Shown here piece by piece: positions 1 to 54,800 of a stretch of DNA of 54,800 bases. A program made the position numbers and the translations under genes. The notes below the pieces were generated by a model that searched no databases, was not told the origin of the DNA, and was given only the letters and a program-made list of their open reading frames with translations. Origin of the DNA: a virus. Lineage: Duplodnaviria; Caudoviricetes. How positions within the stretch are numbered: position 1 is the stretch's first letter; the number at the start of each line of letters is the position of its first letter. The stretch covers positions 1-54,800 of IMG/VR virus record IMGVR_UViG_3300043410_001533, one strand, 5' to 3'.

Positions 1-453
1 GATAGCGATGTTTGTGCCGCCAGCGGCAACAGTCAAGCCACCATAAATGCGGTATCCAGCAGGGATATTCAAGCCGTTAGTAGGCAAGGTCAGTGGGTAT
101 GTTGTCAGCGCAGATGTGCCCAAAGCTGTAACAGAGGTTGCAGGGATTGCAACCTCACCCAAGAAGATATTGTTTGATGCTGTGGTGTTGGCTGAAGCGT
201 TGTTGATCCAGAAACGAGCCACTGTAGCTGACGATGTACCAGAGGCTGTAGCACCGTTGGTAGAGGCCAAACGGCACATCACTTGGTCAATACGAGCGCC
301 GTTAGCGCCAGCAGTGAAGACAAGCGCCAAAGCTGTACCAGCAGTTTCAGTGCCGTCAAATGCCTTGGTATTGGTCATCGCCGTGCTGACGATGGCGTTG
401 TTTGCCCCTACGTTAGGGGTCTGTGTAAATACTGGGGTTGATGTGACTGCCAT
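1..453 (-). CDS. Tail-fibre-associated structural protein, 3'-truncated by the window edge
   Basis: Not in the ORF track because it has no stop. Manual translation from the ATG at 453 (2 nt after the previous stop) gives MAVTSTPVFTQTPNVGANNAIV...GANGARIDQV...RFWINN...FLGEVAIPAT...LNIPAGYRIYGG, open to base 1; Thr/Ala/Gly-rich like its neighbours. Confidence 0.75.
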   Translation of the reverse strand, partial: MAVTSTPVFTQTPNVGANNAIVSTAMTNTKAFDGTETAGTALALVFTAGANGARIDQVMCRLASTNGATASGTSSATVARFWINNASANTTASNNIFLGEVAIPATSVTALGTSALTTYPLTLPTNGLNIPAGYRIYGGLTVAAGGTNIAI

Positions 454-455
454 GA

Positions 456-1079
456 TTAGAATCCTCCAAAATTGACTGCGAGATATAAGTTAGAACCTGT
501 TCCACCACTACCGCCTGATGCGGCAATGGTAATTGAACCTGAGCCGTTTGTAACAGAGATACCCGTTCCAGCGGTAATTGTTGCAATCGTATACGTTGTG
601 CCATTACCAATTGGAATCTGACCAGCGGTAGGGGTTGATGTTCCACCCAAACCGCCATTAGATACCGACAAAGCACCGCCCAACGTAATTGCACCAGTAG
701 TTGCTGTACTGGGTGTTAAACCTGTTGTACCAGCGCTGAATGATGTAACACCGCCAGTGCTTGCCGCCCAAGTAGGGACACCACCAGACAATGTCAAAAC
801 ATTGCCGTTTGAACCTGCCGCCAATTTGCTTAGCGTATTGGTTCCAGAGGCATACAAAATATCGCCAGTGGTGTAAGTCGTTTGACCTGTACCGCCTGCT
901 GTAGCTGGAGTTGTCTTCCAACCAATAACCTGTACAGCGGCAGAGTTGTCTTTGTAGAACAGCTTGCCGTCAGTGATGTTGATTGCCAACTCACCATTGG
1001 TGAGGTTACCCGCTGATGGGGCGGCAGTTGTCGTGGTGCTGTAGTACAGCGAGATTGGGGTAAAGCCTGTGGCCGCCAT
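456..1079 (-). CDS. Tail fibre / fibre-associated protein
   Basis: Start MAATGFTPI overlaps the previous stop (TAATG); motifs PSAGNLTNGELAINITDGKLFYKD and GGTGQTTYTTGDILYASG are typical of phage fibres. Confidence 0.7.
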   Translation of the reverse strand: MAATGFTPISLYYSTTTTAAPSAGNLTNGELAINITDGKLFYKDNSAAVQVIGWKTTPATAGGTGQTTYTTGDILYASGTNTLSKLAAGSNGNVLTLSGGVPTWAASTGGVTSFSAGTTGLTPSTATTGAITLGGALSVSNGGLGGTSTPTAGQIPIGNGTTYTIATITAGTGISVTNGSGSITIAASGGSGGTGSNLYLAVNFGGF

Positions 1080-3433
1080 TAGAAGGTTCCTCCTGAGATT
1101 CCTGACCATACGGGTGCTGACGTACCCGCCGATGTTAATACTTGACCTGCTGTGCCGTTAGCAATAAACGCTGTTGCACCAGATCCAGTTTGGTATGGTA
1201 TCTGGCTTGCAATACCACCAGCAAGGTTTGTAGCTGTGGTTGCGGTTGTTGCTGTCGTAGCTGTTGTTGCCGCGCCAACAGTAATAGACGCAGGGTCAGT
1301 ATATTGGGGCGCAGTACCGCTTGAAGTCAGGATATAGGTTGATGTACCAATACCCAACTTAGAAAGCGCTGTGCCAGAACTGTAGTACACTAGATCGCCA
1401 GCGGTGTAGGATGACAATCCAGTTCCACCTCTAGTCGTGGAGACCTCACCAGAAGTGATTTGAGACGCCGCGATTGCAATAGAAACATCAGCGGCGGCAG
1501 TTAATTGACCTTGTGCATTGACTGAATACGTTGGAACTGTTGCCGCACCACCATAAGAACCTGATGTAACTGTTGTGTTGGCGATGTTAAATGTGAATGC
1601 TGGTGACTCGCTTAAGCCAGTTCCAGCCGAGTAAGTGATCGGCGCATTGAACTGTACAAAGGACAGTGCTGTCGTTCCCACTGTGATGGGGAGTGCAGTC
1701 TGCTGAACCCATGCAGTAGAAGCCAAAGTACCGGAAATGACCAAAACGTAATCGCCTTGATCAATCTCGTTCGTCCCGCTTCCAGACGTGTCGTAGTCAG
1801 TTGCACGAGTCAGGATAAATGGCGCACCAGCACTGCCAGTTTGCGTAACAACGTACACGCCGTTATAAGGCGCATTACCACTAACTTCATTCTTAATCAA
1901 AACACGCTGTGTAACACTAGGTGATCCACCGCCTAAAGACAGCGCACCATTGGCATTTGCTGTGATCGTTGCGCCAATACCACTTGCACCATTGTTGTAG
2001 GTGTACGCAGGAAGCGTGGTTGTTGAGGCGTAGTTAACTGGCTGGTGATAATTCAAACCAGCCGCAATAGAGTCGGCATAGTCCTTGTTGACAATATCAG
2101 TACCACCCGTCGGGGCGGTCGTGATTGTTCCAGTAGTCATCGAGACTGAAGTGAATGCGCCCGAAGATGGAGTAGTTGCACCAACAGTCGTAGCATTGAC
2201 CGCTCCACCAGTAATCGCGACAGAATTTGCATTCTGCGTAGACATTGTGCCCAAACCCGAAATCTGTGTGTTGGCAATCGCTATAGAGGTCTCAGCCATC
2301 GCGGTAAGCTGACCCTGTGCGTTTACGGTAGCCGTGAGCGTTTTAGACGCCGTTCCGTAAGACCCAGCAGTGACTGCCGTGTCAGCGATAGAAATCGTAC
2401 CAGTCGAGGTAATCGGGCCACCAGTTAGACCCGTTCCGGTAGCTACCGAAGTAACACCAGAACCGCCGCCGGAAGTAAAAGCTTGCCAAGTCCCGCTTAA
2501 ATAACCTTCGAACAGGCCGGTTTCGCTATTATAGCGGAACATACCATTTACCGGCGACGCTGGGCGACTAGCTGTGTCGCCCGATGGGACTGTGACGCTA
2601 CCAAGGCCGGGGATTATAGGATTAGTCGCGATACTGACTACCGGGGTGGTCGTAGTGTTAACAACGGTGATTTGCTCAGCAGTCCCTGTAACCGAAGTCA
2701 CTGTACCATCGCCCTCGCCTACATTCGCCCAATCACCATTCACATAAGCCTCAATGCGATTGCTGTCAGTATTGTAGCGAATCTCACCGTCGTTAGGAGA
2801 CACGGGACGTTCGGCGGTTGAACCAGCTGGGATCGTGACGCCTTGAACCCCGGGCAATACCGCGTTATCAGCCAGTGAAAATACGGGAGCGTCAGTAGCC
2901 CCGTCAGGATTAGCGATACTGATTTGGTCAGTGGTGCCCGAAAGCGTGCGACCCGACACGGAACTACCACCACCGGTTATCGCAAGCATTCCAGTGCCGG
3001 AAAGATTCGCTACGGAAGCCGCAATGCCTGTCAACGCAATCATCGGATCACCAGCGACGCCATCAGCATTGGATATGCCCAAACCACTGCCCGATGTAGC
3101 AATCGAGCGCGATACGATCGCACCACTGGATTTAACGACAATGCCGTTTGACGCGGCTTCGAGACTGGCTGAAGTACCATTTAAAGCTATCGTCAAAGGC
3201 CCTTGTGCGCCGCCATCGGTAATTCCAATACCAGTGTTACTGGACAAGTACCGACTATTGGGCAAAGTAGGTTCTTGAGTCTGCGTCAGGAATGTTTGTG
3301 TTTGACTGGGAGAAGCCGCAATCGCGCCGGTCGTCGTCTGAACCGTCACACCATTTTGGACAATAGGTACCGCCTCAGACCCAGTGATCGGTCCGGCTGA
3401 GGGTAGTTGGGTAATGGCTACTTGTGCTGACAT
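1079..3433 (-). CDS. Tail fibre protein (784 aa)
   Basis: G/T/S-rich; duplicated unit P.G.TA.RP.SP..G..RYN...EGY..G.W; GVTSVATGTGLTGGPIT repeats; RVLIKNE...NGVYVVT...LTRATDYD fibre block. Confidence 0.8.
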   Translation of the reverse strand: MSAQVAITQLPSAGPITGSEAVPIVQNGVTVQTTTGAIAASPSQTQTFLTQTQEPTLPNSRYLSSNTGIGITDGGAQGPLTIALNGTSASLEAASNGIVVKSSGAIVSRSIATSGSGLGISNADGVAGDPMIALTGIAASVANLSGTGMLAITGGGSSVSGRTLSGTTDQISIANPDGATDAPVFSLADNAVLPGVQGVTIPAGSTAERPVSPNDGEIRYNTDSNRIEAYVNGDWANVGEGDGTVTSVTGTAEQITVVNTTTTPVVSIATNPIIPGLGSVTVPSGDTASRPASPVNGMFRYNSETGLFEGYLSGTWQAFTSGGGSGVTSVATGTGLTGGPITSTGTISIADTAVTAGSYGTASKTLTATVNAQGQLTAMAETSIAIANTQISGLGTMSTQNANSVAITGGAVNATTVGATTPSSGAFTSVSMTTGTITTAPTGGTDIVNKDYADSIAAGLNYHQPVNYASTTTLPAYTYNNGASGIGATITANANGALSLGGGSPSVTQRVLIKNEVSGNAPYNGVYVVTQTGSAGAPFILTRATDYDTSGSGTNEIDQGDYVLVISGTLASTAWVQQTALPITVGTTALSFVQFNAPITYSAGTGLSESPAFTFNIANTTVTSGSYGGAATVPTYSVNAQGQLTAAADVSIAIAASQITSGEVSTTRGGTGLSSYTAGDLVYYSSGTALSKLGIGTSTYILTSSGTAPQYTDPASITVGAATTATTATTATTATNLAGGIASQIPYQTGSGATAFIANGTAGQVLTSAGTSAPVWSGISGGTF

Positions 3434-3807
3434 TATGTACTCGTATTGTTAGGTGGACTCGGAGCGATAGTGTCCCGATTGCCATTAGTAGACGGCGTTT
3501 GCGTGTTCCCCTCCGTGGAGATCTGGAACTGGCTGGAGCCGTCCATCGACTGACTGCCGGTCATCAGGTAATCATCATTTGCCGCCACGCTCACGTCGGG
3601 GCGTGGGAATCGCAGGTTAATACGCTCGGTCTTCCGGGCGGGCAGACGATACGGGTCGAATTGGTCACGACATCCCGTGTCGCACACTCGCAGTCCGGGG
3701 AAATTGGGGTCGGGTCCAAGACGCACGAAAGCGTACTTCATCTTGCACCGGTCGCACACACCGATGGCTACCGAAGTCAGCCCTGTGGTGTCAAGAAATC
3801 TTGGCAT
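3433..3807 (-). CDS. Conserved virion-module protein with Cys motif
   Basis: CDRC...C..GC(RD) zinc-binding-like motif followed by ..PRPD; lies between adaptor and fibres and is translationally coupled. Confidence 0.65.
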   Translation of the reverse strand: MPRFLDTTGLTSVAIGVCDRCKMKYAFVRLGPDPNFPGLRVCDTGCRDQFDPYRLPARKTERINLRFPRPDVSVAANDDYLMTGSQSMDGSSQFQISTEGNTQTPSTNGNRDTIAPSPPNNTST

Positions 3808-4880
3808 TACGACGTGTACACCGAGATATTCGGTGCCCAGTAAATTGGGGACTTATCGCGCTCCTCTTGCTCCGCGTCGTTGAAATTCCGATCGGCTTGG
3901 CCTTCGAGATATTTAACACGCTCTAGCGGAACGGCAGGGAGAATCAGGGACATCCGGTGCGCCAGCATCGACTCCACCGCGAGAAGCCAGCGATCGGGGA
4001 TCGCGAGTTCGCCGGAGAGTGCTCCGACATCCTCGACTTGTGCTGAGTACCAGACGGTCATCTGGATGAATGGGTCCGAGGGTACCGGCCACAGGTAGAT
4101 CGTGGGCACTGGAATAGTGCGGTCGAACCAGTATTGGTAGGGCTGGTTCGCTGTGAAGTTCTTATTGGGCAGGTTTGTGTAGTCGTCGCGGTTCAGACGG
4201 GCCATCTGAATCTCTCGGCTATTATTACCAAGGTAGAATTCACGAAGCGCAAGGACGGTACCTCCGGAGGCCCGGACGCGGTATGCGATCACATCCTGCC
4301 CGGGGTCGATGTCGGTCCAGAGCCATTCGTTGTCCGACACTACTACCTGACCGAGGTCGTGCAAAGTGTTCCACGTGGAACCGTCCACGGAGTACTCGTA
4401 CGTTATTGTCCAAGTGGCACTGCCACCACCACTAATAAATGGCAAAATACCAATAGAGCCAATGTAGACAGGATTGCTGACACCATAGTTAACAGATATG
4501 TTACCATTGGCAGATGTCTGCTGGCAATACGTCGCAGTGTCGTTATCGTATACATTGGCTACTGTTCCACCGGCTGAAGATGTGTAACTCCCGGAGGGTC
4601 GCTCCATTTGGCGGTACAAGACGTTCAGAGCATCATTGGACCCCACGGGCATGTCGTAAATGTACTGGTCCGCGTTCAGTCCGATCACTGTCTTCTTGAT
4701 CGCAAAATACTGAATGCCCTTGTTAATCAGGGACGAAAGGACGTAAAAGAGGTTTCGCTTGGAGGAGAGTACCTGCTCGACAGTCAGCTCTTCGGCGAGC
4801 TTACCCGAAGCCCGTGCCGCGTCGTCAATCAGGTTCTGTACGCTGATTGTCGTTAATCCTACTGTCCCAGATGTTGCCAT
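3807..4880 (-). CDS. Head-tail adaptor / tail tubular protein A-like, with an inserted discoidin-like beta domain
   Basis: N-terminus MATSGT..LIDDA; C-terminal RLNRDDYTNLPNK..QPYQYWFDR..IYLWPVP; insert YEYSVDGSTWNTL resembles F5/8-type folds. Confidence 0.65.
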   Translation of the reverse strand: MATSGTVGLTTISVQNLIDDAARASGKLAEELTVEQVLSSKRNLFYVLSSLINKGIQYFAIKKTVIGLNADQYIYDMPVGSNDALNVLYRQMERPSGSYTSSAGGTVANVYDNDTATYCQQTSANGNISVNYGVSNPVYIGSIGILPFISGGGSATWTITYEYSVDGSTWNTLHDLGQVVVSDNEWLWTDIDPGQDVIAYRVRASGGTVLALREFYLGNNSREIQMARLNRDDYTNLPNKNFTANQPYQYWFDRTIPVPTIYLWPVPSDPFIQMTVWYSAQVEDVGALSGELAIPDRWLLAVESMLAHRMSLILPAVPLERVKYLEGQADRNFNDAEQEERDKSPIYWAPNISVYTS

Positions 4881-4883
4881 TTA

Positions 4884-5270
4884 TTACCACCCCGGGCAAT
4901 TCCAACGTTTAAGTGATGCGGCTTTACGGGTCGGACGGCCTTGGTCGTCCTTGAGAGGCCCCGGATTGCCCTCCATCCTAGCGCAAAATGAATCTCGTCG
5001 AGGTCCGCCTTGGGGCTGTGGAGCTTTCAGATTACTGCCAGTTTCCCGATTATACTTTGCCCGACCCTTCTTTGTCAATCCTGCCCCTTTACTAACCGGA
5101 AGCTTTTCGCCCCTACCGATCGCGAGGCTCGGACCGCCGTCTTTGAACTTCTTACCCTTGTCGGCCTTGACGAATTCTTTGCCTACCTTTTGAGGGACAC
5201 CCCCGAACCCGCCTTTCGTATGCGCGGCGGCTTGCATCAATCGATGCTGGGCGGCTGATTTGCTAGGCAT
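4884..5270 (-). CDS. Basic conserved phage protein (DUF6321-like)
   Basis: GLTKKGRAKYNRETGSNLKAP...RRDSFCARM...LKRWNC; carries one FKDGG motif. Confidence 0.65.
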   Translation of the reverse strand: MPSKSAAQHRLMQAAAHTKGGFGGVPQKVGKEFVKADKGKKFKDGGPSLAIGRGEKLPVSKGAGLTKKGRAKYNRETGSNLKAPQPQGGPRRDSFCARMEGNPGPLKDDQGRPTRKAASLKRWNCPGW

Positions 5271-5674
5271 TAGGAGTATGACTTGATCATCTCAAGCACT
5301 ACAGTATACGTGTCACCAGCGGACGCGTCAGCCGTTGAAAATACGATATTACCATTCTTACCCGCACCGGCATTGTTGGTGATACCGCCGAATTTCGAAA
5401 AATCATTCTCGAAGTTCGTGTTAACTGCACCCAAGAAAAATGGGACGTCTGTTGTGGCATCCCAATACATGCGCACTTCCATACCATGACATATCGACAT
5501 GATTTTATTAACCGTCACGCCAGTACATGCCTTGCCAAAATTATTTGGACTTAGATTAGCTACGTTAACTTTAGTGACTGCGGACTCTCCCGTGCCATCA
5601 CTAATATTCGTGAATTTCATGATCGCGAGACGTTCACCATCGAGTAACGTCTGACTTGTGACTGCATCAGCCAT
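5270..5674 (-). CDS. Conserved virion structural protein
   Basis: MADAVTSQTL.DGER.AIMKFTNISDGTGESAV.KV pattern; AGGA SD; located in the head module. Confidence 0.65.
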   Translation of the reverse strand: MADAVTSQTLLDGERLAIMKFTNISDGTGESAVTKVNVANLSPNNFGKACTGVTVNKIMSICHGMEVRMYWDATTDVPFFLGAVNTNFENDFSKFGGITNNAGAGKNGNIVFSTADASAGDTYTVVLEMIKSYS

Positions 5675-5687
5675 GACCTATCCTTTT

Positions 5688-5714
5688 AAAAGAACGGGAG
5701 CCGAAGCCCCCGCC
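5688..5714 (-). terminator. Rho-independent terminator
   Basis: Minus strand GGCGGGGGC-TTCG-GCTCCCGTT followed by CTTTT, right after the stop of 5719..6507. Confidence 0.7.
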
Positions 5715-5718
5715 TTAA

Positions 5719-6507
5719 TTAACAGACCCGACCGCCCTTTTTGAACGTTCCCGAAAGTTCGGAAATCGCCACAGGACCACTCGGAGCTTTTTTGGGCATC
5801 GCTACGGCGCGGCCAGTATCAACTACGCCCCCCGTAGCAAAATGCTTTTTTGCGGCACCACCTTTTTTGTAGCCACCGGCGTTACCCATCTTGACGTCAC
5901 CCGTAGGAGCCGAATTGTTATCGGGTGTAGCACCCACAACCTTCGTAGTCTTATTGGTCATCGTCTTGATGATGCCACCATTCTTGAAGCCGCCTTGTCC
6001 ATCTACGACGCCGCCAGTCTTGTAACCGCCGGGTTTCGTGGATTTAGCGATACCACCAGTCTTCAAGCCTTTGTGGGCTTTGGATGCTGACATTCCTTCA
6101 TGGTGCTTCAGCTCTTTGCCTACGCCCTTGATCGCCTTCATCTCAGCTTTATGCATTGATGCAGACTCGACCTCACCACCCTTCTTCATCATGGGGCGAC
6201 CCATGGGAGCGGCAGGAGGCATTGCGGGGCGTGCAGGAGCGGGTAAACCGCGAGCTGGAGGAGTGGGGCGTGCGGCCATACGTTTAGCGGCCATCGCGCG
6301 AGCCGCGACGGGATTACCCATCGGAGCGGCGGGTGTACCCGCTAAACTGCCCATTACCCCACCGTCCATCTTTTTTACGGGCTTGAAGCCCGCTTTAGCA
6401 CCCTCAGCGTGCATACGCTTGTGAGTGGCAGAACCACCTTTCTTCAGCTTCAATTCCACTGAAGGTTCGGTAGTGTACATCTTCACCATTGGTTTAAATT
6501 CACCCAT
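5719..6507 (-). CDS. Lys-rich internal/core virion protein with nine xKxGG-type repeats
   Basis: LKKGG, KMDGG, MKKGG, LKTGG, YKTGG, FKNGG, YKKGG, FATGG, FKKGG; second gene after the major capsid; AGGAG SD. Confidence 0.65.
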   Translation of the reverse strand: MGEFKPMVKMYTTEPSVELKLKKGGSATHKRMHAEGAKAGFKPVKKMDGGVMGSLAGTPAAPMGNPVAARAMAAKRMAARPTPPARGLPAPARPAMPPAAPMGRPMMKKGGEVESASMHKAEMKAIKGVGKELKHHEGMSASKAHKGLKTGGIAKSTKPGGYKTGGVVDGQGGFKNGGIIKTMTNKTTKVVGATPDNNSAPTGDVKMGNAGGYKKGGAAKKHFATGGVVDTGRAVAMPKKAPSGPVAISELSGTFKKGGRVC

Positions 6508-6518
6508 GATGCTACTCC

Positions 6519-6968
6519 TCAGATTTTCTGTGAGTAAACCACCGTCAAGCGATAAACGCCTTGAGTAGTGGAGATCGTACCGTTTGGATCAACAGTGATG
6601 TAGACGTTTTGGCTGGTGCCAATGTCGGACATCGCGGTCAATTGTGCGGCTGTAAAAGTCAAAGCAATACGACCACCACCAATCACATCAGTCGAGGACA
6701 CATACTGTGTACCTGCGGCGGCTGTGCCGATAGTCATCGCAATAGCTGTGGCTGTACCACCACCCACGACCTCATCAGTCACTGTATCAACGAGGAAGTT
6801 GATGATCTGTGAAGATGCGGGTAGAGTGACGTATGCGCTGGACGCAGTGCCAGCGGCAACCGTAGTAACGGTGGTCGTTTGGCTCAAGACCATGTAACCA
6901 CCATCGGTGGTATCGGTCAAAGCTGTAGAACCTGCGCGTACGGCGGAACCGAAATAAGTTTGTGCCAT
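6519..6968 (-). CDS. Capsid-associated structural protein
   Basis: MAQTYFGSAVRAG...TLPASSQII...RLTVVYSQ; directly downstream of the MCP; AAGGAG SD. Confidence 0.65.
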   Translation of the reverse strand: MAQTYFGSAVRAGSTALTDTTDGGYMVLSQTTTVTTVAAGTASSAYVTLPASSQIINFLVDTVTDEVVGGGTATAIAMTIGTAAAGTQYVSSTDVIGGGRIALTFTAAQLTAMSDIGTSQNVYITVDPNGTISTTQGVYRLTVVYSQKI

Positions 6969-6989
6969 TGTCTTTTCTCCTTAATGGAG

Positions 6990-7010
6990 CAGGGGGCGAA
7001 CCCCCCACTG
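6990..7010 (-). terminator. GC hairpin after the major capsid gene (weak terminator or mRNA stabiliser)
   Basis: Minus strand GGGGG-TTCG-CCCCC stem with UUCG loop; no U-tract. Confidence 0.45.
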
Positions 7011-7014
7011 TTGA

Positions 7015-7929
7015 TTAGACGCCAGCAGTGCCGTACATACCACGGGGGTCAGTCCAGCCCACTTGATAACGCTCAGTTGCCTTGTAGCGCATCGAGTCGG
7101 TCTCGAAATCACCTTCCATGGTCTTCTCCAAAGCACGGCGCATCAAGAGCTTCATGCCCTCGGGAGCGTCGGTCTGGACCCACCATGCGTTAGCATTGGT
7201 CAAACGGCTCAAGACTGCGGCACCTTCGTCCAGCAAGCCGATAGACTTGACGGGGTTGATGTCGTTGTTCGTTGTACCAGCGCGGAGCACTGACTTCAAC
7301 AGAACTTCAGCTTGGAAGACGTTGCCGGGAGCGACCACCAACTGGCGGGGCACCAAACGGATCTTCTTGCCGTTGTTATCCACTGCTTGACGAATCTGAA
7401 TCAACATCTGCTCAAGCGATGTTTGTGACAGATTCGCGGCTGTAGACAATTGGTTAGAGAATGTACCATTCACGATTGGGTGTGAAGTGCTAATCAGTGA
7501 CACGCCGTCACCACCGACGTAAGAACCGTTGAAAGCGCGGTTCAAAACGTTAGCGGACAGAGTCTCTTTAGTCTCAATCAATGATTGAGCCAAATGCTTA
7601 GCATACACCTGACCGATACGGATGTGGTCGCCGTCTTCCACCAACACTTTGGTCAATGCGAAGGCGAGGCCATACACATTGTACACATAGCGTTGCAAGA
7701 AGAGCACACCACCCTGTTGGTAGCTGACGGGAGTACCATCAGGCAACTGGGGAGCGGCACCAAAACCGTACAAGACGGGTTCTTCATGGTAGTTACGGGG
7801 AATGCCCTGTTCTTCACGGAAGACACGGGACCATTCGTCTTTACGCTGTTCGTAGATACCGTCGAAGCATTCGTTCAGAATTGGCTCGACGATACTACGA
7901 AAGTCGGTACTGCGCATTGGAGCGGCCAT
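7015..7929 (-). CDS. Major capsid protein (HK97 fold, Mu gpT-like family)
   Basis: EEPVLYGFGAAPQLPDG..VSY; YGLAFALTKVLVEDG; ETKETLSANVLNRAF; GDGVSLISTSHP; EGDFETDSMRYKATERY..GWTDPRGMYG. Confidence 0.9.
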   Translation of the reverse strand: MAAPMRSTDFRSIVEPILNECFDGIYEQRKDEWSRVFREEQGIPRNYHEEPVLYGFGAAPQLPDGTPVSYQQGGVLFLQRYVYNVYGLAFALTKVLVEDGDHIRIGQVYAKHLAQSLIETKETLSANVLNRAFNGSYVGGDGVSLISTSHPIVNGTFSNQLSTAANLSQTSLEQMLIQIRQAVDNNGKKIRLVPRQLVVAPGNVFQAEVLLKSVLRAGTTNNDINPVKSIGLLDEGAAVLSRLTNANAWWVQTDAPEGMKLLMRRALEKTMEGDFETDSMRYKATERYQVGWTDPRGMYGTAGV

Positions 7930-7942
7930 TTTTTAGTCCTCC

Positions 7943-8515
7943 TTAAATAGCGTTAACGGACGCATTGAACTGCGACTCATTAACTTGAACTTGTACAACA
8001 GTGTACGCATCTCCCCATGCGTTATCAACGCCGGGGGTCAAACCAATAATCTTCAATTGCGCAGAAGAACCAGCGGCAACAACCGAGGTGCTAATAGTGC
8101 ACTGAGACAATCCAGTGGTCGTGGAACCTGCAGTCACATTACTAAAATCTGACTGTGCACCCAGCACTGTTTGTGGCAACGAGCCGTCGGCTTGAATGTC
8201 ATAAACGATCGCGGGATCTTGGTAGTAATAAGCCACGAGCGAGCCAGTCACGTAAGCAGTATTGGCGGGCCAATAGTTGCTAATACGGGGACGGCCGGTG
8301 GTGTCGGTCCATTGAACGCCTGCGAAGGCACCCAAGAACGCGTCGCCAGCGGCGGCGGCTTGCAAAAGGCCGGTGGTAGCCAACTTGACGGGCTGGCCCT
8401 TCAAGATATCGCTGGTATAACCAGACAGAATACCGTCAGTCAAAGCGACCGCACGGTCCAAACCGGAAGGATGGAACGAGGGGCGCAAACCGAACGGTGC
8501 ATTTGTTGAAGACAT
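7943..8515 (-). CDS. Minor capsid / decoration protein
   Basis: MSSTNAPFGLRP..., LGAFAGVQWTD..G.P..SNYWPA, DPAIVYDIQAD; immediately upstream of the MCP; start moved to the Met after the GGAG SD. Confidence 0.7.
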   Translation of the reverse strand: MSSTNAPFGLRPSFHPSGLDRAVALTDGILSGYTSDILKGQPVKLATTGLLQAAAAGDAFLGAFAGVQWTDTTGRPRISNYWPANTAYVTGSLVAYYYQDPAIVYDIQADGSLPQTVLGAQSDFSNVTAGSTTTGLSQCTISTSVVAAGSSAQLKIIGLTPGVDNAWGDAYTVVQVQVNESQFNASVNAI

Positions 8516-8547
8516 ATTAGTCACTCCAAATCATGGTTCAGAATCCG

Positions 8548-9087
8548 TCACTGAAAAGTAGGGACGGGCATAGGTTTATCAAGTTCACTGATGCCTTCAC
8601 CTTCAATCTGACCAAGACGCCTGCCATTACTGTCGCGCCCCATTGTCTGCTCAGCCTGAACACGGATTTTGTCCGCTTCATCCTGAGGAGCGTGATGGTG
8701 CAACTCTGCCATGATGTCCTGATAAACTTCCTCAGGCAACTTGTAGAGTAACATTTCATTGCAAGCGACGAATCCAGTGTGCTCACCGGCTTTAACTTTG
8801 TAGTTCTCAAAGCCCGGAACCTCTTCAATCCTTACTGGTTCGTAACCCATGCGAATTCGCTTGTGGATAGGGTCGTACCCATTGGTCGTTGAAAGCCAAC
8901 ATACGTGAAATCCCGGAATATCCGGAGGTTTTGGAAGGGACTCTTGAATCCATTCCGAACTGAACATCCTACGACGTTCTTGCGCGCTCGCCAGTTTTCC
9001 AGTCGCTGGACCGCGTTCACTATCCTGCTGTGCGCGGGACTCACGGCCACCACCTGAAAGGTCTTTTTTCAATCGATCGTCTCTCAT
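8548..9087 (-). CDS. Conserved head-module protein
   Basis: LPKPPDIPGFHVCWLS...RMGYEPV motif; lies between the scaffold and capsid genes. Confidence 0.65.
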   Translation of the reverse strand: MRDDRLKKDLSGGGRESRAQQDSERGPATGKLASAQERRRMFSSEWIQESLPKPPDIPGFHVCWLSTTNGYDPIHKRIRMGYEPVRIEEVPGFENYKVKAGEHTGFVACNEMLLYKLPEEVYQDIMAELHHHAPQDEADKIRVQAEQTMGRDSNGRRLGQIEGEGISELDKPMPVPTFQ

Positions 9088-9091
9088 AATC

Positions 9092-10087
9092 TTACCCCTT
9101 ATTTGTATTCATGCGGTCATATTCCGCGTATTTACGAATCATCTTGTTACGCTCGGTGATGTTATCCCATCTACCGGCTTCCTTGATGGCGCGGACTCGC
9201 TCAGGTGACAACCGGAACTCGTTACCACGAGCTGTCGATTGTGATTCACGTCCTGAACTTGTTACCACGGTACGGGGTCTCCGATTTGACGACGGATTGT
9301 CGTTGCCGCTATTATAACGGTGCGGCAAATATTTTGTCAATCTATTGTCTAATTCTTCCCAGTAGTCGGCACTCTTGGGATCCCAGCCTTCGGCCACGAG
9401 AGCCTCATCCACCTTGGTGGCGACTTGGGAGTCCATATCCTTGCCGTTCGGGTCGTACCAGTCATTTCGAGCCATCCAGTCCGAGGCGTGACGCTTCAGA
9501 AGAGGGTCCGGAGCTTGAGGTACGGAATTACGTGTGGGTTCGGAGGCTACGGCGCGTTTCTTCAACGCTTCGAGTGCCTCCACTTGGCGACGGGCTTCAT
9601 ACCACGCCTCTTGCGCCTCGACGACGGAAGCTCCATCGGCCATCTCAGTAGCCTCTTTCACCTTCATCTTCGCGTACTGCAGACGCAAATTACCATCTTC
9701 GATCGCCTTGTCCAGTCGAGCGAGGTCCGAACCGGCTGTGCGCTTTTCCAAGACGCTTAGTCGCTCCGCCATCTGCTCATTTTGACGCTTTAGCGAATTA
9801 ATCAGGTGGTTCGACTCAGTCGCCTTCGCCTTCTGAAGCTTCTTCTTGAGCTGTCGCTCTTCGCGACGGGCCAGTCGAATCGCTTCACGCTCAGGGTCGG
9901 CGTGAGGTATATTATCGGCGGGATTATCATCATCGTCGCCGTCATCCGCGTCAACGCGACCACCGGTCTGGAGACCTTCGCCGTCATTGTCGGGGGTGTT
10001 TGGGGCCTCGCCGTCGGGCAGAGACACCACTGCGGACCCATCGGGTTCTTCCGCAAGTTGCAAGTCGAGTTTATCGTTAGAGGTCAT
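9092..10087 (-). CDS. Scaffolding protein (putative)
   Basis: Acidic N-terminus, long coiled coil, WMARNDWY..D..LVAEGWDP.S.DYWEELDNRL, basic C-terminal helix; position upstream of the capsid genes. Confidence 0.7.
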   Translation of the reverse strand: MTSNDKLDLQLAEEPDGSAVVSLPDGEAPNTPDNDGEGLQTGGRVDADDGDDDDNPADNIPHADPEREAIRLARREERQLKKKLQKAKATESNHLINSLKRQNEQMAERLSVLEKRTAGSDLARLDKAIEDGNLRLQYAKMKVKEATEMADGASVVEAQEAWYEARRQVEALEALKKRAVASEPTRNSVPQAPDPLLKRHASDWMARNDWYDPNGKDMDSQVATKVDEALVAEGWDPKSADYWEELDNRLTKYLPHRYNSGNDNPSSNRRPRTVVTSSGRESQSTARGNEFRLSPERVRAIKEAGRWDNITERNKMIRKYAEYDRMNTNKG

Positions 10088-10518
10088 AGGAACGCTTTCA
10101 CTTTCAAGGGATCACCTGTAACTTTCGCAATTACTTCGTGATCGTTAAACACACTGAAAAGTGCGGTCTCGCCGAGCGTTGGGTCACCGTAAGGTACTTC
10201 CCAGCGATCGCCGCCCCACTTTGGCATGCGAACATAGTCGCCGACATCGATCCAGTTGCCCTCGGGCCACGGTTCGAGTGTATCGCGTTTCTTGAAAGCC
10301 AGTGGACCTACCGCGATGACTTTCGCCACTTGGTTATTCCACTTTTCCGTTTCCTTCGTTTCTTCAACGAGTACGATTCCTGACGATGTCACGGTCTTCT
10401 TGGCGGCTCTCCACTGCACAAGAATACGCCCACCTACAGGCAAAGCACCGGGGTCTACTGCTGGAAATGCTTCCTGCAACGCGGCTTCATCCGAAGCCAC
10501 CGGTTGAGTATCACTCAT
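10084..10518 (-). CDS. groES: GroES-like co-chaperonin
   Basis: PVGGRILV...TSSGIVL...AKVIAVGP...VGDYV..PKWGG...NDHEVIAKV matches the cpn10 pattern. Confidence 0.8.
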   Translation of the reverse strand: MSDTQPVASDEAALQEAFPAVDPGALPVGGRILVQWRAAKKTVTSSGIVLVEETKETEKWNNQVAKVIAVGPLAFKKRDTLEPWPEGNWIDVGDYVRMPKWGGDRWEVPYGDPTLGETALFSVFNDHEVIAKVTGDPLKVKAFL

Positions 10519-10696
10519 CTTTCTCATCCTCTTTTAAAAGGTCGTTTAATATTACCAGAGCTTCTTCAAGCCCTTGGTGCTGGCCAACTAAGCGTTGGTA
10601 GGCCTCAAAGGTGACGGCATTGCCGTTCACCAATGACTGCGCGATCGCCGATTTGCGGACCTCGATAGCACCGACGAGGTCACTGACGTATCGCAT
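10511..10696 (-). CDS. Small conserved head-module protein
   Basis: 61 aa, G.A.TFEAYQRLVGQHQGLEEA; lies between portal and GroES. Confidence 0.65.
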   Translation of the reverse strand: MRYVSDLVGAIEVRKSAIAQSLVNGNAVTFEAYQRLVGQHQGLEEALVILNDLLKEDEKDE

Positions 10697-10863
10697 TATT
10701 TCTTCTTAGCTTGCGCTAATGCACCGCCGCCACGCTTTGGTGCGCTTGGTGTCTTCGCGGGTTCTTTCGCACCCAACGATGTACCATCGAGCTTCGCGCC
10801 CATGGCCATTCGCTTGTGGTAAGGTACGTCTTGGCCCATTTGGGCTGAATCATTGGTAGCCAT
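10696..10863 (-). CDS. Small basic protein (55 aa), missed by the ORF track
   Basis: Manual translation MATNDSAQMGQDVPYHKRMAMGAKLDGTSLGAKEPAKTPSAPKRGGGALAQAKKK; AGGAG SD; fills the gap exactly, with a TAATG overlap. Confidence 0.65.
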   Translation of the reverse strand: MATNDSAQMGQDVPYHKRMAMGAKLDGTSLGAKEPAKTPSAPKRGGGALAQAKKK

Positions 10864-10864
10864 G

Positions 10865-13363
10865 TTACACTCCTAAAGTTCGTTGTGCGCTCTCTTGCGC
10901 GGCCAATGCAGTCTGCTCCTGCTCGTGCTTCAGAATCGCCGCGTCGTGCGTCAATTCTGCAGTCTTGATCCGTTCTTCGGTCAAGTTGTCGGATGCGTTC
11001 AGCGCGATCTTGATCTGCTGTTCGCGATTCTTGTTCAACGCGTCGTTTTTGATGCGCTCTTGCTCCAGTTCGAGTTCGATCTTGTCGCGCTCTGCACGTC
11101 GCTTGGTCTCCGCCATCGAAGTCTGGAGAATCACTTGGTCCGAGCCATCCATCTGTGGCTGGGGCTTGAGCTTCTGCACAGTCTGCAAGATCTGTTGCAT
11201 CGCGGGCATGACCTTTGCAAACGCCTCTTGCGCGTCCATTTGGGTGTGCTGAGACGCCAGCGCGTACAACTTGTCGATCTCGCCAGTGATTCCCGCGATA
11301 TCGTAGTCCTTCACAGGGCGGCCGAGCGATTCCTCGACGTAGCCGTTCATATGGCCGAGATACCAGAGCATCAAGTGTTGCTTGAAATGCTCGAGGAAAG
11401 CGGGCAGGAACGCTGGCGCGATAATCGGATTGGACCCCAGCAGTGGGTTCAGGGCGAAATCGAGGTGGCTCTGGATGTGTGCCAGTTGGTTCTGGTGTGG
11501 GTACGCAAACGCCGCACGCCCGATCGACATCGCCGCATTCTCTTCGGCGGCATTAATCTCCATCGGCTCGGCCGTCGCGGGCATCAATTCCTGCACGTTC
11601 GGTATCTTCATCTGCTTCAGCGCACGCTGGACGACTGCTCGACGATCGAAAAGATCGGGGTACTTGTCCATGTAGGCCATCACAGCCTGTGTCTGGGCCA
11701 TCCGCTGAGTCTCGGAGAAGATGTGCGGATCGCTCACCGGTATCACGTCGGTGTTTCGATTGAAGTCTTCGCGCCTGATGTCCAGCTCTTGGACCACGCC
11801 GCCCATTCGCATCTCTTCCAAGTACCAGCGATTGATACGCTGAAGTACCTTCAGAACACGCGATTGTGAGTCGTGCAGTCGTGCGTGAATCGCCGAGAAT
11901 ACTTTCGAACCCTGCTCGATCATCGCTTGAGTGGTGCCGACTGGTGTATTGGCATTCAACTCCGCGATTTTCTCCTCAGAGGTGGTCACCACGCCCTTCG
12001 CGGCGTCCGTCAGGAAGCCCACGAGCTTGAAGAGCACCTCGCTCGGTGGGTTGAAAGGCATCGGCATGGCGATTTTGCGGATATCGTCCACACCGGGAGC
12101 ACCTTCGATCTCGGTCACTTGCGTCACTTCGACGTTCTGTGACTGTCCAGAGATCTTTGCGCCCTTGATCTTGAGCATCGTGGCGGCGTTGTTAATGTGC
12201 GCTGTGTCCAATAGAGCACGCAAACCACCGGTAATAGCGGCAGAAAGACCACCAATGAGATGAGGCAGTCCAATAGCGTACGCACCACGCCATGGGATGA
12301 ACTTGAATTCGATGATGTGATCGAGCTTCGCCATGGCTTCATCGCCCTGCTCCCAGTTCCGGTACATGCCGACGACTTCCGTGTTATTCTCGTCGATCAT
12401 CAAAATGTAGGGAGCCAATTCGCCTTTGGAGTGGGAATCGTCTTCTTCGGCAATAAACGCGTAGATGTGGTACACGCGACGCAAGCCGTCGGTGTCGTCA
12501 CTCCACTGCTTACCTTCGATCTTGTTATTCGCCTTCTCAGGTGACGTTGGCTCCGGCTCCATGCTGGCGCGAGTGAATGACACGTCGCGGTAGAGACCCG
12601 ATGCCATGCGCGACTCGAATTCCTGCTGGGTGATGTCTTGCACCTCAGTCACACGCTGTGCAGTGTAGAAATTCGCGGCGGAGAAAGGCAGTAGAATGTT
12701 GTCGATCGCCACGAATTCCGCGCAGGGTCGCTTTTTGCGATCGTCGTACCAGAGCTTCAGGAACTGCGAGCCGCCGAGTGGCAACTGGGTGAGCATTTGC
12801 TCTTGCTCGTCGCGGAATTCCTCGATCTGCTCAGTGAGTTGCCAGTTCATGAAGTCGCGTTTGCGCTCGGCCCGTTTCGTTTCCTCTTCGCTCACGTCGC
12901 CGAGGATGTTCGTACGCACTGGGCCATCCGGTGGGAACAGCTCCTTGATAGCACGCGACTCGAAATCAATACAGGCCTCAGCCATGACGGGGTGCACAAC
13001 TTTGCTGGCACCTTGGAACTGCGCACCACCGGGAGCATCGTGTCCCAAGCCCGTACGCTTGAGTCCCTCTTCGTACTGCTTATCGCGCTCTTTGCGTGCC
13101 TCTTTGTCCTTCTCGATCAGATCGAGGTAGTGCATCGCGAGTTTATCAAGCTTCCAAGGGTCCAGCTCGTCGGCCAGATTCGCGTAGAAGTCTTGGTCCT
13201 CGCTCGGCCCTTTGAATTCGTCCATGCGAACGATTGCGGACCCGTCCGGTTGCTCTTCCACTTCCGCGTAGGGGTCCTCCATGTCAAGGTCGAACACCAT
13301 GCCCTGCGTGTCCTCTGGACCTGCGGGTGCTTCCATCTGCGGTTGTGGGAATTCTGTTGCCAT
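10865..13363 (-). CDS. Portal protein
   Basis: 832 aa; FYANLA, GASKVVHPVMAEAC..F, ELFPPDGPVRT, LPLGGSQFLKLWYD, GLPHLIGGL; typical of podovirus portals; downstream of the terminase. Confidence 0.9.
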   Translation of the reverse strand: MATEFPQPQMEAPAGPEDTQGMVFDLDMEDPYAEVEEQPDGSAIVRMDEFKGPSEDQDFYANLADELDPWKLDKLAMHYLDLIEKDKEARKERDKQYEEGLKRTGLGHDAPGGAQFQGASKVVHPVMAEACIDFESRAIKELFPPDGPVRTNILGDVSEEETKRAERKRDFMNWQLTEQIEEFRDEQEQMLTQLPLGGSQFLKLWYDDRKKRPCAEFVAIDNILLPFSAANFYTAQRVTEVQDITQQEFESRMASGLYRDVSFTRASMEPEPTSPEKANNKIEGKQWSDDTDGLRRVYHIYAFIAEEDDSHSKGELAPYILMIDENNTEVVGMYRNWEQGDEAMAKLDHIIEFKFIPWRGAYAIGLPHLIGGLSAAITGGLRALLDTAHINNAATMLKIKGAKISGQSQNVEVTQVTEIEGAPGVDDIRKIAMPMPFNPPSEVLFKLVGFLTDAAKGVVTTSEEKIAELNANTPVGTTQAMIEQGSKVFSAIHARLHDSQSRVLKVLQRINRWYLEEMRMGGVVQELDIRREDFNRNTDVIPVSDPHIFSETQRMAQTQAVMAYMDKYPDLFDRRAVVQRALKQMKIPNVQELMPATAEPMEINAAEENAAMSIGRAAFAYPHQNQLAHIQSHLDFALNPLLGSNPIIAPAFLPAFLEHFKQHLMLWYLGHMNGYVEESLGRPVKDYDIAGITGEIDKLYALASQHTQMDAQEAFAKVMPAMQQILQTVQKLKPQPQMDGSDQVILQTSMAETKRRAERDKIELELEQERIKNDALNKNREQQIKIALNASDNLTEERIKTAELTHDAAILKHEQEQTALAAQESAQRTLGV

Positions 13364-13397
13364 AGTCTCAGCCTTTAATATGCGATTTTAACACGGC

Positions 13398-14600
13398 TTA
13401 ATTTTCGTGACCATACTGCTTAATGTCGCGTGCCGTTTCCTTCAGGGCGTTGTAGTCCTCGGGACTCAGGCGACGAAGGTCGCGCATTTCGGGGCGAATG
13501 CTAAACGGTCCATTCTGAAACGCGGGGCGCACCATCTCGCCAAATATCGACATCAGCGGCGTGTCTTGCCCGACGTGCGGCAAATTCTCGGCCGGTGCTT
13601 TAATTCGATCGCCCACCATGGCTGGCCAACCCTGTGGTGCTTTAGGGATGAGCTTTTCCACCATCACGCCAGCTTCGTCGGGTGACATGCCGGTGCGCAT
13701 CAATGCGGCCATGAGGCCCGGAATCGCTGACGCTTCGTACGCTTGAGGGGCTACAGACTCTGCGACTTTGGCCACGTCGCCAATGCCGCCCAAATCGGGC
13801 AATGCGCCACGCATCACCTGACCCGCCGCCGATTGCAGGACCTCGCGCCGCGTCATGGGCGTTTCGCTCACCGATTTCAGCGTGGACTTCGCCGCGCCTT
13901 TGCCGGGGTCGATGGTCACGGATTTCTCGGTGACGGCTGGCGCACCTCGCATCTCGGACTGCATTTTCTCCAGTGCCTTGGTATCCATCTTGGCGAGTGG
14001 GAAATCCGCCGCCTTGCCGAGGCCGAGAAATCCACGACGTGCGGGCGATTCGAGCTTCACACCCTTTTGGAGCATCTCCGCCGCCATCTGGTCCAGCGTC
14101 TTGGCCGCACTGCCGCCCTTCGCATAGGGCTGGGCATCGGGGATGAAGCGTCCACCGTCCGCCATGTCGGGCACGCTGAAATCGATCGCGCCGCCGTTGG
14201 CGAATTTCTTTGTCTTCTTCGGTGCGGCACTCATGAACTGGTCGGCACGAACCGGTGCCTCCTCGAAATCGCGGCGGCGTGTGGCAGTCGTCGCACTGTA
14301 CGGATTGCGTGCTTCCTTGAGCATTTCGGCGATCAACAGTTCGCGAATGCGAGGATCGGGGTACTGCATTTCGAAATCCATCTTCGCACGGCGATTGGAC
14401 TCCTCAGGGTCGATAGTTGGCGGTGCTGGCGCGTAGGCCGGACCACGACGCTTGGCCAGCTCCTCCATTTCGCCCGGCATGAGTTCACCGGAGCGAAACA
14501 GCATCGAGAGCGGCACAGTGTTGCGCATACCAGCGAATAGCGTTGCCGCGTCCATCGGGTCGAGACTCTGGGCGAGTTCGTCAAGGAAGTTACTGGGCAT
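13398..14600 (-). CDS. Putative internal virion protein with three GG motifs
   Basis: 400 aa between TerL and portal; FANGG, MADGG, YAKGG; GAGG SD. Confidence 0.6.
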   Translation of the reverse strand: MPSNFLDELAQSLDPMDAATLFAGMRNTVPLSMLFRSGELMPGEMEELAKRRGPAYAPAPPTIDPEESNRRAKMDFEMQYPDPRIRELLIAEMLKEARNPYSATTATRRRDFEEAPVRADQFMSAAPKKTKKFANGGAIDFSVPDMADGGRFIPDAQPYAKGGSAAKTLDQMAAEMLQKGVKLESPARRGFLGLGKAADFPLAKMDTKALEKMQSEMRGAPAVTEKSVTIDPGKGAAKSTLKSVSETPMTRREVLQSAAGQVMRGALPDLGGIGDVAKVAESVAPQAYEASAIPGLMAALMRTGMSPDEAGVMVEKLIPKAPQGWPAMVGDRIKAPAENLPHVGQDTPLMSIFGEMVRPAFQNGPFSIRPEMRDLRRLSPEDYNALKETARDIKQYGHEN

Positions 14601-16071
14601 AAGGATTTCCTCGGTTGGGTCGATATTCGTCGTCCACGTAATCCGTGTCGGGTGCGACGGGATCGATTTGCAGGAACGACATATCGCGCAGTAGGCGCAA
14701 AGCTTGGGACAGCGTGTCGGTCAGGTCGTCGCGGTCCGATTCGGGGAATGAGCACACTTGGCTGACCAGTGGTTCTGCCCAGTCGCGTGGCTGGCCCCGG
14801 TGGACGAGCGACTCGGGAATGTAAACGCGGCCGTGTGCGATGATATTGGCCACAAGGTGCAAACGCTGGACTTTGTCGGCGCGGCCCGGATTGTAGGCGC
14901 GGCAAGGCACACCAGCACGTTGCAAGTCCTGCAAAATGCTAATGCCCGAGGCTTTGTCCTCCACGAGCACGAGGTCCACCTTTTTGCCGGGGTCGCCGTA
15001 GATGGAGCCGTACTCGTCGATGATCTTGGGTCGCAGGTCTGGGTACGCGAGGAAGTCCTCCCAGCAGTCGATGAGCATGGCACACAGCCCGCTGTCCTCG
15101 TTCGGCCGGAAGATGCCCCACACGGAGCACGCGGTCGGATCGTTTTGCGTCTTTTCAGTGTACGCGCAGTCGTAGGACTGGAGCACATAGATGAACTCGG
15201 GCAGTGGCTTGTTCGCGTCCCACAACTTGAACCATTCGCGCTTGACGATGCCGTAGTCCTCGGGATCGATGACCTCCGCGTACAGCTCCTGCCGCCCAAT
15301 GCGTGTGCCCTCGTACTGCGAGATGATCTCGTCGCGGAACGTCGGGGCGAGGTTATTGAAATTCTCGTGCGTCGTGCCCGTGGTGACGTAGACGCGCTCC
15401 TCGGAAATCAGGCGGCGCACGATGGGGATGGGCTTGGGCGTGGTGGTCACGCAAACGCGGGGCTTTTGCCCGAGTCGCAGGCCGAACATCAAGTTGGACC
15501 ACATGTCCTCCGCATTGCGGAATTTCGCCAGTTCGTCCACCCATGCCAAATCGTGCTGTGGGCCGCGCAGTGTCTCGGGGTCATTGTCCGAGTAGATCGT
15601 GGCGATCGCACCGTTGGGCCACTCCAGTCGCCGCTTGGATGGGACGAATACCGGTTTGCATTTGGGGTGCGAAATGGCCAAAATGCCGGACTCGCCTTCC
15701 ACCATAACGTCGCGTGCGTCGCCCGCGTCCTCGGCGATCAGCGCAATGCGGCCCGCCAGTCCGTTCTCCGCGTGGTAGCGCACGAATTCGGCACCACAGC
15801 GTGTTTTGCCCCAGCCACGCCCAGCGAGGATGAGCCAGATGGTCCAAGCTTCGTCGGGTGGGATGAGTTGATTGGGGCGTGCCCATGTGGGCCAATCGTA
15901 GAAGAGTTCGAGTGCCTCGCGATCGGACAACTCGTCCACGAACTCGTGCCAGTTGTCTGGATCGACGATCGTGGATTTTTTACTCCGCCTTTGCGCGCGA
16001 GTTAAGACGTTGTGCGAGACGATCACGGAGACCCTCAATGTTGATGTTGGAGTCGAGCTGGCCCGACACAT
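14590..16071 (-). CDS. terL: Terminase large subunit (true start uncertain)
   Basis: Walker A ILAGRGWGKT; LRGPQHDLAWVDE Walker B; VTTTP motif III; RNase H-like nuclease SYDCA..VEDKASG..DDLTD. Confidence 0.93.
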   Translation of the reverse strand: MCRASSTPTSTLRVSVIVSHNVLTRAQRRSKKSTIVDPDNWHEFVDELSDREALELFYDWPTWARPNQLIPPDEAWTIWLILAGRGWGKTRCGAEFVRYHAENGLAGRIALIAEDAGDARDVMVEGESGILAISHPKCKPVFVPSKRRLEWPNGAIATIYSDNDPETLRGPQHDLAWVDELAKFRNAEDMWSNLMFGLRLGQKPRVCVTTTPKPIPIVRRLISEERVYVTTGTTHENFNNLAPTFRDEIISQYEGTRIGRQELYAEVIDPEDYGIVKREWFKLWDANKPLPEFIYVLQSYDCAYTEKTQNDPTACSVWGIFRPNEDSGLCAMLIDCWEDFLAYPDLRPKIIDEYGSIYGDPGKKVDLVLVEDKASGISILQDLQRAGVPCRAYNPGRADKVQRLHLVANIIAHGRVYIPESLVHRGQPRDWAEPLVSQVCSFPESDRDDLTDTLSQALRLLRDMSFLQIDPVAPDTDYVDDEYRPNRGNPYAQ

Positions 16072-16639
16072 TCATATTCACATCTTTCGAACGGAATTTC
16101 GCATCGTACCCCATGAGCGTGAACTGGAGCAGTGAATCACTGAACTTCTTCACAGTGTCGCCCGTCTTGACGCCCTGATGCACGATCGGCTCGTCGTGTC
16201 CAATCACTGAGCGGCGGTACGCTTCGGCACGCATCGTATCGACCATCTCCTCTTGGATGCTGTCCATGATGCTGTCGAACATTTTGTGGTCACCGCGCCA
16301 GCCGATCAGCGTCTGCCGATGGATGCCCGCCGTGGTGTAAGCGTGACGCAATGAGAATTTCGCATGGGGTGGACCATCACGGAATTCGGCGATGATGATC
16401 AGCATTTTGAATGCTTTGGTCTCTTCGAGTAACGCCAAATCACCAACCGCTTTGAGCGTGGGATCGTTGCACTCTTTCGTGTGTGCAAGATGACTGGCTG
16501 AATTGGGCGGGTGCCGCACGCGGTCACGCACGATTGCGTCCAGCAGTGTTTGCACAGAGATTCCCGCACGACGCTCGTACTCGGCGATCGTCTGGGGTCC
16601 GATGTCTTTCAGCAGTTTGAGATCGTCATTGAAGGCCAT
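15980..16639 (-). CDS. terS: Terminase small subunit
   Basis: HTH-like AGIHRQTLIGWR followed by EAYRRSVIGHDEPIVHQG...KKFSDSLLQFTL; upstream of TerL; start taken at MAFNDDL just downstream of a promoter-like sequence. Confidence 0.75.
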   Translation of the reverse strand: MAFNDDLKLLKDIGPQTIAEYERRAGISVQTLLDAIVRDRVRHPPNSASHLAHTKECNDPTLKAVGDLALLEETKAFKMLIIIAEFRDGPPHAKFSLRHAYTTAGIHRQTLIGWRGDHKMFDSIMDSIQEEMVDTMRAEAYRRSVIGHDEPIVHQGVKTGDTVKKFSDSLLQFTLMGYDAKFRSKDVNMNVSGQLDSNINIEGLRDRLAQRLNSRAKAE

Positions 16640-16646
16640 GGAGCGA

Positions 16647-16676
16647 ATTAAACCACAAATGCCACGCGGCACACAA
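16647..16676 (-). promoter_or_regulatory. Putative promoter for the packaging operon
   Basis: TTGTGT-N18-TTTAAT with TG extension; 13-mer GTGGTTTAATTCG identical to that at 17121-17133. Confidence 0.4.
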
Positions 16677-16819
16677 TATGCGGCTTTGTCTACAGCTGAG
16701 TTATGAGACTGAAGCTGAGCATAACGCGGAGTTATAAAGCTTTCGTGCGCGTACACGAGGAGGGTAGAGAGAGGCCCTAAGTGGTGGTGGAAGAATATTC
16801 GACGTCTGGAGACTGCGGT

Positions 16820-17075
16820 TTGTTCCATAATGATGGAACGGTGATGGAACGCACTATTGCCTCACAAGCCCCGTCCGACGCGGGTTTCGAGACACACAGC
16901 CCGTGTACCATTGTTCCATCATATACCCATATATATTAAACCATGTCGTTGACAGGGCATTACCCCCGCGTGCGTGTGTAACAATGGTACACGAGGTCTT
17001 TTTTCGAATGGGAGAGGCGTTCCATCTGGCGTTCCATCTTTATGGAACGGTGGAACGTTGCTTTTTGTTCCACCA
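16820..17075. repeat. Iteron/hairpin element A (inverted copy of 38645-38905)
   Basis: About 11 GTTCCA(T/C)/ATGGAAC/GTACCAT heptamers; the reverse complement of 16911-17056 aligns with 38667-38810; non-coding. Confidence 0.85.
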
Positions 17076-17123
17076 GCGTCGGGAGGTCCGACACGAGTAC
17101 AGCGCATTGCACGCCGTAGACGA

Positions 17124-17153
17124 ATTAAACCACGAATTCTCGCAGTGCCGCAA
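17124..17153 (-). promoter_or_regulatory. Putative promoter firing into element A
   Basis: TTGCGG-N18-TTTAAT, sharing GTGGTTTAATTCG with 16644-16656. Confidence 0.4.
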
Positions 17154-17571
17154 GTACGTCCTCGGTGCCACAGCCTCGTTTGTCGAGTCGTACGCTGTAT
17201 TTACGCCACATCGCTTGGGTCCAGTCGCTGGTCGCCAGCTCTGCCGCGTTGAACACGAAGACCTCGTCGCCGACTTGGACCACGAGCCAAGTGTTGCCGC
17301 CGTTGATCTGGTGCCGAATCGCCCAGTAGCGTTGGCCGTTGGTCCAGTGTGGGAGCTTGATGGTCGTGGTGGCTTTCACCGGGAAGGCATCGAGGCATTT
17401 CAGTTCGATCCAGCCGGTGAGCGGGCGATTGTCGGTGGCGGGCGAGGCCTTTGTGCTGAAGTACAGGTCCGGAGTGTCTTTTTTCACCCGGTTCTCGACA
17501 CGTTCCAGCAGGGCGACGTGGCCCACCTTGCGGACCAGCCAGTCGTAGAGCTTCTGCTCAGGCAGTCGCAC
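17125..17571 (-). CDS. PD-(D/E)XK nuclease, Holliday-junction resolvase / VRR-NUC-like
   Basis: E..LY..L, ERVEN....TPDLY, GWIELK, Q..W; GG.TWLVVQV. Confidence 0.8.
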   Translation of the reverse strand: MRLPEQKLYDWLVRKVGHVALLERVENRVKKDTPDLYFSTKASPATDNRPLTGWIELKCLDAFPVKATTTIKLPHWTNGQRYWAIRHQINGGNTWLVVQVGDEVFVFNAAELATSDWTQAMWRKYSVRLDKRGCGTEDVLAALREFVV

Positions 17572-17671
17572 CGGATCTCCGCATCTGGCTCCGATACCTC
17601 TCCGAGGCCTTCCTTGGGGTCTTCCTTGCGTCAGAAGATATAGTACCGGTATGGTAATAGCTTGGCATATC

Positions 17672-17884
17672 TCAAGCGTCTCCGGAGGGCTTCCGTAAGT
17701 TCCTGACGAATACCGCGAAAGAGGCGGCGGTGTCGCCCAGCGGAGTCATCGCGGCGATCTTGAAGGCGGCGTCGTCGAGTGCTTGCTGGTAGGCAATCTC
17801 GTACACATCCGCGATCAGCGTTTGGAGTTGGGGCAGGTCCGGGAACGCCCGGTCAGCCATTTCGAGTATCGTCGTCTTGGTCAT
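17672..17884 (-). CDS. Hypothetical protein
   Basis: 70-aa ORF in the minus-strand gene run; GDTAASFAVFVR. Confidence 0.55.
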   Translation of the reverse strand: MTKTTILEMADRAFPDLPQLQTLIADVYEIAYQQALDDAAFKIAAMTPLGDTAASFAVFVRNLRKPSGDA

Positions 17885-17978
17885 CTAGTAGCTCCCGTCT
17901 GAATTCGTGGATCGCCCACAACAGCGTGCCCACCCCGAGAGCGAGGAAGGCAAGCAGAACGTAGACGAGGTCGGCCAT
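17853..17978 (-). CDS. Small membrane protein (41 aa), not in the track
   Basis: Manual translation MADLVYVLLAFLALGVGTLLWAIHEFRRELLDDQDDDTRNG; one TM helix; TTGCGT-N17-TACAAT just upstream. Confidence 0.4.
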   Translation of the reverse strand: MADLVYVLLAFLALGVGTLLWAIHEFRRELLDDQDDDTRNG

Positions 17979-17993
17979 GGGGCCGATTGTACC

Positions 17994-18422
17994 TCACGCG
18001 ATGAGGCGACGCAAGGCATTGGCCAGTCGCATCGACGCCACCCCGGGGTTCGGGGCACCGGTGAAGATCGCGGGGTCCACGCCGTATTTCGCGCACAGTC
18101 CGAGCCGCGCTTCGCGGGTTTTGTGGACGGCGAGAAGCTGGGCCACGAGGTCCGGGGTCCGGGTGGGCTTCGAAGGGGTCGCCGAGGCCTTCCGTGGGGT
18201 CTCCGTCGCGCTCGCCGCCCGGGGTTGGGGTGTAAGTACCGGGGCGGGTCTCGAAGCGACGGGAAGCCTTCCGGTGGCTCGGCCGCCGACGATCGTCACG
18301 CCGGATTCGGTGGTGTAGCTGGTGCCGTTGGCACGGGCGTACTCGCCCTTTGCCCAGTAGGGCACATAATCGGGATCCCCACTGGGACGGGGGGAGTGTT
18401 CGGTCAGGGGTGCAAAGTCCAT
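17994..18422 (-). CDS. Hypothetical protein, C-terminal NPG..M.L.N..R domain
   Basis: AAGGAG SD; C-terminus resembles that of 19110..19604. Confidence 0.65.
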   Translation of the reverse strand: MDFAPLTEHSPRPSGDPDYVPYWAKGEYARANGTSYTTESGVTIVGGRATGRLPVASRPAPVLTPQPRAASATETPRKASATPSKPTRTPDLVAQLLAVHKTREARLGLCAKYGVDPAIFTGAPNPGVASMRLANALRRLIA

Positions 18423-18437
18423 GGGTTTAGCTCCTTT

Positions 18438-18713
18438 TTACTGGTTTACGGCTTCGGAGATCTCGTCGGCGGCCGTGTCGATCTCTTCGATCGCGGACTC
18501 GAGCGAATCATTGGCCGACTCGAATGCTTGGGCGATCTCTTCGATGCGCTGGCCGTTGTCGGACGCTTGGAGGCCTTCGGGCATGTTGTCGAAGCAGTCC
18601 TGCTCTTCGGTCGCGAGGTCCTTCAGGTTATCGAGGGCGAAGCGGAGATTTTCGAGCGCGGTACGGACGGCGATCAGTTCGGCTTCTACTTTGGCGCGGC
18701 GTTGCTTGTTCAT
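18438..18713 (-). CDS. Coiled-coil early protein (91 aa)
   Basis: Start MNKQRRAK after the ATAGAGGACA leader; EEQDCFDNMPEGLQAS..G motif. Confidence 0.7.
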   Translation of the reverse strand: MNKQRRAKVEAELIAVRTALENLRFALDNLKDLATEEQDCFDNMPEGLQASDNGQRIEEIAQAFESANDSLESAIEEIDTAADEISEAVNQ

Positions 18714-18749
18714 GGTGTTGTCCTCTATCTGTTGGTGTGAAAAGACTCT

Positions 18750-18779
18750 ATTATAACACAGGTGCCATACCTTTGTCAA
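18750..18779 (-). promoter_or_regulatory. Sigma70-type early promoter
   Basis: TTGACA-N18-TATAAT with GCACCTGTGT spacer motif. Confidence 0.8.
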
Positions 18780-18898
18780 TACCCCAGTCGCCGTTGGGTG
18801 AACGACACCCAGCATCGGGCACACAGCCACCGGCCGGGGCGGGTTTCGACTCCGCCGCCAGCCAGTCGCTCGACTTTGCATTTTGCACAGGTCTGCAT
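18776..18898 (-). CDS. Small zinc-finger protein (40 aa), not in the track
   Basis: Manual translation MQTCAKCKVERLAGGGVETRPGRWLCARCWVSFTQRRLGY, two CxxC pairs; starts 3 nt after the previous stop. Confidence 0.5.
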   Translation of the reverse strand: MQTCAKCKVERLAGGGVETRPGRWLCARCWVSFTQRRLGY

Positions 18899-18901
18899 CA
18901 G

Positions 18902-19117
18902 TCAGCCCCGGAGGTTGTCGTCGATCCAGCGGTCCAAGGCGCGGAAGGCGAGCCAGCGATCGATTTGCTGGCCATCCTTCGTCGAATCGAACCACGCGTC
19001 CACCTTGGGGCCGTCGATTTCGGCGCGGAAGGCGATGCGCTGGCCGTCCAGTAGCATTTCACCCGTGAGGGTGGCCGAGTGCAAGCGCACCCGGACTTCT
19101 TTTTTGGTATTAGGCAT
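18902..19117 (-). CDS. Hypothetical protein
   Basis: 71 aa, coupled to the upstream gene, AAGGA SD. Confidence 0.6.
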   Translation of the reverse strand: MPNTKKEVRVRLHSATLTGEMLLDGQRIAFRAEIDGPKVDAWFDSTKDGQQIDRWLAFRALDRWIDDNLRG

Positions 19118-19604
19118 TTGCGGTTTCCTTCAGTGCTTTGCGGATCATGTTGCCGAGGTTCATGCGTTGCATGCCGGGGTTCAGGTGGGCGAAACGGTCG
19201 CGGAGGCCAGCTTGGGAGATCCCGGTGGCCTTGGACGCTTGGGCGTACACGCCGTCGAGGGTCAGCTTGCGCAAGCCCACTGCCACGGCGTCGCCCTTGT
19301 CGATCGAACGCTTCTTCGTGCCGTCGGCCAACTGGGTGGTGTACGCGGTGTACTGGGGCAGGTAAAGGGGATCTACTTTGCCGTTTTTGCGCTCGTTGAT
19401 GTCCATCTTGGCGCGGGCGGAGGCCTTGGCCTTTTCGATCACGAGCTGGGCAGTCGTGGGAGCGGTGATTGCAGTGTGGCCGGAGAGTGCGCCGTTGCGG
19501 ACCTTAGAAGTCTCGCCATCGACGGAGATCGTGGTCCAGCCGCCGTTCACGGCGACGATTTCAACTTGCTGGCCTGTGGCGGTGATGATTGCTACGTTTG
19601 TCAT
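19110..19604 (-). CDS. Early protein: SH3-like N-terminus plus helical C-terminal domain
   Basis: VEIVAVNGGWTTISVDG; C-terminal SIDKGDAVA..LR...FAHLNPGMQRMNLGNMIR; ATAGAGGACA leader. Confidence 0.7.
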   Translation of the reverse strand: MTNVAIITATGQQVEIVAVNGGWTTISVDGETSKVRNGALSGHTAITAPTTAQLVIEKAKASARAKMDINERKNGKVDPLYLPQYTAYTTQLADGTKKRSIDKGDAVAVGLRKLTLDGVYAQASKATGISQAGLRDRFAHLNPGMQRMNLGNMIRKALKETANA

Positions 19605-19671
19605 GGTGTGTGTCCTCTATAAGATTATCGGGTTGTGGGTCTCTGTATCTTTTTATCGATCCAGAAACTGA

Positions 19672-19701
19672 ATTATAACACGGGTGCAATGGGTTTGTCA
19701 A
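19672..19701 (-). promoter_or_regulatory. Sigma70-type early promoter
   Basis: TTGACA-N18-TATAAT with GCACCCGTGT. Confidence 0.8.
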
Positions 19702-19735
19702 GTACCCCCCTCAAACGACCCTACTGCGAATAGGG

Positions 19736-20008
19736 TCATTCGGCCTTTCCCGAGGGATCGTAAATCGTGTCCACGTACTCTTGCACGCCCTCGGTCCACT
19801 CGGCACCGGGCCAATAGACCACGTAGCCTTTGCCCATCTGGTCCACAGTCGCGCCAGCCTTTGGCAGTCCGTCCATGTCGGAGCCGTGGTCCACGACACA
19901 GGCGACGCAGTCCTGCCCATACATGAAGCGGCCCGAGTAGGGGATGGGTTTTAGGTCCCGATTGGCGATCGCGTCGATCAGGTCCATGGTGGTGTTCAGA
20001 ATCATCAT
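19736..20008 (-). CDS. Hypothetical phage protein (90 aa)
   Basis: Start MMILNTT with AGGAG SD; YSGRFMYG..CV...DQMGKG.VVYWP motif. Confidence 0.65.
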   Translation of the reverse strand: MMILNTTMDLIDAIANRDLKPIPYSGRFMYGQDCVACVVDHGSDMDGLPKAGATVDQMGKGYVVYWPGAEWTEGVQEYVDTIYDPSGKAE

Positions 20009-20226
20009 ACGTAGGCTCCTTTTCTCTTCAGCATCATTTGGCGGTCGCGGATGGCGTCGATTTCGCACCACAGCTTCCGATCGTATTCGGCGTCGCTGTT
20101 CGGGCCGACGGCGAGCATCGCGTCGTAGCAGTCGCGCAGAGCGCGGTCGCACATGTGGGCGTCGTACTCAGCGAATTTGCGACGGAAAACCGCCGCGAGG
20201 TCAGTGTAGGAGATCGTACGGTTCAT
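20005..20226 (-). CDS. Hypothetical protein (73 aa)
   Basis: Start MNRTISY with GGAGG SD; TAATG coupling; KLWCEIDAIRDR. Confidence 0.6.
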   Translation of the reverse strand: MNRTISYTDLAAVFRRKFAEYDAHMCDRALRDCYDAMLAVGPNSDAEYDRKLWCEIDAIRDRQMMLKRKGAYV

Positions 20227-20480
20227 TATTTCACCTCCGCATTGCCGGACATTTCGCCGTCCATGATGTCGAACAGCACGGCCTTCGCACGATTGAGCAT
20301 TTGGCGGGCGGCCTCGGTCTGCCCCATGGCCATCAGCTCCTGCGCGTCGGACATCAGGCCCGCGACGACCATGTTGCCGCCGGTGTAGCGGTAGGTGATC
20401 GACTCGCGAATGGAGGCCTTGAACTTCTCGATGTCGCAACCGTACATTGACTGCTCGTTGCTGGTGATTGATGTCTGCAT
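20226..20480 (-). CDS. Hypothetical early protein
   Basis: 84 aa after a promoter and the ATAGAGGACA leader; GLMSDAQELMAMG..E.ARQ.LNRAK. Confidence 0.7.
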   Translation of the reverse strand: MQTSITSNEQSMYGCDIEKFKASIRESITYRYTGGNMVVAGLMSDAQELMAMGQTEAARQMLNRAKAVLFDIMDGEMSGNAEVK

Positions 20481-20514
20481 TGTGTTGTCCTCTATGTGTT
20501 GTTAAAAAGGTTAT

Positions 20515-20544
20515 ATTATAACACAGGTGCTACAATCCTGTCAA
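20515..20544 (-). promoter_or_regulatory. Sigma70-type early promoter
   Basis: TTGACA-N18-TATAAT with GCACCTGTGT. Confidence 0.8.
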
Positions 20545-21253
20545 GTATTCCATGAAGCGAGTCCACGCCACCATTGCAGAAATGGAGCTTCGGGGCCTTT
20601 CGGTATTTGTCCTGCACGGCGTGATTGATGAACTTCGTCATTAGGACCGTGTGCGCACGGGTGAGCTTGTCGTAGGTGACGGCTTGCTCCGGCGTGAAAA
20701 AGCTCAGGTCCAAGCGATCGTGGTATTTGTTCGCTACCGCGTGAGCTTGGGCGGGTAGTAGTCCGATTACCAGCACGCCGGGACGGGCGTAGCCAGTGGG
20801 GTGCGGAATCGGCTGGGGGTTGTGCTTCGGACGATTGACCACGATCTGCGGGGCGTTCTCCAGCATTTGCGTCGACATTTTATCTGCAACCCGGGCGGCC
20901 ACGGACTCGGCGACAACGTCCAGCAGTAGCTCGAGTATATCCGCGAGCCTCGTCTTGGGGGTCTCCTTGCGTTCGGGCGCGGGGGTCGGGGCTAGTATAG
21001 GGGCAGGGGCTTCGACGGCCTTCGGAGGCGTCTTCTTCGACTCCTGCTGAGCCTTTTGCCGGGCGACTTCGATACGGTCTTTGTAGTTGAACACGCGCTG
21101 GTCGGTGACCTTGATCCAGCGGCTGGCATTGAGCACAGTCTGTGCTTCGCGCAATGCCTCTTTGCGGGTAAGATTCGGGCGTTGGCGAAAGACTTGCTCC
21201 ATACGGGCGAAGATCGCGCCTTTTTCTATGTGTGACCAGACGATTCGAGCCAT
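20516..21253 (-). CDS. Hypothetical protein with C-terminal DUF2325-like alpha/beta domain
   Basis: Start MARIVWS after ATAGAGGA; C-terminal VLVIGL...VLMTKFINH...FCNGGVDSL. Confidence 0.65.
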   Translation of the reverse strand: MARIVWSHIEKGAIFARMEQVFRQRPNLTRKEALREAQTVLNASRWIKVTDQRVFNYKDRIEVARQKAQQESKKTPPKAVEAPAPILAPTPAPERKETPKTRLADILELLLDVVAESVAARVADKMSTQMLENAPQIVVNRPKHNPQPIPHPTGYARPGVLVIGLLPAQAHAVANKYHDRLDLSFFTPEQAVTYDKLTRAHTVLMTKFINHAVQDKYRKAPKLHFCNGGVDSLHGILDRIVAPVL

Positions 21254-21271
21254 GATTTCCTCTATGTGTTT

Positions 21272-21297
21272 AAAAAGCGGGGGCCGAAGCCCCCTTG
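21272..21297 (-). terminator. Rho-independent terminator
   Basis: GGGGGC-TTCG-GCCCCC followed by GCTTTTT on the minus strand. Confidence 0.75.
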
Positions 21298-21326
21298 AAA
21301 ATGGCAACTGCAGAAGCCATACCCCC

Positions 21327-21354
21327 ATTATACCAGCGCGAGAGCCTGTGTCAA
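21327..21354 (-). promoter_or_regulatory. Sigma70-type promoter overlapping the DUF932 gene stop
   Basis: TTGACA-N16-TATAAT with TG extension. Confidence 0.6.
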
Positions 21355-22308
21355 TGCATCGCGTTTCAGGCGGGCACCGGCACCGAACCAAGCGGACTGG
21401 AGACGGGTGTCGCGCGATGCGGCTTTGCGCTCGTGATCGGCGAAGCGGGTGACGGCGTTCAGCAGTCCCCACGCGGTGCCCTGTGCAGTCTTGGCTCGCT
21501 GGCCCACGCCGTCGAGGTAGATCTTAGTCACCAGCTCGATCATCGGACGCTTGGCTTCGACGTCGATCGACTCGGCCTCGTCGCCGTAGAACACGTCGAG
21601 GAAGTAGCGGGTCGCCTCTTCTTTCGACACTTTGCGCTTGGACAGCGTGGTCGCGTTCGTCTTGAACTGGCTCCAAGTGTCCGCACACAAGCCCAACTCG
21701 GCCTTGAACTTCTCGGCGTTGAATCGGGTGCTGTGTGGCACGCGGATTTGGCCGGTCTTGTTCGCTACGGCCAGCGACAGCGTATTGTTGCACACGACAC
21801 GGGTGGTCGTGAACTGCGCAGTGTTCGACATTGAGCCGTCGCAAGACGTCGCCAGCAGTAGGTAGGGCAGGACCACGTCACCGCCGCCCACGTCGAACGA
21901 ATCCTCGGCCTTGGCCAATGCCCAGTAGGTGGAGCCGTTGCGCAGGACGCCAGCAGTCTCCATCTTGAAGTCGCCGCCTTCGGTCAGGTCGCGAAAGAAC
22001 TCCATCACGGCGCGGGGTTGGGTGATAAAGTAATTGCTCGACATGACGGACAGGGGTTCGCCGGTATCGGAGCGGTACAGTGCCCAGCGTGCGGGTACGG
22101 TCTGCATACGGACCGGATTGTCCTCCTCGTCGCGCACCTCGTAGGCGATCGCGCCCTTTTTGACCTCCCAGTCGAGGCCCGCTTCGCGAGTCCAGACGTC
22201 GAGGGGGGCGTCGGGGGTGAGCTTCTGTCCGAGTCCGTGCCAAGGGGTCTCGCCCGCGTATGCCATTGATGCTTTGCCAGCCGCATTGAAGTTAAGTTCG
22301 TGTGCCAT
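21328..22308 (-). CDS. DUF932-family protein
   Basis: MAYAGETPWHGLG, AGLDWEV, YRSDTG.PLSV.S..Y...QP, METAG.LR.G..WALA, YLLLATSCDGS, RVVCNNTL, GTAWGLLNAVT. Confidence 0.88.
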   Translation of the reverse strand: MAHELNFNAAGKASMAYAGETPWHGLGQKLTPDAPLDVWTREAGLDWEVKKGAIAYEVRDEEDNPVRMQTVPARWALYRSDTGEPLSVMSSNYFITQPRAVMEFFRDLTEGGDFKMETAGVLRNGSTYWALAKAEDSFDVGGGDVVLPYLLLATSCDGSMSNTAQFTTTRVVCNNTLSLAVANKTGQIRVPHSTRFNAEKFKAELGLCADTWSQFKTNATTLSKRKVSKEEATRYFLDVFYGDEAESIDVEAKRPMIELVTKIYLDGVGQRAKTAQGTAWGLLNAVTRFADHERKAASRDTRLQSAWFGAGARLKRDALTQALALV

Positions 22309-22344
22309 GATGTCTAGTGTCCTCTATGTGTTGATGAAGAATGA

Positions 22345-22373
22345 ATTATACCACAGGTGCTACAATCTGTCAA
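22345..22373 (-). promoter_or_regulatory. Sigma70-type early promoter
   Basis: TTGACA-N17-TATAAT with GCACCTGTGG. Confidence 0.85.
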
Positions 22374-22380
22374 GTATCGT

Positions 22381-22563
22381 CTAATCACCGAGTACTTCCC
22401 AAGTGTCGCCTTTGTGACCACACTCGTCGCACTGGTAGCCGTACTTGGCCCAAAAGATCTCGTGTCGAGGGTCCGATTTGGACTCCAAGAGCTTGACGCC
22501 CATACCCGCGTTGCAGATCGGGCAGGTATCTAGGCCCTCGTCCTCGACTTCGTCGTCATGCAT
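22381..22563 (-). CDS. Small zinc-ribbon protein
   Basis: CPIC...YQCDECG; AGGAG SD. Confidence 0.65.
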   Translation of the reverse strand: MHDDEVEDEGLDTCPICNAGMGVKLLESKSDPRHEIFWAKYGYQCDECGHKGDTWEVLGD

Positions 22564-22774
22564 AGTGTACTCCTACGATTAACGCCGCAAGCAGTGCGAC
22601 ACTGAGGGTCCAAAGGACCGCATCCCAAAAGACCTCGGCCGCTGGGCGGTACGTTGGCTCGAGTAGCGAGAGCTGGAGCCTTTCCATGTCCGCGCTTGGC
22701 TCCCACGTCTGCCGGGGCTGGTACATGCACCCGATTTGAATGCCGGTCTTGGTGGTGTAAGGGGTGATCTTCAT
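22556..22774 (-). CDS. Small membrane protein (72 aa)
   Basis: Start MKITPYTTKTGIQIG (ATGA overlap); C-terminal TM helix. Confidence 0.65.
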   Translation of the reverse strand: MKITPYTTKTGIQIGCMYQPRQTWEPSADMERLQLSLLEPTYRPAAEVFWDAVLWTLSVALLAALIVGVHYA

Positions 22775-23067
22775 TTTACGATCTCCATTTGGCGGATGTT
22801 CATCACCTCGACTTCGCCGGTGTGCTCCTCGACCCACTCGGCCGACAGGTGTGCGCGGACGGCGTCCATGTCCAGCTGTGGGCGGGTCGTGAACTTGATC
22901 TCGATCTGGTGCTGGTCGCCACGGTAGATCGCGTTGCCGCCCTTGCGGAAGATCTCTTTCAGGTACTTCTCGCGGGCAGTCAGTGCCTTGAGCTGGTCAC
23001 GCACGCTGGCGAGTTCGTCCACCATGTCAGTGGTGATTGCGACGGGCTTAGTGGTAGTCTTTGCCAT
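22771..23067 (-). CDS. Hypothetical early protein (98 aa)
   Basis: Start MAKTTTK after ATAGAGGACA; VDELASVRDQLKAL coiled coil. Confidence 0.7.
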   Translation of the reverse strand: MAKTTTKPVAITTDMVDELASVRDQLKALTAREKYLKEIFRKGGNAIYRGDQHQIEIKFTTRPQLDMDAVRAHLSAEWVEEHTGEVEVMNIRQMEIVK

Positions 23068-23136
23068 GATTGTGTGTCCTCTATAATGTCTATCGGTTGA
23101 GTGGTTACTGGATCGTCTTACCAACCCAGAATCTGT

Positions 23137-23166
23137 ATTATAACACAGGTGGGGTAGCCTTGTCAA
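23137..23166 (-). promoter_or_regulatory. Sigma70-type early promoter
   Basis: TTGACA-N18-TATAAT with CCACCTGTGT. Confidence 0.8.
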
Positions 23167-23443
23167 TACCCCCCTTCGGTATTCGTGTCGCCACGATGGT
23201 CGCATACCCCGCGATGTCCACCCATGAGTCGAGGTGGTTGGGGTCGCCGTTCAAAATGCGGGAGGCCTTGCACGCGATCATGTCGAGCGATTCACGCTGG
23301 TGGTACTCCAGCCGTTCCCAGCCGGGGCACTCGCGAAAGAGATCCTTCAGGGTCTGTGCGATCTCGGCTTGAATCGTGTAGTCGCCGTACGACTCGCCAC
23401 GCTCCGCGACCACCCCGTCTATGTTAAGAGATGACTGCGGCAT
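23138..23443 (-). CDS. DUF6378-like protein
   Basis: ERGESYGDY...ESLDMIACKASRILNGDP..DSWVDIAGYA. Confidence 0.75.
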   Translation of the reverse strand: MPQSSLNIDGVVAERGESYGDYTIQAEIAQTLKDLFRECPGWERLEYHQRESLDMIACKASRILNGDPNHLDSWVDIAGYATIVATRIPKGGIDKATPPVL

Positions 23444-24692
23444 GAGCGAGTCCTCCTTTTTTATATCGGCTCTTGTACGAGCCGGGAGGAGCTTCTTTCA
23501 CCAGACGCTCCACGATGTCTTCGGGGTCGTAGCCTTTAAGCATTCCGCGAATCAGAGCTTCGGTCGTGGCCTGTCGTCCAAGCGTCGTGGGGCCGAATGC
23601 CCCTGCTAGGTCCTGTGGGTTCGCCATAACTTGAGGCTCGGCGAGATTCTTCAGCAAGACGTCCTCGTAGGGGCGCACTTGGCTGATTCGCAGTGGCGAC
23701 GCCGTACCGGTGCCGGGGCCGTAGGCTCCCGCCATTTGCGCTTCGCGCGTCATCAGTGTGCCGATCGTTTCGTCAGGTGTCATGTTCAGGAAATTCGGGG
23801 TGCGCAAATCCTGCGCCGCGTCCATCAGTTCGTCGGTCTTCTTATTCGTTACTAGATTCGGACCACCGAATAACTTCTTCAGGTAGTAGTCTTCCTTGTG
23901 GCTGGCTTGAACAGGCATCGAGAAAAGCTGGCCGGACATCCCGGGCGAGTACGCCACCTCTTCGACTGGGGCGATATATCCGAGGTTCCCGTGTCCGAGC
24001 GAATGGGACGCCACATTGCCGAGTCGCCGCACTTGGTTTACATCCGTCAAATGCGACGCGAAGTTACCATGCCCCTGTGCACGCATCATGTCGTACGCCA
24101 GTGCGTACAGCTCTTTGCCTTTCGCGGGCAGACTCTTCCACCACGCGGAATCGGGGTCCTTCAGACCGTACGTTCCGGGCTTGACGTCCATGGCGTAGAG
24201 TTCAGTCATCGTCGGGTGAGGCATATCCATACCGAACTGTGCCCGAGCCGCATTCCACTGGGGATCGCGCATCGCCGCTTCAGCCATGTAACGCTCCAGC
24301 TCGAAACCGAGCGGGGTCTTGTCTTTGTCAAGCCTTGAGGGTGACCACGTGATGTTCGGATGAATACCCCGTGCATGTGCCTCGTCTATGTCCTTAGGTG
24401 CTTTACTCTCGGGGTCGAGTCGGATTTTGCCGGTAGAGGGCATATAGCCACGCTGTACCGCGCCTTCGTTCGTCGAGGACATCGTCGCACGAATCGGCTC
24501 GCCACTGGCGGTCTTGCCAAACATCCCGGCCTTGTTGTACTGCTCGAGCACTTCAGCGGGGAGCATGCCCGCCTGTGCTTGACGCATACCCAGCGGGACG
24601 CGCTGTGCGCCGGGGAGAGTGGCAATGGCGCGGTGGCCCCTGCCTACTCCCTCCATTAGGTCAGCGAACGATAGGTTCTTTACTGGTGGCAT
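23424..24692 (-). CDS. Paralog B: putative GNAT-like protein with C-terminal YKKGG tag
   Basis: Collinear similarity to 24997..26244 (PGAQ, SGEP.RA, ESK.PK, LY.L.YDM.RA, LT.VN..RRL.NV.SH..GHG, REAQ.AGAYGP, AFGP.TLGR); GNAT call is inference. Confidence 0.6.
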   Translation of the reverse strand: MPPVKNLSFADLMEGVGRGHRAIATLPGAQRVPLGMRQAQAGMLPAEVLEQYNKAGMFGKTASGEPIRATMSSTNEGAVQRGYMPSTGKIRLDPESKAPKDIDEAHARGIHPNITWSPSRLDKDKTPLGFELERYMAEAAMRDPQWNAARAQFGMDMPHPTMTELYAMDVKPGTYGLKDPDSAWWKSLPAKGKELYALAYDMMRAQGHGNFASHLTDVNQVRRLGNVASHSLGHGNLGYIAPVEEVAYSPGMSGQLFSMPVQASHKEDYYLKKLFGGPNLVTNKKTDELMDAAQDLRTPNFLNMTPDETIGTLMTREAQMAGAYGPGTGTASPLRISQVRPYEDVLLKNLAEPQVMANPQDLAGAFGPTTLGRQATTEALIRGMLKGYDPEDIVERLVKEAPPGSYKSRYKKGGLAHAAVIS

Positions 24693-24934
24693 TCTATCCC
24701 CTCAAGGTGATCATATGCGTCGCGGAATTCGTCGACTACGTAGTCGTAAGAATCGGAGGCGTTCTCACGCACCATCTCTTCCCACTCTAAGTTGTGGTCG
24801 CAGTATTCCGACTGGTCTTCGCACATTTCGGCCCGACGCAGTCCGGCGTAGGTCGCATCGTCAATACCCAATGCGGCAAGCGCGGCGCGAGCGCGGGTGA
24901 GCAATTCGCGAGATTCGGGTTTCATCGTAATCAT
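24680..24934 (-). CDS. Hypothetical acidic protein
   Basis: 84 aa after a promoter and the ATAGAGGAC leader. Confidence 0.65.
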   Translation of the reverse strand: MITMKPESRELLTRARAALAALGIDDATYAGLRRAEMCEDQSEYCDHNLEWEEMVRENASDSYDYVVDEFRDAYDHLEGIECHQ

Positions 24935-24978
24935 GGTAGTAGTCCTCTATAGTCTATGTGTGGTGGAAGGGAAGTCAT

Positions 24979-25007
24979 ATTATAACACACGTGGGACTAG
25001 GCGTCAA
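24979..25007 (-). promoter_or_regulatory. Sigma70-type promoter
   Basis: TTGACG-N17-TATAAT with CCACGTGTGT. Confidence 0.75.
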
Positions 25008-26244
25008 GTGCGGTGGCCAGCCCGCCTTTTGCGTATCGACCCTTAATCGCTTCCAGCGGCACACCCTTGAACAGTTCATACGAGATCTCTTCGGGTGTCT
25101 GCCCACGGAGCATTCGCGCCACGGTCTCCTCAGTGGTGAGTGCTCGTCCAAGAGTGTTGGGTCCAAATGCGCGTAAAATGCTGTCTCTACCCTGCTCACT
25201 GGCTTTTTTCACCGTCGGCACAGACAAAGCCCGGAGGTCTTTCATGTCGAAAGGCCCAAGTCCTTGAGTCGGTGGTCCATAAGCCCCCGCAAGTTGTGCC
25301 TCGCGCAAAAGCATATAGCCCGCCATCTCGTCATCGGTGAGACCAGCAAATGCCCGAGGTCCCATTCCTTGGAGCTTCGTGCCGAACTTCGAAGGCAACA
25401 AATCGCGAAGGTAACTGTCTTCAAGATTTATGTCATCGACCGGCGACTTAAAAGATTGAGAGGACCACGGGGTCAATCCCCGGACTTTTTCTTCGTTCAA
25501 CGGCGAAATCGTGCCGAAGTCACCATGGCCGAAATAATGTGACAACACATTCCGAAGTCGGCGCGGGTGATTCACTTCAGTCAGTGTTCCTGCGGTTACG
25601 CCAAATTCACCACGAGGTGCACGCGACATATCGTACCCAAGCTGGTAGAGGTTAGTACCGGGGGATTTAAATCCTTTCCACCCGGGGCCACTGCCGCCTG
25701 CATCCATCGCGTTAATTTGGAACATTTGAGCGGATTTGGAACCAATACCGGTCTCACGCCCAGCCCGCACGTCGGCCTTATACTTTTCGAAGTTACGAGC
25801 ATCAATCGGACCGAGCATATTTTCAATCCGATTGAATAATGGGCCGGTCCGGTTGTAATCGTACGTGTCGTAGTCGTAGTCTTTCTTAAAGCGCATGGTC
25901 GGATTGCCATCGCCTTCCCGGTATGCTTTGGGCGTCTTGCTTTCCCCATGTAGAACTATATCGAATTTATCATTCGTATTTTCTTGGATCGGCACATTCT
26001 TACTTACCGGGCCGTCAACGTGGGGACTCATGACTGATGCCCGCACAGGTTCGCCGCTCGGCAATGTGCCAAATATCCCCTTGTCGCTCGCGATCTTGGC
26101 CATTTCGCCGTGCGTCTTGCCGCGCAAAAGATCTCGAATTTCGAACGCTTGAGCACCGGGTTTGGCCGCCGCCGCTTTGTGGACGTCGGCCAGCCCCGTA
26201 AGCAGGTCTTTAAACGTCAGTCCCTTCGGTATGGGCGGAGCCAT
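24997..26244 (-). CDS. Paralog A: putative GNAT-like protein with C-terminal YAKGG tag
   Basis: Start MAPPIPK (GAGG SD) lies inside the end of the HDAC gene; aligns with paralog B from its N-terminus; GNAT call is inference. Confidence 0.6.
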   Translation of the reverse strand: MAPPIPKGLTFKDLLTGLADVHKAAAAKPGAQAFEIRDLLRGKTHGEMAKIASDKGIFGTLPSGEPVRASVMSPHVDGPVSKNVPIQENTNDKFDIVLHGESKTPKAYREGDGNPTMRFKKDYDYDTYDYNRTGPLFNRIENMLGPIDARNFEKYKADVRAGRETGIGSKSAQMFQINAMDAGGSGPGWKGFKSPGTNLYQLGYDMSRAPRGEFGVTAGTLTEVNHPRRLRNVLSHYFGHGDFGTISPLNEEKVRGLTPWSSQSFKSPVDDINLEDSYLRDLLPSKFGTKLQGMGPRAFAGLTDDEMAGYMLLREAQLAGAYGPPTQGLGPFDMKDLRALSVPTVKKASEQGRDSILRAFGPNTLGRALTTEETVARMLRGQTPEEISYELFKGVPLEAIKGRYAKGGLATALDA

Positions 26245-27079
26245 GGTATACCTCGTCGCTGATCGCCAGCGTTTGCAGGTGGATGTCGATCGTGTCTTGC
26301 ATATTCTTCGCGTATCCACCGGCTAGATTCCACACCAATGGGACCCCGGCTTCGCGTGCGGCAGTGAAGATACCACGATCGCGGGCCGCGAGACCCTCCT
26401 TGGACAGGTACCCGACGCCGTAGGGGTCTTGGTCCCAAGCGTCAGCACCGGCCTGATACAGTATTATACCAGCTTTAGAGTGTCGAATCAATCCCTTGGC
26501 GAACGACTGCCACATCGCGGCATTCCAGTCGGACTGGATCGGGCGTCCTATGTCGGGGCGGGTGACGTGCGTAACGCGACCCCGAATCATCAGGTGGTCC
26601 AGTATATCCTCGGTCCCGTCGCCGTGGTGACCATCTCCGTCTATAATCAGCACATTCTTCGCGCCGTTGCGCAGTGCCTTCATCGCGGTGATCATCAGCC
26701 CGTTGAACGTGCAGTACCCGTACCCATCCTCGAAGTGGGCGTGGTGGAAGCCCTGAGTCGCGGAGCACGCCACGGCACCACGCACGCCACCTTGCTGGAG
26801 CACGTGCTTAGCCGCCGCCCAGTGGCCAGCGTTCGAGTAGAGGAGCGAGTTCGTGATCTCCGGATCGATCGTGTTGAACCCGTTGGGGGCGACATTCTTC
26901 AGGATGCCACGGACATACTCGCGGTGGTGCGCCTCCTCGAAGTCTACCGCCGTGTATGGCTCGAAGTTCGAGCGCACGTCGCCCTCCAACTGGTGGATGA
27001 ACTCGGGAATCTTCCTAACGGAGATAAAGTCGTAGGAGACCTCTTGGGCCGGGTGGTAGAATACGGGGGTGTTAGTCAT
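26210..27079 (-). CDS. Histone-deacetylase-family (Zn-dependent amidohydrolase) protein
   Basis: GFHHA catalytic His pair, GYCTFN, VLIIDGDGHHGDGT Zn ligands, YQAGADAWDQDP, LAGGY with catalytic Tyr. Confidence 0.9.
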   Translation of the reverse strand: MTNTPVFYHPAQEVSYDFISVRKIPEFIHQLEGDVRSNFEPYTAVDFEEAHHREYVRGILKNVAPNGFNTIDPEITNSLLYSNAGHWAAAKHVLQQGGVRGAVACSATQGFHHAHFEDGYGYCTFNGLMITAMKALRNGAKNVLIIDGDGHHGDGTEDILDHLMIRGRVTHVTRPDIGRPIQSDWNAAMWQSFAKGLIRHSKAGIILYQAGADAWDQDPYGVGYLSKEGLAARDRGIFTAAREAGVPLVWNLAGGYAKNMQDTIDIHLQTLAISDEVYHGSAHTEGTDV

Positions 27080-27090
27080 GGTAATGTCCT

Positions 27091-27333
27091 CTATAGTTTA
27101 TTGGTAGGGGACGAATTATACCACACCTGCGATAGATTGTCAACCCCCTTCTTTTTCTTGTCCTTCGGCGGCTCGGGCAGTTCAGCACGCTCGATGTCGC
27201 GCTCGTCGGCCTTTTCGCGAGTCGTGAAGCGAAATTCGCAGTGATTGCAAATCCGGCGACGGCGGGTGATGCCGTTAGCGTTTTGGTAGGTCGTCGTGAC
27301 CCGGGTGTCTTCCCCACACTTGATGCAGTTCAT
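27091..27333 (-). CDS. NrdR-N-terminal-like zinc ribbon protein
   Basis: MNCIKCG..TRV..T......RRRRIC.HC..RFTTRE; ATGA overlap with the datZ stop. Confidence 0.7.
   Translation of the reverse strand: MNCIKCGEDTRVTTTYQNANGITRRRRICNHCEFRFTTREKADERDIERAELPEPPKDKKKKGVDNLSQVWYNSSPTNKL
27115..27143 (-). promoter_or_regulatory. Sigma70-type promoter for the HDAC-paralog A unit
   Basis: TTGACA-N17-TATAAT, then the ATAGAGGACA leader at 27085-27094. Confidence 0.8.
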
Positions 27334-27893
27334 AACCATCCCCCTGTAATTCCTATATCGTTGCACACGCGACGCACCGACTCGCGGGGCGAGAGCTTGG
27401 GATGCAAACGCTCGGCCTCAGTCACCATGTCGGACAGAATCGCCCGGAGGCCGTCCAACACTTGCTTAGCGTGCGCTCCGACTCCGTTGTCCTGCAGGAA
27501 AAAGATCGCCTCGATCTGGTCCGCAAGCTTCACGATCGTCTCTACTTCTGTGCCGCGCACTTGTCGGTAAGCCGACATGGTCTCGGCGTCCACTCGGTCC
27601 TCAGCCTTTTCCACGATACCCTTACCCCCTACGGCTTCTAGGTCTCGCTTGAAAGGCGTTGGCATATCTCCGGTGCGCACCTCGATGATGTCGTGCGCGA
27701 GTGCCCACTGCAGGAGCTTCAATTTGCCCGATTCCTGCAACAGGCCATTCCAGCGCATTGCGGCCGCAAGGGATCCCGCGATCACCGCTACTGCGAAAGA
27801 GTGCTCGGCCAGCGTCTGCTCGCGTGACGTCTGCACGATGTGCCAGCGACGAACGTGGCAAGCGCGAAGCTGTTCGTATACTGTTAAACTCAT
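27330..27893 (-). CDS. datZ: HD-domain dATP triphosphohydrolase
   Basis: VRRWHIV..QTLAEHS, ALAHDIIEVRTGDMPTPFK, IVKLAD.IEA; YfbR-like HD fold next to purZ. Confidence 0.85.
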   Translation of the reverse strand: MSLTVYEQLRACHVRRWHIVQTSREQTLAEHSFAVAVIAGSLAAAMRWNGLLQESGKLKLLQWALAHDIIEVRTGDMPTPFKRDLEAVGGKGIVEKAEDRVDAETMSAYRQVRGTEVETIVKLADQIEAIFFLQDNGVGAHAKQVLDGLRAILSDMVTEAERLHPKLSPRESVRRVCNDIGITGGWL

Positions 27894-27982
27894 AAGGGTG
27901 CGTCCTCGTAATTCTCTATGTTAAATGGTAGCCGGTAGAGCGGCTGGTGTTCAGGCAGTTTAGACGGGAATGGCCACGTCAC
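27890..27982 (-). CDS. Small protein (30 aa)
   Basis: GTGA-coupled start, MTWPFPSKLPEHQPLYRLPFNIENYEDAPL; ATGA-coupled to datZ. Confidence 0.45.
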   Translation of the reverse strand: MTWPFPSKLPEHQPLYRLPFNIENYEDAPL

Positions 27983-28194
27983 GACTTGACGGCTTGCAGT
28001 CTGCGAATCTGGTCCGCTATCTGGTCGCCAGTCAGCTCGTCGAAGAGCTGGAATTCGTACTGCCGGGCCACGTGTTCGAGTGCTCCGTTCCATATCTTTT
28101 TCACTGCCTCCCTATTTTCATTATCTTCGGACCCGAGCACGTTACCAAACGTCTGCTCGTACCACTGATCGAATGCTTCATTTCTCTTCGACAT
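27979..28194 (-). CDS. Hypothetical protein
   Basis: 71 aa, AAGGA SD, overlaps the mazZ end. Confidence 0.6.
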   Translation of the reverse strand: MSKRNEAFDQWYEQTFGNVLGSEDNENREAVKKIWNGALEHVARQYEFQLFDELTGDQIADQIRRLQAVKS

Positions 28195-28681
28195 GGCGCA
28201 TTATCCTTGTGTTAACGTCCACTTCCCACTGACGTTGCTCATTGATATCCATCTTGTCTTCTACCGCCTTATGTACGTCTATGCCGTTTTTGTGCGCGAC
28301 GTCCAGCAGTAGAATCATGATATCACCCATTTCGAGAGCGGCTTTTGGGTTACGAGCGTACTCGCCCACCTCCTCGTAGAGCTTGAGTAGGATGTCCGCA
28401 GTGGTACGCGCCGGAAAACGCGAGTCTGCCCACTTGGTAATTCTATCCTGAAGCTGTCGGATGTCGGCCCCGCCGCGCTTTTTGTACGCGTTGACGGCGC
28501 GGACCGCAAGGTCGGCATTTTTATCGCAGTTCCCCATAACCCCACGCAAGTGGTGACGGACTTCGAAAGACGCGACGGTTGCGCCTTGCGCATCGACAAT
28601 TTCGGCCGCCCGCTCGGGGTGGACTGCCCATGGAAGTTCATTCGCTTCATCCGTGTGTACTGTTGATTCTACCTGTAGCAT
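28178..28681 (-). CDS. mazZ: MazG/DUF550-like (d)NTP pyrophosphohydrolase with extra N-terminal domain
   Basis: WADSRFP.RT..ILLKLYEEVGEY...EMGDIMILLLD...KMDINEQRQW; start MLQVES after GGAGAG; adjacent to purZ. Confidence 0.8.
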   Translation of the reverse strand: MLQVESTVHTDEANELPWAVHPERAAEIVDAQGATVASFEVRHHLRGVMGNCDKNADLAVRAVNAYKKRGGADIRQLQDRITKWADSRFPARTTADILLKLYEEVGEYARNPKAALEMGDIMILLLDVAHKNGIDVHKAVEDKMDINEQRQWEVDVNTRIMRHVEEK

Positions 28682-29774
28682 ATACTCTCCAAAGTTCAAG
28701 AATTCGCGCCAGCCGAGCATCTGAGCTGTACTGAGGCATTGAGTAAACATCTTTATATTCCGGTCCAAGTCCGATCCAACGCACGAATGTGTTCGGCGTA
28801 CGCTCGATTGACTCCACGATATCCCGTACCTCGTCCTCGGACCTGCAGTAATTGACGAAGTTCAGGAAGATCTCACGGGCACCATTATACTCGATCGCTT
28901 CGCCGATCTGCTTGCGGCTGAACGTAAAAATACGGCGCGGGAGCTTGGTCACAGTGGTCAGCTCGGTCTTTTGCCCGATCTCCTCGAACGTGATCTCCAG
29001 CTGGTCGTCGTAGCACGGACCGGAGTACCCGACTTGCGTCCCGTGTGTGTCGAACCGGTTGGCCACGCGGATCGGGTAAGTGCGGCAAGTGCCGACGACG
29101 GTGATGTCGGGGAGGTCCATGACTTGTGGTAGCAGATCGTGCGGAATGCCGCAATCGGCGAGGATTTGCCACAGGCTCACATCACGCGAAGTGGTGTAGG
29201 GGTAGAAGCCGTGGTACATCGACAGCCCGTACCCTTGTGCACCTTCTACCAGCACGTGCTCGGCTTCACGCAGTGCGGTGCGATACGCAGACACTGTGAC
29301 TACGTATTTCGCCAGCTCCGCACAATTGGCGGCTATATTCAGATCGTCCGGATCGCGCCGAATTCGCTGAATCATCGCGGCACCCACGCCCTTTTTAGTC
29401 GAACCGATCTTGGTCATTGGCCCGGCTTCCTCTTCGATGTGACGATCGGTCACTACGGCGGCGTGCGGGTGGATCGCGATTCGCACATTCTTGAGCAAGT
29501 CCGCGCACGCGGCGATCTCTTCGAGCAGTTGCTGGGGGTTTATGAGTGAGCCGGGGCCAAGTAGCACCTGCTTGAGCATGGGCGACACGATGCTATTCGC
29601 AAGGTGCGTATGGATGAACTTGCGTCCAGTCTTGCTGATGTACGTGTGCCCCGCATTGGGTGCCCACGCGGTGATTACCGTATCCGGTGCTTCGTCCTCC
29701 GCGATCTTGCCTACGATCAGCCCCTTGCCGGTGCTTCCATATTGCAAATCGACTACGACTTTAATCTTGTCCAT
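28647..29774 (-). CDS. purZ: N6-succino-2-amino-2'-deoxyadenylate synthase (PurA paralog for Z base)
   Basis: DLQYGSTGKG (Ser where PurA has Asp in GDEGKG), PNAGHT, IGSTKKG, EGAQG, YPYTTSRD, PIRV, ELTTVTK..RR, FLNFVNY (NF.N instead of PurA TKLD); start MDKIK with GAGG SD. Confidence 0.95.
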   Translation of the reverse strand: MDKIKVVVDLQYGSTGKGLIVGKIAEDEAPDTVITAWAPNAGHTYISKTGRKFIHTHLANSIVSPMLKQVLLGPGSLINPQQLLEEIAACADLLKNVRIAIHPHAAVVTDRHIEEEAGPMTKIGSTKKGVGAAMIQRIRRDPDDLNIAANCAELAKYVVTVSAYRTALREAEHVLVEGAQGYGLSMYHGFYPYTTSRDVSLWQILADCGIPHDLLPQVMDLPDITVVGTCRTYPIRVANRFDTHGTQVGYSGPCYDDQLEITFEEIGQKTELTTVTKLPRRIFTFSRKQIGEAIEYNGAREIFLNFVNYCRSEDEVRDIVESIERTPNTFVRWIGLGPEYKDVYSMPQYSSDARLARILELWRVYATGRINSTHG

Positions 29775-29779
29775 TACCT

Positions 29780-31615
29780 CTATCCTTTCGCTTCGTACCA
29801 GTCTTCGCCTATACCCCAGTCGCACGTGATCGGAACACGCAGATGAATGGGGCATTCTACACCATCAAAGGTCGTGTAGATTCGTGCTACCTCTTTCGCT
29901 TTGTCAAGTGAGTCATTATCGAGCGATATGCCCACCTCGTCGTGCACCGTCAGCAGTAGTCGCCCACAGCCTTCGGCGGTTAAATACTTGTGAAGCTCGA
30001 TGAGCTTTTGCTTCATGCAGTCCGCGCTGGTGGCTTGGTAAATCAGCCCCGACGCCTTGTGCACGAATTGGCCGCCCGGAAAGCGAAGCCTCCGGCCCAT
30101 CACCGAATGCACCGATCCGCGCTCTTTGGCAATGTTACTCGCCTTCTGTGCGGTGTTGCGCATCCCGGGGTTGGCGGTGTGGTACTTCTCGAACAGTGCC
30201 ATCGCCTCAGGTCCAGCCTTAAGGAACACATTGCCGTTGGGTCCCACCTCTTCGGTATATGGCAGTCCACACTCTTGCGCTAGTCGCCCCGACCCCATAT
30301 TGAACGCCAGCCCGAGGTTAATCGCCTTCGAAGACGGGCCACCCGCGTACTGAGCGTTCCGGGGTATGCCGGTGAGATCAGACACCAACTGGTGAAAGTC
30401 CAAATCGGGGTTCGCACGATAGGCCTCAAGAATCGCGGGAACCTGACCGTAATGGTTAGCCACTCGGAATTCAAATTGTGACCAATCCAGCCCCATCCAT
30501 TTAGCACCCACATCAGCCTTGAAAATCGGCCGGATAAGCGATTTGATGGCAACGTCTCTAGATGGTATCTGCTGGAGAGCGGGATTGGTAACTGATAGAC
30601 GTCCAGTGCCAGTGCCCGCCTCAGAGTCGTTTTTAGTCTGATTATAATTGCAGTGAATGATGCCATCGTGTTCATGCCCTAAGATGTGACCCGATAGGAA
30701 TGTATCCCGGGTCTTGAGCATTTTGCGCAAGTCGAGAATCATCTTTGCGGCGGGGTGCTTCATGCGACGTAGGCAGTCGGCGTTGATCGAGGCCTTGCCA
30801 CCGTCGGTCTTGTCCGCTTTTGTGCCATCAATCAGGTACCACTCATTATCGTCCCCGAGTGTCGGCTTGAATAGGTCCGCGATCGATCCGGAAGGGTTCG
30901 GGTTGACCTCGAAACCGGCCAAGCTATTCAGATCCCTCTGCATATTGTCAACGCGCACGGTGAGGTCACGAACGGCCTTCTCAGCCAGCCCTACATCCAC
31001 CCGCACACCCTGCTCTTCCATGTCCATGATGACTGGCATCAAGTCGCGCTCGAGCTTGTGCACTTGGGCGAGATTCTGCGTCCGCATCTGCTCCTCTTGC
31101 CACTGGTACAGTGCCAGCGTCACCACAGCGTCTTGAATCGCGTATTTCGACACGAGACTGATGGGGGCGCGAGAAATGTTCGGCATCTGTGCGTTGCGAG
31201 TCGGGCGACCACCGAAGAGGCGCGACATCTCCTCGTAGATCTCCTCGTCCTTCTTCATCCCGCAGTATTTACGAGCGAGGAAGTCGAGGGCGTACGTGGG
31301 TTCGTGCTCCGAAATCAGAGCGGCACGGGTCATCGTGCAGTCGATTCGGTCCAGTGGTAGTGCGACTCCGGCTTCGCGCAGGAAGTGCAAGTCGAACTTG
31401 AGATTATGGCCAACCCACAGCCCGACGCGCTTCTCTTTGATAAGATCGTTGAGCCATGCGACGATGTAGGGGTCGGACCGGACGTCCCAGTAGCCCGAGT
31501 ACCCCGGGAATGCGATGGAAATGCCGAACAGCTTGTCGGCCCACCACTTCAATCCCGTGGTCTCGGTGTCTATGACCACGACAGGTTCGTAGTCAATGCG
31601 TGGGAGTTCGGTCAT
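29780..31615 (-). CDS. dpoZ: Family A DNA polymerase, DpoZ-like (3'-5' exonuclease plus polymerase, no 5' nuclease)
   Basis: DTETTG, HNLKFD, YAIQD exonuclease motifs; TGRLS..NPALQQIP; DWSQFEFR; motif B KAINLGLAFNMG with Phe in place of the usual Tyr; VHDE; directly upstream of purZ. Confidence 0.88.
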   Translation of the reverse strand: MTELPRIDYEPVVVIDTETTGLKWWADKLFGISIAFPGYSGYWDVRSDPYIVAWLNDLIKEKRVGLWVGHNLKFDLHFLREAGVALPLDRIDCTMTRAALISEHEPTYALDFLARKYCGMKKDEEIYEEMSRLFGGRPTRNAQMPNISRAPISLVSKYAIQDAVVTLALYQWQEEQMRTQNLAQVHKLERDLMPVIMDMEEQGVRVDVGLAEKAVRDLTVRVDNMQRDLNSLAGFEVNPNPSGSIADLFKPTLGDDNEWYLIDGTKADKTDGGKASINADCLRRMKHPAAKMILDLRKMLKTRDTFLSGHILGHEHDGIIHCNYNQTKNDSEAGTGTGRLSVTNPALQQIPSRDVAIKSLIRPIFKADVGAKWMGLDWSQFEFRVANHYGQVPAILEAYRANPDLDFHQLVSDLTGIPRNAQYAGGPSSKAINLGLAFNMGSGRLAQECGLPYTEEVGPNGNVFLKAGPEAMALFEKYHTANPGMRNTAQKASNIAKERGSVHSVMGRRLRFPGGQFVHKASGLIYQATSADCMKQKLIELHKYLTAEGCGRLLLTVHDEVGISLDNDSLDKAKEVARIYTTFDGVECPIHLRVPITCDWGIGEDWYEAKG

Positions 31616-31878
31616 CAGAATGGGATGTCGTCGAATTCAACGCCGGAATCACTCGCTGGTCGGCCAGATGCCGCAGTTCCGCCCTCTTTGCGATTGATCT
31701 TGATGGAGAAGTATTTCTTGCCTTCCATCTTGCCACCGGCCTTGCCTTCATTAACCCACGCGGAAAGCCAGTAGTCCACGCCCTCTACGTTGATCGAGCC
31801 AGTGAATTCCGGATGCTTGTCCGTCTTGCGATTCTCAGCGCGAGCCATAATGCCCGAATTGGTGTTATCGTATGCCAT
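31615..31878 (-). CDS. Small SSB-like protein (DUF736-like)
   Basis: K.DKHPEFTGSINVEG..YWLSAW...KYFSIKI and an acidic DDIPF tail. Confidence 0.75.
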   Translation of the reverse strand: MAYDNTNSGIMARAENRKTDKHPEFTGSINVEGVDYWLSAWVNEGKAGGKMEGKKYFSIKINRKEGGTAASGRPASDSGVEFDDIPF

Positions 31879-31915
31879 CTTGAATGTCCTCTATCTGTTG
31901 GTTACTGAAGTGGCT

Positions 31916-31944
31916 ATTATACCACCCGCGATACTGTCTGTCAA
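31916..31944 (-). promoter_or_regulatory. Sigma70-type promoter driving the SSB-dpoZ-purZ-mazZ-datZ operon
   Basis: TTGACA-N17-TATAAT; ATAGAGGACA leader at 31885-31894. Confidence 0.8.
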
Positions 31945-31947
31945 TTA

Positions 31948-33363
31948 CTACAATTTGTACCCGTTGTACCCCTCCACTATGTCCAGCACACGCTTCGATC
32001 GAGTCATTCCCACGTAGAACACTCGAACCTCGTCGTCCGGTGACTTCTCGGCGGTCTGCTGTACCCGCGTGGTCATGTCGGTCAGAAGAACGACTCGGTC
32101 CGCTTCGTGACCTTTTGCCGCGTGGATCGTAGAAAGGCGGATAGTCGGCTCAGTATCGAGGTCAGCGTCTGCGTAGAAGTCCACGACTCGGCCGGGGATT
32201 TGGAGGGCCACGTAGAATGGGGTGCGACCAAGAGTGGCGAGGTCGCCCGCTTCAAGTAGCCGCCTTGTCTCAGCACTGGAAATCGTGAATATTGCGTTTC
32301 GTTCTCCATCAGTAATCCGCTCACCTCGACCCAGCTTGCGAAATGCTCGTAGTCCGGCGGCGTATCGATTTTGATACAGTCCGGGGCGGCCCGACTCGCG
32401 CGTGTACGGGATGCGGCGTTCAATGAGCGATTGTTCAACTTCGCGGAGGACTGAATGCGTCCGTCCCAATAGTAGTATATCTTCCCCGTGGGTGATCTCC
32501 ACCGAGTTGATCGATCCGTGTACTCGGACCAGTCCCATATCTGCTTTGGGACTAAACTCCTTATCCACGCGGAATGCGACTCGACGGATAAGCTCTTGCG
32601 ATCGTGCGTGGACTGAAGCAGGAAGTCGATGCGAGTACGAGAGCACATGGCTATTACCCTTGTGCTTGTCCGTAAATCTTGCCATACCGTGTACATCCGC
32701 ACCGGCCCACGTATAAATCGCCTGATCGTCGTCCCCTGCGATATGCACTTCGTGAGAACGTCTGACGAGCTTCTCGATAACAGCCCACTGAAGAGGTGAT
32801 AGGTCTTGAGCTTCGTCGACAAATACAACCTCTGCGTCTGCTCGCACTGCGCCCCGGGCGGCACGTTCAAGCATATCGGTGAAATCGTAATATCCGTACG
32901 TAGATTTCCAATCAGCATATGCCCGAACGAACGCATTGAACTCGGCCCGAGTGCCCGGCCGGTCCGAGATGTCGTATACTTCTGCCGGATTGGAAAAGGT
33001 GTTCCGGGCATAATTGAGTAAGTCAAGGTAGAAGTCTCCATCGGCACGCTCCTCATCATCTTCCGGGGATTTACCAATGATCGGTATCCCCATTACGGTT
33101 GAAAATTCGCGAAGCTTCATCGGGTCCACGACTTGCGTCTGCCGCAAGCCCATGTGCCGGAAGGCCATCGCATGAATGGTGGACACATTGTCCGATCGCT
33201 TGAGGCCCAGCCGGGAGAGTGCCTCGGATGCCGCCGCACGGGTGAAAGATACGAAGGCCACACGTTCGGCTTGAACGCCTGAATCCCTAGTCTCTTTCAC
33301 ACGCCGGAGTAGCTCCGTGGTCTTGCCAGTCCCGGGAGGTCCGTAGATGGCGTTAACTTGCAT
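31948..33363 (-). CDS. UvrD/Rep-like SF1 helicase
   Basis: GPPGTGKTT, FTRAAA.EA, VDEAQD, GDDDQAIY, STIHAAKGHEAD, YVGMTRSK; start MQVNAI (TAATG overlap). Confidence 0.9.
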   Translation of the reverse strand: MQVNAIYGPPGTGKTTELLRRVKETRDSGVQAERVAFVSFTRAAASEALSRLGLKRSDNVSTIHAMAFRHMGLRQTQVVDPMKLREFSTVMGIPIIGKSPEDDEERADGDFYLDLLNYARNTFSNPAEVYDISDRPGTRAEFNAFVRAYADWKSTYGYYDFTDMLERAARGAVRADAEVVFVDEAQDLSPLQWAVIEKLVRRSHEVHIAGDDDQAIYTWAGADVHGMARFTDKHKGNSHVLSYSHRLPASVHARSQELIRRVAFRVDKEFSPKADMGLVRVHGSINSVEITHGEDILLLGRTHSVLREVEQSLIERRIPYTRESGRPGLYQNRYAAGLRAFRKLGRGERITDGERNAIFTISSAETRRLLEAGDLATLGRTPFYVALQIPGRVVDFYADADLDTEPTIRLSTIHAAKGHEADRVVLLTDMTTRVQQTAEKSPDDEVRVFYVGMTRSKRVLDIVEGYNGYKL

Positions 33364-33644
33364 TAGCCGCGATGCTTCACTGCACGCACTGCCCACATCT
33401 GGGCCGTGACCGCGTGCGCAATCGCCGTGTTGAACATCTCCTGCACTTCGCCATCGTGATAGGCGTCGCGCAGTGTGCGCAGATAGACGACTGATGTGTC
33501 GAACGCTTGATTCACGTTGCGGATTCGACGCTCCTCGTCGCTTTCGGCTTGAGGAATCGGAGACACAGGCATCGTAGTCTCCATCTCTTTAAATTCGGAG
33601 AGCACATCTTCCGCTGGTGTCTCCACTTGCTTTTTGGTAGCCAT
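33363..33644 (-). CDS. Acb2/Tad1-like helical hairpin protein (possible signalling-molecule sponge)
   Basis: C-terminal AIAHAVTAQMWAVRAV resembles the family pattern AIT..Q.A.MWAVKA. Confidence 0.45.
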   Translation of the reverse strand: MATKKQVETPAEDVLSEFKEMETTMPVSPIPQAESDEERRIRNVNQAFDTSVVYLRTLRDAYHDGEVQEMFNTAIAHAVTAQMWAVRAVKHRG

Positions 33645-33657
33645 AATAGTCCTTTAC

Positions 33658-33677
33658 CGGGGGCCGAAGCCCCCTTG
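33658..33677 (-). other. GC hairpin identical to the 21278-21297 terminator stem
   Basis: CGGGGGCCGAAGCCCCCTTG occurs at both sites; this copy has no U-tract. Confidence 0.6.
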
Positions 33678-33682
33678 GTTGA

Positions 33683-34426
33683 TCAATACTCAGAATCTGC
33701 CACTTCGTGCACTTCGCCGTCGTAGTCATTGGAGACCTTGACGCCGCCGGAACGGATGGTTTCGTACAGCTTCTCAGCACGCTCGTACAGCTCTTTGTTC
33801 ACGAACCCGAGGGCCGCGACATTGAAGTTGAAGTAGCTCTCGTTCCGTGCGTTGGTCTCGGTCGTAGCCGACAGCTTGTAGGCGCGGCTGAACGAATCGG
33901 TGTTGGTGAGTCGCATCAGCGAATTCCAACGCTTGGATACTTTGATCTTGGACTTAGCCATTGAGATCACCGCCTCTTGCCAGTCATCACCGTTGCGGAC
34001 GAGCACGAAGTGCTGTGCCGTGTCGGAGACTTCCAACGCTTCTTCGGCCAGCTCTGCGATTGCACGGTCAGCCAACTCTTTAGTGGCGAATGCACCACGG
34101 AAGCCGTTGCTACCGCCGCCGCCCGCTTTGCGGTCTTTCCACACGAGGTACTGCTTCGTATAGTACACTGGCACTACAGTCACTTCAGTACCGTACAGCG
34201 TACGTGTGACATTGTTGTACAACATGCCTTCTTCCGCGCCATCGATGTAGGCTGGATCGCTTTTCTTGCGCACTGGAGACAATGCTTGGATCAGCTCAAT
34301 ACGGGGGATGATCATATCGTCAGTGCCGACATTCTCCGCGCCCCGGTTACCTTGCTTCAAGAAATCCGGAATCTCGTTAGTTACAAGTTCGAATTCTTCT
34401 TTCACTGCTACTTGATTTTTAGCCAT
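33683..34426 (-). CDS. ssDNA-binding protein (phage type)
   Basis: GAENVGTDDMIIPRIELIQALSP, YLVWKDR..GGG, ISMAKSK.KVSKRWNS, acidic tail; in the replication cluster. Confidence 0.7.
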   Translation of the reverse strand: MAKNQVAVKEEFELVTNEIPDFLKQGNRGAENVGTDDMIIPRIELIQALSPVRKKSDPAYIDGAEEGMLYNNVTRTLYGTEVTVVPVYYTKQYLVWKDRKAGGGGSNGFRGAFATKELADRAIAELAEEALEVSDTAQHFVLVRNGDDWQEAVISMAKSKIKVSKRWNSLMRLTNTDSFSRAYKLSATTETNARNESYFNFNVAALGFVNKELYERAEKLYETIRSGGVKVSNDYDGEVHEVADSEY

Positions 34427-34485
34427 TACTAGCTCCTAGTTACATGCACGCATTGCGTGCGGGTTGTCCGGCATTATTGCCGAAT

Positions 34486-34923
34486 TCAGGTCCGCGTGAT
34501 TGATGCACGCGTAAAGGGCGACACATTCAGAAGCTGGTCCGGCACTTCTTCGCCTTCGCGGAACATCTTCTTCACGGCCGCCTTAAGTGTAGACGGATTA
34601 ATATTCTCCTGCAAGAGGTCGCCGCGCCCGTTGTCGCGAAGCCATGTGAAGAACTCGGACTTCTGGTCCGCTTTCACCGACACGTGCATGTCCGCCGTCA
34701 GTGACACTCGGCCAATGCCGGTCACATTGATGCGGTCCACTCCGTCCTCCTCCATCTTGGCGGGGATCTTGGTGATGCGCAGGAAGTCGAATTCCTTGTT
34801 CACGATCTTGAGCTGGTCTTCCAATGCCTCTTTGCGATTCTGCATCGTGGACATCGCGTGCACTAGGTCCACAAGTGAGACGTTGTCGTACTTGGAGTAC
34901 TCATTTTCCATTTCAGTAGACAT
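34486..34923 (-). CDS. Conserved replication-cluster protein
   Basis: IPAKMEEDGV...FFTWLRDNGRGDL..E.INPSTLKA.VK. Confidence 0.7.
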   Translation of the reverse strand: MSTEMENEYSKYDNVSLVDLVHAMSTMQNRKEALEDQLKIVNKEFDFLRITKIPAKMEEDGVDRINVTGIGRVSLTADMHVSVKADQKSEFFTWLRDNGRGDLLQENINPSTLKAAVKKMFREGEEVPDQLLNVSPFTRASITRT

Positions 34924-35254
34924 TCTTTTCTCCCTTTACTCCGATTCGGATTGCGGTGTATTGCCTGTCGCGGTTGTTCCACTTGAGGATGTTGAAGGTG
35001 TCTCCTTTTTCTCGAGCCATCGCAAATACCAGCCCCGCGACGATAGGACTTCCACTGGGGGCGATGAAGTCAACGGCTGGGTCGTATTTGTCGAATCGGC
35101 TTCGGATGAAGGAGATGAGCTTTTGATTGTGGAGGGAATCCGGGACATTTGACACCTCACTGGTGGACAGGAATACAGGTTCACCGAAGCGTTCCACATC
35201 CTGATAATTGGCTGTCGTGACCTCTTGTGTCACGAATACTACGGGTTTTTGCAT
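34913..35254 (-). CDS. Conserved hypothetical phage protein
   Basis: VFVTQE...ERFGE.VFL...DFIAPSGSP...ILKWNNRDRQY; ATAGAGGA leader. Confidence 0.7.
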   Translation of the reverse strand: MQKPVVFVTQEVTTANYQDVERFGEPVFLSTSEVSNVPDSLHNQKLISFIRSRFDKYDPAVDFIAPSGSPIVAGLVFAMAREKGDTFNILKWNNRDRQYTAIRIGVKGEKNVY

Positions 35255-35286
35255 ACTTCCTCTATGTTCTAATGTCTATATACCCT

Positions 35287-35315
35287 ATTATACACTACGC
35301 GAGCGTGCCTAGCAA
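35287..35315 (-). promoter_or_regulatory. Sigma70-type promoter
   Basis: TTGCTA-N17-TATAAT. Confidence 0.6.
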
Positions 35316-37037
35316 GTTACGATCGTTTCGGTCGTTAATGCTCGTCCGCACGAACTCGCTCACGTCCTTTTTCTCTCGCAACGCCTGAGTGACGGCCGCG
35401 TCCACGGTGCCCTCGGCGATGATGTCAATGTAGGTCACGCTTCGCGTCTGCCCGATCCTGTGCGCACGGTCCTCGGACTGCTCGCGATCGGTGAAAGAGA
35501 ACGAGTTCGAGTAGTACACCACCAACTCCGCACGGGTCATGTTCAGACCCACACCTCCGGTGGCCGCGTTGCCTACGAGGAATCGCGCCTTACCAGTTTG
35601 GAACAGGTTCTGCACGTTGTGGTCGCGATCGTTTTCGCTGATGCCGCCGTGAATCTCCACCACGGAGTCGTGGCCGTACTTCTCGCGCAAAGCCTCACAC
35701 ACCATGCGGATTTCCTCGATGAATCGACACCAGACGATCGTGCTGGCGTCGTTCTCCTCGGCTATAGCGAGTAGCTCCTCGACTTTTGGGTTCTTTCCTG
35801 CAATGCGATTGTGCGAGAACTTCGACGCGTCGTAGAGGTCGGGGTTGCGCTCGAAGGTGATGATACCACCGGCGATCTCTTGGAGCCGGAGCATTCGCTC
35901 GAGCACTGTCTTGACGGTGATTCCTTGATCTCCAGATACCGTCTTGTCACGTTTAGCAATGTCTTTATATAGTCGTTTTTGTTCATCAGTTAGCTGGACC
36001 TCGCGGGTCTGGTACACTTTTGGTGGTAATTCCGTCAGCACTTCGGACTTGCGCACTTGATAGATGAACGGCGAGATCAGCTCGATAAGCTCTTCCATAT
36101 TCTGGTAGCCCACCACTTGCCGATCCTCGTATCCGCCCATAATCGCGTACCGATTGCGGAAAGAGTAGAAATCCCCGATTCCGATAATGTTCGGGTCGAG
36201 GAACTCGAATTGCATGAAGATGTCCATCGGGCCATTCGCCACTGGCGTGCCCGTCATGATCACCTTGTAATTCGCGGATTTGCCCAGCTTGACACAGTTC
36301 TTACTGCGCACGGCCGAGTGATTCTTGATCATATGTGCTTCGTCCACGATCATTCCGACGCGGGTACTGCAGTCCACGAACTTTTGCGCGAGACCCACCG
36401 CACCACCGGCCGCGAGTGACTCGGTGCCGACGATCAGGAATTTCAGGCGGCCATCGGTCGTGGTGTTCCACGTGTCGAACGCCTTGGGCTTTCCAGTGTC
36501 GAGAATAAACGTGTCGCACTCCATCGGGCAGTGGATGAGCACCTCGCGCTCCCAGTTCTTGCGCGTGCTGAACTTAGTGACGATTAGCACCCGGTCCACC
36601 TTGGCGTCCATGAAGTAGGCGGAGAAGAGATCGAGCGAAGTCTTGGTCTTTCCTGTACCCATGTCCATGTAGAACGCGAAGGTGCTCTTGTTCCACGCAT
36701 GGTCGAGGCCCTTGAGCTGGTACGGCCGTGGCGTGGTCTTGAAAGAGTATACGGGCGGGAATGCCGCTATTTGGTTCGTGCGTACGCGCTCGATAGTCGT
36801 AGTTGCAACCGTGCGAGCATCGTCTGTAAATGTGTCAGCATCAAAATTACCCAGCAGGAACTCGCTATTAGCGCGTAAAGCAGGAGCTGTCCACACGCGG
36901 CGACGAGAATCCCAACGCCGATTAGGTATCCGGCGAATCTTGTCCACCATCCACGGCGGCGAGTGGATGATGAATCGGCTGGTCTTTGCATCGTAAGCGA
37001 TCTGCACTTTAGAATTCTGATCGGAACTTGGGTTCAT
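35295..37037 (-). CDS. SNF2-family helicase
   Basis: PRPYQ, DMGTGKT, VDEAH.IKN, MTGTP, GGVGLNMT.A, QSEDRAHRIGQ. Confidence 0.92.
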   Translation of the reverse strand: MNPSSDQNSKVQIAYDAKTSRFIIHSPPWMVDKIRRIPNRRWDSRRRVWTAPALRANSEFLLGNFDADTFTDDARTVATTTIERVRTNQIAAFPPVYSFKTTPRPYQLKGLDHAWNKSTFAFYMDMGTGKTKTSLDLFSAYFMDAKVDRVLIVTKFSTRKNWEREVLIHCPMECDTFILDTGKPKAFDTWNTTTDGRLKFLIVGTESLAAGGAVGLAQKFVDCSTRVGMIVDEAHMIKNHSAVRSKNCVKLGKSANYKVIMTGTPVANGPMDIFMQFEFLDPNIIGIGDFYSFRNRYAIMGGYEDRQVVGYQNMEELIELISPFIYQVRKSEVLTELPPKVYQTREVQLTDEQKRLYKDIAKRDKTVSGDQGITVKTVLERMLRLQEIAGGIITFERNPDLYDASKFSHNRIAGKNPKVEELLAIAEENDASTIVWCRFIEEIRMVCEALREKYGHDSVVEIHGGISENDRDHNVQNLFQTGKARFLVGNAATGGVGLNMTRAELVVYYSNSFSFTDREQSEDRAHRIGQTRSVTYIDIIAEGTVDAAVTQALREKKDVSEFVRTSINDRNDRNLLGTLA

Positions 37038-38571
37038 CGACTTTCACCTCGTGATCTTCAGTTATAGGAGCGTACCAAACGTTGATGGGCTTGCCGCCCG
37101 GAATTCGGAGCTTGTCGTGGTCCGCGCCGCAGTCGCGCCGCAGAGACGTCCACAGGTCCATACCTGTCATGACCTCGGCCTTGTTGCGCTTCAGGAATTC
37201 GGAGAATGCCGTACCTCGGAACACGATGCACCGCACGCCGTTGATGACCTGCACCACCGGAATATTGCGGGTCAGAGCCTTGCGGTCCTCGGTGTTCGTA
37301 CCATCGGAGGTTAAGTCAGCCTTTTGCACGAACTCGTTGAACTTGGCGGCGATGATACCCGAGGCACTGGCCTCTTTCGGCACTTCGATCACCCGCAGGG
37401 TCGGGATGAGCGGGTCGAGGATACGACGTCGCCACGAATCCTGAGTGATCTTGGGGATGTTGATCTTGAGTTGTTCGAAGATCAGCGTGCCCATCGCGGC
37501 GGGGTCACGTAGGATAATAGTCGGGATGTTCGCGATGAGCTTCCCGTTGACGTGGATGCCCCAACGTGGGGGTTCGGACTGGTACTCGATCAGCTCGGTG
37601 AACTGGGGTAGGGAGTCCTGTGCGTCCAGCTCCTTGCTCTCCTCGGTCGAGATCCCGAACTCGCGGGTAACACACACCTTGCGGTCGCAAAGCGACTTAC
37701 ATGGCTCCTCGCTACATTTGTACAGGTAGTCACGGCGAGACGCGGAGCGAATCACCTTCTTGGCCTCGGCGGGGCCGAGCGGCTTGTCGAACATGGTCTG
37801 GTTCAACGCCATCGCATCGTCAAAGAATGTGTCGGGGCGGGCACGCTTGAGGTACACCACCACATTGTACATCGAATCGTTCCGAGAGCCGGATTCGACG
37901 CCTGTGTGAATCATCTTTTGTATGCACGGCGGAGCCTCCAAGTGCTCCCGGTGAGCCATTTCCTGCAACGCCGCCACTGTGACTCGGCGTGACTGGGCGT
38001 ACGAGATGAACAGCTCGAACGACATCTTCTGGCCTTTGTCATCCACCGCGTATCGCACTGTCTTATCTTTGTCGAAGAACGGCAGGTTGATCCAGTTCCC
38101 CAGCGACTTCTCGCCACTGGACGTGGTCAGCGAGTCCTGCTTCGGGAAGATGTCCACGTGGTTTGGGATTTGGAGCATGTCGCGCCACGAATTCAGGAGC
38201 CGGATCACGAGCTTGGCCGGAAGGAATTCCTCGCCGAACAGGTACAGGTGTGCCCCGCCCGACTTGCTCCGGGTGGCCACAAGTGGAAGCCGGTAGTGCT
38301 CGATCTTCTCCACGAGCTTCGGAATGTCGATGTCAGACCCGTCGGACCCTTTGCCGTGGTTGTCCACGTCGATACAGCCGAACAGCACCGTGCCGCCGTC
38401 CGTAATCGGAACTATGCCCAGCCCCATCCGGCCCTCCAAATGGTCGGCGTAATGCTGGAGTGTGACCTCGCTCTTTTCGGTCACCATCTTGCCTGTCGCG
38501 GGATCCCACTGCCCAAAGGACCGAAGGTTACCGGCGAACAGATTGGCGTAGTCTTGAACTAGACTAGTCAT
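37009..38571 (-). CDS. AEP primase-polymerase (TOTE-primase-like) with PriCT domain
   Basis: GCIDVD, RSKSGGAHLY, IFPKQ, GNWINLPF; PPCI...GSRND; YKC...PC...CD...C zinc cluster. Confidence 0.85.
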   Translation of the reverse strand: MTSLVQDYANLFAGNLRSFGQWDPATGKMVTEKSEVTLQHYADHLEGRMGLGIVPITDGGTVLFGCIDVDNHGKGSDGSDIDIPKLVEKIEHYRLPLVATRSKSGGAHLYLFGEEFLPAKLVIRLLNSWRDMLQIPNHVDIFPKQDSLTTSSGEKSLGNWINLPFFDKDKTVRYAVDDKGQKMSFELFISYAQSRRVTVAALQEMAHREHLEAPPCIQKMIHTGVESGSRNDSMYNVVVYLKRARPDTFFDDAMALNQTMFDKPLGPAEAKKVIRSASRRDYLYKCSEEPCKSLCDRKVCVTREFGISTEESKELDAQDSLPQFTELIEYQSEPPRWGIHVNGKLIANIPTIILRDPAAMGTLIFEQLKINIPKITQDSWRRRILDPLIPTLRVIEVPKEASASGIIAAKFNEFVQKADLTSDGTNTEDRKALTRNIPVVQVINGVRCIVFRGTAFSEFLKRNKAEVMTGMDLWTSLRRDCGADHDKLRIPGGKPINVWYAPITEDHEVKVDEPKFRSEF

Positions 38572-38598
38572 CGTTTTACCTCTCTATGCGTCTATGTA

Positions 38599-38627
38599 TT
38601 GACACCACTTCTGTGGGCTGGTATAAT
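38599..38627 (+). promoter_or_regulatory. Consensus sigma70 promoter on the plus strand, firing into element B
   Basis: TTGACA(38599-604)-N17-TATAAT(38622-627) with TG extension. Confidence 0.75.
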
Positions 38628-38654
38628 TATAACATCTCGCCATCGGAACATCAA
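38626..38654 (-). promoter_or_regulatory. Promoter for the primase operon, overlapping the plus-strand promoter
   Basis: TTGATG-N17-TATAAT; shares the palindrome TATAATTATA. Confidence 0.65.
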
Positions 38655-38905
38655 TACTCACCGTTTGTTCCACCGTTCCATAGCAATGGAACACATGATG
38701 GAACACCCTCTCCCATTCGACAGACGGCCCCTCTGTACCATCGTACCACGCGCACGCGGGGAATGCTCTGTCAACGACGTGGTTCGAATAGGGGGGTATA
38801 TGATGGAACGGGGGATACAACGGAACACGGCATATCCAAGCCCCGAAGGACGCGGGCTTCGAGACACTGGAGCGTTCCAGACGCCGTACCATCTTAATGG
38901 AACAG
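38645..38905. repeat. Iteron/hairpin element B; candidate replication origin
   Basis: Multiple GTTCCA/TGGAAC/GTACCA units; inverted degenerate copy of 16820-17075; immediately upstream of the primase gene. Confidence 0.85.
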
Positions 38906-38963
38906 GAAGTCTATTCCGGGGTATTCTCATGCGTGCGCATGTAAGCCAAGTGTAAGCCGGGGT

Positions 38964-38995
38964 GAAGAGAAGCCCCTCCGAGCGTGTCGAAGGGG
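38964..38995 (-). terminator. Terminator after the ejection-protein operon
   Basis: CCCCTTCGA-CACGC-TCGGAGGGG 9-bp stem followed by CTTCTCTTC. Confidence 0.6.
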
Positions 38996-39014
38996 TCGGA
39001 GCTATGTAGATAGC

Positions 39015-41069
39015 TTACTGGCCGAGAGAGCTTAAGGGAGAGGGCGCGGGACCGGCGGGCGGGTTAGCCATGCCGGTAAGCTCAATCTTCGGTGCCCGGG
39101 TGGGGGCCATAGTGTCCTCAGGATACTGATTCTTGGGGTCTCGGGCGGCGGCAAGACCACCGGCGAGGGTCGCACCCCCAGTAGTGACACGACTCGAAGT
39201 GAGCAATGACTGCTCCTGCTGTTTCAGCGACTGCATAATGCTGTCGATCACCGTGTCCACCTTGGCGGTCGGCGTCAGGAGCTTCTCGGTGACGGGCTGG
39301 GCCACACGGGGCGGCATGCCAATCAGGTTCGGGAACTGGGCGCGGAGTGCTTCCCCAGCGGCCGAGAAGGGGCGACCGGCCATCAGGTTCGCGGCGGCAC
39401 CCACCCCACCCGCACCTTGGTCGAGGTCGGTGTCCAGTGGTGTGCGGCGGAATCCGGACTTCTCGGTCTGGAGCATCGTGCGCTCTTGGAGCAGTCGGTC
39501 CTTAAACTCGTCAAAGGCGGCATCGTCGCGGAATGCGCGGCGGAGCTTTTGCTCGGCGTCACGTGACAAGATCGACTTCATGGGGTCGGCGGCGGGTCCG
39601 GCAGTGCGGAGCTTCTCCAGCATCGCTTGCGAGATACCAGCGCGGAAAGCGTCGTACTCGGACGGGGAGTCCTTGAAGCGGTCGATAAGCTTGCGCATAT
39701 CCAGCTCGGGGAGTGTGTAGATACGCTGGCCTTCTTTCATTGCCGTTAACAGCTCGGAGTCACCGGCAAAGGCTTGCCGTGCGATGCGGTACTCGGGTGA
39801 TGCACTCTCCATGTCGGCGAGGAGTCGCTTTTTCATGTCAAGGAGCACTCCGGCTTGACCGCCTTTGCCTTCGCGCATCGCGCCTTCGATCATGTCGTCC
39901 AGCGCGATCTTGGTCTCGTGCAAGGCACGCAGGGTGTTTTTGGGATCCGAGATATCTAACGCCTTGTCTTCCATGCGCTTCGCGCCGATCTTCATCGCCT
40001 CCTTGAACGAGGGCAGGTTGCGGAGTTTCGCGATGTCAGGTGCGGTAGCTGGGCTGAAGCTCGGGGCACTCGCCCAAGCCGCCTTGTACAGGGGGTCGGC
40101 TTCGTCCGCACGCTTTTTGATCAGGTCGAGCACGTCCGTGTAGAAGTCCTTGGAGCCGGACATCAGGGTGCGGAGGTCCTCGGATACGCGGGGCACTCGC
40201 TCCATCTCGCGGCCAGCGAGTTCAGCCTTGCCCATAATACGAGCGGGGGATGGCGCGGCGGTAGCGCGACGCAAAAGCGCGGCAGTGTTCTCGCCGAGGT
40301 CAGCCAGCGTAATCTCGCCACGGGACATCGCTTGCATCTTGGCCAGAGCTTGGTCGGGCGTCATCCCATCCTTCTCCAGTGCCTTCACGATCGCAATATC
40401 GGCCGCCTTGTTCGCGTCACCGAAACCCATCGCGGACTTGATCTTGTTAAATGCGGGCATCACGGCGTACTTACCCAGCAGTCCCATAGCGCCAGTAGTG
40501 ACAGCGCCAGCGGCACCACCACGGAGTGCCTCACCACCCCACTCGGCGGGTTCTTTCTCGGACGTACCAACAGCTGTGGCGGCACCAGACCCAGCACCAT
40601 AACCCATCATGCGGGGAATGCTTGGGGCCTTGCCGAAAAGCAGATTCGCCAGCTTTGGACCTACCGCCTTGGTGACCTGTGGGATCGCGCCAGCACCAGC
40701 GGTAAACACAGCGGGAACCAGTGCGCCACCGAGTTCAGATGCCATCGCAGTGCGGGGATTCTCCTCGGCGTATTTGCGCAAGCCCTCACGCTCGGCCTTT
40801 ACGAGGTCCTCGTAGCTCTGGTCGCCTTTGAGCGAACGCATCTTGGCGATAGCTTCATCGGAGAAGCCCATGGTAAGGCCTTGGAGTGCCTGACCTGCCG
40901 CACCGGGCAAAAATGCCTCAGGACGAGCGGCCTGTGGGCGTGCTGGCGCGGCGGGAGCTGGGGACTCGGGTGTTCCGGCCTTGGTTAGCGTAAATTTGCG
41001 AATCGTGGCCTCAGGCGTACCATCGGGGAATTCATAAATCGTGCCGTTAATTACTCGCTCGATGGTCAT
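39015..41069 (-). CDS. Internal virion / DNA ejection protein
   Basis: YEFPDG N-terminal motif; QGLTMGFSDE; Gly/Ala-rich hydrophobic helices; last gene of the podovirus ejection cluster. Confidence 0.7.
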   Translation of the reverse strand: MTIERVINGTIYEFPDGTPEATIRKFTLTKAGTPESPAPAAPARPQAARPEAFLPGAAGQALQGLTMGFSDEAIAKMRSLKGDQSYEDLVKAEREGLRKYAEENPRTAMASELGGALVPAVFTAGAGAIPQVTKAVGPKLANLLFGKAPSIPRMMGYGAGSGAATAVGTSEKEPAEWGGEALRGGAAGAVTTGAMGLLGKYAVMPAFNKIKSAMGFGDANKAADIAIVKALEKDGMTPDQALAKMQAMSRGEITLADLGENTAALLRRATAAPSPARIMGKAELAGREMERVPRVSEDLRTLMSGSKDFYTDVLDLIKKRADEADPLYKAAWASAPSFSPATAPDIAKLRNLPSFKEAMKIGAKRMEDKALDISDPKNTLRALHETKIALDDMIEGAMREGKGGQAGVLLDMKKRLLADMESASPEYRIARQAFAGDSELLTAMKEGQRIYTLPELDMRKLIDRFKDSPSEYDAFRAGISQAMLEKLRTAGPAADPMKSILSRDAEQKLRRAFRDDAAFDEFKDRLLQERTMLQTEKSGFRRTPLDTDLDQGAGGVGAAANLMAGRPFSAAGEALRAQFPNLIGMPPRVAQPVTEKLLTPTAKVDTVIDSIMQSLKQQEQSLLTSSRVTTGGATLAGGLAAARDPKNQYPEDTMAPTRAPKIELTGMANPPAGPAPSPLSSLGQ

Positions 41070-42685
41070 TATTGAGTCTCCCGTCCTTGGCTGTCAACAC
41101 GCACTCGTGGCATGCTGAAGTATTGCTGGTAAGTCATGCGGTTCGGGTTGATCGTCACGCGACCCTTTTCATCACGCACTGTGATGGGGTTCGAATCCAA
41201 GTACTTGCGCCACTGAGCCTCAGCGTAAGGAGTGATCGCACCATTCACGGCGGCGTAGTCGGCCATGAACTTGTTGAAGTCCTTATCGCGCTCACGCTGA
41301 GCGAGCTTGAACTTGATGAGGGTCTCGTTGGTCGAAGGCTCTTTGTCGGAGCTGAACGTACCCAACTGCATCATCTTCACGTCCAAGTTCGACACATTGG
41401 AATCGCCGGGAATGCGATTCTGCTTCGCCGCCAGTGCCGCCAGCGAGTCGAACTCGTTGATCTTGGCACGGTCGCCGGAAGTGAGCTTGGCCAGCTCGCC
41501 GATACCGAGGCCCATGCCGTAAGTGTAGCCGGTGCTGATCTCGGAGTTGAGCTTCAGGGCACGCTGGAGGTCGCGAATGTCGTCGTCAATTCCGGAGGTG
41601 AAGGGTGAGATCTTCTCGCGAATGTATCTACTGGACTCGTTCAGATCGTGCTCACGTTTCTTGGCGGCTTCGAGCTTATTGAGTCCCGCATAGGAAGTCT
41701 TGGGATCGATCGGCACACCCACGTCGATGGCTTTAGCGGCCACCGCATTGAAATCGCCTTGGCGGATGTGATCGTCGATCTCTTGCTTCGTGCGGGTAGT
41801 CTGGGCGACCTGCTGAGCAATAGTGGCACGCTTACCCTGCTGTTCGAGAGACACATTCGTGTCCACGATCTTCTGCGCACGGGCGAGGTCCTTGGGATTG
41901 AGCGGGTCTCCACCGAATGTCTGCAAGGCGTCGGCCACGAGCTTGTTCTCTTTACGGAATGCATCGCGCTGAGCTTCCTGCTGAGCCTGAGCCAACTGCG
42001 CGGGATCGTTGAGGTTCAGGTTAAGACGAGTGGCGATATCTCGCAAGCCCTTGGTGTCCTCGTACATCTTGAACTTCGCCGAGAAAGTTGGATCGGTCAG
42101 CGAGATGTTATTTTGAGCCGCGAACAGCTTCATCTCGGGTGTCGCTTTATCGACGGCCAGCAATTCCTTAATACGTGAGATACCCTCGGGTGAGCGTGGG
42201 TCCACACCCTCAGACTGCACTTGTTGCTGGTATGCGGTGAGCTTCGGCGTGAGCTTCGACACCACATTCAAGCCAAGGCGTGCGGCTTCTTTTTCCTCGT
42301 CCACTGCTTTAAGCGCGAGTTCGTAGCGCATCTTGGCCAGTTGTGCGTTGCGGTCGGCTTCGGCTTCTTGTGCCTTGCCATAAGCACCGACGGCCGTGCC
42401 GAGTGACTCACCAAAAGAGCCAGTACGGGTGGGGGCGAGGAAGCCTTGAGCGAGTGCGAGGTAAGTGGGGTCGATGCGGCCCTTGCGGTCCTGCAACGCT
42501 TGCTTCATCGTCTCGCGTGCGGCGTCTACCTCAGCTTTTGCGGCTTTGTAAGCTTCGGTGTCGGCACCCATCGCCTGACGGCCGAGAGCCGAGAGCGACA
42601 CGCTCCCGATCTTCTCGGGGTCGATCTTGAGCATCTGCGCGAGCAGTGGGCTGTAGCCGCTTGTGTCTTCTGCAGTGTCTGCCAT
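41069..42685 (-). CDS. Internal virion / DNA ejection protein
   Basis: LALAQGFLAPTRTGSFGESLG; helical; GDSNVSNLD motif; position in the cluster. Confidence 0.7.
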   Translation of the reverse strand: MADTAEDTSGYSPLLAQMLKIDPEKIGSVSLSALGRQAMGADTEAYKAAKAEVDAARETMKQALQDRKGRIDPTYLALAQGFLAPTRTGSFGESLGTAVGAYGKAQEAEADRNAQLAKMRYELALKAVDEEKEAARLGLNVVSKLTPKLTAYQQQVQSEGVDPRSPEGISRIKELLAVDKATPEMKLFAAQNNISLTDPTFSAKFKMYEDTKGLRDIATRLNLNLNDPAQLAQAQQEAQRDAFRKENKLVADALQTFGGDPLNPKDLARAQKIVDTNVSLEQQGKRATIAQQVAQTTRTKQEIDDHIRQGDFNAVAAKAIDVGVPIDPKTSYAGLNKLEAAKKREHDLNESSRYIREKISPFTSGIDDDIRDLQRALKLNSEISTGYTYGMGLGIGELAKLTSGDRAKINEFDSLAALAAKQNRIPGDSNVSNLDVKMMQLGTFSSDKEPSTNETLIKFKLAQRERDKDFNKFMADYAAVNGAITPYAEAQWRKYLDSNPITVRDEKGRVTINPNRMTYQQYFSMPRVRVDSQGRETQ

Positions 42686-42697
42686 TGTGGACCCCTA

Positions 42698-43672
42698 TTA
42701 TGGATAATCAACGGTATCGTTACCGTAGTTCGACGTATCAGTATTCGATGTGTCGAAATTAAAATCCGGACTGTTAAAGATATTACTTAATGATGTGCCA
42801 AGTGAGCTGATTGCGTTGCCGAATCCGGCGGCCGCACTTGTACCACCAGTACCGGAGGCAAAGAGTGACCCGAGGCCCGCGATCTGCGCCAATGGTGACG
42901 TAGAATAAGCACCGGGGATCGGAGCGTTAGCTTCCTCGGACACAGTGCTTGGTACTTTAACATTCGAAAACACATTGGCCGCGCCGGTGGCGGCGGCAAG
43001 TGGGGCCATGATTTCGGTCTGCGCGAGCTTCTGCTCTTCACCACCGAGATTGTATAAACGCTCGAGTTCTTTAAGCTTAGCATCCAACTCGGTCGTAGCG
43101 AGACCTTTCTCAGTCTCTGCCGCTTGGCGATACAAGCCCGCTTGATCCATTGCGGCCTTCAATGCGCTATCGTAACCGGACGAAAGTGCTTTAGTCTGTG
43201 CGCCGAGCAGGTTCGCTTGTACGTCAGCACCCATTTGCCCCATAGCATCGTACATGCGCTTACCGCCTGTGCCGCCAGTACCGGCGAATGCGCCCTTAAG
43301 AGAGGGAATCAGTGAACGCTGAAGGCTTTGCTGTTGTAGACGCTCCATCTCGTTCACTACACTGGAGGTGTAGGGATTCATGAAGCCCTGAATCATGTCA
43401 GGCGTGACGCCTGCGGCGGCAAGGCGCGCGGCATCTTGGGCTTCACCGAGCATGCCTTCGTAGCCACTCAAACCGCCAGCCTTAGCAGTATCCAGCACAC
43501 CAGTCTGAAGCTCCGACATGGGAGCGACTAGGTCCGCGCCGGTTTTGCCGAGCAGTTCAGTGCCGGGGGCGGCAAGGCTTTCGAGGTACTGGTTGTACCA
43601 GTCGGGGCCTTTAGTCTCTACCTCTTTGGTAGTCGTGATATTCGGTAGAGGATCACCTTGGAGGATGCTCAT
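42698..43672 (-). CDS. Internal virion / DNA ejection (pilot) protein
   Basis: VAPMSELQ, FMNPYTSSVV, GAFAGTGG.GG, C-terminal SPLAQIAGLGSL amphipathic helix. Confidence 0.7.
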   Translation of the reverse strand: MSILQGDPLPNITTTKEVETKGPDWYNQYLESLAAPGTELLGKTGADLVAPMSELQTGVLDTAKAGGLSGYEGMLGEAQDAARLAAAGVTPDMIQGFMNPYTSSVVNEMERLQQQSLQRSLIPSLKGAFAGTGGTGGKRMYDAMGQMGADVQANLLGAQTKALSSGYDSALKAAMDQAGLYRQAAETEKGLATTELDAKLKELERLYNLGGEEQKLAQTEIMAPLAAATGAANVFSNVKVPSTVSEEANAPIPGAYSTSPLAQIAGLGSLFASGTGGTSAAAGFGNAISSLGTSLSNIFNSPDFNFDTSNTDTSNYGNDTVDYP

Positions 43673-46600
43673 AATACACCTTTCAGATATGCCAAGGGCG
43701 ACTTAGCCTTTGGGGGAATTGATTTAAGGGAGCCGCCACGCTTGTGCTTGCGGATTGCTTCCCGCATAGCGTCCAGCTTCTTGGCACCCTCTTTGTTTGA
43801 GCCGTCGCCCAGTGCCGCCACGATCTCCGCGTCGAACACGTATTCACCGTCTGCGAGCTTGGCCGGGATAAGGTCGTCCTGACCGCCGCCCGCGCCCTGT
43901 ACGTAGTGAGATCCTTTGTGGGGTACATCGCCGCCTGACGCCGCCATGAGTGGTGAAGCCATTATTTTACCACCGTCGGCATGGTTTTGTACAGTCCCCC
44001 CATTCATGAACGGTTCGAGGACCTTGGAGTAGGAAGGTTCCGTGCCGTAGGCGTAGTAATCGGCCTCGGGGGTCTTGGGCTGGTCTTCCAGTCCTGATGC
44101 GCGGCGCAGGGCCGACAGTGCTTGTGCTTCTTGGAACATAGGTGTACTCTCGGGCAGTAATGCGCCCAGTCCGGCAAGGGGCGCGATGTTACGGAATCGA
44201 CCACCGAGCCACGTCTCGGCGATGTCGTGATCTTTGGCGGCGTAGGCGGGTTCGTTGAGGGCAACTCCGGCCATCATCCAAGGGAGGACCTTCTTGGTCA
44301 CTGGCGTCTTGGTAGTCGGCGTGGTCTTTGTAACCTTACTAGGGTCCACTATATCGCCTGTATTAATGTCGATGACGGTAGAACCAATCTGAACCAGATC
44401 TTTGTTGATCACGGTGACGGGGCCATCCACACTTGTTACTTCACCAGTGTCGGTGTTAGTGTTGATAGTTACTGTTGTACCAGTATTGGTATCGGTCACC
44501 GTGTTCGTAGTGGTATTAGTATTGGTATCGACGGTCGTATTAGTGTCAATGCCAGTGTTGTTATTAGTATTAGTAGTCGTGGTAACGCCAGTATTTGTGT
44601 CGGTGGTAACAGTCGTATTGGTGTTAGTATTGGTGTTAGTGGTGGTCATAGTCGTTGTGTTCGTGTTAGTATCGACTGTCGTATTCGTAGATATGCCAGT
44701 GTTGGTGTTAGTGCTCGTATTGGTGTTAGTGTCCGTACCGGTGTTAGTGTTAGTGTTAGTGTTAGTGTTAGTGTTAGTACCGGTGTTTGTATTCGTACCA
44801 GTATTAGTATTAGTACCGGTGTTCGTATTCGTACCAGTATTAGTGTCCGTACCGGTGTTAGTGTTAGTGTTAGTATTAGTACCGGTGTTCGTATTCGTAC
44901 CAGTATTAGTATTAGTATTAGTACCGGTGTTCGTATTCGTACCAGTATTAGTGTCCGTACCGGTGTTAGTGTTAGTGTTAGTATTAGTGTCCGTACCGGT
45001 GTTAGTGTTAGTGTTAGTATTAGTACCTGTCGTAGTCGCTGTACCAGTGTTAGTGTTAGTACCTGTCGTAGTCGCTGTACCAGTGGTAGCATTGGATACA
45101 GCGGTAGTTGCGGCATTGGAAGCCGTGGTTACATCAGCACCGGCGGCTATAGCGGCATTGGCGGCAGTTGCGGCTGTAACGTTCACATTGGCACCGGTAT
45201 TATTCGCGGCGGCCACTACTGAGGAGATTGTGCTGTCTACGTTAGCGCCATTACTGATCGCATTGCTCACCGAAGTATCTACGGCTTGAGTGGTGTTGCC
45301 GGTCGATTCGAAGATCGAGGCGAAATCGGTCGCCGCTGATGTGTCAGCTCCAGTGGTCGTAGTGTCACTACCTGTAACTTCAGTGACCGAGGTGTCCACA
45401 CCCTTAGTGGCCCCAGTCGTTCCGGTTCCGGTGCCGGTGTCGCTGATCTTGGTAATGGTTTCGGGGCGGAATGTGCCGTCGGTAGATGTCAGACCTTGCT
45501 CAGCAAAAGCATTTTTCAGCTCGGTGTTCACGTTCGCACTACCATGAGAAGTGCCACTAATACCTGAAATCGTACCGGATGCTTTAGCACCCGTAAAGCC
45601 GCCGACCACCGACTTAGACAATGCAGTGTTGAGATCGTCACCAGTCGCCAGTGCAATAGCGAATTCTTCCCAGCTCTCCTCAGGGAATTCTTTACCAGCA
45701 CCAGCGACGACTTTACCGCTGAATTTCTCCAAGGCCTTTTCGTAGGATTTGATAAGTGCTGTGTCCACCAGTCCAGCAGTACCCATCGTGATCGCACCTG
45801 CAATAATACCATTGCGCTCTGCGATCTTCTCAGCTTGCTCGGGCGGAGTACCTTTTGCGATCTCGTCGTTGAATGTCTGGCGGTTGTTGGAACCCATGGA
45901 TTCCAGAGCATTGGCACTCATATCAGTGAGGAGGCCGAGCATCTTGCCGCCGTATTTGAATGCCGCGCCACCGAGCAACATTGGTAGTGCCTCTTGACCC
46001 ACTTCTTTTGCGGCGGCGACCACCACCAACGGTTGGTCTTTAATCGCTTTAAGCGCGGCGGCGAGTTTCCCGGTGTAGGCTTCCTCCGCCTGCACTTTGT
46101 CCCAGAAATTTTGGTTCGCCTCGGTTACACCGGGGATCTCAGTCTCTTTACCAAGCTTTTCGAGGCTCATACCTAACTGTACCAGCGCATTGTAGCGACC
46201 AACCAGTCCCGTTTGGCTTGCCGCAGTACCAATGTCCGCAATCTGCTCACCAAGTAGCCCAGAAGTGGTCGAGATCAACTGCTTGATCGTATCCGCTTGT
46301 GGACCTTCGAGTGTGTTAGCCCACTTGGACAGGTCCGCAAGTGCGTTATCGATATTGGACACTTCGGTCTTAGTCTCGGTATCAGTGCCGCGATTTCCGA
46401 CTCCGGCGATGTCTACTTTGAACGGACTAGTGTACTTACTATTCTCGTACGATTCGGCCGCGCTGTAAGTCGAGTTTCCAGTGAGCACGTCAGCCAGAGT
46501 CGCGGCTTTGAGCACACCAGTGCCATTCGCAGTGAATTTATCGTAATTCGTCAGGAATTTAGTCTGCTCGGCATCCGTGAGCTGGTCCACACTGGTCTTG

Positions 46601-48243
46601 CCAAGGGACTTAACATACTCGTTCACGAGCTTCGCATCGACTGCTTGCTTCTCGTCAGCGGGCAAATCGCCGGTCGCTTTATTTACGATGTAGGTCTTGC
46701 CGCCAACAGTGAAGGAGTCATTACCCTTCGCAATCGCGAGAGCGGCGGCCTCATCCAGTGAATTCACATCTGCATTGTCGAGATTCAGAGTGTTCTTTGC
46801 ACGGTTGTCGGTGACTTGTGTATTAGTTGTGGTTCCGACCACGGTGCTCGCGGCGTCGAGCGCGTCAGCGTCGGTAGCACCGGCATTTTTAGCTTGCACG
46901 AATGCGTCAGCACCGCTAGTCACGCTTGTAGCCACAGACTTGGCAATGTTAGCATTGGCGAGATTATCAGCCGCTTTGATCGTGTTGTTCAGCCCAGCCG
47001 CCGCATTAATGATGGCGACTTCATTGCCCGAATTCAGGGCGTTGACAAGGTTCAAAGCCGCGCCAGCGGTCTTAGTGTCAGCACTATTGGTCAGCGTTCC
47101 GAGCGAGTTTAACGCCCCGGCGTAATTACCAGCCGCCACATTAGTCGCGACATTATAAGCATTGCCAGCGTCAGCGAGCGAGATTGTGTCGGTGAGCATC
47201 GTGCTACCGGCCATTTTGCCTACGGTATCATTTTGCAACAGCGACATTGCAAGTGCACCCATGTCGCCTTGATCGATTGCTTTGGTGACTCGCAAAGCAG
47301 TGGCGGCATCATTGAACCCAGCTACACCCGCGAGGCTGGCGAGACCGCCGAGCACGTCGCCTTGATCGATCGCAATCGCGGCATTGGCGGCCATGGCGAA
47401 CGGAGCGACACCGGGGATAAATTGTGCAATAGCCAATAGTGGTGCATAATCGCCCACATCACTACTGGAAGCTCCAGTGGTGTAAAAGATAGGACGGCCT
47501 TGCTCATCAAACGCCGCACGAAATGCGGTATTGCCAGAACCTGCGTAAGTCCCTGAGAATGCATTACCCGTGCCGCGCTCGCCATAGTCATTAATCAACA
47601 CTTCACCAGTGTTTTTATTAATGATCTGAGTGACGGTTTGATCGGGTACAGTTTCAGTCCCACTCTCGGTCTCGTATGTATAACCGGGTATTACTGAAGT
47701 CTTTTGGCCGACTTGCGAGATGTCAGTGACGCCTGATGCCACCAGATTCTTAGCCATCGCCTCCGCATTGGCGGCGGCGGATCCGAAGCCTTCACCCGTC
47801 CACTTGGAAGTCGTCCCCTGTGCGAGAATTTGGTCTTTGACTTTATTCACGTCATCGGCGGCCAGATTGTAGGTCTGCCCAGCGAATTGAGCCGCAATAG
47901 TGTTGGCGGCAGGTGTGGTGGATTGTGTGGTGGCTCCAGTGGTCGCCTTTGCAAGTGCACCGGTGGTAGGCTCCACATAATCCGAGGCATCTTCAAGGAC
48001 TGTGCTTTTACCACCAGTAACAGAGGCTAGCGCACCTGTAGCAGGGGCATCGACTATGGGCTGAGTGTAAAGACTATAAGCTTGGGAAATCGTTGGTGCG
48101 CCAATACCTAGCGTGTTTAAATAGTCGATAGCCTGCTGTTGAACAGCGGCGGTATCTCCACCCGCAAGTCCAACGAATTCCCCATACGCGGCGGCGATAT
48201 CTTCGGGTGTGCTGGATGATGACAGGTATTCGTAAAGTGCCAT
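43669..48243 (-). CDS. Large internal virion protein (1524 aa) with Thr-Asn repeat tract
   Basis: C-terminal GAGGGQDDLIPAKLADGEYVFDAEIVAALGDGS..GAKKLD domain; several GG motifs; hydrophobic helices. Confidence 0.7.
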   Translation of the reverse strand: MALYEYLSSSSTPEDIAAAYGEFVGLAGGDTAAVQQQAIDYLNTLGIGAPTISQAYSLYTQPIVDAPATGALASVTGGKSTVLEDASDYVEPTTGALAKATTGATTQSTTPAANTIAAQFAGQTYNLAADDVNKVKDQILAQGTTSKWTGEGFGSAAANAEAMAKNLVASGVTDISQVGQKTSVIPGYTYETESGTETVPDQTVTQIINKNTGEVLINDYGERGTGNAFSGTYAGSGNTAFRAAFDEQGRPIFYTTGASSSDVGDYAPLLAIAQFIPGVAPFAMAANAAIAIDQGDVLGGLASLAGVAGFNDAATALRVTKAIDQGDMGALAMSLLQNDTVGKMAGSTMLTDTISLADAGNAYNVATNVAAGNYAGALNSLGTLTNSADTKTAGAALNLVNALNSGNEVAIINAAAGLNNTIKAADNLANANIAKSVATSVTSGADAFVQAKNAGATDADALDAASTVVGTTTNTQVTDNRAKNTLNLDNADVNSLDEAAALAIAKGNDSFTVGGKTYIVNKATGDLPADEKQAVDAKLVNEYVKSLGKTSVDQLTDAEQTKFLTNYDKFTANGTGVLKAATLADVLTGNSTYSAAESYENSKYTSPFKVDIAGVGNRGTDTETKTEVSNIDNALADLSKWANTLEGPQADTIKQLISTTSGLLGEQIADIGTAASQTGLVGRYNALVQLGMSLEKLGKETEIPGVTEANQNFWDKVQAEEAYTGKLAAALKAIKDQPLVVVAAAKEVGQEALPMLLGGAAFKYGGKMLGLLTDMSANALESMGSNNRQTFNDEIAKGTPPEQAEKIAERNGIIAGAITMGTAGLVDTALIKSYEKALEKFSGKVVAGAGKEFPEESWEEFAIALATGDDLNTALSKSVVGGFTGAKASGTISGISGTSHGSANVNTELKNAFAEQGLTSTDGTFRPETITKISDTGTGTGTTGATKGVDTSVTEVTGSDTTTTGADTSAATDFASIFESTGNTTQAVDTSVSNAISNGANVDSTISSVVAAANNTGANVNVTAATAANAAIAAGADVTTASNAATTAVSNATTGTATTTGTNTNTGTATTTGTNTNTNTNTGTDTNTNTNTNTGTDTNTGTNTNTGTNTNTNTGTNTNTGTNTNTNTNTGTDTNTGTNTNTGTNTNTGTNTNTGTNTNTNTNTNTNTGTDTNTNTSTNTNTGISTNTTVDTNTNTTTMTTTNTNTNTNTTVTTDTNTGVTTTTNTNNNTGIDTNTTVDTNTNTTTNTVTDTNTGTTVTINTNTDTGEVTSVDGPVTVINKDLVQIGSTVIDINTGDIVDPSKVTKTTPTTKTPVTKKVLPWMMAGVALNEPAYAAKDHDIAETWLGGRFRNIAPLAGLGALLPESTPMFQEAQALSALRRASGLEDQPKTPEADYYAYGTEPSYSKVLEPFMNGGTVQNHADGGKIMASPLMAASGGDVPHKGSHYVQGAGGGQDDLIPAKLADGEYVFDAEIVAALGDGSNKEGAKKLDAMREAIRKHKRGGSLKSIPPKAKSPLAYLKGVL
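44445..45085 (-). repeat. In-frame hexamer tandem repeat (ACTAAC/ACTAAT/ACCGGT/ACGGAC) encoding (TN/TG/TD)n
   Basis: Visible GTGTTA/GTATTA arrays and larger duplicated blocks such as GTACCGGTGTTCGTATTCGTACCAGTATTA. Confidence 0.9.
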
Positions 48244-48244
48244 A

Positions 48245-48505
48245 TTAATTCACCGCAGGGTTAACAGCGTTAACGAGTTGCTCGGCCCATTCTTGCCAGT
48301 CATCGAATTGGTAGGGTCCGGGAATGCCTTCGTTCGTGAAGACGTCAATCGCTTTTAATCCCGCCGCCCAGTCTTTCCAGTCTGTCGAGGCATCTGGGAT
48401 GGACAATTGCTGTGGAGCATAAAGTTCGCACATTAGGCAAGCCCATGACTCGAATGTGTGGTAACGAGGATCGTAGACCTGTGCGACGTTTAATGCTACA
48501 GACAT
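48245..48505 (-). CDS. Small Trp-rich tail-module protein
   Basis: YDPRY.TFESWA...WKDWA...PGPYQFDDWQEWA; coupled to its neighbours. Confidence 0.65.
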   Translation of the reverse strand: MSVALNVAQVYDPRYHTFESWACLMCELYAPQQLSIPDASTDWKDWAAGLKAIDVFTNEGIPGPYQFDDWQEWAEQLVNAVNPAVN

Positions 48506-50484
48506 TAGTATGGCCTCACATCGCCCATATCGGCGTCGAGCAGAATTCGGCCCACTTGATAATTACCACCCGCCACATTAGACACGAATTTTAACCGTAA
48601 TTCGCGACGCTGTTCGCGCAGATCGATCTTGCCAGTGTTGGGTTCAAACGTGTAGGGACCTGTGGTAATATCTTCTGATTGCGCGAATGGGCGTCCAGTG
48701 ATGTACAGATCCATTGGTCCATCTTGAACGAAATCAGGTTCAAGTCGCTCCAAGTGCAACGCCCTGTTCTCACCCACGGGAGCAGGTTGTGAGGGGCCGC
48801 CGGAGACCCACCCAAGGTCGTTAGTCTCAAAATATGACTCAATCGCTAAGACTGACGTGTCCTGCACAGCGTCCGTGCCAATTTCGTGTTGCCACAACGT
48901 CACGAAATCAATGACTTGAGTTACGGTGATTTCGAACCCAGACCCAGCGGGAATACTAGCCGAAAGCACATCGCCCACGGCATACCCGTAGCCTTTGTTA
49001 AAAATGGTCGCGGACGTTACTACACCACCAGCAACCACGATATCTGCAGTAGCCCCGGACCCTGTACCACCAGTCAGTGACACACTGTAGTAAGAGCCGT
49101 TTGTATAACTACCACCAGCATCAGTAAGAGTCACACCATTAATACCATCGACGGCATTCGTTTCCCAGCTGGCGGCGATCGGATAGTGGAACACTTGCGA
49201 GAAGAACCCGGCTGATCGGCGTGCACCAAGGGCTTCGCCCGCATCATACCAGCAGTTCTCACGTACATTAAAAATAATCGCGTCAGTACATTCGGTGGCC
49301 GTGCCGCGTGGATAGAACCACCAAATCTCGCCGAAGCGTGGAACCTTTGATACCCACACTTTCTCGCGTTGCGCGTAGTTGAGGTTATCGAAGAAGTAGT
49401 TCTGATTAAAAGTGTTTGGTATCTCTTTCACCACACCATTGTACAGCAAGAATCGGTCAACGCCACACCAGTAGTACACGCCGTCGTATTCGATCACCGA
49501 CTGTGAAGAGAGAATGGAGGATTGTGAAGATATGAGGTCGTAACGCCAGAATTGTGCGGGAGTTCCAACACCACCAATGTAAGACACACGAATCAGTGAG
49601 TCTAGGCTCCAAAACAGACCGGAAGGAGCGTTTGAGCCGCCGCGTACCGGTAGACCTTGTACGATCTTGCCGGTGGCAACGGACACCTCGTTTGCATCTG
49701 CAGACACCCAGTCTTGCACATTACCGGCCGAGCAGTTCTTAATGAGACCATCGTTGCCGTACACAAATACGTACGGGTGCAGGGATACAACACCACCCGA
49801 AACCGAGATATTGTTATTGAACGTTAGAGTTACAGTACCGCTGGCTGTCGCATTAGCAGACAGCACCACATTGGTGGTGGACACTGACACCACAGTCGTG
49901 CCGGATGGAATACCAGTGCCAGTAACGGTCTGACCCGCGCCAATCAGTATATTTGCGGCGGCGAGTACGACTGTGCTATTGCCATTCGTAGTCGTGGCAG
50001 AATCAGTAAAGACACCAATCGCGCTTAGAGACGTTCCGGTGATATTACCGCCCAACACTGGGGTGTTAACGTTATTATCAATCAACGTCAGATTCTGCCC
50101 GGGATGCGCGAGAAGCAAATTATCGCCCGACCCACTAATATCATAAAATGTGTCGAATTGCCACAAATTGTTGTCTGAAGCGGTAAAGCCACTCAGGGAC
50201 ATATCGGTGATACCAGAGCCAACGCCGCTGTTGTTAATTGGAACGACTTGTAGACCTTGTGAATAACCATTAAAAACGTTGTTAAAACCCTGCTGTGGAT
50301 TTACATATATGCCACGAGATGGACCAGACAACCCGGCAGTGATCTGCTTGTATCCGCCGATTTTACGAGGACGGCCGCGCTGAAATCGCACCCATCGGCC
50401 ATCGTTGTAGTATTGCTTGTCGAATATTGTACCATCCCGTTGCACACCGGGCTTCGTGTCAAGCGCGAAGACCTTCTTGGTCAT
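48505..50484 (-). CDS. Tail tubular protein B / P22 gp10-like nozzle
   Basis: KPGVQRDGT..Y.DG.WVRF.RGRPRKIGG; YW.G.DRF.LY.G.V.EIP; FGEIWWFYP; PDF; RELRLKF. Confidence 0.8.
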   Translation of the reverse strand: MTKKVFALDTKPGVQRDGTIFDKQYYNDGRWVRFQRGRPRKIGGYKQITAGLSGPSRGIYVNPQQGFNNVFNGYSQGLQVVPINNSGVGSGITDMSLSGFTASDNNLWQFDTFYDISGSGDNLLLAHPGQNLTLIDNNVNTPVLGGNITGTSLSAIGVFTDSATTTNGNSTVVLAAANILIGAGQTVTGTGIPSGTTVVSVSTTNVVLSANATASGTVTLTFNNNISVSGGVVSLHPYVFVYGNDGLIKNCSAGNVQDWVSADANEVSVATGKIVQGLPVRGGSNAPSGLFWSLDSLIRVSYIGGVGTPAQFWRYDLISSQSSILSSQSVIEYDGVYYWCGVDRFLLYNGVVKEIPNTFNQNYFFDNLNYAQREKVWVSKVPRFGEIWWFYPRGTATECTDAIIFNVRENCWYDAGEALGARRSAGFFSQVFHYPIAASWETNAVDGINGVTLTDAGGSYTNGSYYSVSLTGGTGSGATADIVVAGGVVTSATIFNKGYGYAVGDVLSASIPAGSGFEITVTQVIDFVTLWQHEIGTDAVQDTSVLAIESYFETNDLGWVSGGPSQPAPVGENRALHLERLEPDFVQDGPMDLYITGRPFAQSEDITTGPYTFEPNTGKIDLREQRRELRLKFVSNVAGGNYQVGRILLDADMGDVRPY

Positions 50485-51695
50485 ACAAACGTGCCCCCAG
50501 CAATACCAACGGGAACTTTCATCCCAGTGCTAGTGAGGTCAACTGCCAACGCACCTTCTACAGCGATATTGAAGTGGCCAGCACCAGATCGATAGATACC
50601 AGTGTCAGTTTCCGATGCAAAACTCAAAGAAGGAGCGCCTACTGAGCCATCCGCCAAAGTAATCGTAGTTACTGCGCCAGCCTGTGTCGTGTTGGCATTG
50701 AAGAAGTTTGTGCCATCGCAAGCCAATGTTACTTGTTCGCCAGCAGGAACCACCACAGACGTTCCAGAACCAGTTCCAACGGTCAGCGTATAACCACCAG
50801 CGGTTACAGAGTTCTTGATCACGTACAGATTCACCACGGGCGGATAAACCACTGTGACGTTGCCCGTAAGAGTTCCTGTGTACGTCTGAATGGTGTTTGA
50901 CGCCTCACTAGAGCTTAGGGTGTAAGAGCCAGATGTAACAGCCTTGACCAACGAGGTGTAGAAGAATTGTGAGCTGACACCGTAGCCCACGGTGATGTAG
51001 GTTGTTCCAGTGCAAACAATAAATGCAGACTCAGTCGGCGCAAAAGTCTTGGTAGACGCCCCATCAATGTTGTCACCAGCAGAGATGACCATTGAGCCAC
51101 TGCCGTTGTTCTTGAACAGCGTAAACCAGTTGTTACCCAAAACGGATGTTGCTGGCAATGTGTAAGTGCCTGCACCACCAGACCAGATCAATGTCTGGGC
51201 TCTATCGGTTGTTGCAAAGGTTCCGCCATCAACAATTGATTGAGCTGGATGACTCTGATTCAGCGTAGCGCCATCGGCAACCAAACCAAGGCCAGCCAAA
51301 GTTCCCGCATCAGCGGAAGAGGTTCCCGTTCCAAAGGCGATAGTTCCCCACGTTCCCGTTGTTGTTGGGTTTGCCGTGATGTAAACGTACTTGGACTCAC
51401 CTGCGGCCACAGAGATGATCGTGTTTGTGCCAGCGTAGTCTTTGACTGTAAAAGTGTTGGAGCCGACATTTCGAATTAAGGCATCTTGGCCAACCGAGGC
51501 TTGGTTAGCCGGAGGCATCCACAGGCCCAAACCAGTGGTTGTGGCCGTCACTTGCATGATGCGGGCGGCGTAATCATCAGTTGCGTTGCCGTTGATTGGC
51601 CACTCAAGTTGAGTGTCGGTACTTAAAGTGACGGCGCGATATGAAACGTCGGTAGGTTGAATTACGTTGCCGGTAAAAGGGGAATTATAGCTCAT
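50481..51695 (-). CDS. Tail structural protein
   Basis: S/T/G-rich beta protein; TGTLTGNVTVVYP..LYVIKN; DGSVGAPSLSFASETDTGIYR fibre motif. Confidence 0.7.
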   Translation of the reverse strand: MSYNSPFTGNVIQPTDVSYRAVTLSTDTQLEWPINGNATDDYAARIMQVTATTTGLGLWMPPANQASVGQDALIRNVGSNTFTVKDYAGTNTIISVAAGESKYVYITANPTTTGTWGTIAFGTGTSSADAGTLAGLGLVADGATLNQSHPAQSIVDGGTFATTDRAQTLIWSGGAGTYTLPATSVLGNNWFTLFKNNGSGSMVISAGDNIDGASTKTFAPTESAFIVCTGTTYITVGYGVSSQFFYTSLVKAVTSGSYTLSSSEASNTIQTYTGTLTGNVTVVYPPVVNLYVIKNSVTAGGYTLTVGTGSGTSVVVPAGEQVTLACDGTNFFNANTTQAGAVTTITLADGSVGAPSLSFASETDTGIYRSGAGHFNIAVEGALAVDLTSTGMKVPVGIAGGTFV

Positions 51696-51703
51696 GTGAG
51701 TCC

Positions 51704-52339
51704 TTAACTATCAACCGCAATGGCCTGACGATCCGCTATGCGGAGTTTATCCTCTTCCTTCAGCACAGTCATGATCTGCTTGTATTGAGCTTCCCACATC
51801 GGAATTCGATCATCATTCTTCAGGAAAGGCATGGCTTGCAGAAGCGAACCGTACAAAAGGGCCTGTGGTGCGTAAATTGTAAACCAGTTGGTCTGGTTAC
51901 TACTATCCAGCGGTTGCACTCGCTCGTAGTAGAGCACCTCGAAATCGTACGCCACATCGGGCGTCGGAGCGACCATCCAGTGTGTGTAATCATAATCGCA
52001 GTAATATACCGGCACATCGGTTTGAGCTGGGTCCGGCCAATATTCACGCAGGTACTCGTACTTGCGCAGTAGTACCGGCTTGCGCTCACCAGCGACGGTC
52101 ACGTTCATCGACACAGTCTTGTGCCACCGAGCGGGTTTATCCACCACATTACTGTCGGCCACCATCGTGCTGGTATTGACAGTCAGGTTACCCAAGAATT
52201 TGATTTCAGCCGCGATCACCTGCTCGGCCAGCATAATGAAAAGGGGGATCTTGGCAATCGTAGCGACGTCGGAGCGTTCCAGATAGGACTGGATATTTTC
52301 GACCAAGCTGTCATAGGTCATAACACTTGCGGTCGTCAT
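51704..52339 (-). CDS. Head-tail adaptor (P22 gp4-like)
   Basis: MTYDSLVENIQSYLER...IPLFIMLAE; P.YY..; APTPD..Y..E.LYY; NW....APQALLYGSL.QA.PFLKND. Confidence 0.75.
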   Translation of the reverse strand: MTTASVMTYDSLVENIQSYLERSDVATIAKIPLFIMLAEQVIAAEIKFLGNLTVNTSTMVADSNVVDKPARWHKTVSMNVTVAGERKPVLLRKYEYLREYWPDPAQTDVPVYYCDYDYTHWMVAPTPDVAYDFEVLYYERVQPLDSSNQTNWFTIYAPQALLYGSLLQAMPFLKNDDRIPMWEAQYKQIMTVLKEEDKLRIADRQAIAVDS

Positions 52340-52374
52340 AAGGATCCTTCGCGCGAATGGGGACGTTGGGCGAA

Positions 52375-52403
52375 ATTATACCATGTCTTTAACATCTGGT
52401 CAA
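52375..52403 (-). promoter_or_regulatory. Promoter for the tail/ejection operon
   Basis: TTGACC-N17-TATAAT with TG extension, in the intergenic gap. Confidence 0.65.
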
Positions 52404-52405
52404 TC

Positions 52406-52909
52406 CTAGGACAAGAATAACGCTCGCTCAGCGTCGCGACGCTTTTTAAGGCCCGCGAGCACCTTCCCACCGGCTAAGCAGTACAGCAGAAGAGCGTCGG
52501 CCGCGCCCTCCCAGTCACCCCGATTAATCTTCATCCGAATAGAAGACCGCTGAAAACCGCCCAGTCCGGCATTGAAGGCAAAACTGACGCACGCATCGAA
52601 AGCCCCCTGACGACTAGATAGAGGGGGAGCAAGTCTAAGAACACCGCGTTCAGTAGGGCCGACATCATCCGCGAATAATTTCTCGATCTCTTCTTTTGAC
52701 CAGACACGATTGTCCTCCGTTTTCAATGGGTACTCGCTACGGATCATCCCGCTGTAGCCCTCTTTTCGGACTACTGGCAGTCGGATCTGGTCTTGGTACA
52801 GTACATGGCCGTACCCGATCGTCCAGATATGGGCCGGGCAAAGGTACGGTCTATTCCGATACCCCTCCCACTGGTGCATTAATTTCGCGCCAGCTTCGCC
52901 CAGTTTCAT
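52406..52909 (-). CDS. Endolysin, GH24 phage lysozyme
   Basis: EGYRNRPYLCPAHIWTIGYGH (E-x8-C-x5-T triad), FDACVSFAFNAG, GLKKRRDAERALF. Confidence 0.9.
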   Translation of the reverse strand: MKLGEAGAKLMHQWEGYRNRPYLCPAHIWTIGYGHVLYQDQIRLPVVRKEGYSGMIRSEYPLKTEDNRVWSKEEIEKLFADDVGPTERGVLRLAPPLSSRQGAFDACVSFAFNAGLGGFQRSSIRMKINRGDWEGAADALLLYCLAGGKVLAGLKKRRDAERALFLS

Positions 52910-53409
52910 TTCTTATTCCAGCTACGTGAGCCGAACCAGAAACCAATAATCGCGCCCAGCATGGCCATCTCGTCACTGGAGAAGATGATGTCGGCAACAC
53001 GCACTAAGTCATCAATGGTGACAACCAAGCCGGGGTGTGAATATACGAAGTAGGCCAGCCAAGCATTGATGGCGCACAATTCAAGGATAAAAATATAAGT
53101 TACCGTCGGGCGAACGGTGCCAACGTAGCTGGACACCCATCCAGCGGCTTTAGCCAACACCGCTTTGTCGTGGTCATACGCCGCCACAGTCATTTCGGCG
53201 TCGGTTTGCATCGCGATTTGGTCGGTGCGGATTTCTTCGATACGTTGTTGGGCGGCGAAGCCCTGTGCCAGCATCTGAAGCTCCTTTTCAGTCTGAATAC
53301 GAGCCAACGCTAGTTCATGCTGTTGGTCAGCTCTGTTCTGAAAATATTCGAGCAGTTTTGGTAAGCCTGAAATCAGCAAACCGCCGAGAGTGGAAAATAA
53401 TGAAAGCAT
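52906..53409 (-). CDS. Holin-like membrane protein (3TM type)
   Basis: N-terminal TM helix, WV.SYVGTVRPTVTY, TM helices, GFWFGSR..KK; upstream of the endolysin. Confidence 0.75.
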   Translation of the reverse strand: MLSLFSTLGGLLISGLPKLLEYFQNRADQQHELALARIQTEKELQMLAQGFAAQQRIEEIRTDQIAMQTDAEMTVAAYDHDKAVLAKAAGWVSSYVGTVRPTVTYIFILELCAINAWLAYFVYSHPGLVVTIDDLVRVADIIFSSDEMAMLGAIIGFWFGSRSWNKK

Positions 53410-53561
53410 TACCCTAGTCCTATAGATGTCAGAAACTTGTGAACGATCTTGTTTGACAGTTCATCGGGAAGAAAACGCAGGAAACCAACGACGTACCATG
53501 CGATGCACATACGCACAAAAATCTTGAGAAATTGGTCGAATTGCTTTTGATATTCATTCAC
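53409..53561 (-). CDS. Small membrane protein (50 aa), not in the track
   Basis: GTG start overlapping the previous TGA; MNEYQKQFDQFLKIFVRMCIAWYVVGFLRFLPDELSNKIVHKFLTSIGLG; TAATG overlap with the holin. Confidence 0.6.
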   Translation of the reverse strand: MNEYQKQFDQFLKIFVRMCIAWYVVGFLRFLPDELSNKIVHKFLTSIGLG

Positions 53562-54058
53562 CGACCACACCTAGTCTTGGCGCACAAATCGGAAATCTCG
53601 GAGACTCCCCAACCTACTGCGCCAATGAACATCACAGTGATTACAATAGCGATCGCCCATGCCATTTGTTCAGCCTCGGCTTCTTTCTGCCTTTTCTCTG
53701 CGGCTTTAAGTTCTGCCATCTCTTTGGCATCATCTCGGTCCATCTCGGCTTGACGAGCTTTAGCGGCGTTCCATACATCTATGCGCCCGGCTTGCATGAA
53801 GAGCATTTTTAACTGTTCTTCAAATCGTTTTGCCTCATCGAGTGCCATCTCGATCTGAAGTGCCGCCCCAAGATTCGATTTACCACCAACGCGTTTCGCC
53901 TGAAGCATCGCCTTGGTCGCGGTGCTCTTGGCATCAAAAAGCTTCGCAATGGATGGGGCGAGACCCGCCAGATCGCTAGCGACCTTGCTGGCCTTTTTGA
54001 CTACACTTATCGCGCTTTGAAGTCCCTCAAGGGCGGTGATCGGATCGATTGGAATCAT
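53558..54058 (-). CDS. Lysis-region membrane protein
   Basis: IDPITAL.. N-terminus, coiled coil, C-terminal TM helix. Confidence 0.65.
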   Translation of the reverse strand: MIPIDPITALEGLQSAISVVKKASKVASDLAGLAPSIAKLFDAKSTATKAMLQAKRVGGKSNLGAALQIEMALDEAKRFEEQLKMLFMQAGRIDVWNAAKARQAEMDRDDAKEMAELKAAEKRQKEAEAEQMAWAIAIVITVMFIGAVGWGVSEISDLCAKTRCGR

Positions 54059-54078
54059 ACATTACGCGATGATATCGG

Positions 54079-54273
54079 TTATATGCCCAATAACTTCTTT
54101 ACAAATTCGGCGGCGACGCCGGGGCCGAGAAGCACAGCGGCAATGGTGATATAAAGCAATATCTCGATCGTCTTCATCCGCTTTTTGCCAGAATCGAGTG
54201 ACTCGTTGATCCGCTCGTAACGCTGGGCGCATACCGCTTCATGTACTGACAATTTAGTCTCCACTGAGTCCAT
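54079..54273 (-). CDS. Small holin/XhlA-like membrane protein
   Basis: LSVHEAVCAQRYE.I...L..G.KRM coiled coil plus one TM helix. Confidence 0.65.
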   Translation of the reverse strand: MDSVETKLSVHEAVCAQRYERINESLDSGKKRMKTIEILLYITIAAVLLGPGVAAEFVKKLLGI

Positions 54274-54281
54274 AATATTCT

Positions 54282-54563
54282 CTATGAATACGCAACGGCG
54301 ATTTCTTGCGAATCCGCCACGACCAAATGTTTCTTTGGGCTAATCACGGCAGTAGATGTATCGCGATCCATCGCCATATAACCTTGGCATACGATATTAT
54401 AATCCACTCCATTTGGGTCCTTCTCGCTTTTCACAGGGACTGTGATATCAAGATTTTTGAACAAGAATTCTTTACCATTTTCGAACACTCGCCAAACATG
54501 ATCTACAGTACCTCGACCGGCTTGGCCGCGCGTCTTGTTAAATCGAATTTGATACGTATTCAT
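54282..54563 (-). CDS. Hypothetical protein (93 aa)
   Basis: Start MNTYQIRFNK with GGAGG SD and ATGA overlap; HVWRVFENGKEFL. Confidence 0.65.
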   Translation of the reverse strand: MNTYQIRFNKTRGQAGRGTVDHVWRVFENGKEFLFKNLDITVPVKSEKDPNGVDYNIVCQGYMAMDRDTSTAVISPKKHLVVADSQEIAVAYS

Positions 54564-54800
54564 ACCACCTCCGCCGCAGGTGTTGCACAAGAGAACACAG
54601 GAGCCGCAGGGCGTAGGCCGATATTGAAATGAATGAACTTGATTGGCTTGTCTGAGCCGTGGCGAGTAAAACTATGTGGCAACCAAGCGTTTGAAAACAT
54701 CAGTAAGCCGGGTTTGGGCGTGAAGTTAATCATGTTGCTGGCAAACGTAGCCTGCGTTTGATCTTTCTCATTCCATGAGATCAGTGGCTTTCCAGCGCGG
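54560..54800 (-). CDS. 2OG-Fe(II) oxygenase-like protein, 5'-truncated
   Basis: Manual translation RAGKPLISW...FTPKPGLLMFSNAWLPHSFTRH..KPIKFIHFNI: C-terminal half of a double-stranded beta-helix with the distal His. Confidence 0.65.
   Translation of the reverse strand, partial: RAGKPLISWNEKDQTQATFASNMINFTPKPGLLMFSNAWLPHSFTRHGSDKPIKFIHFNIGLRPAAPVFSCATPAAEVV

What the first reader, a model, noticed from the sequence alone, without database searches (positions are those of the whole stretch)
16820..38905. Two ~250-bp iteron/hairpin elements in inverted orientation bracket the whole early/replication module
Seen: the reverse complement of A (16911-17056: GTTCCACCGTTCCATA..ATGGAAC..GATGGAAC..CCTCTCCCATTCGA..GTACCAT..CGCACGCGGGG..ATGC.CTGTCAACGAC.TGGTT..GGGTATATGATGGAAC) matches B (38667-38810), and 16821-16852 matches 38872-38904. 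GTTCCAT-N4-ATGGAAC stems are conserved while their loops vary. Each copy has a promoter-like sequence firing into it from the same end (17124-17153 minus; 38599-38627 plus), so both would give same-sense RNA. These are the only large non-coding gaps, and B abuts the primase gene. Inference: paired outward-facing replication origins or primase sites, a duplicated structured ncRNA, or sites for module inversion or exchange.
Basis: partly seen in the sequence, partly recalled or inferred. Interest (0 to 1): 0.78.

Follow-up and report, generated by a model that had tools for sequence, protein, structure and literature searches.

The report
Paired iteron arrays flanking phage replication genes
Two related ~240-bp non-coding stretches packed with one short repeated word sit at both ends of this phage's replication genes, recur in related phages, and most likely act as docking sites (probable replication origins) for a phage DNA-binding protein.

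Summary
The repeat is real. 16821-17056 (minus) and 38667-38904 (plus) align at 75% identity (E 1e-32). They fill the two largest non-coding gaps of a complete, one-directional PurZ/DpoZ phage genome. Each is a roughly dyad-symmetric array of 11-12 GTTCCAY/RTGGAAC heptamers around a variable core and a GC hairpin. All 5 complete relatives carry two copies about 21 kb apart at the same junctions. So do cultured relatives and a PurZ-less phage whose primase is 35% identical, each with its own repeat word. Orientation is not conserved across the family: one lineage has the primase-side copy flipped, and two relatives have direct copies. No inverted early module was seen (0 of 6 genomes), and there is no recombinase. 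Structured RNA is poorly supported: no Rfam hit, a weak consensus fold, and uncompensated stem changes. The repeat word changes in both copies of one lineage, which points to a trans-acting protein. The neighbouring AEP primase has a winged-helix-like C-terminus. Best reading (about 0.5): two initiator-binding origin-type regions, like SPP1 oriL/oriR. The plus-strand consensus promoter firing into copy B is conserved. Function is inferred, not shown.

The parts
16821..17056 (-). Element A: ~236-bp iteron array between the last early gene and terS. Its canonical orientation is on the minus (gene-sense) strand.
38667..38904 (+). Element B: ~238-bp iteron array between the end of the tail module and the primase gene. 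Its canonical orientation is on the plus (antisense) strand.
38667..38704 (+). B proximal four-heptamer cluster: GTTCCAC-C-GTTCCAT-N4-ATGGAAC-N5-ATGGAAC (>> <<). It starts 13 bp from the -35 of the primase promoter.
17019..17056 (-). A four-heptamer cluster, the counterpart of 38667-38704. One extra GTTCCAC lies at 17067-17073.
38712..38720 (+). Motif X, CCCATTCGA. It is nearly invariant in the clade. Its counterpart in A is 17004-17012 (TCGAATGGG on plus).
38735..38749 (+). B inner forward heptamer pair (GTACCAT-C-GTACCAC). The counterpart in A is 16976-16990.
38751..38801 (+). B variable core: CGCACGCGGGG (38751-38761), CTGTCAACGAC (38768-38778), G-run plus TATAT (38794-38801).
16910..16974 (-). 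A variable core: CCCCGCGTGCG (16964-16974), GTCGTTGACAG (16945-16955), and an AT-rich stretch from 16910. That stretch is 77% A+T over 30 nt, a level reached by 0.013% of all 30-nt windows in the genome.
38803..38826 (+). B inner reverse heptamer pair (ATGGAAC ... ACGGAAC). The counterpart in A is 16905-16919.
38840..38856 (.). GC hairpin GCCCCG-N5-CGCGGG in B. The counterpart in A is 16868-16884. The stem varies among relatives and some carry an inverted copy of motif X here instead.
   Evidence: (D11)
38874..38903 (+). B distal cluster: GTTCCAG-N5-GTACCAT-N4-ATGGAAC.
16822..16850 (-). A distal cluster: GTTCCAT-N4-ATGGAAC-N4-ATGGAAC on plus. The ATG of the longest terS ORF (16828-16826, minus) lies inside the last heptamer.
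38599..38627 (+). Antisense consensus sigma-70-type promoter (TTGACA-17-TATAAT, TG-extended) firing into element B and away from the primase.
38626..38654 (-). Primase promoter (TTGATG-17-TATAAT, 10/12). Its -10 overlaps the -10 of the antisense promoter, face to face.
38605..38616 (.). Small hairpin (CCAC-TTCT-GTGG) in the antisense promoter's spacer, which is also the primase 5' leader. Relatives keep a hairpin there with other stem sequences.
   Evidence: read by eye
37009..38571 (-). AEP primase-polymerase (520 aa): AEP domain, PriCT-1, Cys cluster, and a C-terminal winged-helix-like domain. It is the candidate iteron binder (inference).
15980..16828 (-). Small terminase subunit, the first late gene, immediately downstream of A.
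17125..17571 (-). Last early gene (148 aa, phrog_2165), immediately upstream of A.
17078..17092 (.). Hairpin GTCGGGAGGTCCGAC between the last early gene and A. It has no T-run. The stem differs in relatives.
38973..38995 (-). Terminator-like hairpin after the last late gene (39015-41069), upstream of B in the gene sense.

Best explanation
Each element is a DNA-level platform, an array of 11-12 copies of one 7-8 bp word (GTTCCAY / RTGGAAC) laid out with rough dyad symmetry around a variable core. A phage-encoded sequence-specific protein would bind and oligomerise on it. The two platforms mark the two junctions between the replication (early) module and the structural (late) module. They most likely work as a pair of origin-type regions bound by one initiator. 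The copy next to the primase gene (B) would be the place where replication starts. The second copy (A) would be a second origin, a cis enhancer, or a fork barrier that helps the switch to concatemer synthesis, as proposed for SPP1 oriL/oriR. The most likely binder is the neighbouring AEP primase, through its C-terminal winged-helix-like domain. What is shown: the repeat, its anatomy, its conservation as a pair, the lineage-specific change of the word in both copies, and the conserved antisense promoter. What is inferred: protein binding, the binder's identity, and origin activity.
For: (1) Iteron enrichment and layout. 12 of 15 ATGGAAC lie in the two elements. Clusters of 6 or more hexamers per 300 bp occur only at these two loci in each of G000-G005 and PMBT28. 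The heptamer positions are the invariant columns in 39 distinct relatives, while spacers and core vary. (2) The pair is conserved. 5 of 5 complete relatives have two copies 20-21.7 kb apart. SH-Ab 15497 has two inverted elements built of GAGCAACC, holding 9 of that genome's 13 copies. PMBT28, K21lambda1 and Kokobel2 use TGGAAC. A complete 37-kb phage without PurZ, primase 35% identical, has two AAAGTAAC clusters 20.4 kb apart, one beside the primase gene and one at the early/late junction. (3) A trans-acting binder is implied. In the G002 lineage many heptamers read GTTACA/TGTAAC in both copies, and its A and B are 81% alike, more than either is to any orthologue (66-74%). (4) Only seven early proteins are shared by all four phages compared that carry paired arrays: primase, SNF2 helicase, three Pam3 gp32-34-like proteins, UvrD-like helicase and PolA. 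An iteron region lies immediately upstream of the primase gene in every lineage examined. (5) The primase model is confident (pLDDT 95). Its N-terminus matches Prim-Pol (7nqf, E 8e-12) and RepB' (3h20, E 1.6e-4). Residues ~396-512 match winged-helix DNA-binding domains, best an oriT-binding protein 5vfx (Z 7.4), then Cch 5dgk, MCM8 and ORC2 WH domains. Residues 318-397 match a SaPI replication initiator (8tch, Z 6.4). (6) Copy A holds one of the most AT-rich 30-mers of the genome. (7) Precedent: in SPP1, two distant regions of repeats plus an AT-rich DUE are bound by one initiator (PMC6316719, passages read).
Against: There is no direct evidence of origin activity. GC skew shows no consistent switch at either element in 8 genomes. 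Copy B's core is not AT-rich in this genome. There are no DnaA boxes in the elements. The winged-helix matches are middling (Z below 8, a range the tool says is common by chance) and Foldseek found nothing for that domain. Comparing the putative recognition helix with the iteron word across 10 full-length primases gave no clear correlation. The public runs were contigs only, so no depth, ends or strand could be read. The position at both early/late junctions, the promoter overlap, and the terS start inside the last heptamer would fit a transcription-control role equally well.
Confidence: 0.5

Rival explanations
1. Transcription boundary or timing elements. A phage protein bound to the arrays acts as a roadblock or switch at both early/late junctions. 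It would hold back read-through from the strong early promoters into terS and the late genes at A. At B it would set the choice between the primase promoter and the overlapping antisense promoter. Relief would come later, for example by titration as genome copies rise.
For: Both elements sit exactly at module junctions in the window, SH-Ab 15497 and the 37-kb phage. No promoter of 9/12 or better lies between the early operon and terS, so late genes may depend on read-through across A. The terS ATG lies in the last heptamer. The four-heptamer cluster of B starts 13 bp upstream of the primase -35 and about +32 from the antisense start. The antisense promoter is kept at 11-12/12 in 19 of 19 distinct sequences where B is antisense.
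Against: Eleven to twelve sites over 240 bp with a variable, partly AT-rich core is far more than operators usually need. In PMBT28 the second element lies 2 kb upstream of terS with genes in between. No repressor-like HTH or RHH protein was found in the early module. Ordinary hairpins already lie at both junctions. This role does not exclude an origin role.
Confidence: 0.22
2. A duplicated structured non-coding RNA, or an RNA primer or R-loop. It would be made from the antisense promoter at B and from early-operon read-through at A, in the same relative sense.
For: The geometry is right. Both copies would be transcribed from the end with the four-heptamer cluster and motif X. The antisense promoter is conserved and closer to consensus than the primase promoter. 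In the one lineage where B is flipped, the antisense promoter is absent: 2 of 2 sequences, a single lineage. Contigs from an RNA library cover B at depth 35 against 6-27 in neighbouring bins. This is weak, because these are contigs of relatives and DNA carry-over is possible.
Against: Rfam gives 0 matches. RNAalifold on 39 sequences gives -13.7 kcal/mol over 351 columns with a covariation term of -0.64, and pairs only repeat copies with one another. In the left palindrome 5 of 7 pairs never vary, and the other 2 depart only by broken pairs (3 and 9 sequences), with no compensation. The G-run is a C-run in other lineages in the same orientation. No terminator follows on the plus strand within the gap. 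Cultured relatives lack the antisense promoter.
Confidence: 0.08
3. Packaging signals: terS-binding pac or cos regions.
For: Copy A lies directly upstream of terS in the window clade, SH-Ab 15497 and the 37-kb phage. Repeated short sites are typical of terS-binding regions (general knowledge, recalled).
Against: Copy B is about 22 kb from terS and always beside the primase gene. In PMBT28 the second element is 2 kb from terS. Contig ends of six related records fall at six different places, none in an element, which is what circular permutation would give. A second, oppositely oriented packaging site has no obvious use.
Confidence: 0.06
4. Crossover sites for inversion of the early module, or linkers for exchange of modules between phages.
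For: They are inverted repeats that bracket a 21.6-kb module. The orientation of element B itself differs between lineages, so local flips have happened in evolution.
Against: Primase and terS are co-oriented in 6 of 6 genomes and in the cultured relatives. Pfam and PHROGs searches of the roughly 55 ORFs submitted, mostly the early module, found no integrase, invertase or transposase. A and B are only 68-74% alike in 5 of 6 genomes, too diverged for frequent recombination. One assembled contig runs colinear across B from 36081 to 44731. Identity profiles against five relatives show no break at A or B. In PMBT28 and the 37-kb phage the copies are direct.
Confidence: 0.03

Closest known systems
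Bacillus phage SPP1 oriL / oriR with origin-binding protein gp38
   Same: SPP1 has two distant regions of similar organisation (repeats plus an AT-rich DUE) in a one-directionally transcribed siphovirus genome. One lies at the initiator gene and the other in a non-coding segment towards the late genes, and both are bound by one phage initiator. The second is proposed to stall the fork and trigger the theta-to-concatemer switch (PMC6316719, passages read; PMC3485210, abstract in the listing).
   Different: The SPP1 repeats are direct and oriL lies inside gene 38. Here both regions are non-coding, the words occur in both orientations with dyad symmetry, the candidate binder is an AEP primase rather than a gp38-type organiser, there is no DnaB-type helicase or loader, and binding is untested.
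Satellite phage P4 ori / crr with the alpha primase-helicase (recalled from memory; no paper retrieved, one search found none)
   Same: P4 has two cis regions several kb apart that carry the same short octamer iterons and are bound by one multifunctional primase protein through a C-terminal winged-helix domain. The second region works at a distance.
   Different: P4 alpha also carries the helicase, while the window's primase has no helicase domain. The distances differ (about 4.5 kb against 21.6 kb). The membership features could not be tested here.
RSF1010 oriV ssiA / ssiB with primase RepB'
   Same: An AEP-type primase starts synthesis at two inverted-repeat sites (PMC8567376, abstract in the listing). 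The window primase's fold matches RepB' (3h20, E 1.6e-4).
   Different: ssiA and ssiB are 40-nt single-strand hairpins lying side by side within one origin. They are not 240-bp iteron arrays 21 kb apart.
Iteron origins of phage lambda and iteron plasmids; transcription-activated or R-loop origins of T4
   Same: These have arrays of initiator sites next to an unwinding region and next to the initiator gene. In some, a promoter firing into the origin activates it (T4 R-loop origins: PMC3016281, abstract in the listing; lambda recalled).
   Different: They have one origin region per replicon with direct repeats. No R-loop or activation has been shown here.
Invertible segments (Hin/Gin/Cin type)
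   Same: Inverted repeats bracket a DNA segment.
   Different: There is no recombinase gene, no isomers were seen, the segment is 21.6 kb, and the repeats are diverged.

Membership tests
Iteron-type replication origin | Several copies of one short initiator-binding word clustered in a non-coding region | tested here: met
   There are 12 heptamers in A and 11 in B. 12 of 15 ATGGAAC fall in 0.5 kb of 54.8 kb, and 0 of 100 shuffles reach 15.
Iteron-type replication origin | Adjacent A+T-rich unwinding element | tested here: inconclusive
   A holds a 30-mer of 77% A+T, a level reached by 0.013% of genome windows. B's core is not AT-rich and its maximum of 67% lies at the promoters. Relatives vary.
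Iteron-type replication origin | Initiator gene next to the origin | tested here: inconclusive
   An iteron region lies directly upstream of the primase gene in all lineages examined. That the primase is the initiator is inferred from a winged-helix-like C-terminus with Z 7.4 or less.
Iteron-type replication origin | Origin activity (replication starts there) | not testable with these tools
   GC skew was uninformative. The public runs offered contigs only.
SPP1-type dual initiator-binding regions | Two distant regions of like organisation in one genome | tested here: met
SPP1-type dual initiator-binding regions | Both bound by the same phage protein | not testable with these tools
   The only support is indirect: the word changes in both copies of the G002 lineage.
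Structured non-coding RNA | Match to a curated RNA family | tested here: not met
   Rfam 15 at gathering thresholds gives 0 matches in the window.
Structured non-coding RNA | Conserved secondary structure with compensatory changes | tested here: not met
   RNAalifold gives -13.7 kcal/mol with a covariation term of -0.64. The left palindrome has no pair with a change on both sides and two pairs that depart only by broken cells. In the right palindrome the double changes are symmetric half-site changes.
Structured non-coding RNA | Own promoter and terminator | tested here: inconclusive
   Only B has a promoter. No terminator-like site follows on the plus strand in the gap. No promoter of 9/12 or better feeds A.
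Site-specific invertible segment | Recombinase encoded nearby | tested here: not met
   Pfam and PHROGs scans of the roughly 55 ORFs submitted, mostly the early module, found no integrase, invertase or transposase family.
Site-specific invertible segment | Both orientations of the segment occur | tested here: not met
   Primase and terS are co-oriented in 6 of 6 genomes of the clade and in three cultured relatives.
pac / cos packaging site | Genome ends or the packaging start at the site | tested here: inconclusive
   Contig ends of six records lie elsewhere and differ from one another. Virion termini are unknown.

The most novel reading that the evidence does not exclude
The element may be a transcription-gated origin that has to be entered by RNA polymerase from one particular end. 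In this clade the primase-side copy was flipped and acquired a perfect antisense promoter whose -10 overlaps the primase promoter face to face. RNA polymerase's choice at one 30-bp site would then decide between making primase mRNA and firing, or R-loop priming, the origin. The two copies would launch forks outward from the replication module that converge in the late region. If so, phages that replace A by 2-aminoadenine, whose DNA is harder to melt, would open their origins by transcription plus an iteron-bound AEP primase rather than by an AT-rich unwinding element.
Probability: 0.15. Interest if true: 0.75.

Novelty: new variant of a known kind. Interest (0 to 1): 0.52.

Why it matters
How the PurZ/DpoZ (2-aminoadenine) siphoviruses start replication is not described in the papers I could search. 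Searches found no account of these elements, and passages of bioRxiv 10.1101/2025.10.22.683976 mention no origin, inverted repeat or iteron. This analysis defines two short, conserved, testable cis elements, names a candidate binder, and shows that the same pair exists in cultured phages (PMBT28, K21lambda1, SH-Ab 15497). Origin mapping, binding assays and minimal-replicon construction for Z-DNA therefore become direct experiments. It also shows that the paired architecture travels with a large AEP-primase family (2707 representative clusters) rather than with the Z-base pathway.

Tried and rejected
- DNA search of both gaps against 50,697 phage records found nothing. Relatives had to be reached through the primase protein.
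- Rfam gave no hit.
- RNAalifold and pair counts gave no convincing structure.
- GC skew, plain and cumulative, in 8 genomes rotated to a common start showed no consistent extreme at A or B.
- DnaA boxes: none in the elements. The window has 6 one-mismatch matches against 8.8 expected. In the 37-kb relative the count is no higher than the control.
- Public runs: all 24 are kept as contigs. The four I laid gave no depth profile, molecule ends or strand. One contig of the probable source run crosses B colinearly. Loose ends at 38720 look like relatives' copies, not A x B recombinants. The higher depth of RNA-library contigs over B is only a hint.
- ORFs inside the elements (16919-17107 minus; 38584-38892 minus; 38586-38897 plus) have no family. 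Close relatives and run contigs differ there by 1- and 2-nt indels, so they are not coding.
- Recognition-helix versus iteron-word comparison across 10 full-length primases was inconclusive.
- Foldseek on the primase C-terminal domain gave nothing at E 0.001 or better.
- ESM Atlas on the two Pam3 gp33/gp34-like proteins returned only their own families.
- Identity profiles against five relatives showed no module-exchange breakpoints at A or B.
- My early idea that the GC hairpin keeps an absolute strand, based on D11, failed in G001, where A and B hairpins share the element-relative orientation.
- Complex prediction was not used, because it cannot take DNA.


Full report
**What the window is.** The window is a whole IMG/VR virus record of 54,800 bp, classed linear and about 98% complete. 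Almost all real genes lie on the minus strand. Running in the gene sense from 38571 down to 17125 is an early/replication module. It holds an AEP primase, SNF2 helicase, three Pam3 gp32-34-like proteins, a UvrD-like helicase, an SSB-like protein and family-A polymerase. It also holds PurZ, a MazZ-like pyrophosphohydrolase and a DatZ-like HD hydrolase, so this is a 2-aminoadenine ('Z-genome') type phage. From 16828 downwards come terS, terL, portal and head genes. From the window's top end down to 39015 come lysis and tail genes. Freshwater and drinking-water metagenome runs hold it or its relatives.

**The observation.** The two largest non-coding gaps are 16829-17124 (A) and 38572-39014 (B). 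The reverse complement of 16821-17056 aligns with 38667-38904 at 75% identity, E 1.1e-32. ATGGAAC occurs 15 times against 6.8 expected, and 12 of the 15 are in the two elements. With one-letter variants there are 12 heptamers in A and 11 in B. Read in B's plus-strand order, each element runs as follows:
- a four-heptamer cluster (>> <<)
- a short conserved motif, CCCATTCGA
- a forward heptamer pair
- a core (CGCACGCGGGG, CTGTCAACGAC, then a G-run with TATAT)
- a reverse heptamer pair
- a GC hairpin
- a terminal cluster (>> <)

Adjacent direct heptamers have an 8-bp period. The plus-strand promoter firing into B is a perfect TTGACA-17-TATAAT.

**Conservation.**
- Primase relatives were found in 28 IMG/VR loci. 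All 23 loci that hold the gene start at 73-99% identity carry element B just upstream.
- All 5 complete relatives (57.0-58.8 kb) have two copies on opposite strands, 20-21.7 kb apart. Heptamer clusters occur nowhere else in those genomes.
- Across 39 distinct sequences the invariant columns are the heptamers. Spacers, core and hairpin vary.
- Acinetobacter phage SH-Ab 15497 (primase 42% identical) has the same thing at the same two junctions. Its word is different, GAGCAACC in 8-bp tandem, and 9 of that genome's 13 copies lie in the two elements.
- Salmonella phage PMBT28, Klebsiella phage K21lambda1 and Providencia phage Kokobel2 use TGGAAC.
- A complete 37-kb phage with a 35%-identical primase and no PurZ has two AAAGTAAC clusters 20.4 kb apart. 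One lies upstream of the primase gene. The other lies between a methyltransferase gene and the holin/terL/portal genes.
- The pair therefore goes with the primase-centred replication module, not with the Z pathway.

**Orientation.** In the window clade, 6 of 6 complete genomes have B antisense and A gene-sense. But in one lineage of the same clade (L021 and L147, primase 73%) B is flipped. In SH-Ab 15497 the polarity of both copies is the mirror image of the window's, judged by motif order. In PMBT28 and the 37-kb phage the copies are direct. So 'inverted' is not a family constant. Primase and terS are co-oriented in every genome examined, no recombinase was found, and A and B are only 68-74% alike in most genomes. 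Inversion of the module is therefore not supported.

**DNA or RNA?**
- Rfam finds nothing.
- The consensus fold of 39 sequences is weak, at -13.7 kcal/mol with a covariation term of -0.64.
- In the left palindrome 5 of 7 pairs never vary and 2 depart only by broken pairs.
- In the G002 lineage GTTCCA becomes GTTACA in many sites of both copies without compensation in the partner arm. That lineage's A and B are 81% alike, more than either is to any orthologue.
- The G-run of the core is a C-run in other lineages.

These patterns fit recognition of individual half-sites by a trans-acting protein, plus occasional gene conversion, better than they fit an RNA structure. ORFs across the elements have no family and are broken by 1-2-nt indels in near relatives.

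**The promoter.** The antisense promoter is kept at 11-12/12 in 18 of 19 distinct upstream regions and in L132. It is always closer to consensus than the primase promoter (9-10/12), whose -10 it overlaps face to face. In L018 an insertion separates the two promoters and the antisense one is still perfect. It is absent (9/12) in the flipped lineage and in the cultured relatives. The window scans (16000-54800) found nine 12/12 promoters: eight on the gene strand inside the early module, plus this one. Geometrically, both copies are entered by transcription from the same end: B from this promoter, and A by read-through of the early operon. This is the strongest point for a role of transcription or RNA. 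It also feeds the boldest reading, a transcription-gated origin.

**Candidate binder.** Seven early proteins are shared by the four phages with paired arrays that I compared. The primase gene always lies next to an iteron region. Its model (pLDDT 95) has a Prim-Pol N-terminus (7nqf, E 8e-12; RepB' 3h20, E 1.6e-4). Its C-terminal half gives mostly winged-helix DNA-binding matches, some from initiators and origin or oriT binders: 5vfx Z 7.4, 8tch Z 6.4, 5dgk Z 6.0, and the MCM8 and ORC2 WH domains. These Z values are in the range the tool calls common, so this is a lead, not proof. The recognition-helix comparison was inconclusive.

**Mechanism and comparison.** The best-supported reading is a pair of origin-type initiator-binding regions, confidence about 0.5. 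The closest documented case is SPP1. Its oriL and oriR have similar repeats plus an AT-rich DUE, both are bound by gp38, oriL starts theta replication, and gp38 at oriR is proposed to stall the fork and trigger concatemer synthesis (PMC6316719, passages read; PMC3485210, abstract in the listing). P4 ori/crr with the alpha primase is a second analogue, recalled and not retrieved. Evidence against: no skew signal, no AT-rich core in B, no DnaA boxes, and no experimental data. A transcription-boundary role (0.22) fits the junction positions, the promoter overlap and the terS start inside a heptamer, and it could coexist with an origin role. Packaging (0.06), structured RNA (0.08) and inversion or exchange (0.03) are less likely.

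**Novelty.** Four searches aimed at Z-genome phages and the repeat word and one paper's passages gave no description of these elements. Two further searches were for the SPP1 and P4 analogues. Supplements were closed and subscription journals were not covered. I rate it a new variant of a known kind: iteron origin regions, in a dual arrangement. It matters mainly because it gives Z-genome phages and a very large AEP-primase phage family (2707 representative clusters) concrete, testable origin candidates that are present in cultured phages.

Noticed in passing
window 27330-31615 (minus): There is a complete 2-aminoadenine gene set. It comprises a DatZ-like HD hydrolase (27330-27893), a MazZ-like pyrophosphohydrolase (28178-28768), PurZ (28647-29855) and a family-A polymerase with 3'-5' exonuclease (29780-31615). 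Runs labelled freshwater or drinking water hold the phage or its relatives.
   Followed up: partly
window 18750-31944 (minus): Eight perfect 12/12 sigma-70-type promoters with a TG-extended -10 sit in the early module. They share flanks (repeat families D2-D6, for example CACCTGTGTTATAAT) and a common leader with CATAGAGGA before the start codons. A Z-substituted genome may need consensus promoters, but this is unexplained.
   Followed up: partly
window 44483-45107: A long tandem array with a 6/12/18-nt period (GTTAGT-like units, 27 register copies) lies inside the 1524-aa late gene 43669-48243. Local GC skew there is +0.24.
   Followed up: no
window 26210-27366 (minus): The early module encodes a histone-deacetylase-family protein (26210-27079), an NrdR-like zinc-ribbon protein (27091-27366) and a DUF932 protein (21328-22308). 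These are unusual passengers of unknown role.
   Followed up: no
window 16826-16828: The ATG of the longest terS ORF is the ATG of the last ATGGAAC heptamer, and no Shine-Dalgarno sequence precedes it. Distant terS homologues align only from residue 49-76, so the true start is uncertain.
   Followed up: partly
window 18822-18849: A third copy (79% identical) of the hairpin block seen in A and B (repeat family D11) lies inside or near the ORF 18438-18995.
   Followed up: no
L028 3001-5207: In this 41%-identical relative the primase match spans 2207 nt for 520 residues, and straight translation stops after 203 aa. The gene seems interrupted, possibly by an intron, intein or other insertion.
   Followed up: no
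G001, G002, G005 PurZ matches: the genome search reports 1-2 in-frame stops (TAG or TGA) inside the PurZ matches of three relatives. This may only reflect match ends running past the gene. I did not examine it.
   Followed up: no
window 38605-38616 and relatives: A small hairpin at the 5' end of the primase leader changes its stem sequence between lineages (CCCAC/GTGG, CCCGC/GCGG, CACCGG/CCGGTG) while staying a hairpin.
   Followed up: partly

Follow-up and report, generated by a model that had tools for sequence, protein, structure and literature searches.

An HDAC-family gene with a GNAT-like partner in Z-genome phages suggests a 'write and erase' acylation pair

Genes at the locus

The window, meaning the whole stretch of 54,800 nucleotides that was analysed, comes from a freshwater phage that is uncultured and whose genome contains diaminopurine (Z). 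Its clade consists of uncultured Z-genome phages of roughly 55-59 kb. All genes of the module described here are on the minus strand. Coordinates are given in Table 1.

Table 1. Features of the module, its surroundings and the related head-gene region, in positions of the whole window.
Feature	Position	Strand	Remarks
Upstream context genes	27091..31615	-	PHROG descriptions
DpoZ-type polymerase	29780-31615	-	
PurZ	28647-29855	-	
MazG-like	28178-28768	-	
DatZ	27330-27893	-	
NrdR-like Zn-ribbon protein	27091-27366	-	
Sigma-70 promoter of HDAC gene	27115..27143	-	TTGACA-17-TATAAT, extended -10 TG, 12/12
HDAC-family Zn-dependent deacylase, 289 aa	26210..27079	-	Pfam PF00850; catalytic residues intact
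Paralog A, 415 aa	24997..26244	-	GNAT-like core ~45-260, helical C-terminal region, R-Y-A-K-G-G-L tail
C-terminal tag of A	25000..25038	-	RYAKGGLATALDA
Second sigma-70 promoter	24979..25007	-	TTGACG-17-TATAAT, TG; overlaps end of A
p84, acidic ORF, 84 aa	24680..24934	-	Between A and B
Paralog B, 422 aa	23424..24692	-	Ortholog of relatives' single-copy member
GNAT-like core of B, residues 45-255	23928..24560	-	High-confidence model part aligning to GNAT structures
C-terminal tag of B	23427..23468	-	RYKKGGLAHAAVIS
P0060, 400 aa	13398..14600	-	Between large terminase and portal genes
P0061, 262 aa	5719..6507	-	Basic low-complexity head-module protein; 8 motif copies
DUF6321 protein, 128 aa	4884..5270	-	One motif copy ahead of domain

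The first gene of the module encodes a protein that matches Pfam PF00850 at E 2.2e-27 and 96.6 bits (cut-off 27.9). At E up to 0.001 it also matches 129 solved HDAC-family sequences. An alignment of 30 homologs shows no variation at H112, H113, D149, H151, D213 or Y256. By alignment to VcHdaH and by the HDAC8 catalytic pattern, they correspond to the tandem histidines, the zinc ligands of D-x-H and D, and the tyrosine of GGY. The promoter sits within the 3' end of the NrdR-like gene, and the ATG is 36 nt further on. The initial annotation was thus right to describe an intact HDAC gene behind its own promoter.

The nearest solved relative is 9gkv, which is Vibrio cholerae HdaH (VcHdaH), at E 7e-20. 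VcHdaH is described as a lysine de-decanoylase of cluster 5b, the cluster of HDAC11, and both enzymes as having G-F/Y-H-H in place of the R-P-P motif, with x-G-G-Y present (PMC11532494). The phage protein reads Q-G-F-H-H and A-G-G-Y. Judged by best match and motifs, it appears closer to the HDAC11-like enzymes of cluster 5. A match to acetylpolyamine amidohydrolase is weak (E 3e-10) and partial. One metagenome source labels the phage HDAC 'AcuC-like'. When it was searched by tblastn against 50,697 deposited phage records, matches came from Rhodococcus phage E3 and some huge uncultured phages only.

The start codon of paralog A is the ATG at 26244, while the HDAC stop ends at 26210, which confirms the 35-nt overlap reported earlier. 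It is proposed that the two proteins are translated together because their genes overlap. The junction is homologous to the one between HDAC end and B start in a single-copy relative. A and B had been called paralogs, and they are indeed 34% identical from end to end (E 1e-50). B is up to 94% identical to the single-copy member in related phages, and A is a member of a separate, deep clade of the family. B had also been placed behind the next promoter. That promoter is present, but the first ORF after it is p84, which the earlier reader missed and which overlaps the start of B by 13 nt. No family match was found for p84. Locus L045 keeps p84 and A as a cassette, with p84 at 75% identity.

The family of A and B is tiny, and its members are found only in viral and metagenome contigs. 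It has no Pfam match, and tblastn of A, B and P0060 against the 50,697 phage records gave no cultured relative, with no match for A or B. A segment reading G..LY...YD / LT.VN..RR..N, already spotted in both paralogs, is, over 56 sequences, the core that the family conserves. In B numbering, G192, Y196, N219 and R222 are invariant there, and D201, L215, R223, N226, H234 and G235 are at least 90% conserved.

Linkage and fold of the partner family

Members of the GNAT-like family were found in 104 of 112 fetched loci, with 59 distinct sequences. Linkage of homologs to HDAC genes was a check named beforehand in the initial annotation. Limited to the 56 distinct sequences with at least 900 nt upstream, the count is 55 with an HDAC gene that ends at most 200 nt from their start, with overlaps of 2-53 nt. 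The sole exception is the B copy of L045, located behind A and p84. Eight loci with phage HDACs at 34-41% identity are without a partner. All of this linkage comes from a single phage clade, so common descent may be as likely a cause as selection.

The partner evolves fast. HDAC is better conserved than B in 41 of 42 loci, and relative to the window B has a median identity of 65%, HDAC of 80% and the Z-genes of 88-93%.

A resemblance of the conserved segment to GNAT domains had been noticed early on. Structure models support this in part. The model of A has a pLDDT of 66 and a pTM of 0.68; that of B residues 40-335, built from a 56-sequence alignment, reaches 93.8 and 0.90. Both were aligned, independently of Foldseek, to 48,161 chains. 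Among the best 50 rows for A there are 41 named acetyl- or acyltransferases, 8 chains unnamed by title and 1 unrelated (Z 3.8-5.4). For B, the best 50 hold 39, 10 and 1 (Z 4.6-6.4); the alignments span 88-129 residues and take in small GNATs almost entirely. TacT3, TacT2 and AtaT are among the B matches (Z 4.7-5.1). The whole range of Z 3.8-6.4 is under the tool's secure level of Z 8. The best Foldseek row for B is HAT1, and Foldseek found nothing at E up to 0.001 in the PDB and BFVD.

In the two independent models, the conserved core of the paralogs maps to the GNAT-aligning part. The invariant residues lie on the helices following strands 4 and 5, and G192 of B starts the helix after strand 4. 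What the claim of GNAT resemblance lacks is the canonical sequence. From the Q/R-x-x-G-x-G/A loop between strand 4 and helix 3 only the Gly is kept; position +2 is Glu, Asp or Asn, the flanks of G192 are not conserved, and the loop is about 25 residues long. With a threshold of E 5, none of the 56 members matches a Pfam GNAT family, a six-frame search of the genome with PF00583 is empty, and profile searches against PDB sequences gave nothing relevant. The core of A and B, in the first two thirds of the protein, is likely a divergent GNAT fold, at less than secure scores. This makes the family one to which sequence methods are blind and whose fold is suggested only by a structure model from a deep alignment.

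There are also hints at polyvalent proteins. In six-frame searches of 5 related genomes, LPD37 (PF18853) gives the top match in 3, always inside the GNAT-like gene. It scores 13.8-16.2 bits there, short of its cut-off of 27, with per-genome E values of 1.4e-4 to 7.7e-4. It has no match in the window itself, and 2 of 56 family members reach E 0.01. In BFVD the best match is to a protein labelled 'large polyvalent protein associated domain', at E 0.12 and a probability of 0.84. These converge weakly on a polyvalent-protein domain, as a lead below the level of membership.

The tail motif and its other carriers

R-Y-x-x-G-G, followed by 5-8 small hydrophobic residues, closes each of the 56 aligned members. 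The initial annotation held that a YxKGG tail is common to the paralogs and virion-module proteins, and this stands. In six-frame ORFs of at least 60 aa, Y.KGG occurs 4 times: at both paralog C-termini and in two head-module ORFs. In relatives it is a fusion junction. Across 63 genes (16,664 aa) there are 14 instances of a generalised motif, [FYLM][AK][KTNDQRS]GG, which was defined post hoc from instances already seen, and they are confined to 5 proteins. Shuffling within proteins 1000 times yielded 1.26 +/- 1.13 instances on average and never more than 6. The motif does not conserve its lysine and is therefore itself an unlikely acylation site.

P0060 consists of an N-terminal domain, three motif copies (residues 133-163) and a C-terminal module (159-400). 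In P0061, 8 of 8 copies are retained in 3 full-length orthologs, and a fourth (L049) has 10. Both are candidate virion proteins by gene position only. The capsid protein of the window is HK97-type by family match.

In four loci (L098, L099, L101 and L111) the motif is the precise point at which the GNAT-like protein passes into the P0060 C-module, present once or twice (E 1e-13, 2e-21, 7e-17). A separate P0060 gene is also kept in 3 of 3 fusion genomes searched. The same module is also combined with ART-PolyVal, an ADP-ribosyltransferase domain of polyvalent proteins (P0283, E 1.8e-10), and with DUF6973. In the window, A and B are solo proteins; the polyvalent-type fusion is absent here and seen in relatives only.

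As a 7-residue signal, the motif sits at the module borders of head-gene proteins and at the ends of cargo-like enzymes, where it could serve for capsid loading or for maturation cleavage. No protease was found, which counts against such a reading. If the motif has such a role, it could help to package foreign proteins and to recognise effectors that uncultured phages eject.

Possible roles and known systems

Together, the data suggest a phage 'write and erase' acylation pair whose writer is possibly virion-borne. The favoured reading, with a probability of roughly 0.4, is an acyl-transferring effector that is loaded into or aimed at the capsid, plus a co-translated HDAC11-like deacylase as its eraser or antidote. 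We infer the acyl transfer by A and B, the substrate common with HDAC and the capsid loading. The conserved module would comprise two enzymes, the zinc deacylase and a phage-specific protein of about 410 aa. The latter would put an acyl group, possibly a longer chain because of the HDAC type, on lysines of a host or phage protein. HDAC would strip the same mark in the cell making both. The tail motif would take the GNAT-like protein where the motif-bearing head-gene proteins go. Most simply this would be the procapsid interior, with the motif as docking peptide or maturation-cleavage site, and it is proposed that the enzyme would then be delivered with the DNA. The two diverged versions, A and B, would fit effector diversification.

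A more specific form of this, which is rather unlikely, is a reversible lysine-acylation weapon. Here one or two fast-evolving acyltransferases of GNAT fold would enter the HK97-type capsid via R-Y-x-x-G-G-L, a short C-terminal peptide for docking or cleavage that also occurs in a scaffolding-like protein with many motif copies and in a polyvalent protein encoded between TerL and portal. They would be injected with the Z-DNA and acylate host targets, perhaps with long chains, with the HDAC11-like enzyme as antidote in the producing cell. If true, this would be a toxin and enzymatic-immunity pair with a chemistry undescribed for phages, and a new capsid-targeting signal.

If the module is a writer plus eraser, it would be the first phage system based on reversible acylation. 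It would join ADP-ribosylation, phosphorylation and glucosylation as a means by which phages reprogramme or disarm their hosts, and for bacterial and viral deacylases of the HDAC11 type it would define a biological partner.

The location of the genes is relevant to timing. Between 22500 and 28000 there are 6 promoter-like sites, against 2.4 +/- 1.9 in shuffles, and some 10 consensus sigma-70 promoters lie in the block with the replication genes and the HDAC/A/B module. The structural half of the genome has no consensus sigma-70 promoter with TG. Since the HDAC, A and B genes are in this promoter-rich block and not among the structural genes, late, packaging-coupled expression is not favoured, and an intracellular role fits the implied timing at least as well as packaging. 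The pair may then be an early or middle writer and eraser without virion delivery, set among replication and Z-base genes, with the tail as partner-binding peptide or degron. This is possible, if somewhat doubtful. Some degradation tags do end in small hydrophobic residues, as the tail does. The AcuA/AcuC operon, described from cells, has a like logic (PMC13121692). Left unexplained are the motif at the P0060 module borders, the 8-10 repeats in P0061 and the fusions to a head-gene module that elsewhere carries ART-PolyVal.

The divergent loop and the missing Pfam GNAT match raise another question, which is if the GNAT-like protein is an enzyme at all. It might be a regulatory or substrate-presenting HDAC subunit, perhaps an acyl-CoA sensor. 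The C-terminal domains of ICL2 and Rv1916, which we take to be non-catalytic acetyl-CoA-binding domains, are among the best structural matches of B (Z 6.2), and the gene overlap implies co-translation in fixed proportion. HDAC alone would then do the chemistry, for example by removing acyl groups from host proteins or acetyl-polyamines. Viral acetylpolyamine amidohydrolases do exist, by one account in giant viruses only (PMC9992855). This reading is unlikely. The residues that are invariant over 56 very divergent sequences sit at the GNAT cofactor site, HDAC appears nearer the cluster 5 lysine deacylases than the acetylpolyamine amidohydrolases, and rapid divergence with paralog gain is more effector-like than regulatory-subunit-like.

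Finally, DpoZ-PurZ-MazZ-DatZ is directly upstream of the HDAC/partner pair in every locus with sufficient flank. The names DpoZ, MazZ and DatZ are those we assume from the Z-genome literature, and their basis in the data is PHROG descriptions. Mu Mom has a GNAT-type fold thought to act on adenine. Small molecules are described as substrates of HDAC-fold enzymes too (PMC9992855). Even so, it is very improbable that the GNAT-like enzyme acylates a base or nucleotide of the Z genome, with HDAC trimming or reversing this: position is the one positive point, tblastn of A, B and HDAC found no Z-genome phage with the pair in 50,697 deposited records, a literature search found no paper joining PurZ, diaminopurine, phage and deacetylase, and the tail motif and fusions point to head-gene proteins rather than DNA enzymes.

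The favoured reading, an effector and its eraser, can be compared with several known systems. Viruses encode GNAT acetyltransferases and HDAC-fold amidohydrolases for one small molecule, the polyamines (PMC9992855). As described there, these activities are in different viruses, with acetyltransferases in phages and acetylpolyamine amidohydrolases only in Imitervirales (PMC9992855). The phage HDAC matches the latter weakly and partially.

Encapsulin cargo peptides are described as short, C-terminal and rich in Gly and small hydrophobic residues, and they dock enzymes inside an HK97-fold shell, with one site per subunit (PMC10960027). The tail is likewise a short C-terminal peptide, in a phage with an HK97-type capsid. 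In contrast, the encapsulin consensus is GSLxIGSLK and the phage one RYxxGG-L/A-..., and the phage motif is also internal, at module borders, where a cleavage site fits equally well.

TacT/TacA and AtaT/AtaR are GNAT toxins with upstream overlapping antitoxins, and DarG is an enzymatic antidote for DarT. Like the former, the module has an upstream overlapping partner gene ahead of a GNAT-like protein; like the latter, it would have its mark reversed by a hydrolase. To our knowledge, the antitoxins of known GNAT toxins are DNA-binding and neutralise by binding, and none is an HDAC. Here the upstream partner is instead a 289-aa HDAC enzyme and not a small DNA-binding antitoxin.

T4 Alt is a packaged modifying enzyme. 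In both Alt and polyvalent proteins, protein-modifying domains are on modules encoded beside head genes and thought to enter with the DNA, which is what is suggested here. Polyvalent proteins of phages are described as containing GNAT and ART domains and thought to be co-delivered with DNA (Iyer et al. 2017, PMC5512222). GNATs adjoining ARTs are described, and the word 'deacetylase' occurs 0 times in the main text (PMC5512222). Phage by phage, the P0060 module is joined to ART-PolyVal, DUF6973 or the GNAT-like protein, in polyvalent fashion. The differences are that A and B of the window are separate proteins, encoded within the promoter-rich block of replication genes, that their sequences do not resemble RimI, and that their HDAC partner is obligatory.

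The initial annotation knew of no described phage GNAT and HDAC switch. A cellular precedent does exist, in AcuA/AcuC of Bacilli (PMC13121692). In this acu operon, AcuA (GNAT) and AcuC (HDAC-family) are described as acting on the same lysine of acetyl-CoA synthetase (PMC13121692, PMC11255334, PMC11532494). As with the putative writer of the phage, the gene of a GNAT-type writer adjoins a classical zinc deacetylase gene. Unlike the phage pair, AcuA/AcuC belongs to the metabolism of cells, and the sequence of AcuA is that of a canonical GNAT, whereas the phage partner is without a GNAT sequence match. The phage partner also has about 410 aa, including a C-terminal part that is helical and a tail motif; it evolves fast and is confined to viral and metagenome contigs, and its HDAC appears nearest to cluster 5 (HDAC11-like) and not to AcuC.

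The deacylase module and its relatives

All elements that the initial annotation had listed are present in the window. The 289-aa HDAC is indeed intact: it is a clear member of PF00850, with catalytic and zinc-binding residues that are invariant in 30 homologs. Its promoter is a perfect TTGACA-17-TATAAT with an extended -10, 36 nt before the ATG. The end of the gene overlaps the start of paralog A (415 aa) by the predicted 35 nt, stop codon to ATG. In relatives with only one partner gene, the junction between HDAC and partner is homologous to this one, and that also settles the start codon of A. A and B (422 aa) are paralogs as claimed, being 34% identical across their whole length (E 1e-50).

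A second promoter does precede B, but the first gene it drives is not B; it is a small acidic ORF, p84, followed by B. This ORF overlaps the start of B, and it is conserved together with A in a metagenomic locus, L045. The p84 product is very acidic, has several cysteines and matches no family; its gene forms a cassette with A, and its translation is coupled to that of B. The product may inhibit B or mimic DNA.

The window spans an entire virus record (54,800 bases, rated 98% complete), and the minus strand carries all its real genes. Downstream of B follow, in order, a DUF6378 protein with two small ORFs and a DUF932 protein, and further on the small terminase, the large terminase, P0060, the portal and the capsid genes. 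Endolysin, virion and tail-fibre genes occupy the opposite end of the window. This means that the record is a permuted full genome. Of the first 44 related loci, 39 conserve the NrdR-like protein, which is encoded between DatZ and HDAC; the 3' end of its gene contains the HDAC promoter.

Positions of the genes and sites discussed, starting with the replication block
Feature	Position	Strand	Remarks
PolA-type polymerase	29780-31615	-	start of the run of genes down to paralog B, in transcription order
PurZ	28647-29855	-	phrog_1211, E 2.4e-86
MazG-like pyrophosphatase	28178-28768	-	
dATP triphosphohydrolase (DatZ)	27330-27893	-	phrog_7076, E 3.2e-30
NrdR-like zinc-ribbon protein	27091-27366	-	91 aa; PF22811, E 2.5e-8
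HDAC	26210-27079	-	PF00850
Paralog A	24997-26244	-	
Second promoter	25007-24979	-	
Acidic ORF p84	24680-24934	-	84 aa
Paralog B	23424-24692	-	
Studied region	23424-27143		B stop codon (23424) to -35 box of HDAC promoter (27143)
P0060	13398-14600	-	head-module protein
P0061	5719-6507	-	head-module protein
Promoter-rich block	18750-31944	-	
Protein with TOTE conflict-system-type archaeo-eukaryotic primase domain and PriCT-1	37009-38571	-	520 aa; PF22548, E 2.3e-13
Two overlapping promoter-like sites	38599-38654	both	opposite directions
Four large ORFs	39015-48243	-	684, 538, 324 and 1524 aa; no or nearly no family match

The family of A and B is small. A set of 5.8 billion proteins holds 20 clusters of it at 90% identity, and a set of 1.84 billion holds 39 representatives at 50% identity, nearly all of them about 400 aa long. 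Searched with tblastn, 50,697 deposited phage records contain no match to A, B or P0060, and no relatives were found in a scan of 185,579 species genomes. DNA similarity to deposited phages is limited to about 100 nt in the DUF6378 gene. The metagenome scan yielded the single locus L045. A search of sequencing runs found full-length DNA matches in two runs from one sample, possibly the one the record comes from, and listed no RNA run.

IMG/VR was more productive, with 44 loci from a family query and, from an HDAC query, the best 80 of 210 matches, 67 of which were new. A family member is present in 104 of the 112 loci examined, as 59 distinct sequences. Linkage can be checked in 56 distinct sequences, those with 900 nt or more of upstream DNA: in 55, the HDAC gene ends at most 200 nt from the family start, and in these linked sequences the two genes almost always overlap, by 2-53 nt. 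The one unlinked sequence is the B copy of L045, which sits behind A and p84 as it does in the window. All linked loci share synteny with the Z-genome genes, so they are one clade and the linkage does not represent independent events. The converse does not hold. Among the matches listed, eight phage loci with an HDAC 34-41% identical have other neighbours, and the short phage-type HDAC is far commoner (1318 proteins at E <= 1e-10).

Within the clade, no gene of the block evolves faster than the partner. Its identity to the window has a median of 65% (minimum 28%), against 80% for HDAC and 88-93% for PurZ, DatZ and the polymerase, and the partner is less conserved than HDAC in 41 of 42 loci. 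Two family copies occur only in the window and L045 among the 112 loci. In a quick tree, A-type sequences form a clade of 14 rows with 99% support, separate from a B-type clade of 22 rows. On this quick tree, the reading of A as a recent tandem duplicate of B is rejected; A would be either an old paralog or a gene acquired by recombination.

Predicted fold of the partners and type of the deacylase

Neither A nor B has a Pfam match or a useful PHROGs match, and PDB sequence-profile searches gave the family no link to GNATs. The scores of B and P0060 in a protein atlas were all below 0.8. Structure prediction says more. A model of full-length A from 21 sequences is mediocre (pLDDT 66, pTM 0.68); one of B residues 40-335 from 56 sequences is very confident (pLDDT 93.8, pTM 0.90).

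Foldseek found nothing at E <= 0.001, either for both models against the PDB or for the B core against BFVD; yeast HAT1 headed the PDB list for B, at E 0.97. An exhaustive search, in which each of 48,161 representative chains was aligned to both models, nevertheless gave lists that are nearly all GNAT-type. For A, the top 50 chains (Z 3.8-5.4) comprise 41 named acetyl-, acyl- or myristoyl-transferases, one unrelated chain (RnlA), and eight that are unnamed by title: PamZ, At1g77540, an integron cassette protein, Rv1916, ICL2, Elp3, MYST1 and OrfE. Most of these eight are GNAT-type as well. For B, 39 of the top 50 are named transferases, ten are unnamed and one is unrelated (Z 4.6-6.4). The B alignments involve residues 45-255 and span 88-129 residues at an rmsd of 3.3-5.2 Å, with small GNATs covered nearly end to end. 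A Z below 8 can mean merely a common arrangement, and no row stands out in either list. For these reasons a GNAT fold for the family is likely from the models, but not established.

No part of the family is better conserved than the segment that the initial annotation had singled out, and which it had likened to the acetyl-CoA-binding motif A/B core. In GNATs, the helices after strands 4 and 5 hold the CoA pyrophosphate and the 3'-phospho-ADP. The B model places the invariant G192-Y196-D201 on the helix after strand 4, and the invariant N219-R222-R223-N226 on the helix after strand 5, which fits the guess. Against a standard enzyme, Pfam GNAT families match none of 56 family members, and the loop is non-standard: only the glycine of Q/R-x-x-G-x-G/A is retained, in a loop of about 25 residues.

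Two weak, convergent hints tie the family to large polyvalent protein domains. LPD37 is the best six-frame match in three of five related genomes, always inside the GNAT-like gene, at 13.8-16.2 bits against a cut-off of 27; the window itself has no LPD37 match. The top BFVD row for the B core is a 'large polyvalent protein associated domain' protein (E 0.12, probability 0.84). The literature search returned no relevant paper on LPD37.

Among solved structures, the one nearest to HDAC is 9gkv (E 7e-20), the HdaH enzyme of Vibrio cholerae. It belongs to cluster 5b and is described as selective for decanoyl-lysine (a lysine de-decanoylase); cluster 5 includes HDAC11, a fatty-acyl lysine deacylase (PMC11532494). 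The phage protein carries G-F-H-H and G-G-Y, motifs given for this cluster in that paper. Acetylpolyamine amidohydrolases match more weakly and partially (E 3e-10). Together this suggests, without proving, a protein-lysine deacylase, which may prefer chains longer than acetyl.

A tail motif common to the family and head-gene proteins

Each of the 56 aligned family members has the motif [F/Y]-x-x-R-Y-x-x-G-G-[L/A/S] at its C-terminus, and exactly 5-8 residues, most of them small and hydrophobic, come after it. The Y-x-K-G-G ending was said to mark virion-module proteins, and beyond A and B it does occur in only two ORFs of the window, both in the head module. A generalised form (hydrophobic, A/K, polar, G, G) was searched in the window's 63 genes. 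It has 14 copies, confined to five proteins: one each in A, B and a 128-aa DUF6321 protein, three in P0060 and eight in P0061. Composition-preserving shuffles give 1.26 +/- 1.13, an enrichment somewhat inflated because the motif was defined after the fact. The motif lysine was considered as an acylation site and rejected, since many copies have Asn, Asp, Thr, Gln or Gly in its place. The strict motif is absent from all four large ORFs at 39015-48243, which possibly encode internal or ejection proteins.

The gene of P0061 follows that of the capsid protein (7015-7929). P0061 is basic and of low complexity, 262 aa long and rich in Lys, Gly, Ala, Pro and Met. All eight of its hydrophobic-K-x-G-G copies are kept in three full-length orthologs, a fourth has ten, and the C-terminus of the protein reads F-K-K-G-G-R-V-C. 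GenBank record MW202545.1 encodes a distant homolog of 449 aa, with about ten copies, between its capsid and tail-adaptor genes. One possibility is that P0061 is an internal protein, either scaffolding-like or associated with DNA, and that each motif serves for cutting or docking.

The P0060 gene lies between those of the large terminase and the portal. Four related loci (L098, L099, L101 and L111) have a GNAT-like protein that runs on, exactly at the motif, into one or two P0060 C-modules (E 1e-13, 2e-21 and 7e-17), and all three fusion genomes searched also have a separate full-length P0060 gene. What lies beyond the motif varies among relatives: L101 (4815-7463) has two tandem P0060-type modules, whereas L097 (4818-6263) has two motif copies and an unrelated Pro-rich extension.

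The C-module is found in 170 proteins. The longer ones join the P0060 N-terminal domain and the module to other parts, which include an inserted ART-PolyVal domain (P0283, E 1.8e-10), a DUF6973 domain (P0267), an insert of about 240 aa without an assigned family, and tandem modules; motif copies lie at every border. The module also holds two twin-arginine strings, A-R-R-G-F-L-G-L-G and T-R-R-x-V-L-x-x-A-A-G-Q, the second of which Pfam TAT_signal matches internally in two homologs (24 bits, cut-off 22.7). These Tat-signal look-alikes concern P0060, P0217, P0218, P0283 and P0267.

ART and GNAT domains are known components of polyvalent proteins, which must be cut into units (PMC5512222). The combinations seen here are the architecture of such polyvalent proteins, co-delivered with DNA, and with the motif at the borders this would make it either a processing site or a docking peptide. 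Adenovirus-type proteases have hydrophobic-x-G-G cleavage sites, which the motif would resemble if it is processed. No maturation protease or any peptidase family was found among the head-module and large proteins. If it docks, the motif would be like the C-terminal targeting peptides that load cargo onto the HK97-fold shells of encapsulins (PMC10960027).

Possible roles and comparison with known systems

The initial annotation had proposed that A and B are acyltransferases, packaged and injected, with HDAC as the matching eraser. A related chain is the simplest account of the facts, at a probability of roughly 40%. The GNAT-like protein would be an acyl-transferring effector; its tail would connect it with the head-gene proteins and thereby, probably, with the capsid; and HDAC, always made with it from an overlapping frame, would reverse the mark where both are made.

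The main argument against this chain is the module's position. The promoter-rich block, which holds the replication genes and the HDAC module, has about ten consensus sigma-70 promoters (TTGACA, 16-18 nt, TG-n-TATAAT), most of them with the same ATAGAGGAC ribosome-binding leader and a start codon within about 25-55 nt. The structural half has only two weaker matches, without the TG. The block looks like an early/middle regulon driven by the host polymerase. The position of the module within it favours an alternative in which both enzymes act only inside the infected cell, which we regard as possible though rather doubtful. At the border of the structural and replication blocks, the two overlapping promoter-like sites may be the genome's switch region.

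It is unlikely that the GNAT-like protein is a non-catalytic partner of HDAC. That the module acts on DNA or nucleotides in connection with the Z genome, to which only the gene order points, is very improbable.

The literature search returned no paper that combines PurZ, diaminopurine, phage and deacetylase, and none that links a deacetylase to phages with a Z genome. For PurZ or DatZ together with deacetylase, it gave surname matches only. Related architectures may be listed in the supplementary material of Iyer et al. 2017 and of the paper on deacylases.

Several known systems are nevertheless comparable. GNAT toxins have upstream antidotes. Phage polyvalent proteins contain GNAT domains (PMC5512222). 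Polyamine GNAT acetyltransferases and HDAC-fold amidohydrolases occur in viruses, but different ones (PMC9992855). The AcuA/AcuC operon of Bacilli also pairs a GNAT with an HDAC (PMC13121692); there the pair is found in Bacilli, here it is a phage module with a GNAT-like family. Compared with these, what is new is that a phage obligatorily couples an HDAC11-like deacylase to a GNAT-like family that is an orphan by sequence, together with the second paralog cassette and the tail motif that the family has in common with head-gene proteins. This motif is a useful by-product of a well-grounded, testable hypothesis with a presumed chemistry, target and virion location.
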